In this document: in pieces, positions 1 through 56,874 of the stretch
How positions within the stretch are numbered: the first letter of the stretch is position 1
Layout of the letters: every line of letters starts with the position of its first letter
From: a bacterium
GTDB taxonomy: Bacteria > Patescibacteriota > UBA1384 > CAILIB01 > JAUSJZ01
Direction of reading: 5' to 3'
NCBI GenBank assembly: GCA_030647115.1
Contig: JAUSJZ010000040.1
Coordinates: 1 to 56,874 of the forward strand
Length of the DNA: 56,874 nucleotides
Notes under the pieces: model-generated
Seen by the model: the letters and a program-made list of their open reading frames with translations, nothing else
Told to the model about the DNA's origin: nothing
The model's database searches: none
Translations under genes and position numbers: made by a program

Positions 1-791
1 CCGGTGCCGTGTTCGTTCACCTTAATGGCCTGTTCGGTGCGATAGAAACGCTCAAAGATGCGATCCATATTGGCCGGCTCAATGCCCATACCGTGATCGG
101 CCACCGCAATTTGCACCTCGTTGCGTACACGGGTAATGATAACTTGGATCTCGCTACCGTGAGGTGAGTACTGAATGGCGTTATCCACCAAATTAGCGAT
201 GTCGTGTTTCAAAAAGATGCGGTCGGCTTTGATTTTAGCGCCGGCCTCGGCCTCATGTATCACTATCTTAATCTGATGTTGGTCAGCCACGGCCTGATAT
301 TCGGCCAGCATCTCTTTAACCAAGGTATTAACATCGATGGTATCGAAAGTCAGATAGCTCTGGCCATCGCCGGAAGTTAGTTTAAAGATGTGGCTCAAAT
401 CTTCGACGGTGTGGTACATCACCTGACAAGAGGCGATAATCTGTTCCAGTCTTTGCCGTTCTTTGTCAGTCAGTTCCGGATTATTTAAAATTGATTCGGC
501 CGACCAACGAATTAAGGCTAGCGGCGTTTTGAGCTGATGCGCCACCAGTGACAAGATCTCGGTCTTGTCTCTTTCGGCCCGTTGGAGACTTTTGATGTGT
601 TTAAGTGCTTCGAGTCGACGGTGATGATTATGTCGCAACCGAGTAGAGTAGATCATTAAAATTATCAGGGTAATCGTTACCGACACCACCGCCACTACCG
701 TGTGGCTGACCATTGTCGGCGAAAGCACTAACAAGACCAACAGCCCAATTGCTACGGCAATTACTGTCAGGTTGAGAGTACGCAGTTTCAT
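1..791 (-). CDS. Sensor histidine kinase (two N-terminal TM helices, HisKA + HATPase_c), truncated by the window edge
   Basis: Not in the ORF track; translated by hand from ATG at 791. MKLRTLNLTVIAVAIGLLVLLVLS..., H-box LVAHQLKTPL, N-box ANLVDNAIQYS, G1/F/G2 boxes VADHGMGI..IFERFYR..EHGTG running off position 1. Confidence 0.92.
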   Translation of the reverse strand, partial: MKLRTLNLTVIAVAIGLLVLLVLSPTMVSHTVVAVVSVTITLIILMIYSTRLRHNHHRRLEALKHIKSLQRAERDKTEILSLVAHQLKTPLALIRWSAESILNNPELTDKERQRLEQIIASCQVMYHTVEDLSHIFKLTSGDGQSYLTFDTIDVNTLVKEMLAEYQAVADQHQIKIVIHEAEAGAKIKADRIFLKHDIANLVDNAIQYSPHGSEIQVIITRVRNEVQIAVADHGMGIEPANMDRIFERFYRTEQAIKVNEHGT

Positions 792-835
792 TAGATTTAT
801 TGTATCAGTATCGACCACCCGCACGGCAGACGAAC

Positions 836-858
836 AAAAAATGACCTTGGTAGGCCAT
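836..858 (-). terminator. Probable intrinsic terminator downstream of tRNA-Lys
   Basis: Minus strand AUGGCCU-ACCA-AGGUCAU stem-loop followed by UUUUU. Confidence 0.55.
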
Positions 859-945
859 CTATACTGACGCGGCATAGCCGCTGTAATACGTAATTGATAC
901 TGATTGCTTCATACAGTACGTATTGTGCAAATTGTTGGTTCCGGG

Positions 946-972
946 TGTGAAATGACATTTAGTCATTTCACA
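946..972. repeat. Perfect 11-bp inverted repeat abutting the tRNA-Lys 3' end
   Basis: TGTGAAATGAC (946-956), 5-nt loop, GTCATTTCACA (962-972). Confidence 0.7.
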
Positions 973-1048
973 TGGTGGATCGCCCGGGACTTGAACCCGG
1001 AACCACTGGCTTAAAAGGCCATTGCTCTACCAATTGAGCTAGCGATCC
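973..1048 (-). tRNA. tRNA-Lys (anticodon UUU), CCA encoded
   Basis: Reverse complement GGATCGCTAGCTCAATTGGTAGAGCAATGGCCTTTTAAGCCAGTGGTTCCGGGTTCAAGTCCCGGGCGATCCACCA is a 76-nt cloverleaf with anticodon loop CTTTTAA and T-loop TTCAAGT. Confidence 0.97.
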
Positions 1049-1066
1049 AAATTATATAATGTTCTT

Positions 1067-1112
1067 TAGCTCAATTGGTACGCGGAGCGGCCACCAATTG
1101 AACTAGCGATCC
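1067..1112. repeat. Inverted (14 nt) and direct (20 nt, 1 mismatch) copies of the tRNA-Lys 5' end
   Basis: 1093-1112 ACCAATTGAACTAGCGATCC matches 1029-1048 ACCAATTGAGCTAGCGATCC. 1067-1080 TAGCTCAATTGGTA is the reverse complement of 1028-1041. Confidence 0.85.
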
Positions 1113-1132
1113 TTAATGGGAAACCAAAACTT

Positions 1133-1161
1133 ACTCTAGCTTAGCTTCAGATTGGCGTCAA
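1133..1161 (-). promoter_or_regulatory. Sigma70-type promoter for tRNA-Lys
   Basis: Minus strand TTGACG-17 nt-TAGAGT. Confidence 0.6.
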
Positions 1162-1177
1162 GGCAATCACCAGTCAG

Positions 1178-1495
1178 CTAACCCAACCTTAGCAACAGCA
1201 AATAAGTTAACAGATCGACAACTATAGTGAGAACCAAAATATTTTTTATGAATGATCCTGTTGTTATTGGACGATGTGTTATCGTATACAAACCCTTAAC
1301 AAATATGGCACTCGCAATGATATTTAAGAAAACAGTAATGGAAAGAACCCACAGTACTGCTTCTGTCATCGAATCCCCTACCTTCGAATCAAATGATAAA
1401 AGAAAAAGCCCAGCGGTAAAGTACAAAACAAGCAAGTAGGCCAGCAAACCAACAGCCAACATCAGTGAACCCATACAGCTAATTTTTTTATTCAT
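1178..1495 (-). CDS. Hypothetical small membrane protein (about 3 TM helices)
   Basis: 105-aa hydrophobic, AT-rich ORF co-oriented with its neighbours. Confidence 0.6.
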   Translation of the reverse strand: MNKKISCMGSLMLAVGLLAYLLVLYFTAGLFLLSFDSKVGDSMTEAVLWVLSITVFLNIIASAIFVKGLYTITHRPITTGSFIKNILVLTIVVDLLTYLLLLRLG

Positions 1496-1521
1496 TCGAT
1501 ATATTACCCTTACTTTTTAAA

Positions 1522-2022
1522 CTAATACTCGTCTTTGGCGTGCAGCGAGGAGTAAAGAATCAAAATAACGGGCAACAGAATTAAGAGGTTGTGATAGCGT
1601 CCCAAATATTCGGCGATAACGGCCCGATTGCCCAACAGCTGCTTCTGTTCGTCGTTCATAAAAGTGACGACAGATGACAGCACAAAGGCGATGGTGAAAA
1701 AGGCGTGGCCCAACGTCTCAAACTCGGGTATTCGTTTGCGTTTGGATGACGGTATCAAAGCCGTCAGTAACAGCCACAAGATGACCAGCAGACACGATTT
1801 CACCGCAAATTCGGAGACCGATAGCGAGAAGGAGAAGCCAAAGACCGCCTGTTTGCCCGTTAATAAACCAAATAAATTAGGCCCCCAGGTGATGCTAACC
1901 AGATAAGCCGTGTAAGCCGCCAACAGAGCGCTCATGACCCGACTACGTAAGATCACGAAGGCGAAGGCGAGCCAGAGTACCACGAGAATTACCACAATAA
2001 TATCCCAACTAGGTAGGGTCAT
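1522..2022 (-). CDS. Hypothetical polytopic membrane protein
   Basis: 166 aa with about 5 hydrophobic segments; CATAAT -10 box 7 nt upstream of the ATG. Confidence 0.75.
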   Translation of the reverse strand: MTLPSWDIIVVILVVLWLAFAFVILRSRVMSALLAAYTAYLVSITWGPNLFGLLTGKQAVFGFSFSLSVSEFAVKSCLLVILWLLLTALIPSSKRKRIPEFETLGHAFFTIAFVLSSVVTFMNDEQKQLLGNRAVIAEYLGRYHNLLILLPVILILYSSLHAKDEY

Positions 2023-2067
2023 TTACCTTATTATGAGGCCTCAAAGAGGGTTTGCGCAAGCAGCCAA

Positions 2068-2682
2068 CTAGCGACCGATGTTTTTTAACTGCTCCCAGAG
2101 CGCCCGCTCGGTACGACTCATACGGTTACCGGTGGGCATGACAATGCGCACTACAATTTGGAGATCACCCCGGCCGCGATTATGGGCTTTACCCCGGCCG
2201 CGAAAGGTAAAAGCTTGGCCGTCTTGAGTACCGGGTGGGATAGTTAAGACAATCTTCTCTTCGCCGGTGCGTAGCTCCATCTTATCGCCCATGACGGCTT
2301 GGGCGGGTGAAATTTGGACTTCGGCCTGGATATTGGAGAAAGCGGCCCCAAAGATGTCGTCAAAGATGTCGCCTAGCCCCCCACCGGCGGTACCACCAGT
2401 GAAATCGAAACCAAAGCCACCGGCGCGACCGGCACCACCACCGAAGCCTCCAAAACCACCTGCTCCGGCCGGGCCACCATTACCGACGTGCCCGAACTGA
2501 TCGAACTGGTCGCGTTTCTGCGGGTCAGACAATATTTGATAGGCTTGATTGATCTCCTGAAACTGCTTCGCATCGCCACCCTTATCGGGGTGGTGCTGGT
2601 GCGAGAGTTTACGAAAGGCGCGCTTGATTTCGTCGGTCGAAGCGTCTTTCGCTACTCCTAAAGTTTCGTAGGGGTTCGGCAT
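2068..2682 (-). CDS. dnaJ: Short DnaJ-class co-chaperone (J domain, G/F region, one C-terminal domain, no zinc finger)
   Basis: [27 protein letters not shown] (HPD motif), G/F-rich linker, [17 protein letters not shown]; directly downstream of dnaK. Confidence 0.88.
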
Positions 2683-2685
2683 CAA

Positions 2686-4674
2686 TTACTCTTTTGGTTC
2701 GTCTTTTTTCGGTTCCTCTGGTTTGGTTGGTTCATCGGCTTTTTCACTATCAGCGCCAGCTTCAGCTGGTTTTTCGCCCGCTTGGCTCTCGCCGTCTTTG
2801 TTGTCGCCGTCTTTGCTTTCGTCAGCTTTATCGGCGTCTGCTTTATCACCCTCGGCCTGCTTCTCTTCGTAGAGGTGTTGACCGGCTTTTGATAACGCTT
2901 CGGACAGCGCTTCGGTCTTGGCTTTAATCTCATCTAGGTTATCGGAGTTCTTGGCGTTCTGCAACGCACTGACCGCATCTTCAACCGCCCGCACGTCTTC
3001 AGGCTTCAGTTTCTCTTTGTTCTCTTTGAGGGTCTTCTCGGCCGTGTGGATTAAACTCTCGGCCATATTTTTAGCTTCGACTGACTCGCGCTTGCTCTTG
3101 TCTTCATCGGCGTGTTGGGCAGCATCGGCGCGCATCCGTTCAATCTCTTCGGTTGAGAGACCACTGGAACCCTGAATAGTGATCTTCTGCTCTTTATTGG
3201 TGGCCTTGTCGGTAGCGGTGACGTGTAAGATGCCGTCGGCATCGATATCAAAAGTTACCTCTACTTGAGGGACACCGCGCGGAGCCGGCGGGATACCGTC
3301 GAGTACAAACTGGCCGAGACTGCGGTTATCGCTCGACATCTCACGCTCACCCTGTAAAACGCGAATCTCAACCTGCGGTTGATTATCAGAAGCCGTCGAG
3401 AAGATCTGGGAGTGCTTGGTCGGAATAGTAGTATTGGCTTCAATTAATTTAGCCATCACACCGCCGAGCGTTTCAATACCCAACGAGAGCGGCGTTACAT
3501 CGAGCAACAGTACGTCTTTGACATCACCGGCGAGCACACCCGCTTGAATGGCGGCCCCTAAAGCGACCGCTTCATCGGGGTTGACGCTCTTATTCGGCTC
3601 TTTGCCGAAAAACTCTTTGACTTTGGCCTGTACCAGTGGCATGCGAGTCTGACCGCCGACCAGAATAATTTCGTTGATGTCTTTGGCTTCTAGTTTGGCC
3701 GCTTTGATGGCGGCGCGGCAAGGGGTAATAGTGCGTTCAACCAGAGCGTCGGTCAGTTTCTCAAATTCGGCTCGGGTTACTTTCATAACCAAGTGCTTGG
3801 GTCCTTCGGCGTCGGCCGTGATAAAGGGCAGGTTAATCTCGGTCTCGAGTGAGGAGCTTAACTCGACCTTGGCTTTTTCGGCCGCCTCTTTGATACGCTG
3901 CACGGCATCGGGCTGTTTGGTTAAATCCAAACCTTCATGTTTTTTAAATTCGGCGAGAATGTGATCCATCAAAACCTGGTCAAAGTCATCGCCACCCAAA
4001 TGGGTGTCGCCGTTGGTGGATAACACCTCAAAGCTGGAGCCCTCTTCGCCGGCGCCGATATCCAAAATAGTGATGTCAAAAGTACCGCCACCTAAGTCGT
4101 AGACGGCCACTTTTTCTTCTTTTTTGCGCTCCAAACCATAGGCCAGAGCGGCCGCGGTCGGCTCGTTGATGATGCGCTTAACCTCTAAACCGGCAATCTT
4201 ACCGGCATCTTTGGTACTCTGGCGCTGGCTGTCGTTGAAGTAGGCCGGCACGGTGATAACGGCTTCGGTCACCTTTTCACCGAGGTAGGCTTCGGCATCG
4301 GCCTTTAATTTACCCAAGATGAAAGCGGAGATCTCTTCGGGGCTGTAGTTTTTGTCGCCCATTTTGACCTCAATGGCCCCGTTTTTGCCTTCAGAAGTGG
4401 TGTAAGGGACGCGCTTAAAATCTTGCTGGGACTCTTCGTCTTTGAACTTACGGCCGATGAAACGCTTGACGGACGAGACGGTGTTTTGGGAGTTGGTCAC
4501 GGCCTGGCGTTTGGCAATCTGACCGACGACGCGCTCACCGTTTTTATTGACCGCCACAATTGAGGGGCAGGTATTAGCCCCTTCGGCGGTGGGGATAACT
4601 TTAGCGGTGCCGCCTTCCATAACGGCGACGACGGAGTTGGTTGTTCCTAGATCGATTCCAATTATTTTGCTCAT
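2686..4674 (-). CDS. dnaK: Chaperone DnaK (Hsp70)
   Basis: [56 protein letters not shown]; acidic disordered tail. Confidence 0.99.
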
Positions 4675-4711
4675 AGTTTTTTGTTTATTGTTTGTTTATT
4701 TGGTTTTGGTT

Positions 4712-5080
4712 TTAAACGATCTCCATTGGTATACCACCTGGATTTAAGTCTTTAGGTTGACCTCTATAAAAATACTGTGTTGTTGCTGCCGAGGTCATAG
4801 TCTGGTTGACAACAGGATTATTCATCATCGAGTACTGTCTTGTTGGTGGATCATCATTTTCGGTTGAGTACGCTGGCCAAATGATAGATGGACTTAGATA
4901 GGCCAAATCACTATTGGCACTCCAATGCGCTACAACACTACTGATTGGGATTACTGCTTGTTCTTTATAATTTCTTGGCAACGCTGATTGAATCGTGCCT
5001 GAGATAACCGGCACGAGTGCTAATATAGCTAATTTTTTGTTACATTCTTTCATTAATTCTTGCATTGTGGATTTCTTCAT
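4712..5080 (-). CDS. Hypothetical protein between grpE and dnaK
   Basis: 122-aa AT-rich ORF filling the gap; its ATG overlaps the grpE stop region (5077-5080). Confidence 0.55.
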   Translation of the reverse strand: MKKSTMQELMKECNKKLAILALVPVISGTIQSALPRNYKEQAVIPISSVVAHWSANSDLAYLSPSIIWPAYSTENDDPPTRQYSMMNNPVVNQTMTSAATTQYFYRGQPKDLNPGGIPMEIV

Positions 5081-5526
5081 TTTGCATCCTTACCGGCGCT
5101 GACGATGACAGCCGCCGGTCGAATGACCGTGTCGTTCATGACGTAAGCCTGATTGATAACCTGGATAACGGTGTTTTCCGGTTGGTCGGACTGACGATGC
5201 TCGATGGCGTGTTGCGAGCCGGCATCAAACATCTCACCGACCTTGACCTCTTTAACGCTAACTCCTTGACGATTGAGCACCTCGAGCAGCTGTTTTTGGA
5301 TATAGGTGACGCCGGTTAACCAGTTACTATTCTGGTCGGCTTCGGGCACGTGTTGTAGGGCGCGGTCGAAGTTGTCGAGAACAGGTAGCAGATCGATAAT
5401 TAGCTCTTGGTTGGCGAACCGGGCAAATTCTCCCTTTTCGCGTTCGGTGCGCTTTTGCAGGTTAGCCAACTCGGCCTGGGCCCGTTTGAGTTGTTCAACG
5501 TGATCTGATTTCTTCTTTTTAACCAT
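5077..5526 (-). CDS. grpE: Nucleotide exchange factor GrpE (short N-terminus)
   Basis: LKRAQAELANLQKR, LLPVLDNFDRAL, GEMFD..HAI, YVMNDTVIRPAAVIVS; upstream of dnaK. Confidence 0.95.
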   Translation of the reverse strand: MVKKKKSDHVEQLKRAQAELANLQKRTEREKGEFARFANQELIIDLLPVLDNFDRALQHVPEADQNSNWLTGVTYIQKQLLEVLNRQGVSVKEVKVGEMFDAGSQHAIEHRQSDQPENTVIQVINQAYVMNDTVIRPAAVIVSAGKDAK

Positions 5527-5549
5527 GACTCAAAGTTAGTTAACTCCTC

Positions 5550-5579
5550 TAATGTAAAGGACACTTTACATTATGTCAA
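5550..5579 (-). promoter_or_regulatory. Sigma70-type promoter of the grpE-dnaK-dnaJ operon with an overlapping 10-4-10 dyad
   Basis: Minus strand TTGACA-17 nt-TACATT; perfect dyad TAATGTAAAG-GACA-CTTTACATTA at 5550-5573. Confidence 0.7.
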
Positions 5580-5587
5580 GAGGCCAA

Positions 5588-5677
5588 TCCAATGTTAGAC
5601 CCATCCTCTTCACCTCGCCTGGCTTCGCTACGCTATGCCGGGCTCGTGAGTGTTCATCGGATAGGTCTGACATTGGA
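5588..5677. repeat. About 90-nt nested hairpin (structured RNA or REP-like element) between the divergent grpE and comEC genes
   Basis: Outer arms TCCAATGTTAGACCCATCC / GGATAGGTCTGACATTGGA (17/19 Watson-Crick); inner arms TCAC/GTGA and GCCTGGC/GCCGGGC. Confidence 0.6.
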
Positions 5678-5733
5678 CTATACCTAACATTCTCGTCATC
5701 CTGTGTTCATCTGTACACTGTTTAAATCAGTAT

Positions 5734-7068
5734 GTGACCCGAATTCACTGGTTTGGTGTCGGCGTAGTCGCCGGCGTTATTTTAGGTTGGCCGCTGGCGG
5801 TGGTTTTTGGTTTGGCCGGTCTTATCAGCCTATTTTTTAAGTCAAAATCGCGCCTCATCTGGTCGTTACTGTTAGTCGGCTCCCTTTTAGGCCAATCAAG
5901 ACTCTGGCAGTACCACCAATCACTCTCGGCGCAAAATATAGCACCCGAACTGAATAAGGCACTTGCGGTGGTCATCGCTCCGCAAGACAACCGTGACGGT
6001 TACGGTTATCTGACCCTGCGGCTGCAGCGACCATTTACCGGTCAGCTGCGGGTCACCATCACCCCCTATGAACACTATCTGCCCGGTGATCTGCTCACAA
6101 TTTCGGGAGCCTCCCAGACACCGGCAATTATTGATGATGGAGCGAAAAGTTTTGATTACCCAACCTATCTGGCTCGGTTTGGCATTACCAAAGTAGTCAA
6201 ACGACCGCAACTGGTTAAAACAGGTACCGTTCAGCGCCGGTGGCTGGCATTACGCTGGCTAACCGGTTTCAGACAGTTTTTGGAACGTCACATCAATCTG
6301 ATGTTGCCCGAACCGGAGGCCGGTTTTCTGGCGGGGTTATTATTGGGCTCTAGGCGCGCTCTATCTGAAGGAACGCTCGCCAATCTCACCCAGACGGGTA
6401 CCATCCACATCATTGCGGTCTCGGGGGCTAACGTCGTGATAGTCGCCGGTATCTGTTTACAACTCTGCCGTCTCGTTACCGGCCACCGCTGGTGGTCTTT
6501 CTGGCTCACCTGGGGTGTTATCGGTGGTTTTGTCGTTTTGACGGGAGTCTCGGCGGCGGCGGTCAGAGGTGGACTCGTGGCCAGCCTGACCCTCATCGCC
6601 AGTCACACCGCGCGGGGGAACCAGAAACTACCGTTAATAATTCTACCGGCCGCCCTGACCCTACTGGCTAACCCCTACTTCAAATACGACATCGGTTGGC
6701 AGTTCTCGTTCGCCGCCTTCACCGGCATTGTGCTGGCCGCACCCGTTATTCAACAACTACTGCAACGTTGGCCCCGTTGCCCGCCCTTAATCGCTCAACC
6801 GCTTGTCGAAACCACTTCCGCCAACATCTTCTTGACGCCGGTTTTGATCTGGCAATTGAATGCCCTCTCGTTCAGTTCTTTTCTGATTAATCCGCTGGTT
6901 TTATGGCTCGTACCACTAGCCACTATGGCCGGAGCCGGCGGGTTGTTGGCTGGCTTCGTGCTGCCAAACACCCTGGTTCGGTTGATCGTTTGGCTGCCAC
7001 TGCACTTAATCTTACAAATAATCGCGTTCGGAGCGCGCCTGCCATGGTACGTCGATTGGTCATCTTAA
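5734..7068 (+). CDS. comEC: ComEC/Rec2 competence protein, membrane (DUF4131 + Competence) portion
   Basis: FDYPTYL, AGFLAGLLLGSR, TGTIHIIAVSGANV, SAAAVRGG, DIGWQFSFAA motifs. Confidence 0.92.
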   Translation: MTRIHWFGVGVVAGVILGWPLAVVFGLAGLISLFFKSKSRLIWSLLLVGSLLGQSRLWQYHQSLSAQNIAPELNKALAVVIAPQDNRDGYGYLTLRLQRPFTGQLRVTITPYEHYLPGDLLTISGASQTPAIIDDGAKSFDYPTYLARFGITKVVKRPQLVKTGTVQRRWLALRWLTGFRQFLERHINLMLPEPEAGFLAGLLLGSRRALSEGTLANLTQTGTIHIIAVSGANVVIVAGICLQLCRLVTGHRWWSFWLTWGVIGGFVVLTGVSAAAVRGGLVASLTLIASHTARGNQKLPLIILPAALTLLANPYFKYDIGWQFSFAAFTGIVLAAPVIQQLLQRWPRCPPLIAQPLVETTSANIFLTPVLIWQLNALSFSSFLINPLVLWLVPLATMAGAGGLLAGFVLPNTLVRLIVWLPLHLILQIIAFGARLPWYVDWSS

Positions 7069-7895
7069 TTATATTCCTGGCGCCGTTTTTAAGCTGGCGC
7101 TTCGGGCGGCCACAACCACAGCTAACCATGTTTGATGTTGGTCAGGGGCTCTCTGTTTTGGTTGAGGATGAGACCGGCTGGCAGCTGTTATTTGACGGCG
7201 GGCCGGACAATTCGGTGTTGGCTCAACTGGGAACAACCCTCGCCCCCACCGATGATTATATTGACGTGGTGGTCATCTCGCACCAGCACCGCGATCATTA
7301 TGTGGGGTTGATAGAAGTACTGCGGCGCTATCGAGTGGGGGAATTGTGGCTGACCAGAGCCGACAGTAAAGACCCGGCCTGGCAAGAATTGCTGGCCGTG
7401 GCCAAACAGAAACAGATTCCCCTGTTGGAGATTAAAGAGGGGATGCTACGTTATTTAGCTTCCGGTCGGGTTATTCGGGGCTATCATCCACCGGCCAATC
7501 CACGGGGTGATGAAGCTCACGACTACGCCGTCGTTCTGACCGTCGAACATCTCACCACTGAAGATTCACCTCTCGGCCCGTCAAAATTCAAGACTGATCT
7601 GGTATTAACCGGGGATGCCGAAGCCCGACACGAGCAGTATATCGGTCACTGTCAGATCAGCCGGGTTTTACCCTGCCCTACCACCGGTGCCATCTTACAG
7701 GCCGGCCACCACGGCTCCAAAACCTCTACCAGTGAGCCATGGCTGAAATTGTTGCAACCGAACGTGGTGCTGATAAGTGCCGGTCAAGACAATAGTTACG
7801 GGCACCCGCATCAAGAGGTCTTGGAACGGCTGGAGCGGCTCAAAATTAACTATCGGCGTACCGATCTTAACGGCACCATTAAAATACCGCTCTAA
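7044..7895 (+). CDS. ComEC-type metallo-beta-lactamase-fold nuclease domain, encoded as a separate gene
   Basis: FDVGQG, LFDGG, SHQHRDH, LTGD, GHHGSKTS, ISAG..NSYGHP. Start placed at ATG 7044 before a single TM helix; the ORF track starts at 6903. Confidence 0.9.
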   Translation: MVRRLVILIIFLAPFLSWRFGRPQPQLTMFDVGQGLSVLVEDETGWQLLFDGGPDNSVLAQLGTTLAPTDDYIDVVVISHQHRDHYVGLIEVLRRYRVGELWLTRADSKDPAWQELLAVAKQKQIPLLEIKEGMLRYLASGRVIRGYHPPANPRGDEAHDYAVVLTVEHLTTEDSPLGPSKFKTDLVLTGDAEARHEQYIGHCQISRVLPCPTTGAILQAGHHGSKTSTSEPWLKLLQPNVVLISAGQDNSYGHPHQEVLERLERLKINYRRTDLNGTIKIPL

Positions 7896-7942
7896 TCTGA
7901 TAACCTTGACCCGACCGACAGAAAAAGTTATAACTGTAACGT

Positions 7943-8662
7943 ATGTCCGGACACTCTAAATGGCACTCCATCAAACATAAAAAGGCCGCGACCGACGCCA
8001 AACGCGGTCAGTCTTTTACCAAACTAGCTAACATTATTTCGGCTGCCGCTCGCACCGGTGGCGGAGACCCAAACGCTAACTTGCGTCTGAAAATTGCCAT
8101 TGAGTCAGCCCGTAAAGATAACTTACCCAAAGAAAATATTGAACGAGCTATTAAACGCGGTACCGGTGAATTGGGCGGCGCCATTATTGAAGAATTTACG
8201 ATTGAGGCCTTCGCCTCCGGTAACATTGGTTTGTTGATTGAAGTCATCACCGACAATCGTAATCGCACCCTAGCCGAAGTGCGCAATATTATTAGTAAGG
8301 CCGGCGGTCGGGTCGCCGATAACGGCTCCGTCGCTCACCTCTTCGAGCAAAAGGGGGTCATCCGCGCCGCTCTTGATACTTTAACCGCTGAACAGGAAGA
8401 GGCCGTTATTGACTCCGGGGCGCTCGATTATGATCTCACCGACGGCACCCTAACTATTACTGCCACCCGCAACGACCTCAACGTCGTGAAAACCGCCGTT
8501 GAAGCGGTCAATATCAACCCCGAAACGGCGCAGTTGGAGTTTGTTGCTAGTGTCCCACTGCCAATCGAGGCCGAGATCGAAACCAAATTGTTGAATCTTT
8601 TAGAAACGCTTGATAATAACGACGACGTCGCCAACGTCTCTACCAATGCCGAAGGAATCTAA
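7943..8662 (+). CDS. yebC: YebC/PmpR family protein
   Basis: MSGHSKWHSIKHKKAATDAKRG, NLPKENIERAIKRG, TDNRNRT. Confidence 0.97.
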   Translation: MSGHSKWHSIKHKKAATDAKRGQSFTKLANIISAAARTGGGDPNANLRLKIAIESARKDNLPKENIERAIKRGTGELGGAIIEEFTIEAFASGNIGLLIEVITDNRNRTLAEVRNIISKAGGRVADNGSVAHLFEQKGVIRAALDTLTAEQEEAVIDSGALDYDLTDGTLTITATRNDLNVVKTAVEAVNINPETAQLEFVASVPLPIEAEIETKLLNLLETLDNNDDVANVSTNAEGI

Positions 8663-9179
8663 GTCAGACGGCATCAATTCGTACCGCATTATGGGGGTCG
8701 ACCCGGGTACGGCTCGAGTTGGCTGGGGTATTATTGATGTTGATCGGGGTCGTGAGACGGCCGTTAAGTACGGCTGCATTGAAACCCCCAAACATAAAGA
8801 GGCCGCCGACCGTCTGCTACAAATTCGCCGCGAGCTTTTATCGCTAATTAAAGAATTCAAACCCGATTTTGCCGTCGTGGAGCGGCTCTTCTTCAGCCGT
8901 AACCAGAAAACCGCCATCGCCGTAGCGGAGGCTCGCGGCGTCATTACTATGACCCTGGCCGAACAGACCATCGGGTATCAACAGCTGACCCCGAACGAGA
9001 TTAAAAGTTCGGTAACCGGTAACGGTAAAGCCGATAAAAAACAAATTCAACACATGGTGCAACAGATTTTAAATCTAAATGAGATACCGCAACCCGATGA
9101 CGCGGCCGACGGTTTGGCGCTGGCGCTCTGTTATCGTCACATCACCGAGCTACACCGCGACAACATGAAGCGGCATTAA
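8646..9179 (+). CDS. ruvC: Holliday junction resolvase RuvC
   Basis: IMGVDPGTARVGWGII, VVERLFF, EARGVI, PNEIKSSVTGNGKADKKQI, PDDAADGLALA. Start uncertain (8610/8646). Confidence 0.96.
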   Translation: MPKESKSDGINSYRIMGVDPGTARVGWGIIDVDRGRETAVKYGCIETPKHKEAADRLLQIRRELLSLIKEFKPDFAVVERLFFSRNQKTAIAVAEARGVITMTLAEQTIGYQQLTPNEIKSSVTGNGKADKKQIQHMVQQILNLNEIPQPDDAADGLALALCYRHITELHRDNMKRH

Positions 9180-9195
9180 TAGAGCCTGGGTAATG

Positions 9196-9219
9196 AAAAG
9201 CCCCGGGGTGAACCGGGGT
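9196..9219 (-). terminator. Intrinsic terminator for the minus-strand small ORF (possibly bidirectional with ruvC)
   Basis: Minus strand CCCCGG-UUCACC-CCGGGG followed by CUUUU. Confidence 0.6.
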
Positions 9220-9227
9220 GCAGGTGG

Positions 9228-9473
9228 CTAGCGCCCATCATAGCGGCTGCGGCGCGGACTGTCGTCACTCGGTCCGCCGCGCCGCAGGGCTTCGGCCAGA
9301 TTCGGGTCGCGGCTGGCTCGATCCCAGTTGATTTTCGGCGGCGGCGGCGGAGCATCAGGTTGCCGCCGTGACCACTCCAGACGCTCCTCGTGCGAGCGAT
9401 CGTGTTTGTCTTGGGTGCTGGGGCCGTGCGACGAACCATTGACGCGTATGGTCGATCGTTTCTGGCGACTCAT
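9228..9473 (-). CDS. Small charged, likely disordered protein (81 aa)
   Basis: ATG at 9473 preceded by AAAGGAG SD; MSRQKRSTIRVNG...DAPPPPPKINWD...RSRYDGR; followed by a terminator. Confidence 0.65.
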   Translation of the reverse strand: MSRQKRSTIRVNGSSHGPSTQDKHDRSHEERLEWSRRQPDAPPPPPKINWDRASRDPNLAEALRRGGPSDDSPRRSRYDGR

Positions 9474-9498
9474 TGCTGTCTCCTTTAGACATTTTGCC

Positions 9499-11430
9499 TT
9501 ACGGTGCCGGTTGAGCGTTGGGGTCGGTCTGACCCTCGGGCAAAGGCTGTGGTACGGCTGTGCCAACCAGATACTGCTCGGGTATCGGTCGATAAAATGA
9601 TTCAAAGGTCTGCTTATCGGCGCGGCCGTCGGGGTAGGTAATAGTATAATCAAACCGGGTTTTGGCACCGGGAACGCCCTTCTCGACCAATTCCATGGTC
9701 ATACTGGGTTTAGACGGGTCGGGTTGAAATTGCGGGTCGGGTGGGGCTTTGGTGTAATCGATCACCGCTTTCGAGACCGTCACCTTGCGACCGTCGTTGG
9801 TACCGTAAAGTTCAAAATTGACACTCTTATTACCAGTCACATACGCCTGTATCAAGACCGCGTGACCGGTGTCGTTCTTGAATTTGAGGTTCGGCTCCGG
9901 TATAAAAACGGTGGCGTCGTAACCGACCATGCCATTACCGATGTTGGCCAACGAGCTATCCCAGTTGACGCGCACCCCCTTTACCGGTGACGGTTTTTCG
10001 TAGTAAGCCACCCGGCGTGAGTGATTGGATCGGCTGGTAATAGGTAACCCGGCGTCAATGACCGCTCGGAACAGGGTGGTCGTCGGCTGACATAAACCGC
10101 CACCAAACTGACGCTCCAATTTATTGTTGGATATTACCAACTCGGGTAAGTAGCCGCTGCCGGCGTTGACCTCGCCCAAAACTTTGACCAGATCAAATTC
10201 TTCGTCTGGCTTTAAGATAGTACCGTTCACTTTGGCTGCCCCGAGCGCGATATTATGTTTACGATTTGCGGGGCTAGTAGAGTAGCTGGTTTCGGCCCGA
10301 CCGATTAACTCTTTAATACCCAGTTCGGCCAGTTTAGCGTCGTTGATAGCCGGCTCCAGTACCTCTACCGCTAGCGCCACTTTATCCACCGCTTCACCGA
10401 AGGAACGTTTCGTTAAGCCATCGACGATAGCGGCCACACTCGCCTCTGCTTGCACTTGGTAACCCTTAGAACTGGGGGTATTCACCGTTAATTTACCGTC
10501 GACAAACTGCACCTGGGCATTAGTAGCGTCTCTGTTTATCTGGTCGGTAGCCAGCGCCCGTATATAAGCCATAATTTTATCTTCATTGACGGTAGCCAGT
10601 AACAGCTCTTTGCCTGCTTGACCGGCCGCCCGAGCCTGGGCGTAAAGCGAGTCTTCAGCCGTGACTGTAGTCGTAGTAATATAGCTGCCGAGCTGGGCCG
10701 GCTCAATACTAAAGCTCTGGCCGTCAAAAGTTAAACCCAACGGAGCCGCAATTATCTGTTCGGCCTGTTGCTTGGCAAAGGCACCGTCGGCCACGGTAAA
10801 GCGAGGTGAAAAGTCGGCCAGCTGCACGATCAGCGGTTTGTTCGAGAAATGATTGATGTTGGCCATAATAGCACTCTCCACCGCCTCGTGGTTGAGCATC
10901 TTACCGGCCACTCCAGGTACGACACTCACCGTACCGTTTTTGATGGTTAGGCTAACTTCTTTGGCGTCGGTCTCGTAAAGGGCGTAGAGCTGGCTCTGAA
11001 GAACAGCGCGCAGTTGGAGTTGATCGTAACGCAGCTGCGGGTCAAACTGTTTACGGGCTACTAAAGCCAATTTCTGTTGCCACCACTGGTGCCAGAGCGA
11101 ACCGGTCTTACCGTACTGATAAACCTGTTGTACGGTAGCGACGACATTATAATCTACTCCCAACTCCGCTAAAGTTAACTCTACCGGCTGTTCACTACCG
11201 ACAGTCACGGTAACGGTCTTGACCCGATTGGCTGCATCCTCAAGCTTACTCCTAGCCCGAGCGACGGTTAAACCGCCAACTTTTAGGCCACCCACCTCGG
11301 CCCGAGCCACAATTCGGTGGCGCATCGCGAACAAGTAACCCCAACTCACCAGTACCAGTAAAAGCAGGGTAGCAACCAATATTAAGACCAGACGTTGCCG
11401 CCGACTGCGCTTTAGTTTAACTAATGACAT
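9499..11430 (-). CDS. VanW family protein with N-terminal TM, peptidoglycan-binding-4-like repeats and C-terminal G5-like domain
   Basis: NRKHNIALGAAKVNGTILKPDEEF, FGGGLCQPTTTLFRA, RSNHS, GYDATVF..LKFKNDT. Confidence 0.92.
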   Translation of the reverse strand: MSLVKLKRSRRQRLVLILVATLLLLVLVSWGYLFAMRHRIVARAEVGGLKVGGLTVARARSKLEDAANRVKTVTVTVGSEQPVELTLAELGVDYNVVATVQQVYQYGKTGSLWHQWWQQKLALVARKQFDPQLRYDQLQLRAVLQSQLYALYETDAKEVSLTIKNGTVSVVPGVAGKMLNHEAVESAIMANINHFSNKPLIVQLADFSPRFTVADGAFAKQQAEQIIAAPLGLTFDGQSFSIEPAQLGSYITTTTVTAEDSLYAQARAAGQAGKELLLATVNEDKIMAYIRALATDQINRDATNAQVQFVDGKLTVNTPSSKGYQVQAEASVAAIVDGLTKRSFGEAVDKVALAVEVLEPAINDAKLAELGIKELIGRAETSYSTSPANRKHNIALGAAKVNGTILKPDEEFDLVKVLGEVNAGSGYLPELVISNNKLERQFGGGLCQPTTTLFRAVIDAGLPITSRSNHSRRVAYYEKPSPVKGVRVNWDSSLANIGNGMVGYDATVFIPEPNLKFKNDTGHAVLIQAYVTGNKSVNFELYGTNDGRKVTVSKAVIDYTKAPPDPQFQPDPSKPSMTMELVEKGVPGAKTRFDYTITYPDGRADKQTFESFYRPIPEQYLVGTAVPQPLPEGQTDPNAQPAP

Positions 11431-12559
11431 GCTGATATATTTTTAATAGCTGCTTCGCACACTTACTCCAACTATACGACCGGGCAATTTTTTTGCCAAG
11501 TGATTGCTGTTTTATTTTTGTTTTGGTGAACGCTGACTGCGGTAACATTTTAGACATGGCTTGGGTAATGGTCGTGACATTAGTCGGGTCAACCAACAGC
11601 GCGGCACCCCTCGCTAGTTCGCGCATCGAGGAACGGTTACTGGTAATTACCGGGCAACCGACAGCGTAAGCCTCTAAAATGGGCAGACCGAAACCCTCTT
11701 TGAGCGAACAGAAGACCAAGGCCGTGGCCTGATGGTAAAGCGCCCGTAAAGTCTCGTTATTGACCACGCCGGCAATGAGCACCCGATTTTTTATGGATTC
11801 GTGTTCATTGAGCCATTGTTCGGTCACTCCACTAACTCCGAAGCGCCCTACCAGCACCAATTTATGCGGCAACGATTTGGTTTTGGCCACCAACTTGGCA
11901 AAGGCCTGCAGGGTCAAAATAACGTTCTTGTGCTTAAAATCACTCGCCACCACTAAAAAGAACGGATTCACCAAATTGAGCAGGGCTAGTTCGGCGTTAA
12001 GCTCGCGCTGCCTAACCTCGGCCCAGAAATAGTCGCTGACCCCGAGCACAATAACCTGCAGCCGATGACCCAACTTGAGACCGTTTTGATGGGCGAACTG
12101 TCTGATATCGGTGGCCGAGTCTTGCGAATCGGTGATGATGGCGGCCGCCTGCCGCAAAGACCGCTTTAAGACCTGCCCGTACAGCCAGCGTTTGCCCCAG
12201 AACATGCGCCGACCGGGGTAGTTAAGCAGCGTTAAATCGTGGATGGTCGTCACCGCTCTGGTACGCAAACCGCGGGGGATGTTAAAGTTGGGAAAGTGAA
12301 TCAAATCTAGCCCATAGCGGTCGAGTTCGCGGGCCCAGCCAAACTGTTCGCGCCAGGAGTAATAACCGACTTCGGTGACGTGAAACGAAATCTGCTTATT
12401 TTTAGCTAAGCTCAGTTCAATGGTTTGCCGATAATCAGGTTGCACGAACAGGTGCCACTCGATAGTCGGGTCTAGCTTTACGGCCGCCTGCAGCAATTCG
12501 TTGACGTAGCGCCCAATACCGGTCGGGCCGAGTTTTCGGGCATCCAAGCCTATTCTCAT
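11417..12559 (-). CDS. Glycosyltransferase family 4
   Basis: MRIGLDAR..TGIGRY, TIHDL, HKNV, SLKEGFGLPILEAYAVGCPVITSN. Start placed at ATG 12559. Confidence 0.93.
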   Translation of the reverse strand: MRIGLDARKLGPTGIGRYVNELLQAAVKLDPTIEWHLFVQPDYRQTIELSLAKNKQISFHVTEVGYYSWREQFGWARELDRYGLDLIHFPNFNIPRGLRTRAVTTIHDLTLLNYPGRRMFWGKRWLYGQVLKRSLRQAAAIITDSQDSATDIRQFAHQNGLKLGHRLQVIVLGVSDYFWAEVRQRELNAELALLNLVNPFFLVVASDFKHKNVILTLQAFAKLVAKTKSLPHKLVLVGRFGVSGVTEQWLNEHESIKNRVLIAGVVNNETLRALYHQATALVFCSLKEGFGLPILEAYAVGCPVITSNRSSMRELARGAALLVDPTNVTTITQAMSKMLPQSAFTKTKIKQQSLGKKIARSYSWSKCAKQLLKIYQHVIS

Positions 12560-13752
12560 TGTTCTGTTGTTACTGTATCCACCTTGAACGGCGTCAGGGC
12601 CAGCGCCAAGAGAAACAGACCAAACGGCCAGAGTAAGCTGTTTAAAAACCAACTGTTGACCAATAAAGCGGCGATGACCGAACGACGCGCGGCTAATTGA
12701 CTGCGACTGAATTTGGCTTTGGTCGATGATTGCACCCGATTGGTCGTCGGTTGCGCTTGGCTGGCTTCAGCCAGCAGCCAGCCGAGAGCGAGCACCAGAC
12801 CGAACAGACCGGTAGTGGCCCAGATTGTCAGTAGTGAACTGTCGGAGGCATTAGCGGCTAGGGCTATTTTACCGAGCCGCGGTTGGTAGCGCCCCAAAAT
12901 AGTGGTCGCCGCTTGATAATTGTTGTAGCCCACTCCTAAAATTGGCTGTCGGTCAATAACCATGGTAGCCGTCTGCCAACTGTCAAAACGGGCTCGACTG
13001 GTCTGGTCTAAGGCCAAGGCCCCGGTTAAGCGAGTCGAAATGGCGGGCACAAAGAGCGCCACCCCGGTTGCGAGCAAGACCACAACTAGCACGTAGCGCC
13101 AGTTAATGGCGGTGACAAAGATGACCAAACCGACCGCTAAGGCCAACAGACCCGAGCGCGAATTGGTTAATAAGAGAGCCACCAGTTGGATGGCCGCTGC
13201 CGACAGGTAATAATACCGGGCTTTGCCAGCACCCTGCCAGATTAAGGCCAGCGTCATCAGTAATGTCAACACCAAGACAATGGCCGCGTAATTGGGGTCA
13301 AAGAAGGTACTAAAGAGACGACCCGAGTGAGGATCAAAGCCGGTTAGCTCGGTCAACCGTAACGAGATGCTGGGCAACAGTTGAAGTTGGATAAACCCCA
13401 ATATGGCAATACCGGTGCCGATAACACAGGCCATCAAATAAGCACGCTGTTTTAAGACGATACCGACCAATCCAAACCAAACGCCATAAATTACCAGCCG
13501 TAACAGGTAAAAGTAAGCCTCGGGTTGCCCCTGCCACCCCACCACAGTGAAGCCCCAGATGGTCGAAACAATTGCCACTAGCAGCCAACCGATCAACCAC
13601 GGGTTCAGTTGCGGTCGTTGCCGACGAAAAAGAGCGACCGCGATAATAATAAAGAGCGCCAAATCCAACAAATTAACCCGACCCCAGATTGAACCGGGCC
13701 AGAAATAGCGGTTTAACTGCCCCACTAAAAAAGAGAAGATCAACAAATTCAT
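12556..13752 (-). CDS. O-antigen ligase / Wzy_C family membrane protein
   Basis: RLFSTFFDPNY, LLLTNSRSGLLAL, SRARFDSW, PILGVGYNNY. Start placed at ATG 13752 with TATACT 7 nt upstream. Confidence 0.88.
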   Translation of the reverse strand: MNLLIFSFLVGQLNRYFWPGSIWGRVNLLDLALFIIIAVALFRRQRPQLNPWLIGWLLVAIVSTIWGFTVVGWQGQPEAYFYLLRLVIYGVWFGLVGIVLKQRAYLMACVIGTGIAILGFIQLQLLPSISLRLTELTGFDPHSGRLFSTFFDPNYAAIVLVLTLLMTLALIWQGAGKARYYYLSAAAIQLVALLLTNSRSGLLALAVGLVIFVTAINWRYVLVVVLLATGVALFVPAISTRLTGALALDQTSRARFDSWQTATMVIDRQPILGVGYNNYQAATTILGRYQPRLGKIALAANASDSSLLTIWATTGLFGLVLALGWLLAEASQAQPTTNRVQSSTKAKFSRSQLAARRSVIAALLVNSWFLNSLLWPFGLFLLALALTPFKVDTVTTEQ

Positions 13753-13792
13753 TTTCTTCAGTATACTAGAGGTAATAAATAATTCACCTCTG

Positions 13793-14347
13793 ATGAAAAA
13801 AACCACCCTCGTTTTAATCTTCGCCCTGCTCGGAGCCGGTCTCGCCGGTTGGTACGCCCAACGCAATCGTATCGCCGACGGTCATACCTATCAGGCCCTC
13901 TACGCCAGTATGGTTAACCCGCCCGAGACTTTGACTTCGCCCCGCACTTATAATCAGACTCTGGTCGAGACGACCGACCCGACGGTCTTGGCTAATCTGG
14001 CCCAAGCGAACGGAGTGAGCGGTATCAACGGAGTACGATACGACGTACTGCCAGACTCCTATCACATCCAGGTCACCGTCAACATCGCCGGTGCCATCAC
14101 TGACGCCACTAAAACGGAACTGAAGCAGACCGTCAACGATTATCTCATTGAACGCAGCGATACCCTCGCCCAAAAGCTCTTCGCCCCCGAGACTACGATT
14201 AGACCACAGGTGGTGTTTACCAAAGAATTACCGGTTCAGACCAATTTGGGTGGAAACCCTTCGGTCGCTATGTTATACGGCTTAATTGCCGGCGCCCTCT
14301 TCGGCTGGTTCATCGGTTTGAGTTTTGACAGTAAGAGGAGGAACTAA
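13793..14347 (+). CDS. Small Wzz/CapA-like polysaccharide co-polymerase candidate
   Basis: N- and C-terminal TM helices flank an ~130-aa external loop; Pro-containing segment then YGLIAGALFGWFIG Gly-rich helix; lies in a glycan locus. Confidence 0.5.
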   Translation: MKKTTLVLIFALLGAGLAGWYAQRNRIADGHTYQALYASMVNPPETLTSPRTYNQTLVETTDPTVLANLAQANGVSGINGVRYDVLPDSYHIQVTVNIAGAITDATKTELKQTVNDYLIERSDTLAQKLFAPETTIRPQVVFTKELPVQTNLGGNPSVAMLYGLIAGALFGWFIGLSFDSKRRN

Positions 14348-14363
14348 AAAATCAGGTAGCGCG

Positions 14364-14630
14364 CTAACGCTGGTAGATATCTCTTCGATGTTGCACTTTT
14401 AAGATAATTAGCTTGCGTCTGTGCACGTCAAAGATAATACGGTAATCACCGATCCGAAACCGGTACTGACCGTCAAGATCTGAATCCGCCATTTTTACAG
14501 CATATTCCAGAGGGTCAGGTTGATGTACATAAAACAGCAGCTTTTTAGCAATACGCTGTTGCGTAGTCACCCCCAGCCGGTTCATCTGTTTTTGGGCCGA
14601 TGGTTTAAAAACGATTTTGTATGTCGGCAC
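14364..14630 (-). CDS. Type II toxin, RelE/ParE family
   Basis: YKIVFKPSAQKQM..., YRFRIGDYRIIFD, KVQHRRDIY; basic; 1-nt overlap with the antitoxin stop. Confidence 0.93.
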   Translation of the reverse strand: MPTYKIVFKPSAQKQMNRLGVTTQQRIAKKLLFYVHQPDPLEYAVKMADSDLDGQYRFRIGDYRIIFDVHRRKLIILKVQHRRDIYQR

Positions 14631-14875
14631 TAGAGGATGTCTTTAAATACTTCCACAAATGGAACCTCTTCTGTTTCGGCGCGAGCGGTAATAATAGATT
14701 TTATATATTCTGGATTTTGCACTGCCAACCAATCCTCAAGCAAGTCTGCATCTACAACGGCAGCATCTTTTTTACCACGCCGTTGAATAATAACAATGTC
14801 GCCGCTAGAGACAGCCTCCAGTGTTGCGGAAAAATTAGCCCGGGCGTTTCTCATATTGGTTGTTTTGATTGACAT
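14630..14875 (-). CDS. Type II antitoxin, Phd/YefM family
   Basis: TTNMRNARANFSATLEAVSSGDIVIIQRRGKKDAAVV N-terminal Phd fold, acidic C-terminus, upstream of the toxin. Confidence 0.92.
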   Translation of the reverse strand: MSIKTTNMRNARANFSATLEAVSSGDIVIIQRRGKKDAAVVDADLLEDWLAVQNPEYIKSIITARAETEEVPFVEVFKDIL

Positions 14876-14888
14876 GATACAAAATTAG

Positions 14889-14931
14889 TTGTGTACACAA
14901 ACATAGTACACGAGACGCTGCTGCTAGTCAA
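14889..14931 (-). promoter_or_regulatory. Toxin-antitoxin promoter with Phd-type operator
   Basis: Minus strand TTGACT-17 nt-TACTAT; perfect palindrome TTGTGTACACAA (14889-14900) and imperfect TAGTACAC (14904-14911), 13 bp centre to centre. Confidence 0.8.
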
Positions 14932-15033
14932 GGTTGATAAACTAGTAAAAACGATACAGCTTGAAACTGCCACCCGGCTGCTTTTTTAGTTTTCATTTTT
15001 TTGAATTAATAGTACGCTAGCAGTGAGGTAATA

Positions 15034-15540
15034 ATGATGGAAAAAGCGGTCTGGTGCTACCTTTTACGAGAGATAGATGGTGTGATGCAGGTCTGTCTGG
15101 CACCCAAACTCAAACTGGTCGGCAGCCAGAACTACGTCGCCGGCAAGCTGAACGCCGCCGGTGGTCACCTGGAACCTAACGAAGAACCGGTTGGGGCGGC
15201 CATCAGAGAGATCGCCGAAGAACAAGGTGTGGTGGTTCGAGGAGTGGACCTCGAGCCGAAGGGGCTGGTCGTCTTTCTCTTTCCCGGTCACGAACAGCTT
15301 GATTTGCTCTGTTATGTCTTTACCACCAAGCGGTGGCAAGGTGAGCCGCAAGCGACCACTGCCTTAGGTGAACCGGAATGGCATGTGCTCGACCAATTAC
15401 CGTTTGATCGGCTACCCGATTCCGACCGTTACTGGCTACCGCTGGCACTCACCGGAGGCCTGACCAGTGTAGTCTTTCACCTTGATGGTGATTATCACGT
15501 ACTCTCACACCAGCTAATTCCCCGCTCCGATACCGCCTAG
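15034..15540 (+). CDS. Nudix hydrolase (MutT/MTH1-like 8-oxo-dGTP diphosphatase)
   Basis: Nudix box AGGHLEPNEEPVGAAIREIAEEQGV; GKLN..GG, PEW..LDQLPFDRL..SDRYWLP; GAGGT SD. Confidence 0.88.
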   Translation: MMEKAVWCYLLREIDGVMQVCLAPKLKLVGSQNYVAGKLNAAGGHLEPNEEPVGAAIREIAEEQGVVVRGVDLEPKGLVVFLFPGHEQLDLLCYVFTTKRWQGEPQATTALGEPEWHVLDQLPFDRLPDSDRYWLPLALTGGLTSVVFHLDGDYHVLSHQLIPRSDTA

Positions 15541-15554
15541 CCGGCGGTATTTTT
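15530..15554 (+). terminator. Intrinsic terminator after the Nudix gene
   Basis: ATACCGCC-TAGCC-GGCGGTAT followed by TTTT. Confidence 0.75.
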
Positions 15555-15577
15555 GATTCGGTTAGATAAAAGCTGGC

Positions 15578-17236
15578 CTAATTCAACGGCCCCAGTGAGA
15601 TATTCTGGTCGCCGGCCCAGTAGTAGTAAAGTTCAGTATTAGTGACGGCGCCGACGGCATCCATGGCTTCGGGTGAGAGACCCGATACTCGGCCGGTCCA
15701 GATAGCCGGACCCGATTCTTCGACCGAAACGACTACCTGTTTACCGTTGCTGGGGTTAGTGACAATCACCCGTTTGTGACGGTGCCAACTCTTGGCAGTG
15801 CTATTAAGATTACGACAGTAAGTACCGGTACGCCCGAAACTATCGAGGTTACCGGAATCTTCATACCACTCACAGTAGTTCCAGCGCATGGTGATGTAGT
15901 AGCGCTCTTGGTCAATGGAGGCCGGTGAAGCCTCCGAACCAAAAGCCCCGTACCCACCCGCCATACCGTTACGGGAGGCCGTCGGCGTACTGGAGTCGGC
16001 GTAGTGTTTGTCAGCTCCGGCATTTGTGCGACCCAAATCGGCCTCGGCTTTATTGAGATACAAGTGTTGCTCTTTGGCGGTCTTACCTCTATCAATCGGA
16101 ATGTTGTAACCTTCAAAAGTAGTCAGACCATTTGTTAGCTCCCCCCCATCACCCGAGAACTGAAAACCGGTCTCACCCATATCTTGCTGGTCGCCGTCTT
16201 TAATACCAAAAATCCTTTTTTGGATGGTCTCGTTGGTCACTTTCTTGTGTTTGCCGTCAACGATGTAATATTTAGTGTCGCCGCCGGTTTTGATGTAACG
16301 CGATAACTTGGAGCCTTCACTATATTTATAAACAATTGACCGCGGCAGATCAACAATCTGACTGGTGTTGTAACCCCAGGCGTTCATGATGGTCTCATCG
16401 GGCACCAGATGACGGGTATCGGCATCCATAAACCAGACGTCAGTCTCACCCGTCGCCCGAATCAGAGCGTTCGGCCGAATGGGATTGTCCTGCGCTAAGG
16501 TGTCGCGCGTCGAACCGTTGATATGGGTGACATTCTCCCACTTGTAGCCGTTCGTCAAAACAGCCGAGTCCGAGATGACGTGTCGTCGTTTACCGTTCTC
16601 CACCGCGTAAACATTACCGTCATTCTCCACCACATTGGCAACCTTCGGGCCAACCGGTATGGATTTAGCCGCGGCCGAGACGGCCGTTCCCTCGCGGGAG
16701 TAGCCCCAAGCCGCCATAGACGTATCGTCGGCAAAGGGTCGACGGACACCATCCTCAAGCAGATAAACCTTATTGTCATTGGGGATGCGCACCGTGCGTG
16801 GAGCCGACAGTTCAGCACCGGTAGACAGGCGATCGTGAGTAGAGGTATTAACGTCGGTCAGACTGGCGAAGGTGACCCCGTAAAAGGCGAGTGACTCGGC
16901 GTTTGGTACGTAGCGCTTCTGCCCGTTTTCGACAAAATAGACCGCTCCACCCCACTGAATAAGACGGGTGAGTCGGGGACCGTTAGGGTGGCCATTCAAC
17001 TCGGCTTTAGAGATGCGTCGCACCATACCGGCGTTAAAACCCCAACCCTGCATGACGTCGGCCGTGGGAATATAACGTTTGCTGCTACCCTCAATAAGAT
17101 AGACTTTGGAGTCCCCAACCGCTTGCACCAAATCGCCGTCGTTAGCCGCTTGGGCGCTTAACGGTTGCACCAACAAACTGCCGCTCAACATGAGACCGGC
17201 CAATAGGGTCAAACCAAAAAACTTCTTGGTTGCCAT
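15578..17236 (-). CDS. Secreted protein with six ~55-aa repeats and a C-terminal RlpA/expansin-like double-psi beta-barrel domain
   Basis: Signal peptide ending SAQA; repeated VY(L/F)(I/V)E.G.(K/R)R..P....wG(F/Y) units; C-terminal YYITMRW..RVIVTNPSNGKQVVVSVEESGP..GRVSGLSPEAMDAVG. Confidence 0.75.
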   Translation of the reverse strand: MATKKFFGLTLLAGLMLSGSLLVQPLSAQAANDGDLVQAVGDSKVYLIEGSSKRYIPTADVMQGWGFNAGMVRRISKAELNGHPNGPRLTRLIQWGGAVYFVENGQKRYVPNAESLAFYGVTFASLTDVNTSTHDRLSTGAELSAPRTVRIPNDNKVYLLEDGVRRPFADDTSMAAWGYSREGTAVSAAAKSIPVGPKVANVVENDGNVYAVENGKRRHVISDSAVLTNGYKWENVTHINGSTRDTLAQDNPIRPNALIRATGETDVWFMDADTRHLVPDETIMNAWGYNTSQIVDLPRSIVYKYSEGSKLSRYIKTGGDTKYYIVDGKHKKVTNETIQKRIFGIKDGDQQDMGETGFQFSGDGGELTNGLTTFEGYNIPIDRGKTAKEQHLYLNKAEADLGRTNAGADKHYADSSTPTASRNGMAGGYGAFGSEASPASIDQERYYITMRWNYCEWYEDSGNLDSFGRTGTYCRNLNSTAKSWHRHKRVIVTNPSNGKQVVVSVEESGPAIWTGRVSGLSPEAMDAVGAVTNTELYYYWAGDQNISLGPLN

Positions 17237-17284
17237 GTGTATAAACAGTATAACTGGGCACTGCGGGTTGCTACAATAGTTTTA

Positions 17285-18739
17285 ATGTACGAGGTGAAAG
17301 AGGCTCCCTCAAAAATCGCCCACAATACCGTCATCCAAATTATTGGGCGGGTTCTTTTTTTGGCTTTAAGTCTCATTAATTTTAAGGTCATCTCTGTTTA
17401 TCTGGGTCCGACCTTGTTTGGAGACTACGGTAACGTCTTTAACTTCGTGGCGCTGTTTACGGTTTTGGCCGACTTCGGTCTCTTTACCGTGGCGGTACGG
17501 GAGATATCCAAAAAACCAAATAGCAGACAGGTTATTTTAGAGAATGTTTTCACTTTACGGCTGGTTTTAGCGCTCGCAACTTCGGTTCTGGCCATGGGAG
17601 TAGCCTATTTACTCGCCTGGCTCTTACCGAATTCCGGTTATCCACACCTGATACCGGCGCTGTATATTGGGGTATTTAACATGGTCATCTTCTTTATGGG
17701 TTACGTGGTCGATGCCGCCTTTCACGTTGAGCTCAAAATGTACTTTATCTCTTTGGTGGAGTTAATCGGCAAGGCGGTAGCCGTAGTCGGCGCCATCTTA
17801 GCGATTGTCTTCAAAGCCGGTTTTTTGTGGATAGTGGCCGCTGTCGCTCTAGGTACCTTGGTCTCGTTTGTTGCCCGGCTGATGTATGTCAAACCTTATT
17901 TCAAGCTCAAGTTGGGCTTTGACTACAAAATGTGGCGTTGGCTGATGGCCATGGCCGTACCGCTCGGCATCGTCTTTGCCCTAAACAATCTCTATTTCAA
18001 GATCGATAGCATCATGCTGTATCTCATCTCGGGCAGTTACGCCACCGGTATTTACACCGCCGCCTACCGGGTGCTCGAGACCATTGTCTTTATCTCCGTC
18101 TTCTTTATCGCCGCTCTGACCCCTTATTTGAGCAACTATTTGGAGCAGAAGCATAATGAGGCCCGCAAACTAATTACGGTTGGAGTAGAGATTTTGTTAG
18201 CCACCGGTGCCATTATCACCGTGGCGCTCTTGTTCTACTCTGAAGAAGTGATTCTCTTTCTGTCAGGCAACGCTTACCTGCCGGCAGCGGTGCCCCTTAC
18301 CTTATTGGCGTTTGTCGTTACTTTTCTCTACGTCAACAGCCTACTGGGTCAGGTACTCGTTTTACTCGACCGTCGCAAACTGTTGATCACCGTCTCGGGC
18401 GCCATCTTACTGCTGAACGTCGCCTTGAATTTTTATCTGATACCCAAATTCACCTTTGTCGGTACGGCCGCCTCAACCCTTATTTGTGAAACCTTACTGT
18501 TGGGGACCAACCTGATAATCATCCGTTGGAACGACCTGCTCAATTTTAGAAAGAAAAAGTTTGCCTACCTCGGTCTGTCGTTAAGTCTGGCGACCATTTT
18601 ATTTGCCGCCGCCAAAAGCATTAATCTCTTTTGGATAATTCCGTTCTTTGGCATACCGGCGCTCTATTTCTGGCTCCTGTGGCGGCAGGGTGTCTTGCCC
18701 CTCAATTACATCAGCCAACAGACGGCTAAAGCGCTGTAA
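17285..18739 (+). CDS. Wzx-type flippase (MOP superfamily)
   Basis: KIAHNT..QIIGR, YLGPTLFGDY, LADFGL..VREIS, LYFKIDSIML, GIYTAAYR, LNVALNFYLIPKF..GTAAST; about 14 TM helices. Confidence 0.93.
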   Translation: MYEVKEAPSKIAHNTVIQIIGRVLFLALSLINFKVISVYLGPTLFGDYGNVFNFVALFTVLADFGLFTVAVREISKKPNSRQVILENVFTLRLVLALATSVLAMGVAYLLAWLLPNSGYPHLIPALYIGVFNMVIFFMGYVVDAAFHVELKMYFISLVELIGKAVAVVGAILAIVFKAGFLWIVAAVALGTLVSFVARLMYVKPYFKLKLGFDYKMWRWLMAMAVPLGIVFALNNLYFKIDSIMLYLISGSYATGIYTAAYRVLETIVFISVFFIAALTPYLSNYLEQKHNEARKLITVGVEILLATGAIITVALLFYSEEVILFLSGNAYLPAAVPLTLLAFVVTFLYVNSLLGQVLVLLDRRKLLITVSGAILLLNVALNFYLIPKFTFVGTAASTLICETLLLGTNLIIIRWNDLLNFRKKKFAYLGLSLSLATILFAAAKSINLFWIIPFFGIPALYFWLLWRQGVLPLNYISQQTAKAL

Positions 18740-20074
18740 ATGTCCAAAAAGATTCTGCTTATAAGCAACGATGTGGTGGGGGAGACGATGGCCGGCCCGG
18801 GTATTCGTTATACCGAACTGGCTCGTGAGCTGGGTAAAGAACATCAGGTCTTGTTGGCCGCTCCGGCTCCTTCTACTACCCCCGACCCCGATATAAAGCT
18901 CATCACTTACGCCCACGGCGACTGGTCTTCGTTAGTACCTCAAGTCAGCCGTTCGGAGGTCATCGTCGCTCAATCACTGCACCCGACGCTACTGAAAGCG
19001 GTGCGTGGCAGTGGAGCGCGTTACATCGCCGATTTATACGACCCCATTGTGTTAGAGAATTTGGAGGCTCAAAAAGTGCTCGATTTAAACGTGCAGTCGG
19101 CTCACAACCGGTTCTTTCTCTCTATCGCTAACGCCCAACTGGCCTTAGCCGACCATATCTTATGTGCTTCTGACCGGCAACGTGATTACTGGCTCGGTAA
19201 TCTCACCGCTCTGGGTCGTCTGACACCCGACCTCTACCGCGACGACCCTTCGCTGACTTCGCTCATCTCACTGCTGCCTTTCGGTTACGCCAATCAGAAC
19301 CCCAAAATCACTGCCCCCGATGCTTTAGAACTGTTTATCCCTCATTTTAACCCCAAAAAAGACCACGTCATTATCTGGGGCGGCGGCGTCTGGAACTGGT
19401 TCGACCCGCTGACTTTAATTAAGGCCATTCACCAAATTGGCAAAAAGAGAAATGACATCAAGTTGTTGTTTTTAGGTACCAAACATCCCAACCCGCATAC
19501 TCCCGAGATGAAGATGATCACCAAAGCCCACGCCCTGGCCGAGGAGTTACGTCTGAAAGATAGTCTGGTGTTCTTTAACGAAGGCTGGGTACCTTACGAT
19601 CAGTTGGCCAATTTTCTGGCGCCCGCTTCGATTGGGGCCTCGCTCCATTTCGATCACGCCGAAACGAGAATGTCCTTTCGAACCCGAATCTTGAGTTACA
19701 TCTGGGCCGGTCTGCCCATTTTGGCGACCCGCGGTGATGCTTTAAGCGATTTTGTGGAACGGGAAGGTCTAGGTCTGACCGTCGATTATCAAGATGAAGT
19801 CGGAGTGCAGAAAGCGATCGTTCAGTTAGTGGATGATGCCGATTTACGACGCAGCATCAAAGAGAATATGGCTCGGGTCTGGCCCATCTTCACCTGGGAT
19901 CGGCTCATCAAACCACTCTCGGCCCGCATTGAACAAGATGCCTTTGCCAACCAGCGGGTAAACCAGTACGATTACTGGCGCTTAGTCAGCCAGTATTATT
20001 TGGCCGGGGCCAATAAGGTACGCTCTACTAAAGGTCTGGGCGGGATAATTGGTAAGCTGAAGCGTAAGCCATGA
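18740..20074 (+). CDS. Glycosyltransferase, GT-B fold (family 4-like)
   Basis: MAGPGIRYTELAREL, DLYDP, CASDRQRDYWLG, IWGGGVWNWFDP, ETRMSFRTRILSYIWAGLPI. Confidence 0.88.
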   Translation: MSKKILLISNDVVGETMAGPGIRYTELARELGKEHQVLLAAPAPSTTPDPDIKLITYAHGDWSSLVPQVSRSEVIVAQSLHPTLLKAVRGSGARYIADLYDPIVLENLEAQKVLDLNVQSAHNRFFLSIANAQLALADHILCASDRQRDYWLGNLTALGRLTPDLYRDDPSLTSLISLLPFGYANQNPKITAPDALELFIPHFNPKKDHVIIWGGGVWNWFDPLTLIKAIHQIGKKRNDIKLLFLGTKHPNPHTPEMKMITKAHALAEELRLKDSLVFFNEGWVPYDQLANFLAPASIGASLHFDHAETRMSFRTRILSYIWAGLPILATRGDALSDFVEREGLGLTVDYQDEVGVQKAIVQLVDDADLRRSIKENMARVWPIFTWDRLIKPLSARIEQDAFANQRVNQYDYWRLVSQYYLAGANKVRSTKGLGGIIGKLKRKP

Positions 20075-20916
20075 GTAAACAGGTAGTACCGGTGGTTTCA
20101 ATCATTATTGTCAACTACAAAACGGCCAAACTGACCAGTGACGCCGTTAATAGCCTATTAACCGATACCTCCCTCTCTATCCACGGCGCCGAAGGGCGAA
20201 CCCCCATCGAAATTATCGTCATTGATAACGCCTCGGCCGACGGTTCAGCCGCCAAATTGGAACAAGATTTTGGTGATCGCATCACGCTACTTACGACCGA
20301 GCGAAACCTCGGTTTTGGCCCAGCCAATAATTTGGGTGCTACCCAGGCTAAGGGCCTGTATCTCTTCTTCTTGAATAGCGACACGCTGGAGCTGCACGGT
20401 GCCGTCACCACCTTGGTCGCTTTCTTAGACCGTCACCCGGGGTACGGTGTGGTCGGGCCGAAAGTACTCTTGCCAGATAAAGAGACCATTCAGCCCGCCA
20501 GCTTTGGTCGGTTCCCCACTCTCACTCGTACCCTAAGACGCACCAGCGCTGTCAAAAAACCCCAACTCGATCTGCGCTTTGTCTGCACCGACACCGACTG
20601 GGTAACCGGTGCGGCCCTCATGATCACCGCCGCCGTTTTCTGGAACACGGGCGGATTTGATCAGCGTTACTTTATGTACTTTGAAGATCAAGATGTCTGT
20701 GCCAACGTTATCAAGATGGGGGCAAAAATAGCCGTCGTACACGATGCGGCCATCGTTCATTTCGGTGGTCAGAGTTTACCCAATGGTAAGAAAAAGTATG
20801 AATATTACGATCACAGCCAAGAACAGTTCTTCCTCAAACACTACGGCTGGCTAAAGACCGGACTGATGGTCTGCTTACGTTTCCCTTGGAAAATTTGGCG
20901 CTCTCTAGCGCGTTAA
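20071..20916 (+). CDS. Glycosyltransferase family 2 (WbbL/rhamnosyltransferase-like)
   Basis: SIIIVNY, VIDNASADGS, NLGFGPANNLG, FLNSD, WVTGAALMI, GGFDQRYFMYFEDQD. Confidence 0.93.
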   Translation: MSKQVVPVVSIIIVNYKTAKLTSDAVNSLLTDTSLSIHGAEGRTPIEIIVIDNASADGSAAKLEQDFGDRITLLTTERNLGFGPANNLGATQAKGLYLFFLNSDTLELHGAVTTLVAFLDRHPGYGVVGPKVLLPDKETIQPASFGRFPTLTRTLRRTSAVKKPQLDLRFVCTDTDWVTGAALMITAAVFWNTGGFDQRYFMYFEDQDVCANVIKMGAKIAVVHDAAIVHFGGQSLPNGKKKYEYYDHSQEQFFLKHYGWLKTGLMVCLRFPWKIWRSLAR

Positions 20917-20947
20917 GCAGTCAAGATAACCGTAAAGATACGGGTAC

Positions 20948-23599
20948 TTATAACCTTTCTTTATTTTTATGGCGCCAGGCAAAGTGGCAGAGTACCAGCA
21001 AATAACCCAAAGCGATTAATTGCCAGCCAGTATAACGAACCTGGGGCTGAAAGACTAGATCGGCTTCAGTAGTGCCGGCGGGTAACTGCCAGGCCATACC
21101 CAGCCCATTAACCGGCACGGGTCGCAGCCGCTTACTACCGTCATTTAACACCCAGTCATCATCGTAAGCCATGCGAAAGATTAACCAGCGCGGGGCGGCC
21201 ACATTGGCTTTAACACTGTAGTCACTGGCTGATTTCTTCGTAAAGACAATATAATCGGCCGCTGTTTTTACCGGCTCGACAATAGTAGCACTAATAGCCG
21301 GTACTGGCTCATGGGGCAAGACGAGTGCTTGGGCTAACCCGGTCGCTCCGTCACCTCTAATAGTTAATACCCCCTCATCAGCATTAGTTGGGGGTAAGGT
21401 TAGTTTCTGCCACCGCCACTCGCCATCAACGTCGTTGCTATCGGTTTTAATAACCTGCTCAAATTGGCCGTAATTCACGGTCACCGTTCTGGCGGTTAGT
21501 CCAAACCAGAGCTTAAGATACAGGGGTGATGCGGTCAATTTCGCCGGTAGGACAACCGATACGGTCCCAGCCGAGGCGCCATTTTGAGTAAAAAGATAAG
21601 GCTCTTTGGTGTAGGCTAAGCTCGAAGCCACCCACCAGGAGCCGCTCGGGCGGACCCAACCAGTCGCAACCGATGCCGCTGGAGTGAAGTTCAGCTGCGA
21701 TAATACGTTTAACTCCTGATTGTTGGACGCCAGTCTATCATCTTGCTCACCAATATAAGGTAGAGACTCAACTTTTGCTCTATCACTTAGTGTCAAATCT
21801 TCTAAATAAAAGACGGCATCCCCGTTGGCTCGAGCTAGCGTGCGCCAGTCATAGGCCGCCGTCACCGGGTTGTCGGCCAAACTGATAAGTGACGGGGTAT
21901 TTTTCACCGCGAAACGCTCGACTCCGGGTAACGTAGTGACCGACACCACCTGTGGCTGGTAACTCAATAATTCATGGTAATTAACGTTATACCAACGATC
22001 GGCCAACAGCGGTTGATTACGAGGGATAGCAAACAGGTCGGGAAATTCCGATTCTAAATCAACTCGAATAAAAATGTTATTACCGGCTACCGCCTGCATC
22101 AGACCGGCTAAATAAGGATCTTTAGCGTAGAGACTCATGACTAAAGCACTTCTGAAGGAGACACTGGGCGACGGCAGATCTAGCACCGACGCTTCGGCCG
22201 GTATCTGGGAGCGGTTGGTCGAGAGCGCGTAAACATCGGCATTGGTCGCTCCGGGCGACTGGTCGTCTTTGAATTTGATAAAACCCAAAGGTGGTAAAAA
22301 GAGCGAGCGGGTAGTGCGGTTAATTTCGGGTTCGGCTGAAGCCGTCAGCAGACGGTAGCTGTCGGGAATAGTGGCCGGCCCCATAAAGTGAGACCACCCT
22401 TTTTGCCAATAAGGTGCAGCCAACCCAATGACCAGCAGTACGCTCGCTAACACGGGTAACGACCGACGGTTGGTTTTACTCCACCAATAGTTTATGGTCA
22501 CTGCAGCTAGCCAAGAGAGACTAAGGGTAATTAAAAATGACCAGTGGTAGACCTCACGGAATAGATTGGTGAATGGCAAATTGAGATAGATCCACCTAAA
22601 GATATTACCCGCCGGTTCGGCCGGACCGAGCGCCATCAACCAAGCCAATGCCAAAATGAAACTAAACAGTCGTACCTCGCGGCGACGGTTGGCTAAGGCC
22701 GGTGCCATAATTGCCAGTAAGACCACTCCAAAACTACCACCGACGAACCACTTACTCTTGAGCAAGAGGTCAAAGAAACTAAAAGTAATGTGATGGTCGG
22801 CGCCAATGAGCGTCCTAATGAGACTATGCGGTAATGAAGCTATGGTAGCGTAAGAGCTACCCAAATTATTGATGTTCGCCGCCACGATCACTCCATTGCG
22901 CAGCACCACACTCAACCACGGCAATTGAACTAGAGCGGCTGACGCGATCATGAGCAAGATGAGACCAAAACCTCGTCTGAAGTAGTTAATGTTTGGAGCC
23001 GTTACTAAATCTACCAGCAGAATAATCAAGAGCATGACGGCGAATTGGGGCTGGGCGCTGATAAGGACAAACAGTACGGGCATGAAATAGCCCCACCAGA
23101 CGACCCGTCGTTGTTCAACGGTGATGAACCAAGCCCGCAAGAACCACGGTGCCAGCGCAATGGCAATTAAATAGAAGATGAATCCCACCACGACCCTAAT
23201 AAAAATGAGGGGTGAGATGACATATATAATACCACCGATGACGGCCGGGAAGAGCGCCAGACCCCGGTTCTTTAAGAGCCAGGTCATACCGACTCCACCA
23301 ACCACAATGGTACCCAATACAATCAGTTTTAGGGTCAGCAACACGGGCATAGTAGTCACTAGACCGAAACCGGAGATCAGCAACAGGGGTATCCAAGCCA
23401 TATTGATACCGACCGCCTGACCCAGAAAGAAGTCGTTCCAGGCGGTAGTGGCATCGTGCCAGGTCTTGGTCCAATCAAATAAGGCAAACCCCCAGTCATA
23501 TTTTAAATTCAAATTGGCACTGGTCAGTAAGGGCCAACAGACAACTAGGCCGATGAGCAGAAAAAGCAACCAAATTAACCAGATCTTACTCCTGTTCAT
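20948..23599 (-). CDS. Large polytopic GT-C-like protein (AftD/YfhO-like), paralog 1
   Basis: About 12 TM helices then a large external domain and C-terminal TM; early YDW, LPFTNLFRE, RSLFLP, YDDDW..VNGLGMAW motifs shared with the paralogs. Confidence 0.7.
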   Translation of the reverse strand: MNRSKIWLIWLLFLLIGLVVCWPLLTSANLNLKYDWGFALFDWTKTWHDATTAWNDFFLGQAVGINMAWIPLLLISGFGLVTTMPVLLTLKLIVLGTIVVGGVGMTWLLKNRGLALFPAVIGGIIYVISPLIFIRVVVGFIFYLIAIALAPWFLRAWFITVEQRRVVWWGYFMPVLFVLISAQPQFAVMLLIILLVDLVTAPNINYFRRGFGLILLMIASAALVQLPWLSVVLRNGVIVAANINNLGSSYATIASLPHSLIRTLIGADHHITFSFFDLLLKSKWFVGGSFGVVLLAIMAPALANRRREVRLFSFILALAWLMALGPAEPAGNIFRWIYLNLPFTNLFREVYHWSFLITLSLSWLAAVTINYWWSKTNRRSLPVLASVLLVIGLAAPYWQKGWSHFMGPATIPDSYRLLTASAEPEINRTTRSLFLPPLGFIKFKDDQSPGATNADVYALSTNRSQIPAEASVLDLPSPSVSFRSALVMSLYAKDPYLAGLMQAVAGNNIFIRVDLESEFPDLFAIPRNQPLLADRWYNVNYHELLSYQPQVVSVTTLPGVERFAVKNTPSLISLADNPVTAAYDWRTLARANGDAVFYLEDLTLSDRAKVESLPYIGEQDDRLASNNQELNVLSQLNFTPAASVATGWVRPSGSWWVASSLAYTKEPYLFTQNGASAGTVSVVLPAKLTASPLYLKLWFGLTARTVTVNYGQFEQVIKTDSNDVDGEWRWQKLTLPPTNADEGVLTIRGDGATGLAQALVLPHEPVPAISATIVEPVKTAADYIVFTKKSASDYSVKANVAAPRWLIFRMAYDDDWVLNDGSKRLRPVPVNGLGMAWQLPAGTTEADLVFQPQVRYTGWQLIALGYLLVLCHFAWRHKNKERL

Positions 23600-23876
23600 A
23601 ACCGAGTATCCCAATTAAAGAGGTACTGATGGTCAGCAACAGTAACAGGTTAGCAAAGGGCCACAGCCACCGCAACCCGACACTACTTTGGAAAAGGAGT
23701 ATTACTAAAATAACCAGAGTGATAGCCACCAACAGCCACCGTACATAAGGGCGCGTCGCCTTAAACCAAAAAGAGAGCTGACTGATAACCGTATAACTAA
23801 CCAACAAAGGAACCGAGAAGGTGAGCCCCAGCGAGACGGCGGTAATTAATAACCAGACGATTGTTTTAGGTATCAC
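23586..23876 (-). CDS. Small membrane protein (about 3 TM helices)
   Basis: 96 aa, hydrophobic, overlaps both neighbours in the operon. Confidence 0.6.
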   Translation of the reverse strand: MIPKTIVWLLITAVSLGLTFSVPLLVSYTVISQLSFWFKATRPYVRWLLVAITLVILVILLFQSSVGLRWLWPFANLLLLLTISTSLIGILGYEQE

Positions 23877-24225
23877 GTCGCTGCTTGATGAAAGCTACTA
23901 CTAAGGCCGTCGTAATGAAGAACAGCACCCAGGTACCTAGATCTTGAGTCAGACCACTGCCCGGCCGTAACCAGGTTACTAACATGAGGGCGACTGTTCC
24001 TAAAAAGCCAGCCGCCATCGAAAATTCAAACGGTATCAGCAAACCAAGCGAGGCCACAAACCAGTAGATTAAAAACTGACGTTCGGGACTAGTCAACTGA
24101 CCGGTTAACTTTGAGAAGACAACCTCACCAAAATAGACCAGAATAAAAGCTAACCCCAACCACTGCCACCGTAAGGGTCGTTGGCGCATGTCATGCTCCA
24201 GTTGTGACTTTAGTCGGCCAATCAT
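23866..24225 (-). CDS. Small membrane protein (about 4 TM helices)
   Basis: 119 aa, hydrophobic, ATGA overlap with the upstream gene. Confidence 0.65.
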   Translation of the reverse strand: MIGRLKSQLEHDMRQRPLRWQWLGLAFILVYFGEVVFSKLTGQLTSPERQFLIYWFVASLGLLIPFEFSMAAGFLGTVALMLVTWLRPGSGLTQDLGTWVLFFITTALVVAFIKQRRDT

Positions 24226-27047
24226 CTTTTAAATCGTTGTCGTTTCTTTTTGAGACCAATAAATAACACCACAATTAAGCTTGACAGCGAGATTAACAGA
24301 CCCCAGTGGAAAGGCGCTTTATTGCCAAATTCAATTCTAAATTGAGTGGCTTGGGTATTAGCCGGCAGCAACCAGGCATTAGCAAAACCGTTCACCTCTA
24401 AATGTTCTAACGGGGTGACCCCTTTAATACGCCAGCCTTTGTTAAAAGCTTGGTTCAGCACCAGGTAATAGGGTTGAGCAGCGGCGGCCACCGTACCTTC
24501 ATACAAACCCGGTTTAAGCCGCTCAAAGTTGATGGTTGGTGGTGTACTGGTGGACTCATTGAGCGAGTTGGTGAGAGCAATATATTCGGGTACGGTGTTA
24601 AACAGTTGTTGTACCGTCAAATCGGCCAGCGCCACTTTAGATGCGACTACCTCACCATCCACCATAGTCGGGTTAGCTAACAGCAGTAACTCGCCCGGCT
24701 GTTCGGAATTAACTTCGACCAAAATGGTCAGCTCTTGCCAGGCACTGTTTTTAGGAAGACTGGCACCGGTCAATTCACCGTCATCATGCAAAAACTTGGC
24801 CTCCAGCCCAATACCGGACTCGGTTCGCGTCAGCGCTTTTACCCGATAGAGACCGGGTTTAATAAGACCTAGTTTGACACTCATACAACCAGGGGCTTCT
24901 TCACTGGAGTAGACCATTTGGACATTGGTTTTACCCCCATTTTCATCGGCCTGATAAAAACTGTCCGGAAATATCAAACGGCCGCGGGCATCTTGGCAGG
25001 GCACCCACTTGGTCTCTTCAAATTTGCCCGAATAAGCCAAATTAGGTGGATTACCAAAATTTAAGGAGAGACTATGTGACCCCACGGTCAGGTTTTGCAC
25101 GTCCTTAGTGTCGATAATTTGGTTATCAATGCGCAACAAATAGGCGGCTAATTCCGGTTGAAATTGTAACGTGCCTTTAAAGTTGGCGGGGTTCTGCCAC
25201 TGCCACACGGCGGTATCACCGTTTAACTGTAATTCTTTCAGATTTAGACTGATGCCCCGCAGTCGCTCTGAAGTAGAAGATTGCCGTTGAGCTCCGTCGG
25301 CCCGATTACTCAACAAGAGCAAATCTTCAGCGGTGAGAGCCGGGTTGAATTTGGCCACCAGTTCTTTGTCTAACGCCACCGTCTGTTTGGCGGTGTAGAG
25401 CTCATCTTTAGCTCCTTCGTTGGCAAAAACCCTAATGGCCGGGGCACCACTATCAACTTCTTTCAGCCAGGTTTTACCGGCCACCAGTTGTAAGAAATAA
25501 TCAGCCAGGCCGTAGTGACGGTATATTTCATTCTCGGTATCAAGGGGTAAACCGACCCATTTGACGCCGGCCTGATCTAACAACCAATCGGCATAAGGGT
25601 GATTGAGCAGATTTTCCGGTAAGGCATCGGCCCCTTTAAACGGGCTCCATTCACCTTCGGCCACGTCTTTCAGACTAATGGCCGGATGCGTTTGGGTATA
25701 GGGAATATACCGTTGCATTACCGGTACCCAGAGGCTCCGGCTGAAACCGGGGTCATTCGCCAGAAATGGTTGAAAAGCCAGATATTCTGCCGGCACCTGA
25801 TGTGGTACAAAGGTACCGTGTCTGGTTTGAGACCAGAACGGATAAAGCGGTAGCCACAACATCATTAAAATTAGACCAGCTCCCAATATTCGACGTTGCA
25901 ACGGTAGTCTATCAACCAAGTAGAGCGCCCCCAAACCAGCCGCTGGAGCCAACCCCAGTAACAACAGAGCAAAAAATTTAGCCGGGTCACGAAATAAGAT
26001 AAACCCCGGCACGTGGGTAAAGAGCCAGGCATAGGTACCGGCGAAGGGCTCGTTACCACCCTTGAGCAGAAAGACACCCATTACTATGAGCGTAAATAGC
26101 AATAAACTAAACCGGTTACGCCGCCACTGCCACAGAGATACTAAAGCCAATAAAAGAGTCAGGTAGAACAACGGTTGAATGGGGTTGAGTATCCCTTCTG
26201 ACCAGGGCCACCAGACGTGGTTAGCCGCTAACCCGTGCGCAACGGTGGCGTAGCTTAGGGAACCGATCCAACCAACATCGGTGTAATTGGTGGGCACCCC
26301 TGCCGCCCCGGCCGTACCCGTCAGTATGGGCCAGAGCCAGTAGGCCGAAAGGAGAGCAGCCAACACCACTACCGCCACCAGCAATACGGCTAGCTTCCCC
26401 AGACGTCGTTCTCTCTGGACAGTAATGGTGAGTTGATAAATAAGCGTCAGCAGACCGGCTAAAAGAGTGATGGCTAACATACGCAGGTCATAGATAGCCT
26501 GAACGGCGATAGTCAGACTCAACCACGCGACGGTTGAGCGTTGGCGTTGCGCTACCAGCTTACTTACCAGATAGAGAGTGAGCGGTGCCAACGCATAACT
26601 GACCGCCAGCGTCATTTGGCCCCCCTGAACGGTGTTGAGAGAGAAAGAATTAAGGGTATAAAGTAGAGCGGTAATAAATGCCCCCAAACGTCGCTTCGTA
26701 ATTAGGTAGCCCCACTGCCAGGCACCAACCCAAGCAAAGACAATAAACGGTACGAACCAGAAGAGACGCGCGGTAATGGAAGGACTAACCTGAAAATTTT
26801 GCCACAGCAGCCCGTACCACCAGTGGATGGCGTTGTGAGCAGCACTGATACTTAAGGGTGAACCGAAGTTGCGCGCCGCATCGAAGATTAACAGATGCTG
26901 ATAATATTCAACCGCGCGGGAAGGTAAGATATGCCACCAGTCACCGTAACTTAAGAAGCCGGGAATAAACCAGGGCCAAAAGACCAGACCTAAAACAACA
27001 ACCGACAACAAGGCCCACCACCAAGCTTTTATCTTTACCGGAAACAT
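24222..27047 (-). CDS. Large polytopic GT-C-like protein (AftD/YfhO-like), paralog 2
   Basis: LSYGDW, LYTLNSF..GGQM, LKGGNEPF..YAWLFTHVPGFILFRDPAKF, RSLWVP, FNKGW..VNGFANAW, C-terminal TM. Confidence 0.75.
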   Translation of the reverse strand: MFPVKIKAWWWALLSVVVLGLVFWPWFIPGFLSYGDWWHILPSRAVEYYQHLLIFDAARNFGSPLSISAAHNAIHWWYGLLWQNFQVSPSITARLFWFVPFIVFAWVGAWQWGYLITKRRLGAFITALLYTLNSFSLNTVQGGQMTLAVSYALAPLTLYLVSKLVAQRQRSTVAWLSLTIAVQAIYDLRMLAITLLAGLLTLIYQLTITVQRERRLGKLAVLLVAVVVLAALLSAYWLWPILTGTAGAAGVPTNYTDVGWIGSLSYATVAHGLAANHVWWPWSEGILNPIQPLFYLTLLLALVSLWQWRRNRFSLLLFTLIVMGVFLLKGGNEPFAGTYAWLFTHVPGFILFRDPAKFFALLLLGLAPAAGLGALYLVDRLPLQRRILGAGLILMMLWLPLYPFWSQTRHGTFVPHQVPAEYLAFQPFLANDPGFSRSLWVPVMQRYIPYTQTHPAISLKDVAEGEWSPFKGADALPENLLNHPYADWLLDQAGVKWVGLPLDTENEIYRHYGLADYFLQLVAGKTWLKEVDSGAPAIRVFANEGAKDELYTAKQTVALDKELVAKFNPALTAEDLLLLSNRADGAQRQSSTSERLRGISLNLKELQLNGDTAVWQWQNPANFKGTLQFQPELAAYLLRIDNQIIDTKDVQNLTVGSHSLSLNFGNPPNLAYSGKFEETKWVPCQDARGRLIFPDSFYQADENGGKTNVQMVYSSEEAPGCMSVKLGLIKPGLYRVKALTRTESGIGLEAKFLHDDGELTGASLPKNSAWQELTILVEVNSEQPGELLLLANPTMVDGEVVASKVALADLTVQQLFNTVPEYIALTNSLNESTSTPPTINFERLKPGLYEGTVAAAAQPYYLVLNQAFNKGWRIKGVTPLEHLEVNGFANAWLLPANTQATQFRIEFGNKAPFHWGLLISLSSLIVVLFIGLKKKRQRFKR

Positions 27048-27056
27048 AATTCCATT

Positions 27057-29951
27057 CTAGCCCTTTGTTGCCTTTAAATCACGCCACCACGATCTGGCCA
27101 GATAGGCTAAGCTCCCTAAAATACTGATCAGTGACAACGCACTGAAGAAGTAGATCTGGTTGGCCGGTACATAGACTAGAGCAAAGTCACCATTTAAACC
27201 GGCCGGTACCCACCAACCATTCAAGCCGAAGTTAGAATCAAAATGATCGGCGATTATCTTACCGGTACCCAGATGTTGTAACCGCCAATTACTATCAAAA
27301 ACGGCACTATAGTTAACTACCCCACCACTATTATTCTCGGAGACGCTAAAGGTGCGCCGCGCCTCATTGTGGCGTTGGTAATTGCCGACCTTAAAACTGA
27401 CCGCATTATCATTATAGTTACTGCTTTGTAAGACCACGTTGGTTAAGTACTGATAATCATCTGACAAGTGAAAAAGCGGCAATTGTTGCACCAGCGCATT
27501 AGAGAAACCACTATCCCCTTCAACTTTCAAACTGATGCGAAAACGATCGTATTGGCGATCTGTCCGATAAACAGTGAAGACATCAGCTTGGGTAAGAGGA
27601 ACCTGATCACCGTAGCGCGGTTCGTATTCACCCGTCAGAGAGACTCCGGAACCGGTCACCTTACCCTTGAAATGGGCGATGAAGAGACCCTGCGATTCAC
27701 TGTCTGGCAAGGTACGTTGTAGACAGGCTCGAATGCCATACTTATCGGTTATACCGGTAACCCGGTCGAAGAGAGCGCGGTCACTCTCTAAGCGACCGAC
27801 GCAGCTGAACCAAGACTTACTGTTCTTACCCAAGTCGGGTACCACCGAAGCAGACTCGTCCGCCGTAGTCAGATCAATGCTTAAGACGTGCTCTCCGGTC
27901 GTAAGCTGACTGACATCATATTGGTTGTAGGTTTTAGTACCGAATTGCTTGGTGTCGCTCACCGTTAGCTGATTTTGGTCTAAACGATAAGCCAAATTAC
28001 CGTCCGGTTTCGGTAAATAAAGACGATAGTCACCGTCTTTAGGTACGGTTAACGGCCAGCTCACTACTCCTTGGGAGATCTTACTTAAATCGTGTTTGGG
28101 AGCTAATAAAATCAAACTGGCCTTATCAACGTAGTTACTGTAATTCTCTTGCACCATATTAATCATCACCACCGCATTTTGACGAACATCGGGTTTAATA
28201 AGATCGACAAACCCGTCAATATTAGTGCTCTCGGTGATTATCAACCCCGCCGAACCGTAAACCGGACCCGGGCTGTTCTGATACTCGAAGATAGTAGTCA
28301 CTGTCCCCGCCTCGTCGGTTATGGTACGCTCACTGCTAAAAAGCTTGGTATTGCGCCAGTCATTCAAATATTGCGCCTGACTCTTGTTGGTATATTGATA
28401 TATCTCATTGGCCGGGTCACCGGGGATAGCCACTAAAGAGACATTGTCGGAATCTAACAGAAAGGGTAATAATTTATTACTGGCCAGCTCCTCCACTCCC
28501 CGTCGCATCAGGGGAAAATTTTTCCAGTTGTTATATTGCAACGTGTTGGCATCAAGGGTTGATAGCTGGTTAGTAAAGAGAGTATTACGATAAAGGCGGG
28601 GTACCCATAGTATTCGGCTTTCAGTGGCATCATCGGCAATCTGTTCGCGGAGAACTTGACTGACAGCCGTAAACCGTTGCTGTTTTATGAAAGTACCGTC
28701 AATGCGTTGCTGCCATAAATCAAGGTGTCCAAAGATAAAGATCGCCGTAAAAAAAGCAATACTAACACTCACTGCCAGCTGCCAATGCCGACGACTGATG
28801 TATTTAAAGGCCCGTTGCCACCCGAGGGCAAAGAGCAGGCTATAACAGAAGGCAATGAGGGTAAAAAACTTGGCTGGGTCACGAAAGACCTTAAAACCCG
28901 GCAGATGATCAAACAAGTAAGCGTAAGTAATACCATAGGGTGCATTGATACCCTTGGCCAGAAAGATGCCGACTGTGGCTAAGACAATTAATGATAATAC
29001 CAGGCGGCGTTCTTTTTTAACGAACAGGCTGAAGAGAATAAAGATTAAGATCAGACCATACAACATGTTCGGGTCGTATCTAGTACCGGTCACTACGGTC
29101 GGCCACCAGAGATGGTGCAAAAACAGAGCGTGTTGAAGAGTCGAATAGCTCAAGGAGTAAACCCAACCGACATTGTCGTAACCGGCCAAAGTTATACCAC
29201 CGGCACTACTTTTGACCCCGAACATACCGTAAAGCCAGTAGAGATTTTGCAGTAAAAATAGGCCGATTGTTAGCAGTAAGCTCTTAATGAACTGCTTACT
29301 CGATGGCCGAGTAATCGGCCAGCGGGCCAGTAACCAGACCAACATTATAGGTACCGTCAAAATAAAAAAACGAGGGTCATACAATATCTGTAATTGGATA
29401 ATCAACGTCAGGACAATCACCCGTGATAGTTTCGGTTTGGCCATCAATCGATCTTGGGCCAGAATTATCCACGGTATCAGACCGTAGCCGACAGCCCCCA
29501 ACATTTGGCCGCCGGTAAAAATGATTAGAGCATAACTATTGAACAGATATAAGGTCGCGGCCAGAAAAGCAGCTAAACGTGATTGCCATAAATGTTTAGC
29601 CAAGCACCACATACCGGTGAGGGTAACAAGCAGACTGAAACCAAAATAGAAGATAATACTTAAGGAACTGAAATCTAACTTGGTCAACAGATAAACCAGA
29701 CCGATGACGAACCGCAGGGGGGTGCTGTGCAGTGTCAGCCCCAAATAACTGGTAATGCCGTAACTCTCTTCTAACAGTTGCGGCCAGAAGGCATATTCGT
29801 TGACCCGTTCCGGGTTGATGTAAAACCAGTCGCCGGCCGAAATTACCCCCGGGCCAAACCACCGCCCAAAACCAACCGCTACCATTAACAGCAAAACCAA
29901 CTGGTAGCGATAGGTAAACAAAAAACGACCCCACTTTTGGAGAGTTTTCAT
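27057..29951 (-). CDS. Large polytopic GT-C-like protein (AftD/YfhO-like), paralog 3
   Basis: ISAGDW, LYLFNSY..GGQM, LAKGINAPY..YAYLFDHLPGFKVFRDPAKF, RILWVP, FDSNW..SNFGLNGW, C-terminal TM. Confidence 0.75.
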   Translation of the reverse strand: MKTLQKWGRFLFTYRYQLVLLLMVAVGFGRWFGPGVISAGDWFYINPERVNEYAFWPQLLEESYGITSYLGLTLHSTPLRFVIGLVYLLTKLDFSSLSIIFYFGFSLLVTLTGMWCLAKHLWQSRLAAFLAATLYLFNSYALIIFTGGQMLGAVGYGLIPWIILAQDRLMAKPKLSRVIVLTLIIQLQILYDPRFFILTVPIMLVWLLARWPITRPSSKQFIKSLLLTIGLFLLQNLYWLYGMFGVKSSAGGITLAGYDNVGWVYSLSYSTLQHALFLHHLWWPTVVTGTRYDPNMLYGLILIFILFSLFVKKERRLVLSLIVLATVGIFLAKGINAPYGITYAYLFDHLPGFKVFRDPAKFFTLIAFCYSLLFALGWQRAFKYISRRHWQLAVSVSIAFFTAIFIFGHLDLWQQRIDGTFIKQQRFTAVSQVLREQIADDATESRILWVPRLYRNTLFTNQLSTLDANTLQYNNWKNFPLMRRGVEELASNKLLPFLLDSDNVSLVAIPGDPANEIYQYTNKSQAQYLNDWRNTKLFSSERTITDEAGTVTTIFEYQNSPGPVYGSAGLIITESTNIDGFVDLIKPDVRQNAVVMINMVQENYSNYVDKASLILLAPKHDLSKISQGVVSWPLTVPKDGDYRLYLPKPDGNLAYRLDQNQLTVSDTKQFGTKTYNQYDVSQLTTGEHVLSIDLTTADESASVVPDLGKNSKSWFSCVGRLESDRALFDRVTGITDKYGIRACLQRTLPDSESQGLFIAHFKGKVTGSGVSLTGEYEPRYGDQVPLTQADVFTVYRTDRQYDRFRISLKVEGDSGFSNALVQQLPLFHLSDDYQYLTNVVLQSSNYNDNAVSFKVGNYQRHNEARRTFSVSENNSGGVVNYSAVFDSNWRLQHLGTGKIIADHFDSNFGLNGWWVPAGLNGDFALVYVPANQIYFFSALSLISILGSLAYLARSWWRDLKATKG

Positions 29952-29954
29952 CAC

Positions 29955-31088
29955 CTAAAAAAAGGTTTTCCTCATCTTGTCTACCGAGGCGTCAATCGAA
30001 TATTTTTCCCCCTGTAGTCGCAACCGTTTCTGCCAGCCCAGAAAAACTTGATGATTTTTCTGCCAGAGATTATAGACGTCAGCCAACCTGGCGGCGATTG
30101 TCTTTGAATCAAGCGGGTCAATGAACCACCCCGTCTTACCTTCGCTAATCATCAAAACCGGACCTTCGGCTTTAGAGGCCAATACCGGCGCACCGGTCGC
30201 CATGGCTTCCACAATCACCAGACCGAAAGGCTCTTGGCGCGATGGCAGAAAAAAGACGTCACACGATTGAAAATACGGTACCGGTTGGGTGGTATAGCCG
30301 ACCAAATCGATCTGTTTGGGGTATTTCTCTTTCAGCTCTTTAAGATAATGCTCCATCGAGCCGGAACCGATAAAGCGAAAACAGACGTCTTCAGCCCCAC
30401 TCTTTTTCAAGAACCGGGCGATACCTTTAGCCGCTAGGTCGGGTGCTTTCTGCACCTCAAATCGCCCGGCAAAGAGAAAAGTTAATGTCTTCGGGTCGCG
30501 TTGGTCCGGTTTCGCTACGAATTTATCGACGTCGACCCCGCTCGGTATAAAATTAATATGCGGCAGTCGCCATTTTTTTAATTTCTGATATTCGCCGGGG
30601 TTAAGCGCCATAAAACCATCAAATGACGGCATGGTCAAGTAGCGCGAGATGGTAGCCACATACCAGTTATGCCAGCGATTCTCGTAAAACAAGGGGGCGT
30701 GGATACCGACGATTACCTTGGTACCAAAGCGGCGTTTAAGGCGTCTGATAAGTAAATCTTGACCGATAAAACCGAAGATAAAGTGCACCGCATCGGCCCA
30801 TTCAAAGGCCTCGGCCAAGACCTGTTCCGCTTGCTTATCGGGCACGCGAGCCGCCCCACCCCAAGCCGAACGGGTATGCACTTCGGTATAGCTAATCGAG
30901 CCTAACCGCTGGCGTACTTCAACCTCGGGCAAGTCGTTGTTGCCGAAGTCGCCGGTGATAATTTTGACCTCATAACCGGCTTTTTTTAATCTGGTAGTGA
31001 CATCGATATGCCAACGCTCACAGCCACCACCGTGCATGAGATGGACGGGGCTGTAAAAGAGTATTTTGTTGACTTTTCGTTCACTCAT
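29955..31088 (-). CDS. Glycosyltransferase family 4
   Basis: GGGCER, IPSGVD, FAGRFEVQKA, PSRQEPFGLVIVEAMATGAPV. Confidence 0.93.
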   Translation of the reverse strand: MSERKVNKILFYSPVHLMHGGGCERWHIDVTTRLKKAGYEVKIITGDFGNNDLPEVEVRQRLGSISYTEVHTRSAWGGAARVPDKQAEQVLAEAFEWADAVHFIFGFIGQDLLIRRLKRRFGTKVIVGIHAPLFYENRWHNWYVATISRYLTMPSFDGFMALNPGEYQKLKKWRLPHINFIPSGVDVDKFVAKPDQRDPKTLTFLFAGRFEVQKAPDLAAKGIARFLKKSGAEDVCFRFIGSGSMEHYLKELKEKYPKQIDLVGYTTQPVPYFQSCDVFFLPSRQEPFGLVIVEAMATGAPVLASKAEGPVLMISEGKTGWFIDPLDSKTIAARLADVYNLWQKNHQVFLGWQKRLRLQGEKYSIDASVDKMRKTFF

Positions 31089-32298
31089 TATTTTTTTGTC
31101 GAATTAGCGACTGCCACTTTTGCTCGTACTGCGCGACGATCACAGACCAATCATACACTTTTTTAACCCGTTCCAAAGCGGAGTCTGACATCTGCTTAAT
31201 CTGTTTGGGCTCACGCAGCAATTTATCTAGAGCGGTTGCTAAACGTTCGACATCATCGACCGGGAAGGTATAACCGACCTCTTTGGTCACAATATCGATG
31301 ATGCCGCCGGTGGCGCTAGCGACAAGGGGCAAACCGGCCGCCATGGCCTCTAACAACGTCTGTCCAAACGGCTCCGCCCGCGTCGGTGAGACAAAGATAC
31401 CGGCTTCAGCGTAGTAACGACCCACTTTTTTATTATCCACAAACCCCCAAAACCGAACCTTGGACTCCAATTGCAATTCTCTGGCCAACTTTTTCAGGTT
31501 GTCTTCTTCAGGGCCATTACCGACCACCCAGAGACGCGCCCGAGGGTGAAAGCGGACGATCCTAGACCAGGCCGACAACAAGACATCGATACCCTTTCGT
31601 TTAATGAGATAACAGACCGCCAAGACAATCTGGTTATTGTGTTTGATGCCGGCGGGCGGAGAAGCATATTTAGAGATATCGATACCGGCCGGAACCACCG
31701 ACACCTTTGTTTTCGGCAGACTCTGACGGTAGTAAACCGCGGCCTCGGCCGTCACCGCAAAGAGATGATCGACGTGTTGCAGGGTGCGTCGGTACAAATT
31801 AGCCGCCGGTTGGCTAAGCAACCCAATTACGGGTCGGCTCAACTTTAAACGCCAATCGTCTGGTGTGCCGAGAGCGGTGGCCAGGTCAGCCTCTTCATCG
31901 GGTGGTTTCATGGCCGGCCCCATGGTAAAAGGGATATTTTTAAAAGACCCCTTGGCCGCCAACAGGTTCGGGGAGAGCGGGCTAATGGGAGCAAAATGGT
32001 GCACCACCTCAATGTCTTCGTCGGCAATTATTTTGGCCGCTAGTTTGGCTACCTGTCGGTAAAACTGGACCTTGCGCCAAATTTCGACCAGCGCGTTCGT
32101 CGTTCTAGCCTGACCAAAAATCGAAATGAGATGCACGTTGGGGTGGATTTGTCGGTCGTTCAGATCGGCCACGCCACAGATAGCCCAAACTTCATGGCCC
32201 CGCTCACCCAGCGCTTTTAAGGCGTAGTACGGCCAAGACGGCTCCGAACCGCGCTTATCGGAGACAAAGTAATGGGCTGGAGCAAAAAGAATTTTCAT
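31081..32298 (-). CDS. Glycosyltransferase family 4
   Basis: VPAGID, LIKRKGIDVL, VGNGPE, PTRAEPFGQTLLEAMAAGLPLVAS. Confidence 0.93.
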   Translation of the reverse strand: MKILFAPAHYFVSDKRGSEPSWPYYALKALGERGHEVWAICGVADLNDRQIHPNVHLISIFGQARTTNALVEIWRKVQFYRQVAKLAAKIIADEDIEVVHHFAPISPLSPNLLAAKGSFKNIPFTMGPAMKPPDEEADLATALGTPDDWRLKLSRPVIGLLSQPAANLYRRTLQHVDHLFAVTAEAAVYYRQSLPKTKVSVVPAGIDISKYASPPAGIKHNNQIVLAVCYLIKRKGIDVLLSAWSRIVRFHPRARLWVVGNGPEEDNLKKLARELQLESKVRFWGFVDNKKVGRYYAEAGIFVSPTRAEPFGQTLLEAMAAGLPLVASATGGIIDIVTKEVGYTFPVDDVERLATALDKLLREPKQIKQMSDSALERVKKVYDWSVIVAQYEQKWQSLIRQKNNE

Positions 32299-32369
32299 AC
32301 TATTCTATAATTCCATACCTTGTCTTTTTTACCTAGAGACGGAGTTTTGCAACGGATTCTTAATAAGGT

Positions 32370-33278
32370 ATGGTGGATATTGTGATTCACCATCATAAAG
32401 CCGGGCACAAAGCGTCAACTCACTATCAGACCGAGTCGGTCAAAGAGGGTCTCTCTTATTATCGTCTGGTCGGTGAGACCTATCATCATAATCGGCTCAA
32501 ACAGAAGCTGCACCGTTTAGTGGTGCAAAAAATCAATCAACTGAAAAAAAACGGTCAGACGACAGTCAAGCTACTCGATATCGGCTGCGACACCGGCGCC
32601 GATCTGTTTATGCTCCCGAAAGTTGCGGGCGTAACCGTAGCCCGATTCGGCACCGACATCTCAAAGGGGGCTATCGAACAGGCCACCGGTTTGGCCACCA
32701 AACGGGGCGAGAAAAACATTACGTTTCAAACGGTCAACGCCAACGAGCCCCAGCCGTTCGCCGACCACTCCTTTGATATCGTCACCTCTTCGGAGTTAAT
32801 TGAGCACATCGAAGACCCGGTCAAACTGCTTAATGAGATGGCCCGCCTGTTGCGCCCCCAAGGTATCGCCATCGTCACCACCCCGAATGAGCGATCGGTG
32901 CAAAAATTTATCTTAGAGAAGACTCTGCCCGCGAAAATCAGCCGTAGTTTAGAGTCGAGCCGTTCGGAAGGTTTCTACCGCCACGGGCCGACCACCCAGC
33001 TAAAACACGATGACTGGGATGAAGAGGCCCACATTAGCATTTACGGTGCCACCCAGTGGAAGAAGATCATTAAGAAATCACGTCTTAAATTAGATAAAAT
33101 GCAGGGGTCTAGCTTTTACGGCGGCCTGCCCGCTTTTGAGCGCTACCCGCTCTTAATGGGCCTGATGATTATCTTTGACGGTTTTATCAACCTCTTTGGG
33201 GCACTGCAACCGCACCTGCAGACCTGCGTCATTATGCAGCTAAGTCTGCGCAATGACTCGCAGACCGTCGCCCATTAG
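32370..33278 (+). CDS. Class I SAM-dependent methyltransferase
   Basis: LLDIGCDTG, PFADHSFDIVTSSELIEHIEDP, RLLRPQGIAIVTTPN. Confidence 0.9.
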   Translation: MVDIVIHHHKAGHKASTHYQTESVKEGLSYYRLVGETYHHNRLKQKLHRLVVQKINQLKKNGQTTVKLLDIGCDTGADLFMLPKVAGVTVARFGTDISKGAIEQATGLATKRGEKNITFQTVNANEPQPFADHSFDIVTSSELIEHIEDPVKLLNEMARLLRPQGIAIVTTPNERSVQKFILEKTLPAKISRSLESSRSEGFYRHGPTTQLKHDDWDEEAHISIYGATQWKKIIKKSRLKLDKMQGSSFYGGLPAFERYPLLMGLMIIFDGFINLFGALQPHLQTCVIMQLSLRNDSQTVAH

Positions 33279-34235
33279 CCACCGATCGGCCACTATTTTA
33301 TTGATCGGTTTATTCAAACCGGCTTCGAGTATATCTAACACGGTGATTTTAGGTTCATGATAACCGGTTTCTCCGACGGTCTGGTTGACCGGTTGGTTCT
33401 GATGCGCTACCGGCTGCACCCAATATGACTTTTGGGCCCGCTCCCAGGCACCGGTCAGACGCAGTAGTTTGACCGCAATTGTTAACAAACCGAACATCTT
33501 GCTACGTATCAGACCCTCCCGCGATAAGATATTAAAATGCGAAGTGGTCGTCTGTTTGATCTTAAAACCATTCCCAACGAGAGCCCGACGCAAGGTTTTC
33601 GGTCGAAAAAGGTGGATATGGAACGGCATATCAAAACCGACCCAACGATCGGTCGTCAGTTTACGGTAGATACTGTCATAGTTGGGGGTATCGATTATCA
33701 ACAGCCCGCCCGGTTTTAACCAGTGCTGGAAACGTTTTAGCGTTGCCTGAAAATCGGGGACGTGCTCAATGAGGTCAAAAGCCGTAATGACGTCGAATGA
33801 ATGAGCCGGTAGCTCGACCGCGTCGACCGAACCAACTTTTACATCAATGTCAAAATTGTCTTTAGCATAAGCGGCCGCGTCGGCCGAATATTCGATACCG
33901 GTAACCTGATGACCGGCCTGCTTCGCAAAGTGAAGAAAGTAACCTTTAGAGCAACCGACATCAAGTAATTTCGATTGGGCCGGTATGACCCGCTGGAGCT
34001 CCTGATAAAATTGCCGCGCCTGCTTGGCAAAATGCTCACTGTAAAAGGCATCGTAGTGATAGTCTTTGGTGTAAAAAGCGGCTAATTCGGTCTCGGTTGG
34101 CCGCGGGTTCATATAAACATGACCGCAGTCTTGACATTCGTTGATAAAAAACCAAGGCGAGTCGGTCCCTTTGGTCAATTCAAACCGCACCACCGAGGCC
34201 GCCGCCCCACAGAGCGCACAATTAACTGGTTGCAT
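33240..34235 (-). CDS. Class I SAM-dependent methyltransferase with N-terminal CxxC..CxxC zinc ribbon
   Basis: CALCG..CQDCG..MNPRP, LLDVGCSKG, FDVITAFDLIEHVPD, LKPGGLLIIDTPN. Confidence 0.9.
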   Translation of the reverse strand: MQPVNCALCGAAASVVRFELTKGTDSPWFFINECQDCGHVYMNPRPTETELAAFYTKDYHYDAFYSEHFAKQARQFYQELQRVIPAQSKLLDVGCSKGYFLHFAKQAGHQVTGIEYSADAAAYAKDNFDIDVKVGSVDAVELPAHSFDVITAFDLIEHVPDFQATLKRFQHWLKPGGLLIIDTPNYDSIYRKLTTDRWVGFDMPFHIHLFRPKTLRRALVGNGFKIKQTTTSHFNILSREGLIRSKMFGLLTIAVKLLRLTGAWERAQKSYWVQPVAHQNQPVNQTVGETGYHEPKITVLDILEAGLNKPINKIVADRWLMGDGLRVIAQT

Positions 34236-36558
34236 GGTGGCTCTTTAACAGCTGTTCTTCTTCGGCCGGTGTCGCTGCTAATTCTACCCCCTGGGCCAGA
34301 TCAAATTCTCGCTTGGCAATAGCCTCCCAAGAGAACCGCTCCACAAACTTAGCTCCCATATCGGCCAGTTCGGCCCGCTTGGCTTCAGGCAGAGTTAAGA
34401 GGTCAATGGCTGCTTTAACGGCCCCTTTTACATCACCCGTTTCGACAAAAGAGACCGCTTCACAGCTACGAATGCTCTCTTTGTAGACCGGCAGATCGTA
34501 ACAGAGGGGCAAAATGTGACAGCCTAAGGCCTCCTGCGGTACAATCCCCCAACCCTCCATCGTTGATAAAAACCAGGCCGTCTTCGATTGCTTAATGAGG
34601 CGATATTTCTCGGCTTCGGTGACAATACCCTTAAACACCCAATGGTCGAGCAACCCCTTCTGGGTCAACCGGTTTTCCAGATCGAGCTTCATTTCGGGAG
34701 TACAGGCCCCAACCGAGACAAGCTTGAAATTGGGAAAGCGTCTGACCAGAGCCGGCAACATATTAACGTAATCGTAGACCCCTTTGGTTTCAACGTGCCG
34801 TCCAATAAAGATGGCATCGTATTTTTTACTCTGGTTTGGTATCTGCCGTAACATACTTAAGTCGATACCCGTATAATTGACGGGCAGTTGACCTCTAATG
34901 CCTTGTTTATTTAAATCGTGAGCCAGGTCTTTCGAGATGGTCATGACCCGATCGACGTGATTGTGGATAAAATTATTCAGCACCGCCGCCCAAACTCGAC
35001 TATCGGTATTTTCGTTGCAATAGACCACCCGTTTGCCGGTCAGTAGTTTTAAAGTGGCCGCTCCAAAAGAAGTCACCAAAATTTCCGAATAGGGTAGATA
35101 GACAATGTCGTAGCGGTCGACTAAACGCCACCCGTACCAGGTAATTTTTACCATCGCTATCAGCCAGTTCAGGCTGCGCCCTAGTTTAAACGTCTTCTGC
35201 TCCAACCAAACAACGAAGCGGGGAATATGATAGGTAATTAGCTTGATTGAGTCCGACTCTACCCCTTTCATGATCGACGGGTCGCTGTCTAAGATGAGCA
35301 ATTGGCCGTCAGCGACACTGAATCTCTTTAAAATCTCGTAGGCCCGTCTAAAACCGCCAGCCGAGATATCTTTCTCACCCGGGTTCCACAGTACCGCCAA
35401 GATGCGGTTGGCCGCCCGATTGACTAACTGCAGTTTCATGGCCGTAAAAGCCCGCTCGAAGATGGCCGGCCATTCATTGGCACGGTGCATCTGTTTTAAG
35501 CCGGCTTGATAGGTGTGGGCCCGGTCTAAGGCAGTGATAATTTTAACGGCTAATTCGGTCGGTTCTTTAACCACTTCACCCGCCCGGTGTTTGACTAACT
35601 CCAATGAAACCTCGGGTACATCAGAGACTATCGGCACCACCCCGGTAGCGACGTATTCGCGTACCTTCATGGGGTCACAGTAATAGGTATAAGAGTCTTG
35701 TCGATTATACAGCGCCACCCCGGCCGTGGCGCGGGCCAATAAGTTTAGCGTCTGTTGATGCGATTTCTGGCCTAAGAAAGTAACATCTGACAGGTGATGC
35801 TGACGCACAATCTGTTGCAAGGCCGTGGCGTCGGGCCCCGAACCGATTATTTCTAACTTCGCGGCCGGTCTTTGCGCCTTAATATCGGGCCAGGCTTGCA
35901 GCAGATCTTGGAGCCCTTTAGTCAAGGTCAGATGCCCGACGAAGACCACCAGATTAGGGTCTTTCTTAGTAACAGTTAAGTGCAGATTGGCCGGTACGCC
36001 GTTAGGAACGTGGATAAGTGATTCGGCGCTCGAGCCTAACTGTTGCCGAACTTTGATCGCCCGTCGGCTAACGTTCCAGACAAAGTGGGCGCGGCGCGCC
36101 GACCAATCGTCAATGGTGCGGTAGATCTTGTTTAAGATTGGGTTATGGAAACGTTTAGGCGAGTAATCGACCGAGTAGAGCACCCAGGTTTTGATGGCGC
36201 GCCGTGGTACGGCCAAACTGGCACCGAGATAGTTCAAGGGGTTAGCCGCTATCAATAGATCTAAAACACCGTGCTGACGCAACAATCGTCGTAAAAATTT
36301 TTTGGTGTACCTGATATCGGCCCAGTAACGCCCCAGCCCAAAGTTAAACCGCTTCTGACTGACGCGATTTAATTCGACCCCCCGACCGAAGGTAATCTCT
36401 TCGATAGTCGTGTTGGAGCCAATGTCGAGCGGTAATTTAAGGACGTAAACACGAGCCGTCTCCTGCCCGGCGAGCCAATGAGCCAGGGCATCGGGTGGGC
36501 CGTAGAGCTCACTGGCGTGGGTAATGACCACGGCCGTCGCCACTGGTTGCTTGTTCAT
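34222..36558 (-). CDS. Tandem double GT4 glycosyltransferase fusion
   Basis: Two GT-B modules: VPNGV..FVGHLTLTKG..DPMKVREYVATG, and YTGID..FIGRHVETKG..STMEGWGIVPQEALGC. Confidence 0.88.
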   Translation of the reverse strand: MNKQPVATAVVITHASELYGPPDALAHWLAGQETARVYVLKLPLDIGSNTTIEEITFGRGVELNRVSQKRFNFGLGRYWADIRYTKKFLRRLLRQHGVLDLLIAANPLNYLGASLAVPRRAIKTWVLYSVDYSPKRFHNPILNKIYRTIDDWSARRAHFVWNVSRRAIKVRQQLGSSAESLIHVPNGVPANLHLTVTKKDPNLVVFVGHLTLTKGLQDLLQAWPDIKAQRPAAKLEIIGSGPDATALQQIVRQHHLSDVTFLGQKSHQQTLNLLARATAGVALYNRQDSYTYYCDPMKVREYVATGVVPIVSDVPEVSLELVKHRAGEVVKEPTELAVKIITALDRAHTYQAGLKQMHRANEWPAIFERAFTAMKLQLVNRAANRILAVLWNPGEKDISAGGFRRAYEILKRFSVADGQLLILDSDPSIMKGVESDSIKLITYHIPRFVVWLEQKTFKLGRSLNWLIAMVKITWYGWRLVDRYDIVYLPYSEILVTSFGAATLKLLTGKRVVYCNENTDSRVWAAVLNNFIHNHVDRVMTISKDLAHDLNKQGIRGQLPVNYTGIDLSMLRQIPNQSKKYDAIFIGRHVETKGVYDYVNMLPALVRRFPNFKLVSVGACTPEMKLDLENRLTQKGLLDHWVFKGIVTEAEKYRLIKQSKTAWFLSTMEGWGIVPQEALGCHILPLCYDLPVYKESIRSCEAVSFVETGDVKGAVKAAIDLLTLPEAKRAELADMGAKFVERFSWEAIAKREFDLAQGVELAATPAEEEQLLKSHHATS

Positions 36559-37292
36559 CGCGGTTTGGTGGCCGTTACGATTAAGTGGACAAAACCGGCC
36601 CCTCGGTTAAACTCGCGCTGGACCAGACGCGGCATAAAGCCCGCCGTCAATTTCTCGATACGCACCAACCGCATTGGATAATAAAAAAAGACCGAGAGAG
36701 CGTGCCACATCCGCCCCTTGATGAAGATTTGAATCGGTTGATAGCCAACTTGGTGGAGCATTTTAGCCAGTGAGTCGGCTCGGTAATGTCGATGCCCCAA
36801 AAACCACCAGGCCGGGTCTAAGATAGTCGATAACCAATTGGCGTGCGGCGTCGTGAGTACCAAAGTACCTCCCGGTTTAAGAACGCGGTAGATCTCGGCC
36901 AGCGCTCGCGGTTCGGTTTTAGGTGGAATATGCTCTAGCACCTCGAACAGGGCGACTTTAGTAAAGGTATTGTCGGCGAAGGGCAGCTGGTGGCTGACAT
37001 CGGCTACTTCGTATGAAATATTATGATACTTATTTATTTTGTTATTCTCGGCAATGAACGGCGCATCCATATCGACCCCCACCATTTTTTTTACCTTTTG
37101 GTGCAGTTGGTACTCCAACCAGCCACCCTTGCAACCGATATCCAAAACAATGTCATCTGGTTGAGCCTCTAACAGCTCCAACCCGGTCTTGGCATAGGCT
37201 ACCGGGGCGTGGGTACGCTCTTCGGTCTCGGGTCGAGCAATCAACCCGGTTTTGCTTTTACCGGCTTTGGTTTTACGTGTGCCTTTCGTCAT
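36555..37292 (-). CDS. Class I SAM-dependent methyltransferase
   Basis: VLDIGCKGG, LPFADNTF..FEVLEHIP, RVLKPGGTLVLTTP. Start placed at the ATGA overlap (37292). Confidence 0.9.
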   Translation of the reverse strand: MTKGTRKTKAGKSKTGLIARPETEERTHAPVAYAKTGLELLEAQPDDIVLDIGCKGGWLEYQLHQKVKKMVGVDMDAPFIAENNKINKYHNISYEVADVSHQLPFADNTFTKVALFEVLEHIPPKTEPRALAEIYRVLKPGGTLVLTTPHANWLSTILDPAWWFLGHRHYRADSLAKMLHQVGYQPIQIFIKGRMWHALSVFFYYPMRLVRIEKLTAGFMPRLVQREFNRGAGFVHLIVTATKPR

Positions 37293-38314
37293 TTGGTCTG
37301 TTGCCAACCCTGTCGACTTTCAATCTCGACCCCCCTTACTTTGGCCAAAATCACTTCGGAGCCATAAACCCATAGCGTGACCCAACATAGTAGTGGATGG
37401 ACAAACCAGGCTACATCACGTTTTTTGGCAAATCCAATAAAAGACTGCAAAATAACCGGAATAATCAAAACACTGTAGATAATAAAGATGTACAGGCCCC
37501 GGTTGCTGACGTTTGATTGGTAGGTACGCATACCCACCTTCGAATAATAGAGAAAGTCTTTAATGCGGCGGCGCTGCTTGCGGGCAAAGGTACGAACGGT
37601 AGCCGAGAACTTATGCACGATACCGATTTTCACTTTGGTAAACTTGATCGGTTTCTTCTCGGCCAATTCAGAGATGTTATCGTTATCAAATAGGTACTCA
37701 CCGACTTTGGCTTTATCAAAAATAGAGGCCCGTAAGAGTGAGCCGTTGGAGCCTAAAGTCGGCACCTTACCCTTCGAGAGGGTCAGCTCCAGCCACTTCG
37801 GTTTATCAACGTAAGGTATCGGCAGTTTGGTCCAGGTATTCGAGAGCAGACACATACGGTCGTAGTTGCCGGTGAAGAAAACGGCCGGGTCCACCAACCC
37901 CATCATGGCCGTATAGCGACTGATGAGCGGATCTTGATGACGGTAGGTATACCAGAGCGGTTCGGAACCGACCACTTCTTTATCGGCTAGCATCGGCTCT
38001 AGAATGCGTTTCAACCAGTCTGGTTCTTCAATAAAGTTGTCGGAGTCTATAAAGAGGAAGTATTCACCCTTGGCCTCCTTGACGGCTACCGCTTTGCCGG
38101 CTTCAGAAGTCAGCAACGGGTTTTTAAAGACCCGGGCGTCAAAAGATTTAGCTACTTTGACCGTGTCGTCGGTCGAGTTGGCATCGGCGATGACTATTTC
38201 TAATTTTGACTGATCGTAGTCTTGGGCCCGAACGTAACCGAGACACTCTTTCAAAATTGAGGCGCAGTTGAGGGTCGGCATAATAACACTAACCACCGGC
38301 CAAATTTCTTTCAT
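37289..38314 (-). CDS. Glycosyltransferase family 2
   Basis: VSVIMPTLN, IADANSTDDT, AKGEYFLFIDSDN; C-terminal TM helices. Confidence 0.92.
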   Translation of the reverse strand: MKEIWPVVSVIMPTLNCASILKECLGYVRAQDYDQSKLEIVIADANSTDDTVKVAKSFDARVFKNPLLTSEAGKAVAVKEAKGEYFLFIDSDNFIEEPDWLKRILEPMLADKEVVGSEPLWYTYRHQDPLISRYTAMMGLVDPAVFFTGNYDRMCLLSNTWTKLPIPYVDKPKWLELTLSKGKVPTLGSNGSLLRASIFDKAKVGEYLFDNDNISELAEKKPIKFTKVKIGIVHKFSATVRTFARKQRRRIKDFLYYSKVGMRTYQSNVSNRGLYIFIIYSVLIIPVILQSFIGFAKKRDVAWFVHPLLCWVTLWVYGSEVILAKVRGVEIESRQGWQQTK

Positions 38315-38425
38315 AAATATAATCTTACTTCTACACCCGACTTTACCAGATATCGTCGGGGTTGGCGAGCTTTACCCAAACGTTAAAATGTGACATTATT
38401 TTAGTGTCTAGTAGTCACTAATTGT

Positions 38426-39145
38426 ATGCCCGACTCTTATCTCGAAGAACACATCGCCGCCCTGCCCGAAAACGAATGGCGCACCTGGAGCTTGAATTCG
38501 CTCGTTTTAACAATGCTACCGCCTCGAGGTAAGATTTTGGATTACGGCTGCGGTTCGGGCCAACTTTTGAAACGACTGGCCAAATTTACCAACCACCCGC
38601 TCGAGTTGAACGGGTTTGAAATTAGCCAACCGCTCATTAAACAGGCCATACTCAATGCCCCCGACACCATGAATATCACCAATCAGCCCAGCCTGTTAAC
38701 CACCAACTATTTCGATAACATCTATTTGCTCGACGTCATCGAGCACATTGAAGACGATCAAGCCGTTCTGGCCAGCCTTTACGGTACCTTAAAACCGGGC
38801 GGTAGAATATTGATCGCCGTACCGGCCCACCAATCGCTCTTCCACGATTTTGACCGTGAGTTGGGTCACTGGCGCCGTTACGATTGGGCCGAATTGCAAG
38901 AGAAGGTCATTGCAGCCGGTTTTGAAATTGAACAACAACGGTGGTGGAACCGTTTGGGCGAGGCCGTCGTGCGCTATCAGATTAACCATCAAAAGGAGCG
39001 TCCGAAGACCCTGCGAGCCGGCAGCCGAACGGTGGCCCAAAAAATTATCAATCAAGCTCTGTTGGCCTGGTTTTGGCTCTTCGAGAACCGGTTTGCTCCG
39101 GCCAACGGCCTAACTCTAATTGTCGTCGCATGCAAGCCAAACTAA
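38426..39145 (+). CDS. Class I SAM-dependent methyltransferase
   Basis: ILDYGCGSG, LDVIEHIEDD, LKPGGRILIAVPA..FHDFDRELGHWRRY. Confidence 0.9.
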   Translation: MPDSYLEEHIAALPENEWRTWSLNSLVLTMLPPRGKILDYGCGSGQLLKRLAKFTNHPLELNGFEISQPLIKQAILNAPDTMNITNQPSLLTTNYFDNIYLLDVIEHIEDDQAVLASLYGTLKPGGRILIAVPAHQSLFHDFDRELGHWRRYDWAELQEKVIAAGFEIEQQRWWNRLGEAVVRYQINHQKERPKTLRAGSRTVAQKIINQALLAWFWLFENRFAPANGLTLIVVACKPN

Positions 39146-40278
39146 ACTTGTTACAGAAGGCGGTCATCCGTTTTGGTTTAGTAGGCGTCTTGGCTACCTT
39201 AATCGATTTCTCAACCTATTTTCTGTTGTCATACTGGCAGCTGGCCAGCCCGACCGTTGCCAATATGGTGGCCTTTCTCTTCTCCCTTATCTGCACCTTC
39301 CCCATCCACCAGCGGTGGACGTTCGCCGCCGAATCACACTCCTTGCGCAAACAGCTGATCAAATATTTCGTCGCCGCTGTCGGAGGAGTCATCATTTCAA
39401 CCACTTTCATTTATATCACTACTGCTTGGTATCTATGGAACGCGGTATTAGCCAAGGTAGCGGCTGTGGGTCTCACTTTCATTTGGAATTTTAACATCAA
39501 CAAAAGATGGACCTTCAAGACTAAACCAATCGTCCAATTGTCGTTTAATGAAGATCTCGATTTAGCCATTGTCGTACCGGCCTACAACGAAGCGCAGCGC
39601 ATCACGGCCACTATCGAGGCCTTTATTGCCTACCTCAACCGGCATCCGTGGCAATATGAGATAGTTATCGTCAACGACGGCAGCAAAGATGATACCGGCC
39701 GCGTCATTGCCGAACTGGCGCGTAAGCACCCGACTGTCCGTTCGCTGACACTGGCCAAAAATAGTGGTAAAGGTAAGGCGACCCAAACGGGTATGTTGGC
39801 GGCGTCGGCCCGGCTGATTCTACTCGCCGACGCCGATCACTCCACCCCCATCACCGAGCTCGACAAGTTGATGCCTCTTTTAGACCGCGACGGTTTTGAC
39901 ATCGCCATCGGCTCGCGCTACGAGGAGCCCGACCAGATGACTACCCCGCCACCACTGTTGCGCCGCATCGTTAGCCGCTTGGGTAACCTATTTATCCAAG
40001 GTATTTTGCTGCCCGGCATTAAAGATACCCAGTGCGGCTTTAAACTGTTTCGTAACCGGCCGGCCAAAGAGATCTTTTCGCGGCTGAAGATTAGACGGTT
40101 CGGGTTTGACGTTGAGGTGTTGGTGATTGCCCGCCACCACCGTTATCAAGTAGCCGTGGTGCCGGTTCAATGGGCTCACGCCGAAGGCAGCACCGTGCGC
40201 CAATTTTCCAACACCTTTAACTTTTTCAAAGAAGTTATGCTCATCACCCTTAATCTCATCACCGGTCGTTACTCGTAA
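39130..40278 (+). CDS. GtrA-like flippase domain fused to a polyprenyl-phosphate glycosyltransferase (GT2, Alg5/Dol-P-Glc synthase-like)
   Basis: N-terminal IRFGLVGVLATLIDF..WTF..KYF..WNFNINKRWTF (GtrA); then IVVPAYNE, VNDGSKDDT, NSGKG, LADAD, DTQCGFKLF, FGFDVE. Confidence 0.9.
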   Translation: MQAKLNLLQKAVIRFGLVGVLATLIDFSTYFLLSYWQLASPTVANMVAFLFSLICTFPIHQRWTFAAESHSLRKQLIKYFVAAVGGVIISTTFIYITTAWYLWNAVLAKVAAVGLTFIWNFNINKRWTFKTKPIVQLSFNEDLDLAIVVPAYNEAQRITATIEAFIAYLNRHPWQYEIVIVNDGSKDDTGRVIAELARKHPTVRSLTLAKNSGKGKATQTGMLAASARLILLADADHSTPITELDKLMPLLDRDGFDIAIGSRYEEPDQMTTPPPLLRRIVSRLGNLFIQGILLPGIKDTQCGFKLFRNRPAKEIFSRLKIRRFGFDVEVLVIARHHRYQVAVVPVQWAHAEGSTVRQFSNTFNFFKEVMLITLNLITGRYS

Positions 40279-42369
40279 TTATCGTCGCTCCAATATTTGG
40301 CCACCGGTTTGACTGACACCAGCCACCGGCTGGTAACCGTAACTAAGCATATTTTCGACGGTGGCCCCGTAGCGATTATTAGGCGCCAGCCACAACCAAC
40401 GTGGTTGGTACTTCTCTAGATACGCACCCAAAGTGACCGCATCGGTCACCGCCAGCAGGTCGGGTTTTAAAACCTTGTAAATCTGTTCGGTGTCTTTGAC
40501 CGCAAAGTTCAAAATCGGTTTCGGGCCCATGGCCGCGTTCACCCGACAGTGGGCGTAAAAAGGATACATAATCTCGCGCACCTGATTGTAGAGATCGACC
40601 GGGCTGTTCGGATCTTCGGTGTTAGGCGGTAGGACAAAGAAGCAGCTGTCGAAGCGGGCCCGTAACCGGCGAATCTGGGCCACACTGTTAATTTCGGCCT
40701 GCGGTAACGAACGATCAACCGGCACATCGGCCAGTACTCCCAAACCGGTCGGCAGTGAAATTAAGGTCAAGACAATCAACCAGACTTTCGGGTAGGACCA
40801 ACGTGAAATGACAAACGCCGTCAAAATTGAGAGCGGAATAAAGGCCGTAAAGAGAAACTGCCACTGATTACCCAACGTAAACCACAGCAGCAATGTCGCT
40901 AAAATGGCGCTGACCGAGACCGAGAATAAGAGCAAGACCAGCGAGCGCTGGGCGGCGGTGAGCGACCTGGCAAACAGGGGTGCCAAGAGACCGATTACCT
41001 TAAACGAAATGGCTACCAGCATAAACCCGAGCGAGATATACCAAAAATAATGCACCAGACTGGGCGGCAAATTATAGTCACGCCAAAACCGCAGTTGAGC
41101 GATGATACCAGGTGAGGCCTGCTCAATATATTGGTGGATGGCCGGGACATTATCTAAGGCTCCCACCGGGTGTGATAACGGGCTAAACATCACGTTTATC
41201 TCCTTCGGAATAAACAGTTGGGCGCGGTTGTGCCAGATAAGCGGTAGCCCGGTGCTTAAAACACCCACCAGTAGCCACCAGACGGCCCCCAAAGTTTTAG
41301 TGACGGTTCGTTGACGGCCAATTAAACTGACCATAATTTCTAAGATCAGATAGATAATAACCCCACCGACGAAGGCCATAAAGGCCTGGGCCTTCATCAG
41401 AATCAAGATTCCGGCCGCCGCTCCCGCCAAGACATAGGTCAGCTGCTTGGCCCTAATTTTAGGCTGCATGAGCGCCTGCCAGAATAAAACCAGGGCTAGC
41501 AGTAAAAACAGGGCAGCGAACTGGTGCGAATTACCGTTAATGTAGGCGTGTTTATGATCGGTAAAGACGGTCATCCACCACCGCGTCGGCTCGTAACGGT
41601 AGGCTACCGGAAAGAGATAACCCAACGTATCCCACCAGAAAAAGATCACCACGGCCATGAGCGAGACAAACCGGTTTTGAGTTAAACAGCGGGTTAAGAC
41701 GTAAATAGCAAGGCCGACGGCGAGGCCGATAGCGGTCGGCAATAACATAAAATTTATCAGCAGCGGGTTGAGGCCGAGACTATGATAAGCCGTCTGGAGT
41801 ACGGTTCCAAAATAATGGTACTGCAACCAAATATTCTGCCAGTAAGGGTGAATGGGCGGCACCTGTTCAAAGATAGTCGTGGCGTGACCGGTCATCATCA
41901 ACCGCTCTCCACCCAACCACATCGACATAATGACCCCGTCATTTTTGTCTACCAGACCAGTGGCCAGAGTCGGTAGTGTCCAGTCCAGGGGCATCAAGAG
42001 AAAAAAGACGAGCAGCCATAAGTGTGAGCGGCGCCAATTTTTGATATCTTCTCTAAGAGCCGTCACGGCTCCACCCCAATAGGCCAACCCGGCTACTAGC
42101 ACTGCTCCGACCAGAAAACCGACCTCACCCCAACCAAGCGCCACCGCCAAGTAACGCCAAAGAAATAGATATAGATTACCGACCATAAACGATAGGGCAA
42201 CATTAAACAGACCAAGCTTAATATGCAGTTTTTGTAACACAAAGCGACCGGGCAGTATTACTAAGACAGTTGTCACCAACCCGAACCAGACCCCGTTTGT
42301 TGCCACCAACCAAACATTCGCCAGGCTCAAATTGGTCACTCTGGCCAGATGCTGTTGCAGTAAAGTCAT
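40279..42369 (-). CDS. Polytopic membrane protein, probable GT-C-fold glycosyltransferase (distinct from the four paralogs)
   Basis: 696 aa, about 14 TM helices; PPIHPYW..LQYHYF external loop, GILILMKAQ, short C-terminal soluble domain. Confidence 0.6.
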   Translation of the reverse strand: MTLLQQHLARVTNLSLANVWLVATNGVWFGLVTTVLVILPGRFVLQKLHIKLGLFNVALSFMVGNLYLFLWRYLAVALGWGEVGFLVGAVLVAGLAYWGGAVTALREDIKNWRRSHLWLLVFFLLMPLDWTLPTLATGLVDKNDGVIMSMWLGGERLMMTGHATTIFEQVPPIHPYWQNIWLQYHYFGTVLQTAYHSLGLNPLLINFMLLPTAIGLAVGLAIYVLTRCLTQNRFVSLMAVVIFFWWDTLGYLFPVAYRYEPTRWWMTVFTDHKHAYINGNSHQFAALFLLLALVLFWQALMQPKIRAKQLTYVLAGAAAGILILMKAQAFMAFVGGVIIYLILEIMVSLIGRQRTVTKTLGAVWWLLVGVLSTGLPLIWHNRAQLFIPKEINVMFSPLSHPVGALDNVPAIHQYIEQASPGIIAQLRFWRDYNLPPSLVHYFWYISLGFMLVAISFKVIGLLAPLFARSLTAAQRSLVLLLFSVSVSAILATLLLWFTLGNQWQFLFTAFIPLSILTAFVISRWSYPKVWLIVLTLISLPTGLGVLADVPVDRSLPQAEINSVAQIRRLRARFDSCFFVLPPNTEDPNSPVDLYNQVREIMYPFYAHCRVNAAMGPKPILNFAVKDTEQIYKVLKPDLLAVTDAVTLGAYLEKYQPRWLWLAPNNRYGATVENMLSYGYQPVAGVSQTGGQILERR

Positions 42370-42469
42370 ACTGTAATTTTAGCAGCAACCCGTCTTTTAC
42401 AAACTACGTTGGTCTGATTGATCTGATTGTCTTTCTTTGAAATTTTATTGGTAGAAAAACATTCTTCCT

Positions 42470-45193
42470 TTAAGAGTGGTTTTCGTCAGCTTTGGCATAT
42501 TTTAAATGACTGACAACAGACAAATAAACTAGAATTAGGAGTGATGACAGGGTTACTATTAACCCAACATGATAAAATTTTTCTGTTCTGTAAGACCATC
42601 TTATGGTGTTGTCGGTTGCATCATTAATTGTTGCTAAACCATAGTAATTCCCGGCGATGAGTTTACCTGTAGATGGTATCCAATCTCTGTCGTATTGCAT
42701 CTGCATATTAACAATCCCTTTTGATAATCCACTCATTATTACTTCAGTGTTTGAGCTGTCATTGAATTCTTTAATAAATGAAGATTGAATGTTGCTACTC
42801 TGTTTCTGGAGTTGATTGACATAACGTTCGACTTCTACTTTTGTTGTTAAGAATGCATCAGAAGGTACTAGCAGAACTTTTTCTATCGTTAGAGAACCCT
42901 TATCTGTCTCTTCTATTTTAAAACTGCTGTCGGTAGTTGTTATATTAATAGGCCCTACTATATGCCAGTTATTGATAACTGGTGAGTCTTTTTTATTAGA
43001 GTCTAATTCAATAAGAGTCTGTTCATTCATGGCTACTTTACCCTTACCCCATCTATTAAATGCTTGCACATATTTTACAAAAACGTAGTAGCTTTGATTG
43101 TCTTTTATTTTATCTTCAAGCGAATAGCTGATCGTATCGGGCACATTTGTCACTATAACCGAACCAGTCTGAGTCAGTATTCCTGATTCGCTAGTTAGGC
43201 TTTTAATACTACCTAGTGCAGACCACCCAATTTCCTCAGGCAAAATCTTTCTTTTTAATATTGGCTTAATTTCATATTGGTCACTAAATACCCTACCTAA
43301 TAAATCGTCTATTGTATAATTATTTTGAATAATCAGATTGCAGGTAATACATTTTTTTAAAATATCTAGCGGATCATTCTCCTGCTGATTAAGCATTACC
43401 ACCGGTTTATTTTGATATGTCTTATAGAAATTTAAATCACCTACCAACAGTATTCCGTTTTCATTGGAGACGGCTTTGAACAATTTAAGGTTTTTATAAA
43501 TTTCATATCCAACTGGTGCACTGTCAATTTTAATAAAATCTTTATCATCTCTTATGGCGTCGTTTATTTTTTTTACTATGTCCTTGTCGAGAACAGAACT
43601 ATCCACTATAAACAACTCTGCACCGGTGTTTTTCAACATATTTAACCCTTCGACCTGATTCGTATTTAGAACACCCATTGCGTATCGTAAATATTGACTG
43701 ATGAGTCCAAAAGTACTATTTATGGTGACATTTTCACCATTCAGTCTAAGCATTGAATCATATGGTGTTTTATAGATACTGCCAGTTTTTATTTGTGGAG
43801 ACCAATCGTAACCGGTAGCAATATCTTGATTTTGCGGTAAATAAATAACTCTGGTTCGACTGGAATAGTTCTCTTTTAACCAATCATTTAACTTAAAATA
43901 CTTAGTTGGTACGTCTATCGCTTTGATTCTCTCATTGGCATTTCCTCGCAAAATAACCGGACATGCCCAAATAAATAATAAGATCATACTTAATGCAAAA
44001 ATAAATTTCTTTGGTTTCTGCTTACAAAGAATCTCCAATATTGCCGCTAGGCCTATGGCATAGGCTAACACGACAAATATTTCATACCTGGTTACCGATC
44101 TATTGAAGTTCATTAAAGGCAGGTGTTGAAAAAAATAATAATTAATTTTGGCAAATGGTACACCAGTACCAACTGCAAATACGCCAGCTGCTAACGCCGT
44201 TATTATTAAGATTTTTTTATACCTTATTTTTCCCCAAAAAAGACCAAACCAAGCAAGTATAATTACTAAAACAAGTGGAACAATTGTTATTTCTCCAGCA
44301 GACATTGAGGGACTCCCCGTTATTATATCCTTCCACTTATTTGTCATTGGATAGCTAGTATTAATAGATTCTGTTGCTTCATTACCAATGTTGTGATTCA
44401 ACTTTAAGGGGAAGAGAACATAGGCCATCAATAGCAATAACCACATAATTGTTAATGCAGTTATTTTAAACAGTTTTTTTAGTACAATTGTGTTTCCTTG
44501 TTTTTTAAATTTAATAATCGTAACAATAAAATAAATAATTGTCCCATAACTGACGATAACCAAAGTTCCAATACCGGCAGTAAAAAGTAATGAATATAAT
44601 AATATTAGTTGATAGTGATAATACTTGATTGTTAATTTATTACCATCTGATAATGCTTTAGTAAAATAATACAATGTAGATATTAACAACAATATTAATC
44701 CTTGTTCTAAACTGTAAACAATGCCCACAAACATATAGGAAACAGCTTTATAGGGTACCAATACAAAATAACTGGCCGCAACGAAAGATAATAAATACAG
44801 ATTTTTTCTAAAACCAAATACTGGTAATAACCTCAAAATAGCTAAATACTGGACAATGATAGTGCCTACATAAAATATTCCAAAACCATACCGACCAAAT
44901 ACTTGCTGTAATAGAGCTATAAAACCAAAAAATGGTAAAAATAATGGAAAACTGTAAGTAAATATATCTGGTAGACCAGGGTTGATATAAATAGAATGGG
45001 TTGAATATCCGAGTGAGGCATTAGTGGCCCACGCATGTCGCCATACTTTCAACCAAGAACCAATATCGTATGATGATTTTATTTCGCCGCCAATGACGAC
45101 ATCTCCTCTGAAAAGTTCGCTGACAATAATATAACCAACGATTGCTGCTGCAATCACATATAGAACTAATGACCAGCTAGGTGTCTTTCTCAT
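42470..45193 (-). CDS. Large polytopic GT-C-like protein (AftD/YfhO-like), paralog 4, markedly AT-rich
   Basis: VGTGVPF..YYFFQHLPLMNFNRSVTRY, RVIYLP, YDRDW..GNYYG, C-terminal TM; same architecture as paralogs 1-3. Confidence 0.72.
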   Translation of the reverse strand: MRKTPSWSLVLYVIAAAIVGYIIVSELFRGDVVIGGEIKSSYDIGSWLKVWRHAWATNASLGYSTHSIYINPGLPDIFTYSFPLFLPFFGFIALLQQVFGRYGFGIFYVGTIIVQYLAILRLLPVFGFRKNLYLLSFVAASYFVLVPYKAVSYMFVGIVYSLEQGLILLLISTLYYFTKALSDGNKLTIKYYHYQLILLYSLLFTAGIGTLVIVSYGTIIYFIVTIIKFKKQGNTIVLKKLFKITALTIMWLLLLMAYVLFPLKLNHNIGNEATESINTSYPMTNKWKDIITGSPSMSAGEITIVPLVLVIILAWFGLFWGKIRYKKILIITALAAGVFAVGTGVPFAKINYYFFQHLPLMNFNRSVTRYEIFVVLAYAIGLAAILEILCKQKPKKFIFALSMILLFIWACPVILRGNANERIKAIDVPTKYFKLNDWLKENYSSRTRVIYLPQNQDIATGYDWSPQIKTGSIYKTPYDSMLRLNGENVTINSTFGLISQYLRYAMGVLNTNQVEGLNMLKNTGAELFIVDSSVLDKDIVKKINDAIRDDKDFIKIDSAPVGYEIYKNLKLFKAVSNENGILLVGDLNFYKTYQNKPVVMLNQQENDPLDILKKCITCNLIIQNNYTIDDLLGRVFSDQYEIKPILKRKILPEEIGWSALGSIKSLTSESGILTQTGSVIVTNVPDTISYSLEDKIKDNQSYYVFVKYVQAFNRWGKGKVAMNEQTLIELDSNKKDSPVINNWHIVGPINITTTDSSFKIEETDKGSLTIEKVLLVPSDAFLTTKVEVERYVNQLQKQSSNIQSSFIKEFNDSSNTEVIMSGLSKGIVNMQMQYDRDWIPSTGKLIAGNYYGLATINDATDNTIRWSYRTEKFYHVGLIVTLSSLLILVYLSVVSHLKYAKADENHS

Positions 45194-46304
45194 TGGTTGA
45201 GTTCACTACATTGTTGATTGCCCGGTCTAAGGCAGCCTCTGTCTTATCCCAGGTTCTGGTCTGACTGACTTCCCAGGCCTGCTGACGTAATCGAGCGTAT
45301 TTGGTCGGGTTTTGCCACAACTCCACCACCGACTCGGCCAGCGCCGCCGGATTATTACTTTTACTCAACAACCCCGTTTGATTGTGTAGATTACTGTCTC
45401 TAACCCCGGCGATATTATAGGTAACTCCGACCGTGCCTAGGGCATTGGCCTCCGGTACCGTCAGACCCCAACCTTCTTTGATGGAGGTAATCAAGACCAG
45501 ATGGGCTCGCTGCATCAACTCCTTTTTCTGGTCGGTCGAGACAAACCCCCAGAATTTAACCTGTTTCAAAATGCCTAACCGCTCTGCCAGTCGTTGTAAG
45601 TACTGTTCATACATCTTCACACCACTTCCTAAAATCCATAATTTTGCTTCTGGTACTTCTTTAACCACCTGCTGCAAGGTCTGTAGGGCATGGTCGGGTC
45701 GCTTGAGGGGCACTAATCGGGCGGCGAAGATAAGAGTCAGCTCTTTCTCTTTGGTGGCAAGGGCTGGCAGTTTGGCGAGCGGTTTGGTGTCACAGGCCAG
45801 TGGTAGGGTGACTATTAGTGCCCGATAACCAAATTGCCGCAAATCGGCCGTCGTTGAGGAAGAGATGGAGACCGCCGGTACATCGCGATATTGTCGAATA
45901 AAACTTGGCTCTAACCACTGATAGAGATAACCGAACGGCCACGGTAGCATAAATTTGGCAATCGGGCCGGCCACTTCGTTGGCGTAGAACAAGACCGGAC
46001 ACTTAGCCCAACGGGGAGCAAAAAATGGCAGACCGTGAGTTTGGTCTATTATGAGGTCAATTTCGGTCGAATGTTGGCGGTACCATCGTTTGGCAGAGCC
46101 TTGCACCGTTAACGGACCCCCGGCCCGAATTACCTTGATGCCATCTAGGGTCTCTTCGGCTTTGGCACCGGTGTAGGTCATGGCAAACCAGGTAACGCTA
46201 TCACCCAACTTAATTCGGTGTTTCAACAACTCACCGACAATATACTCGGCGCCGCCGCTTTTGGGGTTTTTGGGATCGCGCCAATTTAGAAGTAGGATCT
46301 GCAC
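45177..46304 (-). CDS. Glycosyltransferase family 4
   Basis: LLLNWRDPKNPKSGGAE, ARLVPLKRPD, SIKEGWGLTVPEANALGT. Confidence 0.93.
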   Translation of the reverse strand: MQILLLNWRDPKNPKSGGAEYIVGELLKHRIKLGDSVTWFAMTYTGAKAEETLDGIKVIRAGGPLTVQGSAKRWYRQHSTEIDLIIDQTHGLPFFAPRWAKCPVLFYANEVAGPIAKFMLPWPFGYLYQWLEPSFIRQYRDVPAVSISSSTTADLRQFGYRALIVTLPLACDTKPLAKLPALATKEKELTLIFAARLVPLKRPDHALQTLQQVVKEVPEAKLWILGSGVKMYEQYLQRLAERLGILKQVKFWGFVSTDQKKELMQRAHLVLITSIKEGWGLTVPEANALGTVGVTYNIAGVRDSNLHNQTGLLSKSNNPAALAESVVELWQNPTKYARLRQQAWEVSQTRTWDKTEAALDRAINNVVNSTNEKDT

Positions 46305-46308
46305 ATTG

Positions 46309-46890
46309 TTATCGTAACAAATTAACCGCCTCTTTCATTGAGGCTACGTTTTTGGCGAATGAACAGACTTCATTCGCTGAAAATTCGTAATTAACTATTA
46401 TTAAATTATTGATACCAGCTGCTTGTCCGGCTGCTACGTCCTTTACCCGATCACCAATCACCCAGGAATTTGAGAGGTCAAGGTTGTGTTTTTGGGCTAG
46501 CTGAAGCACTAAACCGGGCGCCGGCTTACGACAACCGCAAGCTGGGTGATAGTAGTTGTGATTGACAACTCTGGCCCGATTATCACTATGCAGACAAGTC
46601 GCAACATCGGTGATGATTACCCCGAACTGTTTCAGCTGCCGGGTCATTAAATCGTTCGTTGCCACAACAATGCCCTCATGAGCAATTTTACCGTAAGCCA
46701 CACCCGGTTGATTGGTCACCACAAAGAGTGCGTAGCGTGGGTCTAATTGCTGTAATGCTTCAACTACACCATCGATAAAAACAAAATCAGCCGGTACCCG
46801 CGGGCTGTCAAAGGCCGCATCAGCGTAAGCGGGCATCGTATTGATAGTACCGTCACGATCGAGAAAGATTGCCGACTGTTTAACGGTCAT
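46309..46890 (-). CDS. gmhB: HAD-IIIA phosphatase, D,D-heptose 1,7-bisphosphate phosphatase-like
   Basis: AIFLDRDGTIN, VVTNQPGV, CLH..CGCRKPAPG, SWVIGDRVKDVAAG; adjacent to the heptose kinase-like and isomerase genes. Confidence 0.85.
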   Translation of the reverse strand: MTVKQSAIFLDRDGTINTMPAYADAAFDSPRVPADFVFIDGVVEALQQLDPRYALFVVTNQPGVAYGKIAHEGIVVATNDLMTRQLKQFGVIITDVATCLHSDNRARVVNHNYYHPACGCRKPAPGLVLQLAQKHNLDLSNSWVIGDRVKDVAAGQAAGINNLIIVNYEFSANEVCSFAKNVASMKEAVNLLR

Positions 46891-46899
46891 TGTCACGAA

Positions 46900-47973
46900 T
46901 TATATACGATTAGCGCCGCCCGGCTGCTTAGCCAGACTAACGTTTTTACAGTGCCAGACGGCGTTATCTTCTTCAGAATATTCAATGATACGCTGTCGCG
47001 TCTCGGGGTCGTCACACAAGATTAAGAAACAACCGCCGCCGCCCGCTCCCATAATGCGTATCAGTTTTACCGCCTCTAAATCACGAACCCGATTGTAAAA
47101 CGGTTGGGCGTGGGCGGGAATAACACCCGGGTCCATGGTAATTTTCAGCTCCCAAGACTGCTTGGCCGCCGCAGCGAAACGATCAATCTGGTAATCGACC
47201 AGCGCTCGGGCGGCATCACGAGTCATTTCAGACATCTGTCGCATCAGCGCCACACTCGGTTTCTGGCCGTCAATGTGTTGCGCGGCCGTTGCCATCCGTT
47301 CGTTAATGCGAAAGATCATCAAAGAATCAGATAGCCAAGCGACCGACTCGGCCGGAAAAGTATAGGCCTCTTCGTAAACGGGTCTAGTGTAAACCCAACC
47401 GCTAACATCCACCGCCCGTCTAATGGGCATGGAGATGAGGGGTGAACCGGTGAGATTGATAGCCAACGAGCCTAGATAATCTTGTACGCCATTGCTTTTA
47501 CCTAAAGATAAATTGTTTTCGGTCGGGCCGGTTTCGAGAAAAGCGGCGAGGCGCACCTCATCTTGGGGGGATAGCGGTACCGACCAGTGTTTCCAAGACC
47601 AGAGGGCGTGATTGAGCGAGAGCATGAGGGCGCAAGAACCACCGAGACCCATCTGGGCCGGTACGTCGGCGTTGACATCAATCTGGCACGGGCCGACTTT
47701 GTGGTGGAGTACGGCTGCCCGCACGTAATCGTGTTTAATGTCGTGGGGGTCAGCCACCGTATCGCGGGTGTCGCCCGCTTTGACGAAATAAGTGCGGTTA
47801 TCGTAAGAATGGTAGATTCTGGTCTCGACGGCCCACTGCAGCGCCACGGCCAGCATAAAACCATCGACACCGTAATCAATAATGGCGTCACGGCGATCCA
47901 TACTACCCAAACTGGCCCGCACGCTTTTGCCCGCCCGAATGCCGTTCATGTGGATTGATTCGCGATAACTCAT
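46900..47973 (-). CDS. GHMP-family sugar kinase, divergent HddA (heptose-7-phosphate kinase)-like
   Basis: ADVPAQMGLGGSCA (PxxxGLGSS-like), GVQD, SWELK, IMGAGGGGCFL; sits between gmhA and gmhB. Confidence 0.78.
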   Translation of the reverse strand: MSYRESIHMNGIRAGKSVRASLGSMDRRDAIIDYGVDGFMLAVALQWAVETRIYHSYDNRTYFVKAGDTRDTVADPHDIKHDYVRAAVLHHKVGPCQIDVNADVPAQMGLGGSCALMLSLNHALWSWKHWSVPLSPQDEVRLAAFLETGPTENNLSLGKSNGVQDYLGSLAINLTGSPLISMPIRRAVDVSGWVYTRPVYEEAYTFPAESVAWLSDSLMIFRINERMATAAQHIDGQKPSVALMRQMSEMTRDAARALVDYQIDRFAAAAKQSWELKITMDPGVIPAHAQPFYNRVRDLEAVKLIRIMGAGGGGCFLILCDDPETRQRIIEYSEEDNAVWHCKNVSLAKQPGGANRI

Positions 47974-48036
47974 AGCCACAGCTTAGCCGAAACGTTATTA
48001 ATTTGCTACTATAAAAGCCAATCACTAATTTAATTT

Positions 48037-48612
48037 ATGGAAAACGCCACTCCTCAAACCTTCGTCAATGAGTATTTTGATAGCTTTGCCCGTCTAGTGA
48101 CCGAGGCCAAAACCCTGGCGCCCGATCTCAACACCGCTAAACACGTCTTACAAACCGCCGGTGAAAACGGCCAGACCATCTATCTTGTCGGTAACGGTGG
48201 CAGCGCCGCCATGGCTAGTCACCTCGCGGTTGATCTAACCAAAAGCGCCAAACTGCGAGCGATGACCTTTAACGACTCCTCCCTTTTTACCTGTTTAGCG
48301 AACGATCGTGGCCACGAAAACTGGATGGCCGAAGCAATCAGACACTACGGACGACCCAATGATGTTTTAATTGCCATCTCCTCTTCCGGCAACTCGGCCA
48401 ACGTGCGCAATGCCTGCGTTGCCGCCAAAGAGCTAAACTTCGCTCACGTTATCACTTTCTCCGGTTTCAAGGCGGACAATCCCTTGCGTCAGCTAGGTGA
48501 TCTCAATTTTTATGTCTCCGATTCGGGCTACAATCACGTCGAAAATATGCATCAGTTCCTGTTAACGTCGATTGTTGACCTCATTATCGGTAAGAGAGAG
48601 TACTCCTCGTAA
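48037..48612 (+). CDS. gmhA: Phosphoheptose (sedoheptulose-7-phosphate) isomerase, SIS domain
   Basis: VGNGGSAAMASHLAVD, TCLAND, DVLIAISSSGNSANV, VENMH. Confidence 0.88.
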   Translation: MENATPQTFVNEYFDSFARLVTEAKTLAPDLNTAKHVLQTAGENGQTIYLVGNGGSAAMASHLAVDLTKSAKLRAMTFNDSSLFTCLANDRGHENWMAEAIRHYGRPNDVLIAISSSGNSANVRNACVAAKELNFAHVITFSGFKADNPLRQLGDLNFYVSDSGYNHVENMHQFLLTSIVDLIIGKREYSS

Positions 48613-48641
48613 AAAAAGGTCCCGCGGGGTGCGGGTACCTT
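48611..48641 (-). terminator. Intrinsic terminator for the small minus-strand ORF
   Basis: Minus strand AAGGU(A)CCCGC-ACCCC-GCGGGACC followed by seven U. Confidence 0.7.
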
Positions 48642-48661
48642 GAGAACGGTCGAGCTCGAAC

Positions 48662-48835
48662 CTACAGCTTCGACTCGAAGAGGTCGCAGTGCAGGTGCGG
48701 TCGGTGCTCGGCGACGGCTTCGGAGATAGCGGTCAGGTCGGTGCCTTTCAGCTGGTTGACCTGCTGCCAGGCCTCGACCACCACCTTGTCGGCCGCCGGC
48801 CCTTCCACGAGAGCCAGAAAGTGTTCAGCATTCAC
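48662..48835 (-). CDS. Small protein (57 aa), not in the ORF track
   Basis: GGAGG SD 8 nt before GTG; MNAEHFLALVEGPAADKVVVEAWQQVNQLKGTDLTAISEAVAEHRPHLHCDLFESKL*; strong G/C third-position bias; terminator follows. Confidence 0.7.
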   Translation of the reverse strand: MNAEHFLALVEGPAADKVVVEAWQQVNQLKGTDLTAISEAVAEHRPHLHCDLFESKL

Positions 48836-48901
48836 GGCGTTTTCCTCCGATTAAGCTAATATAGCCGCTTTGGCCACGCCTGACAAATAGCGTGGTTTTT
48901 G

Positions 48902-49648
48902 TTACTTGCCGACCAGTTTAAAGTGCGGCTGATCGTAGTAGTGCAATATATGTAAGCGATACCAGACGGCCAGCATGTCATTAAACATTTTACGGATGGC
49001 TTTCAGGTTAGCCGCCCCACCACCGGCATCGTTAAAGTGCATATTCACCGGTGCCTCAAAGAACCGCTTGTAGCCCAGTTTTTTGGCAATCACCAACAAC
49101 TCCAAATCAAAGGCGTACTGCTTGACCGTAGCTCGGGGCATGACATCCTCAATTAGCTTCCGCTTGGCCACTTTCAAACCGGTCTGGGTGTCACTGACAT
49201 CGAGCCGAAAGAGCAGCCGAATCAGCATGCGCCAACCCCAACTGAAGATACGGCGCGATTTGGGGTAATTTACCTTACTGGCCGGGTGCACTTTACTACC
49301 CACCACAATATCGGCATCAAAGATCTCGAGCAGTTTAACGAACCGGTCAATATGATCGGGGTGAAAGTCACCGCCGGCATCAAAGAAGGTGACAATCTCA
49401 CCCTGACTGTGTTTGACTCCATAATAGATGGCGTAGCCCTTGCCGCGGTTGGGAGTGTAAGAGAGCACCCGCAGGTAAGAGCAGTTGACCGTTTTGGCTT
49501 TGGCGGCCGTCTCGTCGGGGCTGCCATCAACGACCACAATTATCTCTTTTGAATAGTCCAGTTTATCGAGCTCATCACGAAGATTGCGAATCGTTCGGGC
49601 AATGTTCGCCTCTTCTTTATAGGCCGGTATAATAACCGATAATTTCAT
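48902..49648 (-). CDS. Glycosyltransferase family 2, polyprenyl-phosphate sugar synthase-like (DPM/DPG synthase)
   Basis: LSVIIPAYKEE, VVDGSPDET, NRGKGYA, FFDAG, DIVVGSK, SDTQTGLK, YAFDLELL. Confidence 0.9.
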   Translation of the reverse strand: MKLSVIIPAYKEEANIARTIRNLRDELDKLDYSKEIIVVVDGSPDETAAKAKTVNCSYLRVLSYTPNRGKGYAIYYGVKHSQGEIVTFFDAGGDFHPDHIDRFVKLLEIFDADIVVGSKVHPASKVNYPKSRRIFSWGWRMLIRLLFRLDVSDTQTGLKVAKRKLIEDVMPRATVKQYAFDLELLVIAKKLGYKRFFEAPVNMHFNDAGGGAANLKAIRKMFNDMLAVWYRLHILHYYDQPHFKLVGK

Positions 49649-51069
49649 TAGAATCGGGGGGTAGCCGCGTCAGACCAGACCGGTTGTGGGGTGAGGGTGG
49701 CTGTATCAGTTGTAGCAGAAATGGGGACATTGACGCTAGTGTTTACACCGGTATCAACCCGCGGACGACCGATGGAGGCGTAGGTAAACCCTTCGGCCGC
49801 CATCTCGTGCGGCTCGTAGACGTTACGGGTGTCAAAGATTACGGGCGCGCGCATTAACTTCTTCATCGTCACCTTGTCGAGCGAGATAAACTCATTCCAC
49901 TCGGTCAAAATCATCAAGGCGTCGGCGTCAGTGATAGCCTCGTAGGGGTTTGGATGATAATTTACGTCTTTAAATAACTCCCGGGCTTTCTCTTGGGCTA
50001 CCGGGTCAAAGGCGTGAATTTCGGCCCCTTTAGCCTGCAGTGCCGGAATCACCGTGGTCGAAGCGGCATCGCGCAGATCGTCGGTTTCGGGTTTGAAAGC
50101 CAGCCCCCAGATAGCCACTCTCTTACCCGCCACCGAGCCCATCAGCTCTTCCAGTCGTGGCACTAACAGTTGGCGGTGCTCGTTGTTAACAACATCAACC
50201 ATGCGTAACACTTTCAAATCGACCCCGTGGTCAGCGGCGATGGAGACGATTCCTCTGATATCTTTGGGAAAACACGAACCGCCGTAACCGGGGCCGGCGG
50301 CTAAAAAGGCCTGTTTGCCGATGCGGCGGTCAAGTTTCATGCCCTCACTCACCTTTTCAATATCGGCCCCGACCTTTTCACAGAGCCACGACAAATTGTT
50401 GATAAAACTGATACTCATGGCCAAGAAAGAGTTAGAGGCGTACTTGATCATCTCGGCCGTCTGCACGTCGGTAAACAAGATGGGCGCATCAAAAGGGCGG
50501 TATAGCTCTTCCATCACGGCCCGACTACCCGGGTGACCGTCACCGATAACAATGCGGTCGGGATGCAGACAGTCACTCACCGCCTGACCTTCACGCAAAA
50601 ACTCGGGGTTAGAGACGACATCAAAATCGCCCCGGTAGTTGGTACTGATAATCTCTCGGACTTGGTTGGCGGTACCGACCGGTACGGTGGATTTGTTGAC
50701 GATAACCCGAAAGAACTGCTGCTCGGACGGCAACGAAGCCAGCGCTCGGCCCACATCGGTACTCGCCGCTCGCATGGAGCTCATATCAACCGAACCGTCA
50801 TCGGCCGAAGGGGTATCGACCGCGTTAAAGATTACCTGGGCCTCGCGTACCGCTTCGAGATGCTCGGTGGTAAAGTGCAGGCGAGAGGCCGCAATGTTAC
50901 GGGTGATCAGTTCGGCTAAACCCGGTTCGTAAATAGGGGACTTGCCTTCTCGCAACAAGGCTATCTTGGCGGCATTGATATCCACACAAATAACGTTGTT
51001 GCCGAGTTCGGCGAAGATGGTACCCGTGACCAAACCGACGTAACCGGTACCGATAATGGCGATGTTCAT
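49648..51069 (-). CDS. ugd: UDP-glucose 6-dehydrogenase
   Basis: IIGTGYVGL, PIYEPGL, NKSTVPVGT, SNPEFLREG, AEMIKYASN, GYGGSCFPKD, GLAFKPETDDLR. Confidence 0.96.
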   Translation of the reverse strand: MNIAIIGTGYVGLVTGTIFAELGNNVICVDINAAKIALLREGKSPIYEPGLAELITRNIAASRLHFTTEHLEAVREAQVIFNAVDTPSADDGSVDMSSMRAASTDVGRALASLPSEQQFFRVIVNKSTVPVGTANQVREIISTNYRGDFDVVSNPEFLREGQAVSDCLHPDRIVIGDGHPGSRAVMEELYRPFDAPILFTDVQTAEMIKYASNSFLAMSISFINNLSWLCEKVGADIEKVSEGMKLDRRIGKQAFLAAGPGYGGSCFPKDIRGIVSIAADHGVDLKVLRMVDVVNNEHRQLLVPRLEELMGSVAGKRVAIWGLAFKPETDDLRDAASTTVIPALQAKGAEIHAFDPVAQEKARELFKDVNYHPNPYEAITDADALMILTEWNEFISLDKVTMKKLMRAPVIFDTRNVYEPHEMAAEGFTYASIGRPRVDTGVNTSVNVPISATTDTATLTPQPVWSDAATPRF

Positions 51070-52040
51070 GCTAAATTTTTATTGCTCTTCATTGATTCAA
51101 TCATACGTTGCAGCCCCACTTCAAGGTTGATAGTCGGCTCCCAGTGTAAATTATCTCGCGCCACTTTTATATCGGGCTGACGTTGCTTCGGGTCGTCGCT
51201 TGGCAACGGAGCGGTGGTTAGTTTGGATATTGAGTGGGTGAGTTCAATTACCTTTTCGGCCAACTGCTTGATGGTAAACTCACCGGGGTTGCCGATGTTC
51301 ACCGGACCTTCAAAATCGCTTTCGAGCATCGCTAGCTGGCCCTTCACCTGATCATCAACGTAACAGAACGAGCGGGTCTGCGAACCGTCACCGAATAAAG
51401 TTATGGGTTCGCCGGCCAGAGCCTGTTTAATAAAATTGGTCATCACCCGGCCGTCTGACGGGCGCATGCGGGGACCGTAGGTATTGAAGATGCGAGTGAC
51501 ACCGGTGTTCACCTTAAACAGCTTGCGATAGCTAAAAATTAAAGCCTCGGCGAACCGTTTACCTTCGTCGTAACAGCTGCGCTCACCGTAAGAGTTAACA
51601 TTGCCCCAGTAAGTCTCGCGTTGGGGGTGCTCAAGTGGGTCACCGTAGACTTCAGAGGTCGAGGTGTGGGTGAAACGAGCGCCGTCGCGACGGGCGAGTG
51701 CCAGCAGATGATCAACCCCGGCTGCACAGACCCGCATGGTCTCAAGCGGCTTCTCTTGATAATCGATAGGGGAGGCCGGACAGGCTAAATTGGCGATCTT
51801 CGTAAAGTGCTGTCCGGTGATGGCCGGCGGTAAGGGTTCAATAATATCGTGTTCGATGAAGGTAAATAGCGGGTTGCCCTCAAGCTGGGCCAGGTTTCCC
51901 CTATTACCGGTAATAAAGTTATCCACAGCCACCACTTCATAACCCTTGGCTATCAGGGCATCCGTCAGATGAGAGCCTAAAAAGCCGGCCGCGCCGGTCA
52001 CTAAAACTTTACCCGGTTGATCAGTCGATGGTGTCGCCAT
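51066..52040 (-). CDS. uxs: UDP-glucuronate decarboxylase (UDP-xylose synthase)
   Basis: VTGAAGFLGSHL, NLACPASP, STSEVYGDPLEHPQRETYWGNVN, RSCYDEGKR, RIFNTYGPRM, GDGSQTRSFCYVDD, DDPKQRQPDI. Confidence 0.93.
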   Translation of the reverse strand: MATPSTDQPGKVLVTGAAGFLGSHLTDALIAKGYEVVAVDNFITGNRGNLAQLEGNPLFTFIEHDIIEPLPPAITGQHFTKIANLACPASPIDYQEKPLETMRVCAAGVDHLLALARRDGARFTHTSTSEVYGDPLEHPQRETYWGNVNSYGERSCYDEGKRFAEALIFSYRKLFKVNTGVTRIFNTYGPRMRPSDGRVMTNFIKQALAGEPITLFGDGSQTRSFCYVDDQVKGQLAMLESDFEGPVNIGNPGEFTIKQLAEKVIELTHSISKLTTAPLPSDDPKQRQPDIKVARDNLHWEPTINLEVGLQRMIESMKSNKNLA

Positions 52041-53385
52041 AACTTGTTTTCATTAGTAGGCTTAACTGTTCTCGCTTCCCTATTAGATAGATGAATATTT
52101 GTAGCATCAGCAAAGTGGTCTGGGTGACAATGACCATCTGGATGACCTGCACCAAACTACCGTGGAAGAGGGTGATTAAGACAATCTCCATTACCGACAT
52201 TACCCCCAGGGGAATTAAGAAGGAGTAGTCTTTCAGAGCCAAGAAGTAATTGGTCATAACGTTGACTAAACCGTAGACCAAGAAGATGACGGTCATGGGG
52301 ACTAAATACTGGGAGACGTGCACGTAGTCGGGTGTCAAGAGACCGACAATTGCCGCCGGCGCCGCCGCAAAGATACCTAAGATAACTACCGACGATAGCA
52401 TGACAGCTACTAAAGTTGTCAACAGCAATTTATAGTGTTTTACCCCCTGTTTTAACCGCTCGGCAATCATGGGGAACATTACCGTCACCACCGGCCCGGT
52501 GACGTAGAAGACCAACTTGGCCAGGGTTGAGAGGGTGGCGTATTCACCGGCATTGTCGGGCGTTAACCCGGTACCCATCATTGAGAATTTCTTCACTAGA
52601 ATTATATCGACATTCATCAACAGCGACATAAAGATAAACATGACCATGGTCGGCCAGGCGTATTTGATAATCGCCGCTCCGTCTAATTTGACCGCCTCAA
52701 ACTTAGCCCGCGCCAAATCGCGCAACGGCCAAAACGATAGTAGATAAGCGACCAATGTGCCGGCCACAATGGCTCCCAAAGCGGCCGCCACCGTACCCGG
52801 ATGCGATATTTTTAGGGTATGGCCCAAAACACCGGCGATCGCTTGGTTAATTCCTAAACCGGTCAGGGGAACCAGTAATACCAACCCGAACAAAATACGA
52901 GCAAACGAATCGGCCACCATATTGAAAGAGAGACCGGCGAACTGCTGCCGCCCCTGTAAAATACCGCGATTGATTGGTACCAATAACTGATACAAGAACA
53001 TGGAACCGATGACGACCACCGCCCCTTTCAGAGCCGGGTCATCAGCCGCATTAAAAAAAGCACCGATGGCGTGCGGGAATAACAGAAACAGGGCAAAGAT
53101 GAGCAGCCCGATGGGGGCCAACCGCCGGGTGAGGGTGGATAACAGCGCTTTGAGGTGGGGATGACTACCTTCGGCCTGATAATCGGCACTGTAGCGGGCC
53201 GCGACAGTCTGAACGGTACCGACCGGCACGTTCAAAATAGCCACCGCTCCGAGCAGCGCCGTATAGGTGGCGAAGTCGGCCGGCGTGAGCGCCCGGTTGA
53301 TAAAAAGATTGTAGACGTAGTTCAAGGCGCTCATCAGCAGGGTGCCGAGAATGAGTATCAGACTGCCAGACAAAAATTTCTTCAT
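52021..53385 (-). CDS. Wzx-type flippase / polysaccharide biosynthesis membrane protein
   Basis: LNYVYNLFINRALTPADFATY, RGILQG.QQF, LMNVDIILVK, AGEYATLSTLAK, VMFP; about 12 TM helices. Confidence 0.88.
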   Translation of the reverse strand: MKKFLSGSLILILGTLLMSALNYVYNLFINRALTPADFATYTALLGAVAILNVPVGTVQTVAARYSADYQAEGSHPHLKALLSTLTRRLAPIGLLIFALFLLFPHAIGAFFNAADDPALKGAVVVIGSMFLYQLLVPINRGILQGRQQFAGLSFNMVADSFARILFGLVLLVPLTGLGINQAIAGVLGHTLKISHPGTVAAALGAIVAGTLVAYLLSFWPLRDLARAKFEAVKLDGAAIIKYAWPTMVMFIFMSLLMNVDIILVKKFSMMGTGLTPDNAGEYATLSTLAKLVFYVTGPVVTVMFPMIAERLKQGVKHYKLLLTTLVAVMLSSVVILGIFAAAPAAIVGLLTPDYVHVSQYLVPMTVIFLVYGLVNVMTNYFLALKDYSFLIPLGVMSVMEIVLITLFHGSLVQVIQMVIVTQTTLLMLQIFIYLIGKREQLSLLMKTSYGDTID

Positions 53386-53392
53386 GGTTTTA

Positions 53393-53407
53393 ATTGTAAG
53401 CTACAAT
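53393..53407. promoter_or_regulatory. Back-to-back -10 boxes serving two divergent genes
   Basis: ATTGTA-AGC-TACAAT; TACAAT on each strand, 7 nt and 8 nt from the ATGs at 53385 and 53416. Confidence 0.65.
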
Positions 53408-53415
53408 AGAGTCGT

Positions 53416-55398
53416 ATGCAAAGGAGGTCATTAGACGGAGTGCGGCCCCCTTCTTCTTTGGGTGTTAAGACACCCCCTGTTGCTGTTGCTCAAAAACCGT
53501 CTGCGACGGCCCAGGCGACTCCGCCCAGTCCGTCGGGACAGCAACGACCGGTTGGCTGGGAGTTCGGCTCCGGCCGAACCGGTACTCCAATCTGGCGCTG
53601 GCGGCCCCAACCACACCACCGCGCCTGGTTTCGTTTTGGAGCATCAGGCTTATTATTATCAATGGCCCTACTCTTGGTACTCTTCTTACATAACGACCAG
53701 AACCTTAAAGTAGCGCTCACCGGCGCGGGCACCGGGGTAGAATCGCTCTTAGCCGGCTCGCAGTACGCTCTCTTCGAACCCGATAAAGCCCGCGCCGCCT
53801 TTGACGTCTCGGCCAGTAGTTTTGACTCCTCGGCTGACGCTATCAAAGACTTAGACAGCCTCTCCAAATCGCTCTTCATCGCCCCCTACGCCCGCGATTC
53901 GATCCAACTATTACGCATTGGGCGGCACGCCTCGAAAGCCGGTCAGGCTTTTACCCGCGCCCTGGCCGACCGGCCACCGACGGCCACCCCCACCACCATG
54001 AACGAAGCCATCAGCCAGAAAACCACTTATATCAGTGGCTGGCAGGCCAAACACCAGGACGACCTCAACGAAGCGCTGGCCAATTTAGCGGCCATGCAAC
54101 AGCTCTTAGGTAAAGTGAATCTAGATCATCTACCGAGGGCCCTGCGGGAGCAGTTAGGCACTTGGCAAGATCGTATCCCGACCCTGACCAAAAGGGCCCA
54201 GGCGACGGTCAACTTGCTTCAAGCCACCCCCGAACTCTTCGGTAGTTTGGGCCCACGGCGCTACGTCGTCTTATTTCAGAACAACACCGAACTGCGCCCA
54301 ACGGGCGGTTTCATTGGCAGCTACGCCACTTTAGAATTTGACCAACAACAGGTTACTAACTTCTACGTCCAAACGAATATCTGGAAGTCGGACACCGCTT
54401 TCTCGGCCAAATATCCCATTAAACCGCCGTACCCCATTGATCAGGCAACCACCGTCTGGGCGATGCGCGACGCCAACTGGGATATAGACTTTCCCGGCAC
54501 GGCCAAACAGGTATTAGACTTCTACCACAAAATGTACGGCCAGCCGGCTCACGGCGTCATCGGCATTGACACCAGTATTATTTTGCAGCTGCTCAATGTC
54601 ACCGGCCCCATCGATTTTCCCGAATATCAGACCCAACTCGACAGCTCCAATTTTCTGTCAGTCGTCCAATACAAGGTCGAGATCGAATATTTCAAGAACA
54701 AGGCCAACAAGGTGGATAACGAGCCGAAACAGATTATCTCTGATTTTATGCCTAAGTTCTTCGCCAAGTTAAGTACCCTGAAGGGTGAACAGGCAGCCGC
54801 CGTGAACAAGATTTTAGTAGAGGCGTTGGCCCGTAAGAGTATCCAAATATATACTATTCAACCGGATGCCGAACAGGCGTTGGTGACCTTAGATGTCGCC
54901 GGTCAGGTGAAAACCACCAGTAGCGATTATTTATATCTGAACAACGCTAATATGGGCGGGGGTAAATCGAGTCTGAACGTCACCCAAGAGGTCAATTTGA
55001 AACAGAATAGTGCCGGGCGGCCGCTCGAAAATACGCTCGAAATTACCCGCACCCACCACGGTAACGGGGTCTGGCCCGACGCCGACAACGTCAACTACCT
55101 GCGCATCATGGTACCGCGCGGTTCGACCCTGGTGAAAACCGATGGGGCTTTTGAACTCCACGCCACCACCGAAGAAGATGGCAAAACGGTCTTTGCCGGC
55201 TGGTTTAACACTCCCGTCGCCAGTAAACGGTTCGCGACCATTACTTATCGTCTGCCCGATACCATCGGCAAAGACAATTATTCGCTCTTGCTGCAACGCC
55301 AGCCGGGCGATAACGCCACCACCTATCATTTTGAATCATCTTTGTTACCCAACCAGTCGGTGGTTCTGAACACCGATACTTTGTTAAAAAAGAAATAG
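53416..55398 (+). CDS. DUF4012-domain membrane-anchored protein
   Basis: TM helix, helical stalk, then GPRRYVVLFQNNTELRPTGGFIGSYA, MRDANWDIDFP, GVIGID, NANMGGGKS, NYLRIMVPRGS. Confidence 0.88.
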   Translation: MQRRSLDGVRPPSSLGVKTPPVAVAQKPSATAQATPPSPSGQQRPVGWEFGSGRTGTPIWRWRPQPHHRAWFRFGASGLLLSMALLLVLFLHNDQNLKVALTGAGTGVESLLAGSQYALFEPDKARAAFDVSASSFDSSADAIKDLDSLSKSLFIAPYARDSIQLLRIGRHASKAGQAFTRALADRPPTATPTTMNEAISQKTTYISGWQAKHQDDLNEALANLAAMQQLLGKVNLDHLPRALREQLGTWQDRIPTLTKRAQATVNLLQATPELFGSLGPRRYVVLFQNNTELRPTGGFIGSYATLEFDQQQVTNFYVQTNIWKSDTAFSAKYPIKPPYPIDQATTVWAMRDANWDIDFPGTAKQVLDFYHKMYGQPAHGVIGIDTSIILQLLNVTGPIDFPEYQTQLDSSNFLSVVQYKVEIEYFKNKANKVDNEPKQIISDFMPKFFAKLSTLKGEQAAAVNKILVEALARKSIQIYTIQPDAEQALVTLDVAGQVKTTSSDYLYLNNANMGGGKSSLNVTQEVNLKQNSAGRPLENTLEITRTHHGNGVWPDADNVNYLRIMVPRGSTLVKTDGAFELHATTEEDGKTVFAGWFNTPVASKRFATITYRLPDTIGKDNYSLLLQRQPGDNATTYHFESSLLPNQSVVLNTDTLLKKK

Positions 55399-55413
55399 GC
55401 GCCGCGGGGCGCC
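55385..55413 (-). terminator. Possible terminator between the convergent DUF4012 and YdcF-like genes
   Basis: Minus strand GGCGCC-CCGC-GGCGCC followed by UAUUUCUUUUUU. Confidence 0.5.
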
Positions 55414-55444
55414 CTAAGGTTAGAGTTGGATCGGGAAAGGCAAG

Positions 55445-56161
55445 TTACGGACCCGTCCGGGCGAAACCGTAACCTTGTGAACCAAAGTTGTATCGACCAC
55501 CGCGTAGATCCTCGATCCCCTTTCTCTCCCTCTCCGCTGTTCGACAATAGGCCTTGGAAATCAGCAGTTCCTGCAAGGTTGCGCACAGTTTTGGCTCGTA
55601 ATGCATCAAGACCATCTCGGAAGCCACAAACTCTACTCGGCAACAGGCCAGACTGGGCTCGGCCGCCAGAGCAGACTGTAAGAACTCGCGACAGCGGGGT
55701 AAATGGACCGTTACCGAAACGATAGTAACGTTGTGCAGCTTATTGTCACGAGCGAGAAATAGGGTCTGAACGAGATCATCCCGAGTATTCTTGTTTTGGT
55801 CTTGGATAACGACTCGAGTGGAATCGGACAAGACCACCTGCTGGGTGAAGCGGCCAAGCATGATCTTTCCCTCGCTCAAAGTGGGATCCGGATCGCTAAG
55901 CAGATAGTTGGGCCGGCCGGCCGCAAATACCAGTACGGCGGGAGGTTGTCCTTGATCGTGGAGCCAAACCGCCGCCCGAACATTGTACTCACCACCGGCG
56001 ATAACCACCCGACCATCGTCGCTGTTGCACTCGATTCCCGGTATACGCTCACCCGGGTGTCCGCCCTGCTCGGACAACTGCTCAATCGCCTGGGTCGGCT
56101 CCCATACTCCCTCAACCTTCTCGATGCCTCGGCCAAATACACACAGCACACTGGGTGACAT
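55445..56161 (-). CDS. YdcF/ElyC/SanA (DUF218)-like protein
   Basis: VLCVFGRG, NVRAAVWL, VFAAG, SEGKIM, IQDQNKNTRDDL (E..S.NT.EN-like), IVSVTVHLPRC (VTS..H..R-like). Confidence 0.7.
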   Translation of the reverse strand: MSPSVLCVFGRGIEKVEGVWEPTQAIEQLSEQGGHPGERIPGIECNSDDGRVVIAGGEYNVRAAVWLHDQGQPPAVLVFAAGRPNYLLSDPDPTLSEGKIMLGRFTQQVVLSDSTRVVIQDQNKNTRDDLVQTLFLARDNKLHNVTIVSVTVHLPRCREFLQSALAAEPSLACCRVEFVASEMVLMHYEPKLCATLQELLISKAYCRTAERERKGIEDLRGGRYNFGSQGYGFARTGP

Positions 56162-56272
56162 GGACAAATCCTCTCTGCTCTATGAGCAACTAAATACTAC
56201 TACACTAGCCGGCAATTGTCAATCTGGTGGTTACCTGACATACTCTAAAAGATCAGTCGGATGGTCACACCG

Positions 56273-56362
56273 GGAGAGGTGCTGGAGTGGTTGATCAGGA
56301 TAGTCTCGAAAACTATTGGGGGCGTAAGCCCCTCGTGGGTTCAAATCCCACCCTCTCCGCCA
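56273..56362 (+). tRNA. tRNA-Ser (anticodon CGA), long variable arm, CCA encoded
   Basis: GGAGAGG/CCTCTCC acceptor stem, ATAGT-CTCGAAA-ACTAT anticodon arm, GGGGC-GTAA-GCCCC variable arm, GTGGG-TTCAAAT-CCCAC T arm, GCCA end; 90 nt. Confidence 0.96.
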
Positions 56363-56874
56363 AACGTGACGATGGGTTTTTGTAAGTCCAATATTGCGCT
56401 ATAGAAAGGGCTTATTGGGGTGTTCGAATAACCATTTCGGCCATACGGCATACCAGAGGGGAATATCGAACACAACAAGACTCTAATCTGGTGGAGGGTG
56501 GACGTGGCAAAGGTCTCCGCCACGTTGTTAAGTTTTTCCTGGATGAAGTCTGTGATCTTCTCCAGATTGTATTTTGTTAACAGCTCATCATCTTTAGCAA
56601 TCTGAACCACTTTGATCTTATCTTCCAACAGTTTGTTCTGCTCCTTAAACATCTCATCGGTATATACTCCCGTGAGATTTTTCTCAATCAGTGCCTGTCG
56701 CAGCTCGTATAGGCTCTTTAACTCCTCATCGGCCTCCTCCCGTCTCTTCTGCAAATCAGCCACTCGCTGGTAGTACTTCCGGCGCAACCAGGTGACGAGC
56801 AGCTCCACGGTTTTTTCTGTAAAAGCGATACTGTGCAGAAGTTCGGTTGTCTCCACTGTTAAGTCCTTTCTCCC
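56341..56874 (-). CDS. C-terminal coiled-coil portion of a probable large serine recombinase (integrase), truncated by the window edge
   Basis: Frame is open to 56874. Coiled-coil pattern LRQALIEKNLTGVYTDEMFKEQNKLLEDKI and IRVLLCSIF resemble large serine recombinase C-termini; the gene points into a tRNA 3' end. Catalytic domain not visible. Confidence 0.65.
   Translation of the reverse strand, partial: GRKDLTVETTELLHSIAFTEKTVELLVTWLRRKYYQRVADLQKRREEADEELKSLYELRQALIEKNLTGVYTDEMFKEQNKLLEDKIKVVQIAKDDELLTKYNLEKITDFIQEKLNNVAETFATSTLHQIRVLLCSIFPSGMPYGRNGYSNTPISPFYSAILDLQKPIVTFGGEGGI
56341..56874. mobile_element. Left boundary (att junction) of a probable element integrated at tRNA-Ser
   Basis: Recombinase-like gene abuts and overlaps the tRNA 3' end with no terminator between; the second att copy is not in the window. 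Confidence 0.55.

Follow-up and report, generated by a model that had tools for sequence, protein, structure and literature searches.

Genes of the glycan locus

The window, i.e. the whole stretch of 56,874 nucleotides analysed here, belongs probably to a genome of the Saccharibacteria (CPR/Patescibacteria) and carries a ~44-kb Wzx/Wzy-type cell-envelope glycan locus (Table 1), in which an array of four AftD-like membrane proteins (A, B, C and D) is embedded. The seven ORFs named in an earlier sequence-only reading of this DNA were all present, on the strands it had assigned; the starts it gave for A, C and the GtrA-GT2 fusion were ATGs inside somewhat longer frames. The cytoplasmic block adjoining C encoded, in order, two GT4s, two methyltransferases, a double GT4 (778 aa), a methyltransferase, a GT2 and a fourth methyltransferase. 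Next after the GT4 that overlaps D lay heptose-pathway-like genes (46309-48612), whose matches to the NCBIfam GmhB, HddA and GmhA models were under the equivalog cut-offs, the HAD-IIIA and histidinol-phosphatase domain models excepted. Pfam scans of the window revealed no family of initiating phosphoglycosyl transferases, so the acceptor pathway was incomplete as read.

Table 1. Features of the glycan locus in the window
Feature	Position	Strand	Remarks
GT4	11417-12652		Pfam/NCBIfam; left part of locus (11417..20916)
Wzy_C-type polymerase/ligase	12556-13866		Pfam/NCBIfam
Exported protein, no family named	15578-17236		552 aa; left part of locus
Wzx flippase	17237-18739		Pfam/NCBIfam; L001 ortholog 65% identity
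GT4	18740-20074		Pfam/NCBIfam; L001 ortholog 68% identity
GT2, not DPMS-like	20071-20916		Pfam/NCBIfam; L001 ortholog 58% identity
Paralog A	20948..23614	-	888 aa, from TTG; ATG of the sequence-only reading at 23599
Small membrane protein	23866..24225	-	119 aa, ~3 hydrophobic segments
Paralog B	24222..27047	-	941 aa
Paralog C	27057..29954	-	965 aa, from GTG; ATG of the sequence-only reading at 29951
Cytoplasmic block adjoining C	29955..39145		Pfam
GT2 of block, not DPMS-like	37289-38314		Pfam; one hydrophobic segment
Fourth methyltransferase of block	38426-39145		Pfam
GtrA-GT2 fusion	39130..40278	+	ORF from TTG 39073; first ATG 39130
Protein E	40279..42369	-	696 aa, ~13 hydrophobic segments
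Paralog D	42470..45193	-	907 aa
GT4	45177-46304		Pfam; its end overlaps start of D
GmhB-like HAD phosphatase	46309-46896		Pfam, NCBIfam GmhB
GHMP kinase	46900-47979		Pfam, NCBIfam HddA
GmhA-like SIS isomerase	48037-48612		Pfam, NCBIfam GmhA
Second DPMS-like GT2	48902..49648	-	248 aa; Glycos_transf_2 9.3e-26 (Pfam)
UDP-glucose 6-dehydrogenase	49648-51069	-	Pfam UDPG_MGDP_dh N, central and C domains
SDR, epimerase/dehydratase/decarboxylase type	51066-52040	-	Pfam Epimerase
Polytopic membrane protein	52021..53385	-	454 aa, ~11 hydrophobic segments

L001, a Ca. Saccharibacteria MAG, had the same gene order C, B, small ORF, A, with the same GT4, methyltransferase, GT2 and Wzx genes on the flanks; orthologs of the genes at 29955-38314 lay there in identical order with 48-64% identity. 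A, B and C were 41%, 42% and 35% identical to their L001 orthologs. The conserved unit is A, the small ORF, B and C, set among a Wzx and genes for cytoplasmic GT4s, GT2s and methyltransferases. Equal lengths of the longest contig (15623 and 471088 bases), a proxy only, suggest that A-, B- and C-type proteins lie together on one contig in two further assemblies.

The four paralogs are relatives of AftD

The sequence-only reading had described A-D as paralogs and E as a different protein. Pairwise comparison by phmmer (Z=1e6) was significant for B and C only (3e-57); A and D gave no significant match to B or C. An independent profile was made of 25 family members that are short (<=720 aa) and lie outside the four paralogs' own clades. 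At Z=1e6 it detected B (1.3e-116), C (3.9e-97), A (4.9e-29) and D (8.1e-15) and gave no match to four further polytopic membrane proteins encoded in the window (E, the 52021-53385 protein, the Wzy-like protein and Wzx), indicating that the paralogy was real and that E was indeed different. None of the four, A included, was detected by any Pfam model. The sole NCBIfam model that they matched was MmpA, weakly (C 3.6e-14, 52 bits; B 1e-08, 34 bits; D 1.2e-3; cut-off 210 bits) and in the membrane core only.

A profile of 60 family sequences reached M. abscessus AftD (6w98, 6wbx) with an E-value of 6e-24, through a core part (profile 49-245 against AftD 54-246, i-E 3.6e-07) and a C-terminal module (666-795 against 1148-1280, i-E 2.1e-10); AftD was not reached by a profile restricted to the membrane core of 7 sequences. 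An AlphaFold2 model of C (mean pLDDT 92.4, pTM 0.88) was searched against the PDB with Foldseek, giving 34 matches with E <= 1e-3. Ranks 1-3 were AftD entries (6wby, 6wbx, 6w98; E 3.1e-16 to 4e-15, TMq 0.46-0.50), followed by AglB, PglB, STT3, ArnT, EmbC and AftA. The 60-sequence profile, and the structure search in which AftD came first, bore out the proposed GT-C fold of the AftD/YfhO kind. A, B, C and D therefore belong to one large family homologous to mycobacterial AftD for which no Pfam model exists; C, on its predicted structure, is an AftD-like GT-C protein, and by sequence comparison B is one of a lineage sister to C, and A one of a separate lineage.

The paralogs (888-965 aa) had a common layout. 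N-terminally there was a membrane GT-C core of ~11 helices, the first of which is followed closely by the near-invariant Asp. Next came an external domain of mixed alpha/beta structure and an all-beta insert that is lineage-specific (~270-330 residues), and finally a conserved beta-sandwich and one membrane helix. A Kyte-Doolittle scan at a strict threshold found 8-11 hydrophobic segments in each. In the C model the helical core extended to about residue 415, the mixed domain covered ~430-535 and the all-beta region 541-928, and one long helix (931-964) accounted for the final transmembrane segment noticed earlier. The beta-sandwich and final helix correspond to the structural beta-sandwich and TM12 of AftD, whose TM13-16 bundle is absent from the paralogs. 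Between the window and L001 orthologs, identity was 46-50% in the membrane core and 25-35% in the external part, in line with the suggestion of a conserved core and divergent external domains. The insert of A (~464-789) showed no likeness to those of B and C (hhalign probability 0.8% and 0.1%, respectively).

Conserved residues were counted in the 60-sequence alignment A2. The early acidic motif of the sequence-only reading was recovered as Asp in 59 sequences and Glu in one, so that all four paralogs keep an acid in the first external loop: D40 of A, D36 of B, D42 of C and the lone Glu, which belongs to D (GGEI). Its other motifs were likewise near-invariant: the Arg of FR(D/E) in 60/60, the R and P of R.L(W/F/Y).P in 57/60 and 59/60, and the C-terminal W in 60/60. 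The first-loop acid (profile position 36) would, by ungapped extrapolation at an offset of +5, correspond to D41 of AftD, and A has a Lys two residues ahead of the Asp, like K39 of AftD; both D41 and K39 are described as essential in the cited part of bioRxiv 10.1101/2019.12.22.885152. Among the five essential AftD residues (K39, D41, E251, K361, D474), extrapolation thus matched D41, and K39 in A only.

The four paralogs are not equivalent copies. B and C formed sister clades (support 0.985 in FastTree, 96 in UFBoot), A fell in a separate clade of 11 tips, and D is a long-branch orphan, strongly diverged within the family and foreign in composition. Its GC content was 0.334 and its GC3 0.291, versus ranges of 0.465-0.558 and 0.449-0.651 across the 31 remaining genes measured, and the limits of the low-GC tract were those of the gene. 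D was sister to the A-type clade (0.952 in FastTree, 100 in UFBoot) on a branch of 1.89, against a median of 0.61, and a word search with it found no relative beyond D itself. It was exceptional at nine conserved positions of A2 (D42→E, W43→I, P161→Q, R195→G, W240→V, H281→T, F357→N, D359→S, D513→N).

Donor-type GT2s and other membrane proteins

Two of the four GT2 genes in the locus were DPMS-like. The GtrA-GT2 fusion, both of whose domains were confirmed by Pfam, carried a GtrA-type 4-helix membrane domain (GtrA_DPMS_TM, residues 33-148, 7.4e-23) N-terminal to a DPMS/ArnC/GtrB-like GT2 domain (Glycos_transf_2, residues 166-335, 6.7e-29). Its best PDB match was P. furiosus DPMS (5mlz, 2.3e-20, residues 160-388), followed by chondroitin synthase (3.1e-12) and then ArnC and GtrB sll0501. 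The second GT2, which had no hydrophobic segment in the Kyte-Doolittle scan, also matched 5mlz best (2.6e-17, residues 1-215), then ArnC and GtrB. Both covered the whole catalytic domain of 5mlz and matched NCBIfam PpgS under the cut-off (fusion 1.5e-18, far under it; second GT2 8.4e-17). DPMS, ArnC or GtrB occurred in none of the 13 significant PDB matches of the control GT2 at 37289-38314 and in none of the three of that at 20071-20916. Two GT2s whose best solved relatives are polyprenyl-phosphate sugar synthases thus share the locus with the paralogs, and the fusion is predicted from its domains to be such a synthase. The system had also been credited with its own flippase: the GtrA domain is there, but as a candidate flippase only, fused to a synthase.

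The second GT2 closed a run headed by the 52021-53385 protein and containing the SDR and the UDP-glucose dehydrogenase; base 49648 was common to its start and the end of the upstream gene. The dehydrogenase matched a TuaD-like NCBIfam model (6.9e-156) and passed the cut-off of the nucleotide-sugar dehydrogenase model, and the SDR matched dTDP-glucose dehydratase, UDP-xylose synthase and ArnA models, all under cut-off. The two enzymes are a likely nucleotide-sugar supply for the adjoining GT2, a predicted polyprenyl-phosphate sugar synthase whose sugar would be derived from UDP-glucuronate. In the 22.8-kb stretch of L001 with the A/B/C block no DPMS-like GT2 was present, so donor and GT-C genes were not tightly linked there.

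E, which is convergent with the fusion gene and ends in a soluble part of ~140 aa, had no match in Pfam, NCBIfam or PDB sequences and only three relatives by word search. An atlas structure search gave a TM-score of 0.80 to an 'RgtA/B/C/D-like' cluster and 0.74 to DUF2298, and hhalign against the AftD-like family a probability of 79% (E 1.6e-5, 110 columns). The best 26 PDB matches of its poor model (pLDDT 60.3, pTM 0.61) were all GT-C enzymes, but with E >= 6.5e-3 and TM 0.19-0.33. E, the fifth of the GT-C-like proteins proposed, thus probably has the GT-C fold too and would represent a separate, rare family, on weaker evidence than for A-D.

The 52021-53385 protein had no match in Pfam, NCBIfam or PDB and no similarity to the AftD-like family, E or the Wzx of the window; we conjecture a lipid-sugar flippase. 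The small ORF between A and B, in the same position in L001 (15703-16056, 36% identity, conserved block VYFGEVV...LTSPERQF), had no Pfam or NCBIfam family, no GtrA likeness by hhalign and only unnamed atlas matches, all <0.9. By analogy alone, it may serve as a helper subunit in the manner of GacJ.

Discussion

It seems fairly probable that the donor-type GT2s load lipid-linked sugars with which A, B, C and probably E decorate a glycan outside the membrane. Both GT2s would transfer sugar from a nucleotide to polyprenyl phosphate at the cytoplasmic face, the fusion being anchored by its own GtrA-type domain and the soluble GT2 taking substrate from the adjoining dehydrogenase and SDR. The lipid-linked sugars may be flipped by the GtrA domain, Wzx or the 52021-53385 protein. 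Outside the membrane, A, B, C and probably E would each add a sugar to a glycan that the cytoplasmic GT4s, GT2s and methyltransferases encoded nearby assemble, at sites chosen by the differing external inserts of these transferases. D would be a recent acquisition that has diverged strongly; it may contribute a strain-specific decoration or have impaired catalysis. For this scheme we infer the sugar, the acceptor and the pairing of donors with enzymes. The numbers of candidate donors and candidate transferases, two versus five, count against it.

An unlikely alternative is that A, B and C build the backbone itself, in sequence and outside the membrane, like the mycobacterial Aft/Emb enzymes, the cytoplasmic GT4s and GT2s making the primer only. 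AftD, the closest solved relative, is an arabinan-building enzyme; A, B and C each have a conserved orthologous lineage of their own and keep a fixed order, as expected of successive, non-redundant steps; and CBM_4_9 or Laminin_G_3 modules occurred in 5 of 49 sampled long relatives. However, no CBM family was recognised by Pfam scans in the window's own proteins, there are only two donor synthases, and with Wzx, a Wzy_C protein, at least seven cytoplasmic GT domains and four methyltransferases the repeat unit could be built in the usual way.

Improbable, too, is O-glycosylation of pilins, S-layer or other surface proteins, in the manner of PMT, PglB/AglB or the pilin arabinosyltransferases. 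The GT-C fold is common to protein glycosyltransferases, AglB, PglB and STT3 were among ranks 4-34 for the C model, DPY19, AglB and STT3 were the best PDB matches of the E model, and type IV pili are important in Saccharibacteria according to the cited part of PMC11623550; but Pfam recognised no pilin or S-layer gene in the locus, AftD has a glycan as substrate, and the genes lie inside a polysaccharide cluster kept as a block. Least probable of all is that some or all of the paralogs, D above all, are non-catalytic scaffolds or lipid handlers with the AftD membrane fold: MmpA, a paralog of the AftD core with no known catalytic role in the cited passages of PMC8698533, has been proposed to be one, AftD itself has a protein-interaction role (bioRxiv 10.64898/2026.07.31.741767, in the part cited) and D lacks nine conserved positions, with Glu replacing Asp, but A, B and C retain the motifs near-invariant in 60 diverse members, donor-type GT2s lie beside the paralogs, and MmpA is much shorter (474 aa, same passages) and matches their membrane core alone.

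The decoration of a glycan by A, B, C and probably E thus stays the favoured reading. The interpretation put forward from sequence stood as to the GT-C fold, the first-loop acid and the donor-type GT2s, and fell as to an undescribed system. The array of four AftD relatives with its lipid-sugar enzymes is an unannotated form of known extracytoplasmic glycosylation machinery: it fits the 'multi-component transmembrane glycosylation systems' of PMC8035078, which, in the cited part of that review, already include cases with several GT-A/GT-C pairs and with which the model proposed here agrees.

The AftD-like family and its membership

A sequence-only reading of this stretch had grouped four large membrane proteins, A, B, C and D (see table), as paralogs. 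In a phmmer-type pairwise comparison among them only B-C was significant (3e-57, Z=1e6), so an independent profile was built from 25 short (<=720 aa) family members, none of them from the clades of A-D. This short-form profile recovered all four proteins (B, E 1.3e-116; C, 3.9e-97; A, 4.9e-29; D, 8.1e-15) and left four further polytopic products of the window unmatched (E, Wzx, the Wzy-like protein and 52021-53385), indicating that A-D are one family, as proposed. Compared with the short forms, A-D are extended by an insert that separates the membrane core from the C-terminal module (at 464-789 in A, 560-833 in B, 532-858 in C and ~477-807 in D). All of the ORFs named in that reading exist, its starts being the first ATGs inside slightly longer ORFs.

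Coordinates of the features discussed (forward-strand numbering of contig JAUSJZ010000040.1; strand in brackets)
Feature	Coordinates	Length (aa)	Description
ComEC, first part	5734-7068		DUF4131 + Competence
ComEC, second part	6903-7895		Lactamase_B
Left flanking protein	15578-17236	552	no family match
Wzx	17237-18739		flippase
A	20948-23614 (-)		AftD-like
Small ORF	23866-24225 (-)	119	~3 TM
B	24222-27047 (-)		AftD-like
C	27057-29954 (-)		AftD-like
GT2 beside the block	37289-38314	341	hydrophobic segment after catalytic domain
Fusion	39130-40278 (+)		GtrA-GT2, DPMS-like
E	40279-42369 (-)	696	polytopic, probable GT-C
Low-GC tract	42370-45193		D + 100-bp downstream spacer
D	42470-45193 (-)		AftD-like
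GT4 overlapping D	45177-46304		normal GC
Heptose-pathway-like genes	46309-48612		GmhB-like phosphatase, GHMP kinase, GmhA-like isomerase
Second DPMS-like GT2	48902-49648 (-)	248	no hydrophobic segment
Arn-like run	48902-52040		UDP-glucose dehydrogenase, SDR, ArnC/DPMS-like GT2
Membrane protein	52021-53385	454	~11 hydrophobic segments, candidate flippase
Right flanking protein	53416-55398	660	DUF4012 (1.7e-25)

Searching 1.84 billion representatives with a profile seeded by the four paralogs yielded 10289 proteins at E <= 1e-3, 4012 at <= 1e-10 and 891 at <= 1e-30; the weak end of this list may contain other membrane proteins. Every third of 147 entries (P0025-P0171, n=49) was sampled for Pfam. 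Thirty-seven of the 49 relatives were without any Pfam family at E <= 1e-3, seven matched GT-C_AftD, DUF6541, YfhO or PTPS_related (two of these reaching the curated cut-off), and CBM_4_9 or Laminin_G_3 was present in five. The former four families we take to be one GT-C clan. PF11847 (GT-C_AftD, formerly DUF3367; gathering 26 bits) was matched by 3/49 relatives, all below 26 bits, and YfhO by 2/49, over the last ~100 positions of the model only (P0055, 32.8 bits, above the 28.5 cut-off; P0127, 25.6 bits, below it). P0019, a distant match of C, scored 63.8 bits to PF11847. Proteins A-D matched neither PF11847 nor YfhO (PF09586), even at E <= 10. No family was found for the five large proteins (A-E) in Pfam at E <= 10, or in NCBIfam at E <= 1 apart from weak matches to MmpA (NF053599, cut-off 210 bits; C 52.2, B 34.3 and D 17.6 bits), the sole NCBIfam model matched; it did not match A.

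Fold and conserved residues

M. abscessus AftD (6w98, 6wbx) was matched by a 60-sequence family profile with an E-value of 6e-24, through a membrane-core segment (profile 49-245 to AftD 54-246, i-E 3.6e-07) and a C-terminal module aligning to AftD 1148-1280, which is the beta-sandwich and TM12 only. The four-paralog profile matched AftD in the C-terminal module only (1e-4), and a seven-sequence core-only profile found no AftD match in the PDB. Paralog C was modelled by AlphaFold2 (mean pLDDT 92.4, pTM 0.88) and showed a GT-C fold. In a Foldseek search of the PDB, AftD entries 6w98, 6wbx and 6wby held ranks 1-3 (E 3.1e-16 to 4e-15, TMq 0.46-0.50), and AglB, PglB, STT3, ArnT, EmbC and AftA were also among the 34 matches at E <= 1e-3. 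The other matches were beta-sandwich-rich proteins at TM ~0.1, brought in by the external domain of C. AftD, which had been named as a fold relative from the sequence alone, was the best match by profile and by structure, and the nearest solved structure.

The preprint on AftD (bioRxiv 10.1101/2019.12.22.885152) describes a ~600-residue 11-helix GT-C core, three CBMs, a structural beta-sandwich, TM12 and an acyl-carrier-protein-binding bundle of TM13-16, and names K39, D41, E251, K361 and D474 as essential. In the C model, an all-beta region (541-928) was followed by a single terminal helix (931-964), and Pfam detected no CBM family in A-D. Of these parts, the window proteins have retained the core, the beta-sandwich and a single helix at the end; an all-beta insert of their own replaces the CBMs, and they are without TM13-16.

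The acid directly after TM1 was Asp in 59/60 and Glu in 1/60 of the aligned sequences, and in the window it is D40 in A, D36 in B, D42 in C and E37 in D; a putative first-loop acid is present in all four. The Arg of FR(D/E) and a C-terminal Trp were invariant in this alignment, and G149, P161, W240, G335, P339, P352, F357, R447 and P452 were at least 90% conserved. The conserved Asp occupies profile position 36, which a 13-position ungapped extrapolation of the alignment offset (+5) brings onto AftD D41, and paralog A has a Lys at the K39 position. From this alignment, the first-loop Asp is the putative counterpart of AftD D41.

In the external domain of C, W715, C718 and C744 (C numbering) were at least 90% conserved in a 15-sequence alignment of B/C-type proteins, and residues 721-725, between the Cys pair, were the sole segment of the model with pLDDT <50. 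The conserved pair would fit a disulfide in an extracytoplasmic domain.

Four non-equivalent copies

Trees of the membrane core were calculated with FastTree (154 tips) and IQ-TREE (59 tips, being the named clades and 30 random others), on a taxon sample biased by the query profile. The B clade (7 tips) was sister to the C clade (10 tips; support 0.985 by FastTree, 96 by UFBoot) and the A clade (11 tips) to D (0.952 and 100); the D branch was long (1.89 substitutions per site; median 0.61). By hhalign, B and C have homologous inserts (probability 97.3%, E 2.7e-11, 199 columns), and that of A had no detectable relation to those of B or C (0.8% and 0.1%). The four are thus not interchangeable copies: B and C are sisters, A is a separate lineage and D is a foreign long branch.

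GC and GC3 of D were 0.334 and 0.291, against 0.465-0.558 and 0.449-0.651 in 31 other genes, and D was the exception at nine conserved alignment columns. A word-index homolog search with D returned only D itself and no close relative. In our reading, D either was acquired recently from a donor of low GC or is a copy that evolves fast; a copy of such foreign composition would mean that the surface repertoire can change through gene transfer. The low-GC tract containing D ranged from 0.22 to 0.40 per 200 bp, against ~0.51 on both sides. The start of D overlaps the end of the upstream GT4 gene by 17 bases, and no convincing repeats were seen flanking D.

Gene content of the locus

The window (G+C ~51%) is bounded by tRNA-Lys and tRNA-Ser genes, besides which the Rfam scan of the window found nothing. 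Housekeeping genes lie at its left end (histidine kinase, DnaJ, DnaK, GrpE, ComEC, YebC, RuvC and a VanW/PG-binding protein, by Pfam). ComEC appeared split into two overlapping ORFs in different frames, as would arise from a frameshift, an error in sequencing or a gene that is truly split.

From ~11.4 to 55.4 kb, glycan synthesis was the role of almost every gene (Pfam, NCBIfam). This locus contained GT4 genes (five single and one double), four GT2 genes, four SAM methyltransferases, one Wzy_C protein, one Wzx flippase, heptose-pathway-like genes, a UDP-glucose dehydrogenase, an SDR and a DUF4012 protein. The heptose-pathway-like genes point to an activated heptose as product; a nucleotidyltransferase for its last step was not recognised in the window by Pfam or NCBIfam. 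Two large proteins flank the locus, each with one near-N-terminal hydrophobic segment. A promoter/terminator scan of 20000-32500 gave counts at the shuffled expectation, and no phage context was seen around the array in the window.

A conserved block in a second locus

Searching genome contigs with a profile of the 15-sequence alignment found one locus, L001, a 22.8-kb stretch of a Candidatus Saccharibacteria MAG. Its genes, with identity to the window orthologs, are in order GT2 (54%), methyltransferase (50%), double GT4 (48%), methyltransferase (57%), methyltransferase (55%), GT4 (60%), GT4 (64%), C (35%), B (42%), small ORF (36%), A (41%), GT2 (58%), GT4 (68%) and Wzx (65%). Gene order is thus kept, which makes Saccharibacteria the probable source of the window, and A/small ORF/B/C is an old, conserved unit, providing a defined target for genetics in cultivable relatives.

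The block proteins diverge faster than their cytoplasmic neighbours. In the window-L001 pairs the core was 46-50% identical and the external part 25-35%, in line with the earlier suggestion that cores are conserved and external domains diverge. Across the wider orthogroups, the fraction identical to the window copy was 0.44 in the core, 0.35 in the insert and 0.38 in the C-module for A; in the same order it was 0.43, 0.23 and 0.34 for B and 0.42, 0.27 and 0.33 for C. Equal lengths of the longest contig, used as a proxy, suggest that A-, B- and C-types occur together in two further assemblies (15623 and 471088 bases), and that a close relative of the window has C (86%) and E (78%) on one contig of 34838 bases. 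The small ORF product was not GtrA-like by hhalign, had Atlas matches below 0.9 only and showed no detectable similarity to named families.

At the left edge of L001 (37-1453) lies a partial ORF like the C-terminus of D (29% over 106 aa), followed by a 297-aa LPG_synthase_TM/flippase-like protein (PF03706, 4.8e-11; TIGR00374, 1.5e-07, below cut-off), of which no counterpart was found among the window proteins compared.

Predicted donor synthases and candidate flippases

Both DPMS-like GT2s had P. furiosus dolichol-phosphate mannose synthase (DPMS, 5mlz) as best PDB match over the whole catalytic domain (fusion, 2.3e-20; second GT2, 2.6e-17). ArnC and Synechocystis GtrB (sll0501) were the next matches of the second GT2; for the fusion, chondroitin synthase ranked second, then ArnC and GtrB. 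For two other GT2s of the locus used as negative controls, enzymes of DPMS/ArnC/GtrB type made up 0/13 and 0/3 of the significant PDB matches. NCBIfam equivalog scores of both DPMS-like GT2s were all below cut-off. By sequence similarity, two GT2s of the polyprenyl-phosphate sugar synthase type are present, as the sequence-only reading had proposed. The linkage of GT-C proteins to such synthases held in the window and failed in the 22.8 kb of L001, where DPMS-like GT2, GtrA-GT2 fusion and E were all absent. In the window, E adjoins the fusion, D is separated by 2.2 kb from the fusion and by 3.7 kb from the other DPMS-like GT2, and A-C lie at 9-18 kb.

In the fusion, the GtrA_DPMS_TM domain is N-terminal (residues 33-148, 7.4e-23) and the GT2 domain C-terminal (166-335, Pfam), the reverse of 5mlz, whose membrane part is placed C-terminally because its catalytic domain aligns to chain residues 21-243 of 374. 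The second GT2 is the last gene of a co-directional run in which an unknown 11-segment membrane protein, the SDR and UDP-glucose dehydrogenase precede it; read by analogy to Arn and Rgt, this run suggests a glucuronate-derived lipid-linked sugar.

Wzx may serve the repeat unit. The 454-aa membrane protein heading the SDR/UDP-glucose dehydrogenase/DPMS-like GT2 run may, by its position, be a candidate flippase for the lipid-linked sugar. It had no match in Pfam, NCBIfam or the PDB and no similarity to the window Wzx, the AftD-like family or E, and a resemblance of its N-terminus to MOP-family flippases was supported by no search. The 341-aa GT2 that adjoins the block in L001 too has one strongly hydrophobic segment of 29 residues (269-297) beyond its catalytic domain; the layout is GtrB-like, but its PDB matches were not of DPMS/ArnC/GtrB type.

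Protein E

Neither E nor its three relatives, found by word search, had a sequence match in Pfam, NCBIfam or the PDB; a Pfam scan of the relatives gave chance-level matches only, and a PDB search with the four-sequence profile of E found nothing. An Atlas model of E (pTM 0.84) had a TM of 0.80 to a cluster labelled RgtA/B/C/D-like and 0.74 to DUF2298. By hhalign, E gave a weak lead to the 60-sequence AftD-like alignment (79% probability, 110 columns) and 0.5% probability against the four-paralog alignment. The best 26 PDB matches of a second, poor model (pLDDT 60.3) were all GT-C enzymes, none at E <= 1e-3. From these weak lines, E is probably a GT-C protein of a family other than the AftD-like one.

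A proposed route for extracytoplasmic glycosylation

We propose that the GT2 enzymes would make polyprenyl-phosphate sugars, that a GtrA- or Wzx-type protein would flip the lipid-linked sugars, and that the GT-C enzymes would transfer them outside the cell onto a polymer produced by the cytoplasmic enzymes, Wzx and Wzy. The fold, the homology, the conserved acid, the donor-type GT2s and the synteny are observations made here; what the sugars are, that they are flipped, what accepts them, which donor serves which transferase and whether D is active are inferred.

Three other roles were weighed. The AftD-like proteins might build the backbone itself, in the manner of the Aft and Emb enzymes, which we consider unlikely. 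They might glycosylate proteins, which is improbable. Least likely, and very improbable, are non-catalytic roles like that of MmpA (NCgl2761/Rv0226c). MmpA and B, C and D are alike paralogs of the AftD membrane core. MmpA is described in PMC8698533 as a 474-aa protein with one small external domain, acting in trehalose-mycolate export and with no known transferase activity; B, C and D score 18-52 bits against the MmpA cut-off of 210.

A wider claim would go further: the ultrasmall, epibiotic Saccharibacteria would assemble part of their envelope glycan outside the cell by a mycobacteria-style relay of AftD-like enzymes, the block would be one membrane complex making three ordered, non-redundant transfers from lipid-linked sugars, and acquired copies such as D would be swapped in, altering the surface glycan. 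Taken jointly this is unlikely. If true, D-type swaps would alter host or phage recognition, and the family (891 representative clusters at E <= 1e-30), almost without Pfam coverage, would be a major unrecognised class of extracytoplasmic glycan builders outside Actinobacteria.

Several points appear to be new: the firm link of an unmodelled family to AftD, the trimmed architecture without CBM family or TM13-16, the conserved A/small ORF/B/C block in Saccharibacteria, the reversed GtrA-GT2 order and the foreign copy D. No literature on AftD-like or GT-C proteins in Saccharibacteria or Patescibacteria was found in the sources covered, subscription journals lying outside them. No annotation is attached to the four proteins or to most of their relatives, and through the AftD link a family with thousands of metagenome members gains a function that can be tested. 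For bacteria with small genomes that live on bacterial hosts, to which they are attached, as Saccharibacteria do, a 44-kb glycan locus encoding four or five extracytoplasmic transferases represents a heavy investment in surface chemistry. Attachment to the host, sensitivity to phages and recognition by the immune system could plausibly be determined by this locus.

Comparison with known glycosylation systems

The window family shares with AftD, the arabinofuranosyltransferase D of M. abscessus and M. tuberculosis, an 11-helix GT-C core, an Asp directly following TM1, an external domain of mixed alpha/beta type, and a beta-sandwich before a re-entrant helix equivalent to TM12, with further beta domains between. 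Unlike AftD, its members have 890-965 aa instead of ~1400 aa, no recognised CBM family and no TM13-16 four-helix bundle, and come from a non-actinobacterial host without arabinogalactan. P. furiosus DPMS (5mlz) resembles the window fusion in joining a GT2 to a membrane domain of the GtrA_DPMS_TM type (a Pfam family name), whereas the second window GT2 is without any membrane domain.

GtrABC cassettes of Shigella and Salmonella phages, which glucosylate O-antigen, usually have one GtrC each. They have in common with the window the three-part scheme of a GtrB-like GT2, GtrA and a polytopic transferase, serotype-specific in the cassettes, and GtrB (sll0501) was among the significant matches of both DPMS-like GT2s. 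The window is not, however, a compact three-gene cassette, and its transferases are AftD-like with large external domains.

The Arn pathway (Ugd-ArnA-ArnC-ArnT) and the Rhizobium Rgt system (RgtE with RgtA-D) modify lipid A and core. The window run of UDP-glucose dehydrogenase, SDR and ArnC/DPMS-like GT2 resembles the former, ArnC being among the top PDB matches of the GT2 and the SDR weakly matching ArnA and UDP-xylose synthase models; E is nearest in the Atlas to the Rgt-like cluster. No homologs of ArnB, ArnD or ArnE/F were recognised in the window, Arn/Rgt NCBIfam scores were far below equivalog cut-offs, and the host is presumably monoderm and without lipid A.

The sequence-only reading had seen here a candidate for an undescribed system, a view that does not stand, since multi-component transmembrane glycosylation is already known (PMC8035078). 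Gram-positive examples given there are CsbB/GtcA/YfhO, GtlA/GtcA/GtlB, GacI/GacJ/GacK/GacL, L. lactis CsdAB/CD/EF with CflA, and B. anthracis GtsABC (PMC8035078). In the scheme set out there, a GT-A enzyme (GT2) makes C55-P-sugar, flipping is the task of a protein of GtrA or Wzx type, and the sugar is transferred outside by a GT-C enzyme; the same text gives precedents for several GT-C enzymes per cell with one flippase in common, for dependence of a soluble GT2 on a small helper with three TM segments (GacJ) and for flipping by a Wzx-type protein (GacK) (PMC8035078). Compared with these systems, the window proteins are without a Pfam YfhO match, the small ORF has no detectable similarity to a named family, and GtrA is fused to a synthase instead of being free. 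The window locus would follow the same logic, from GT2 through a candidate flippase to GT-C, but with four or five GT-C genes and two donor synthases in one locus.
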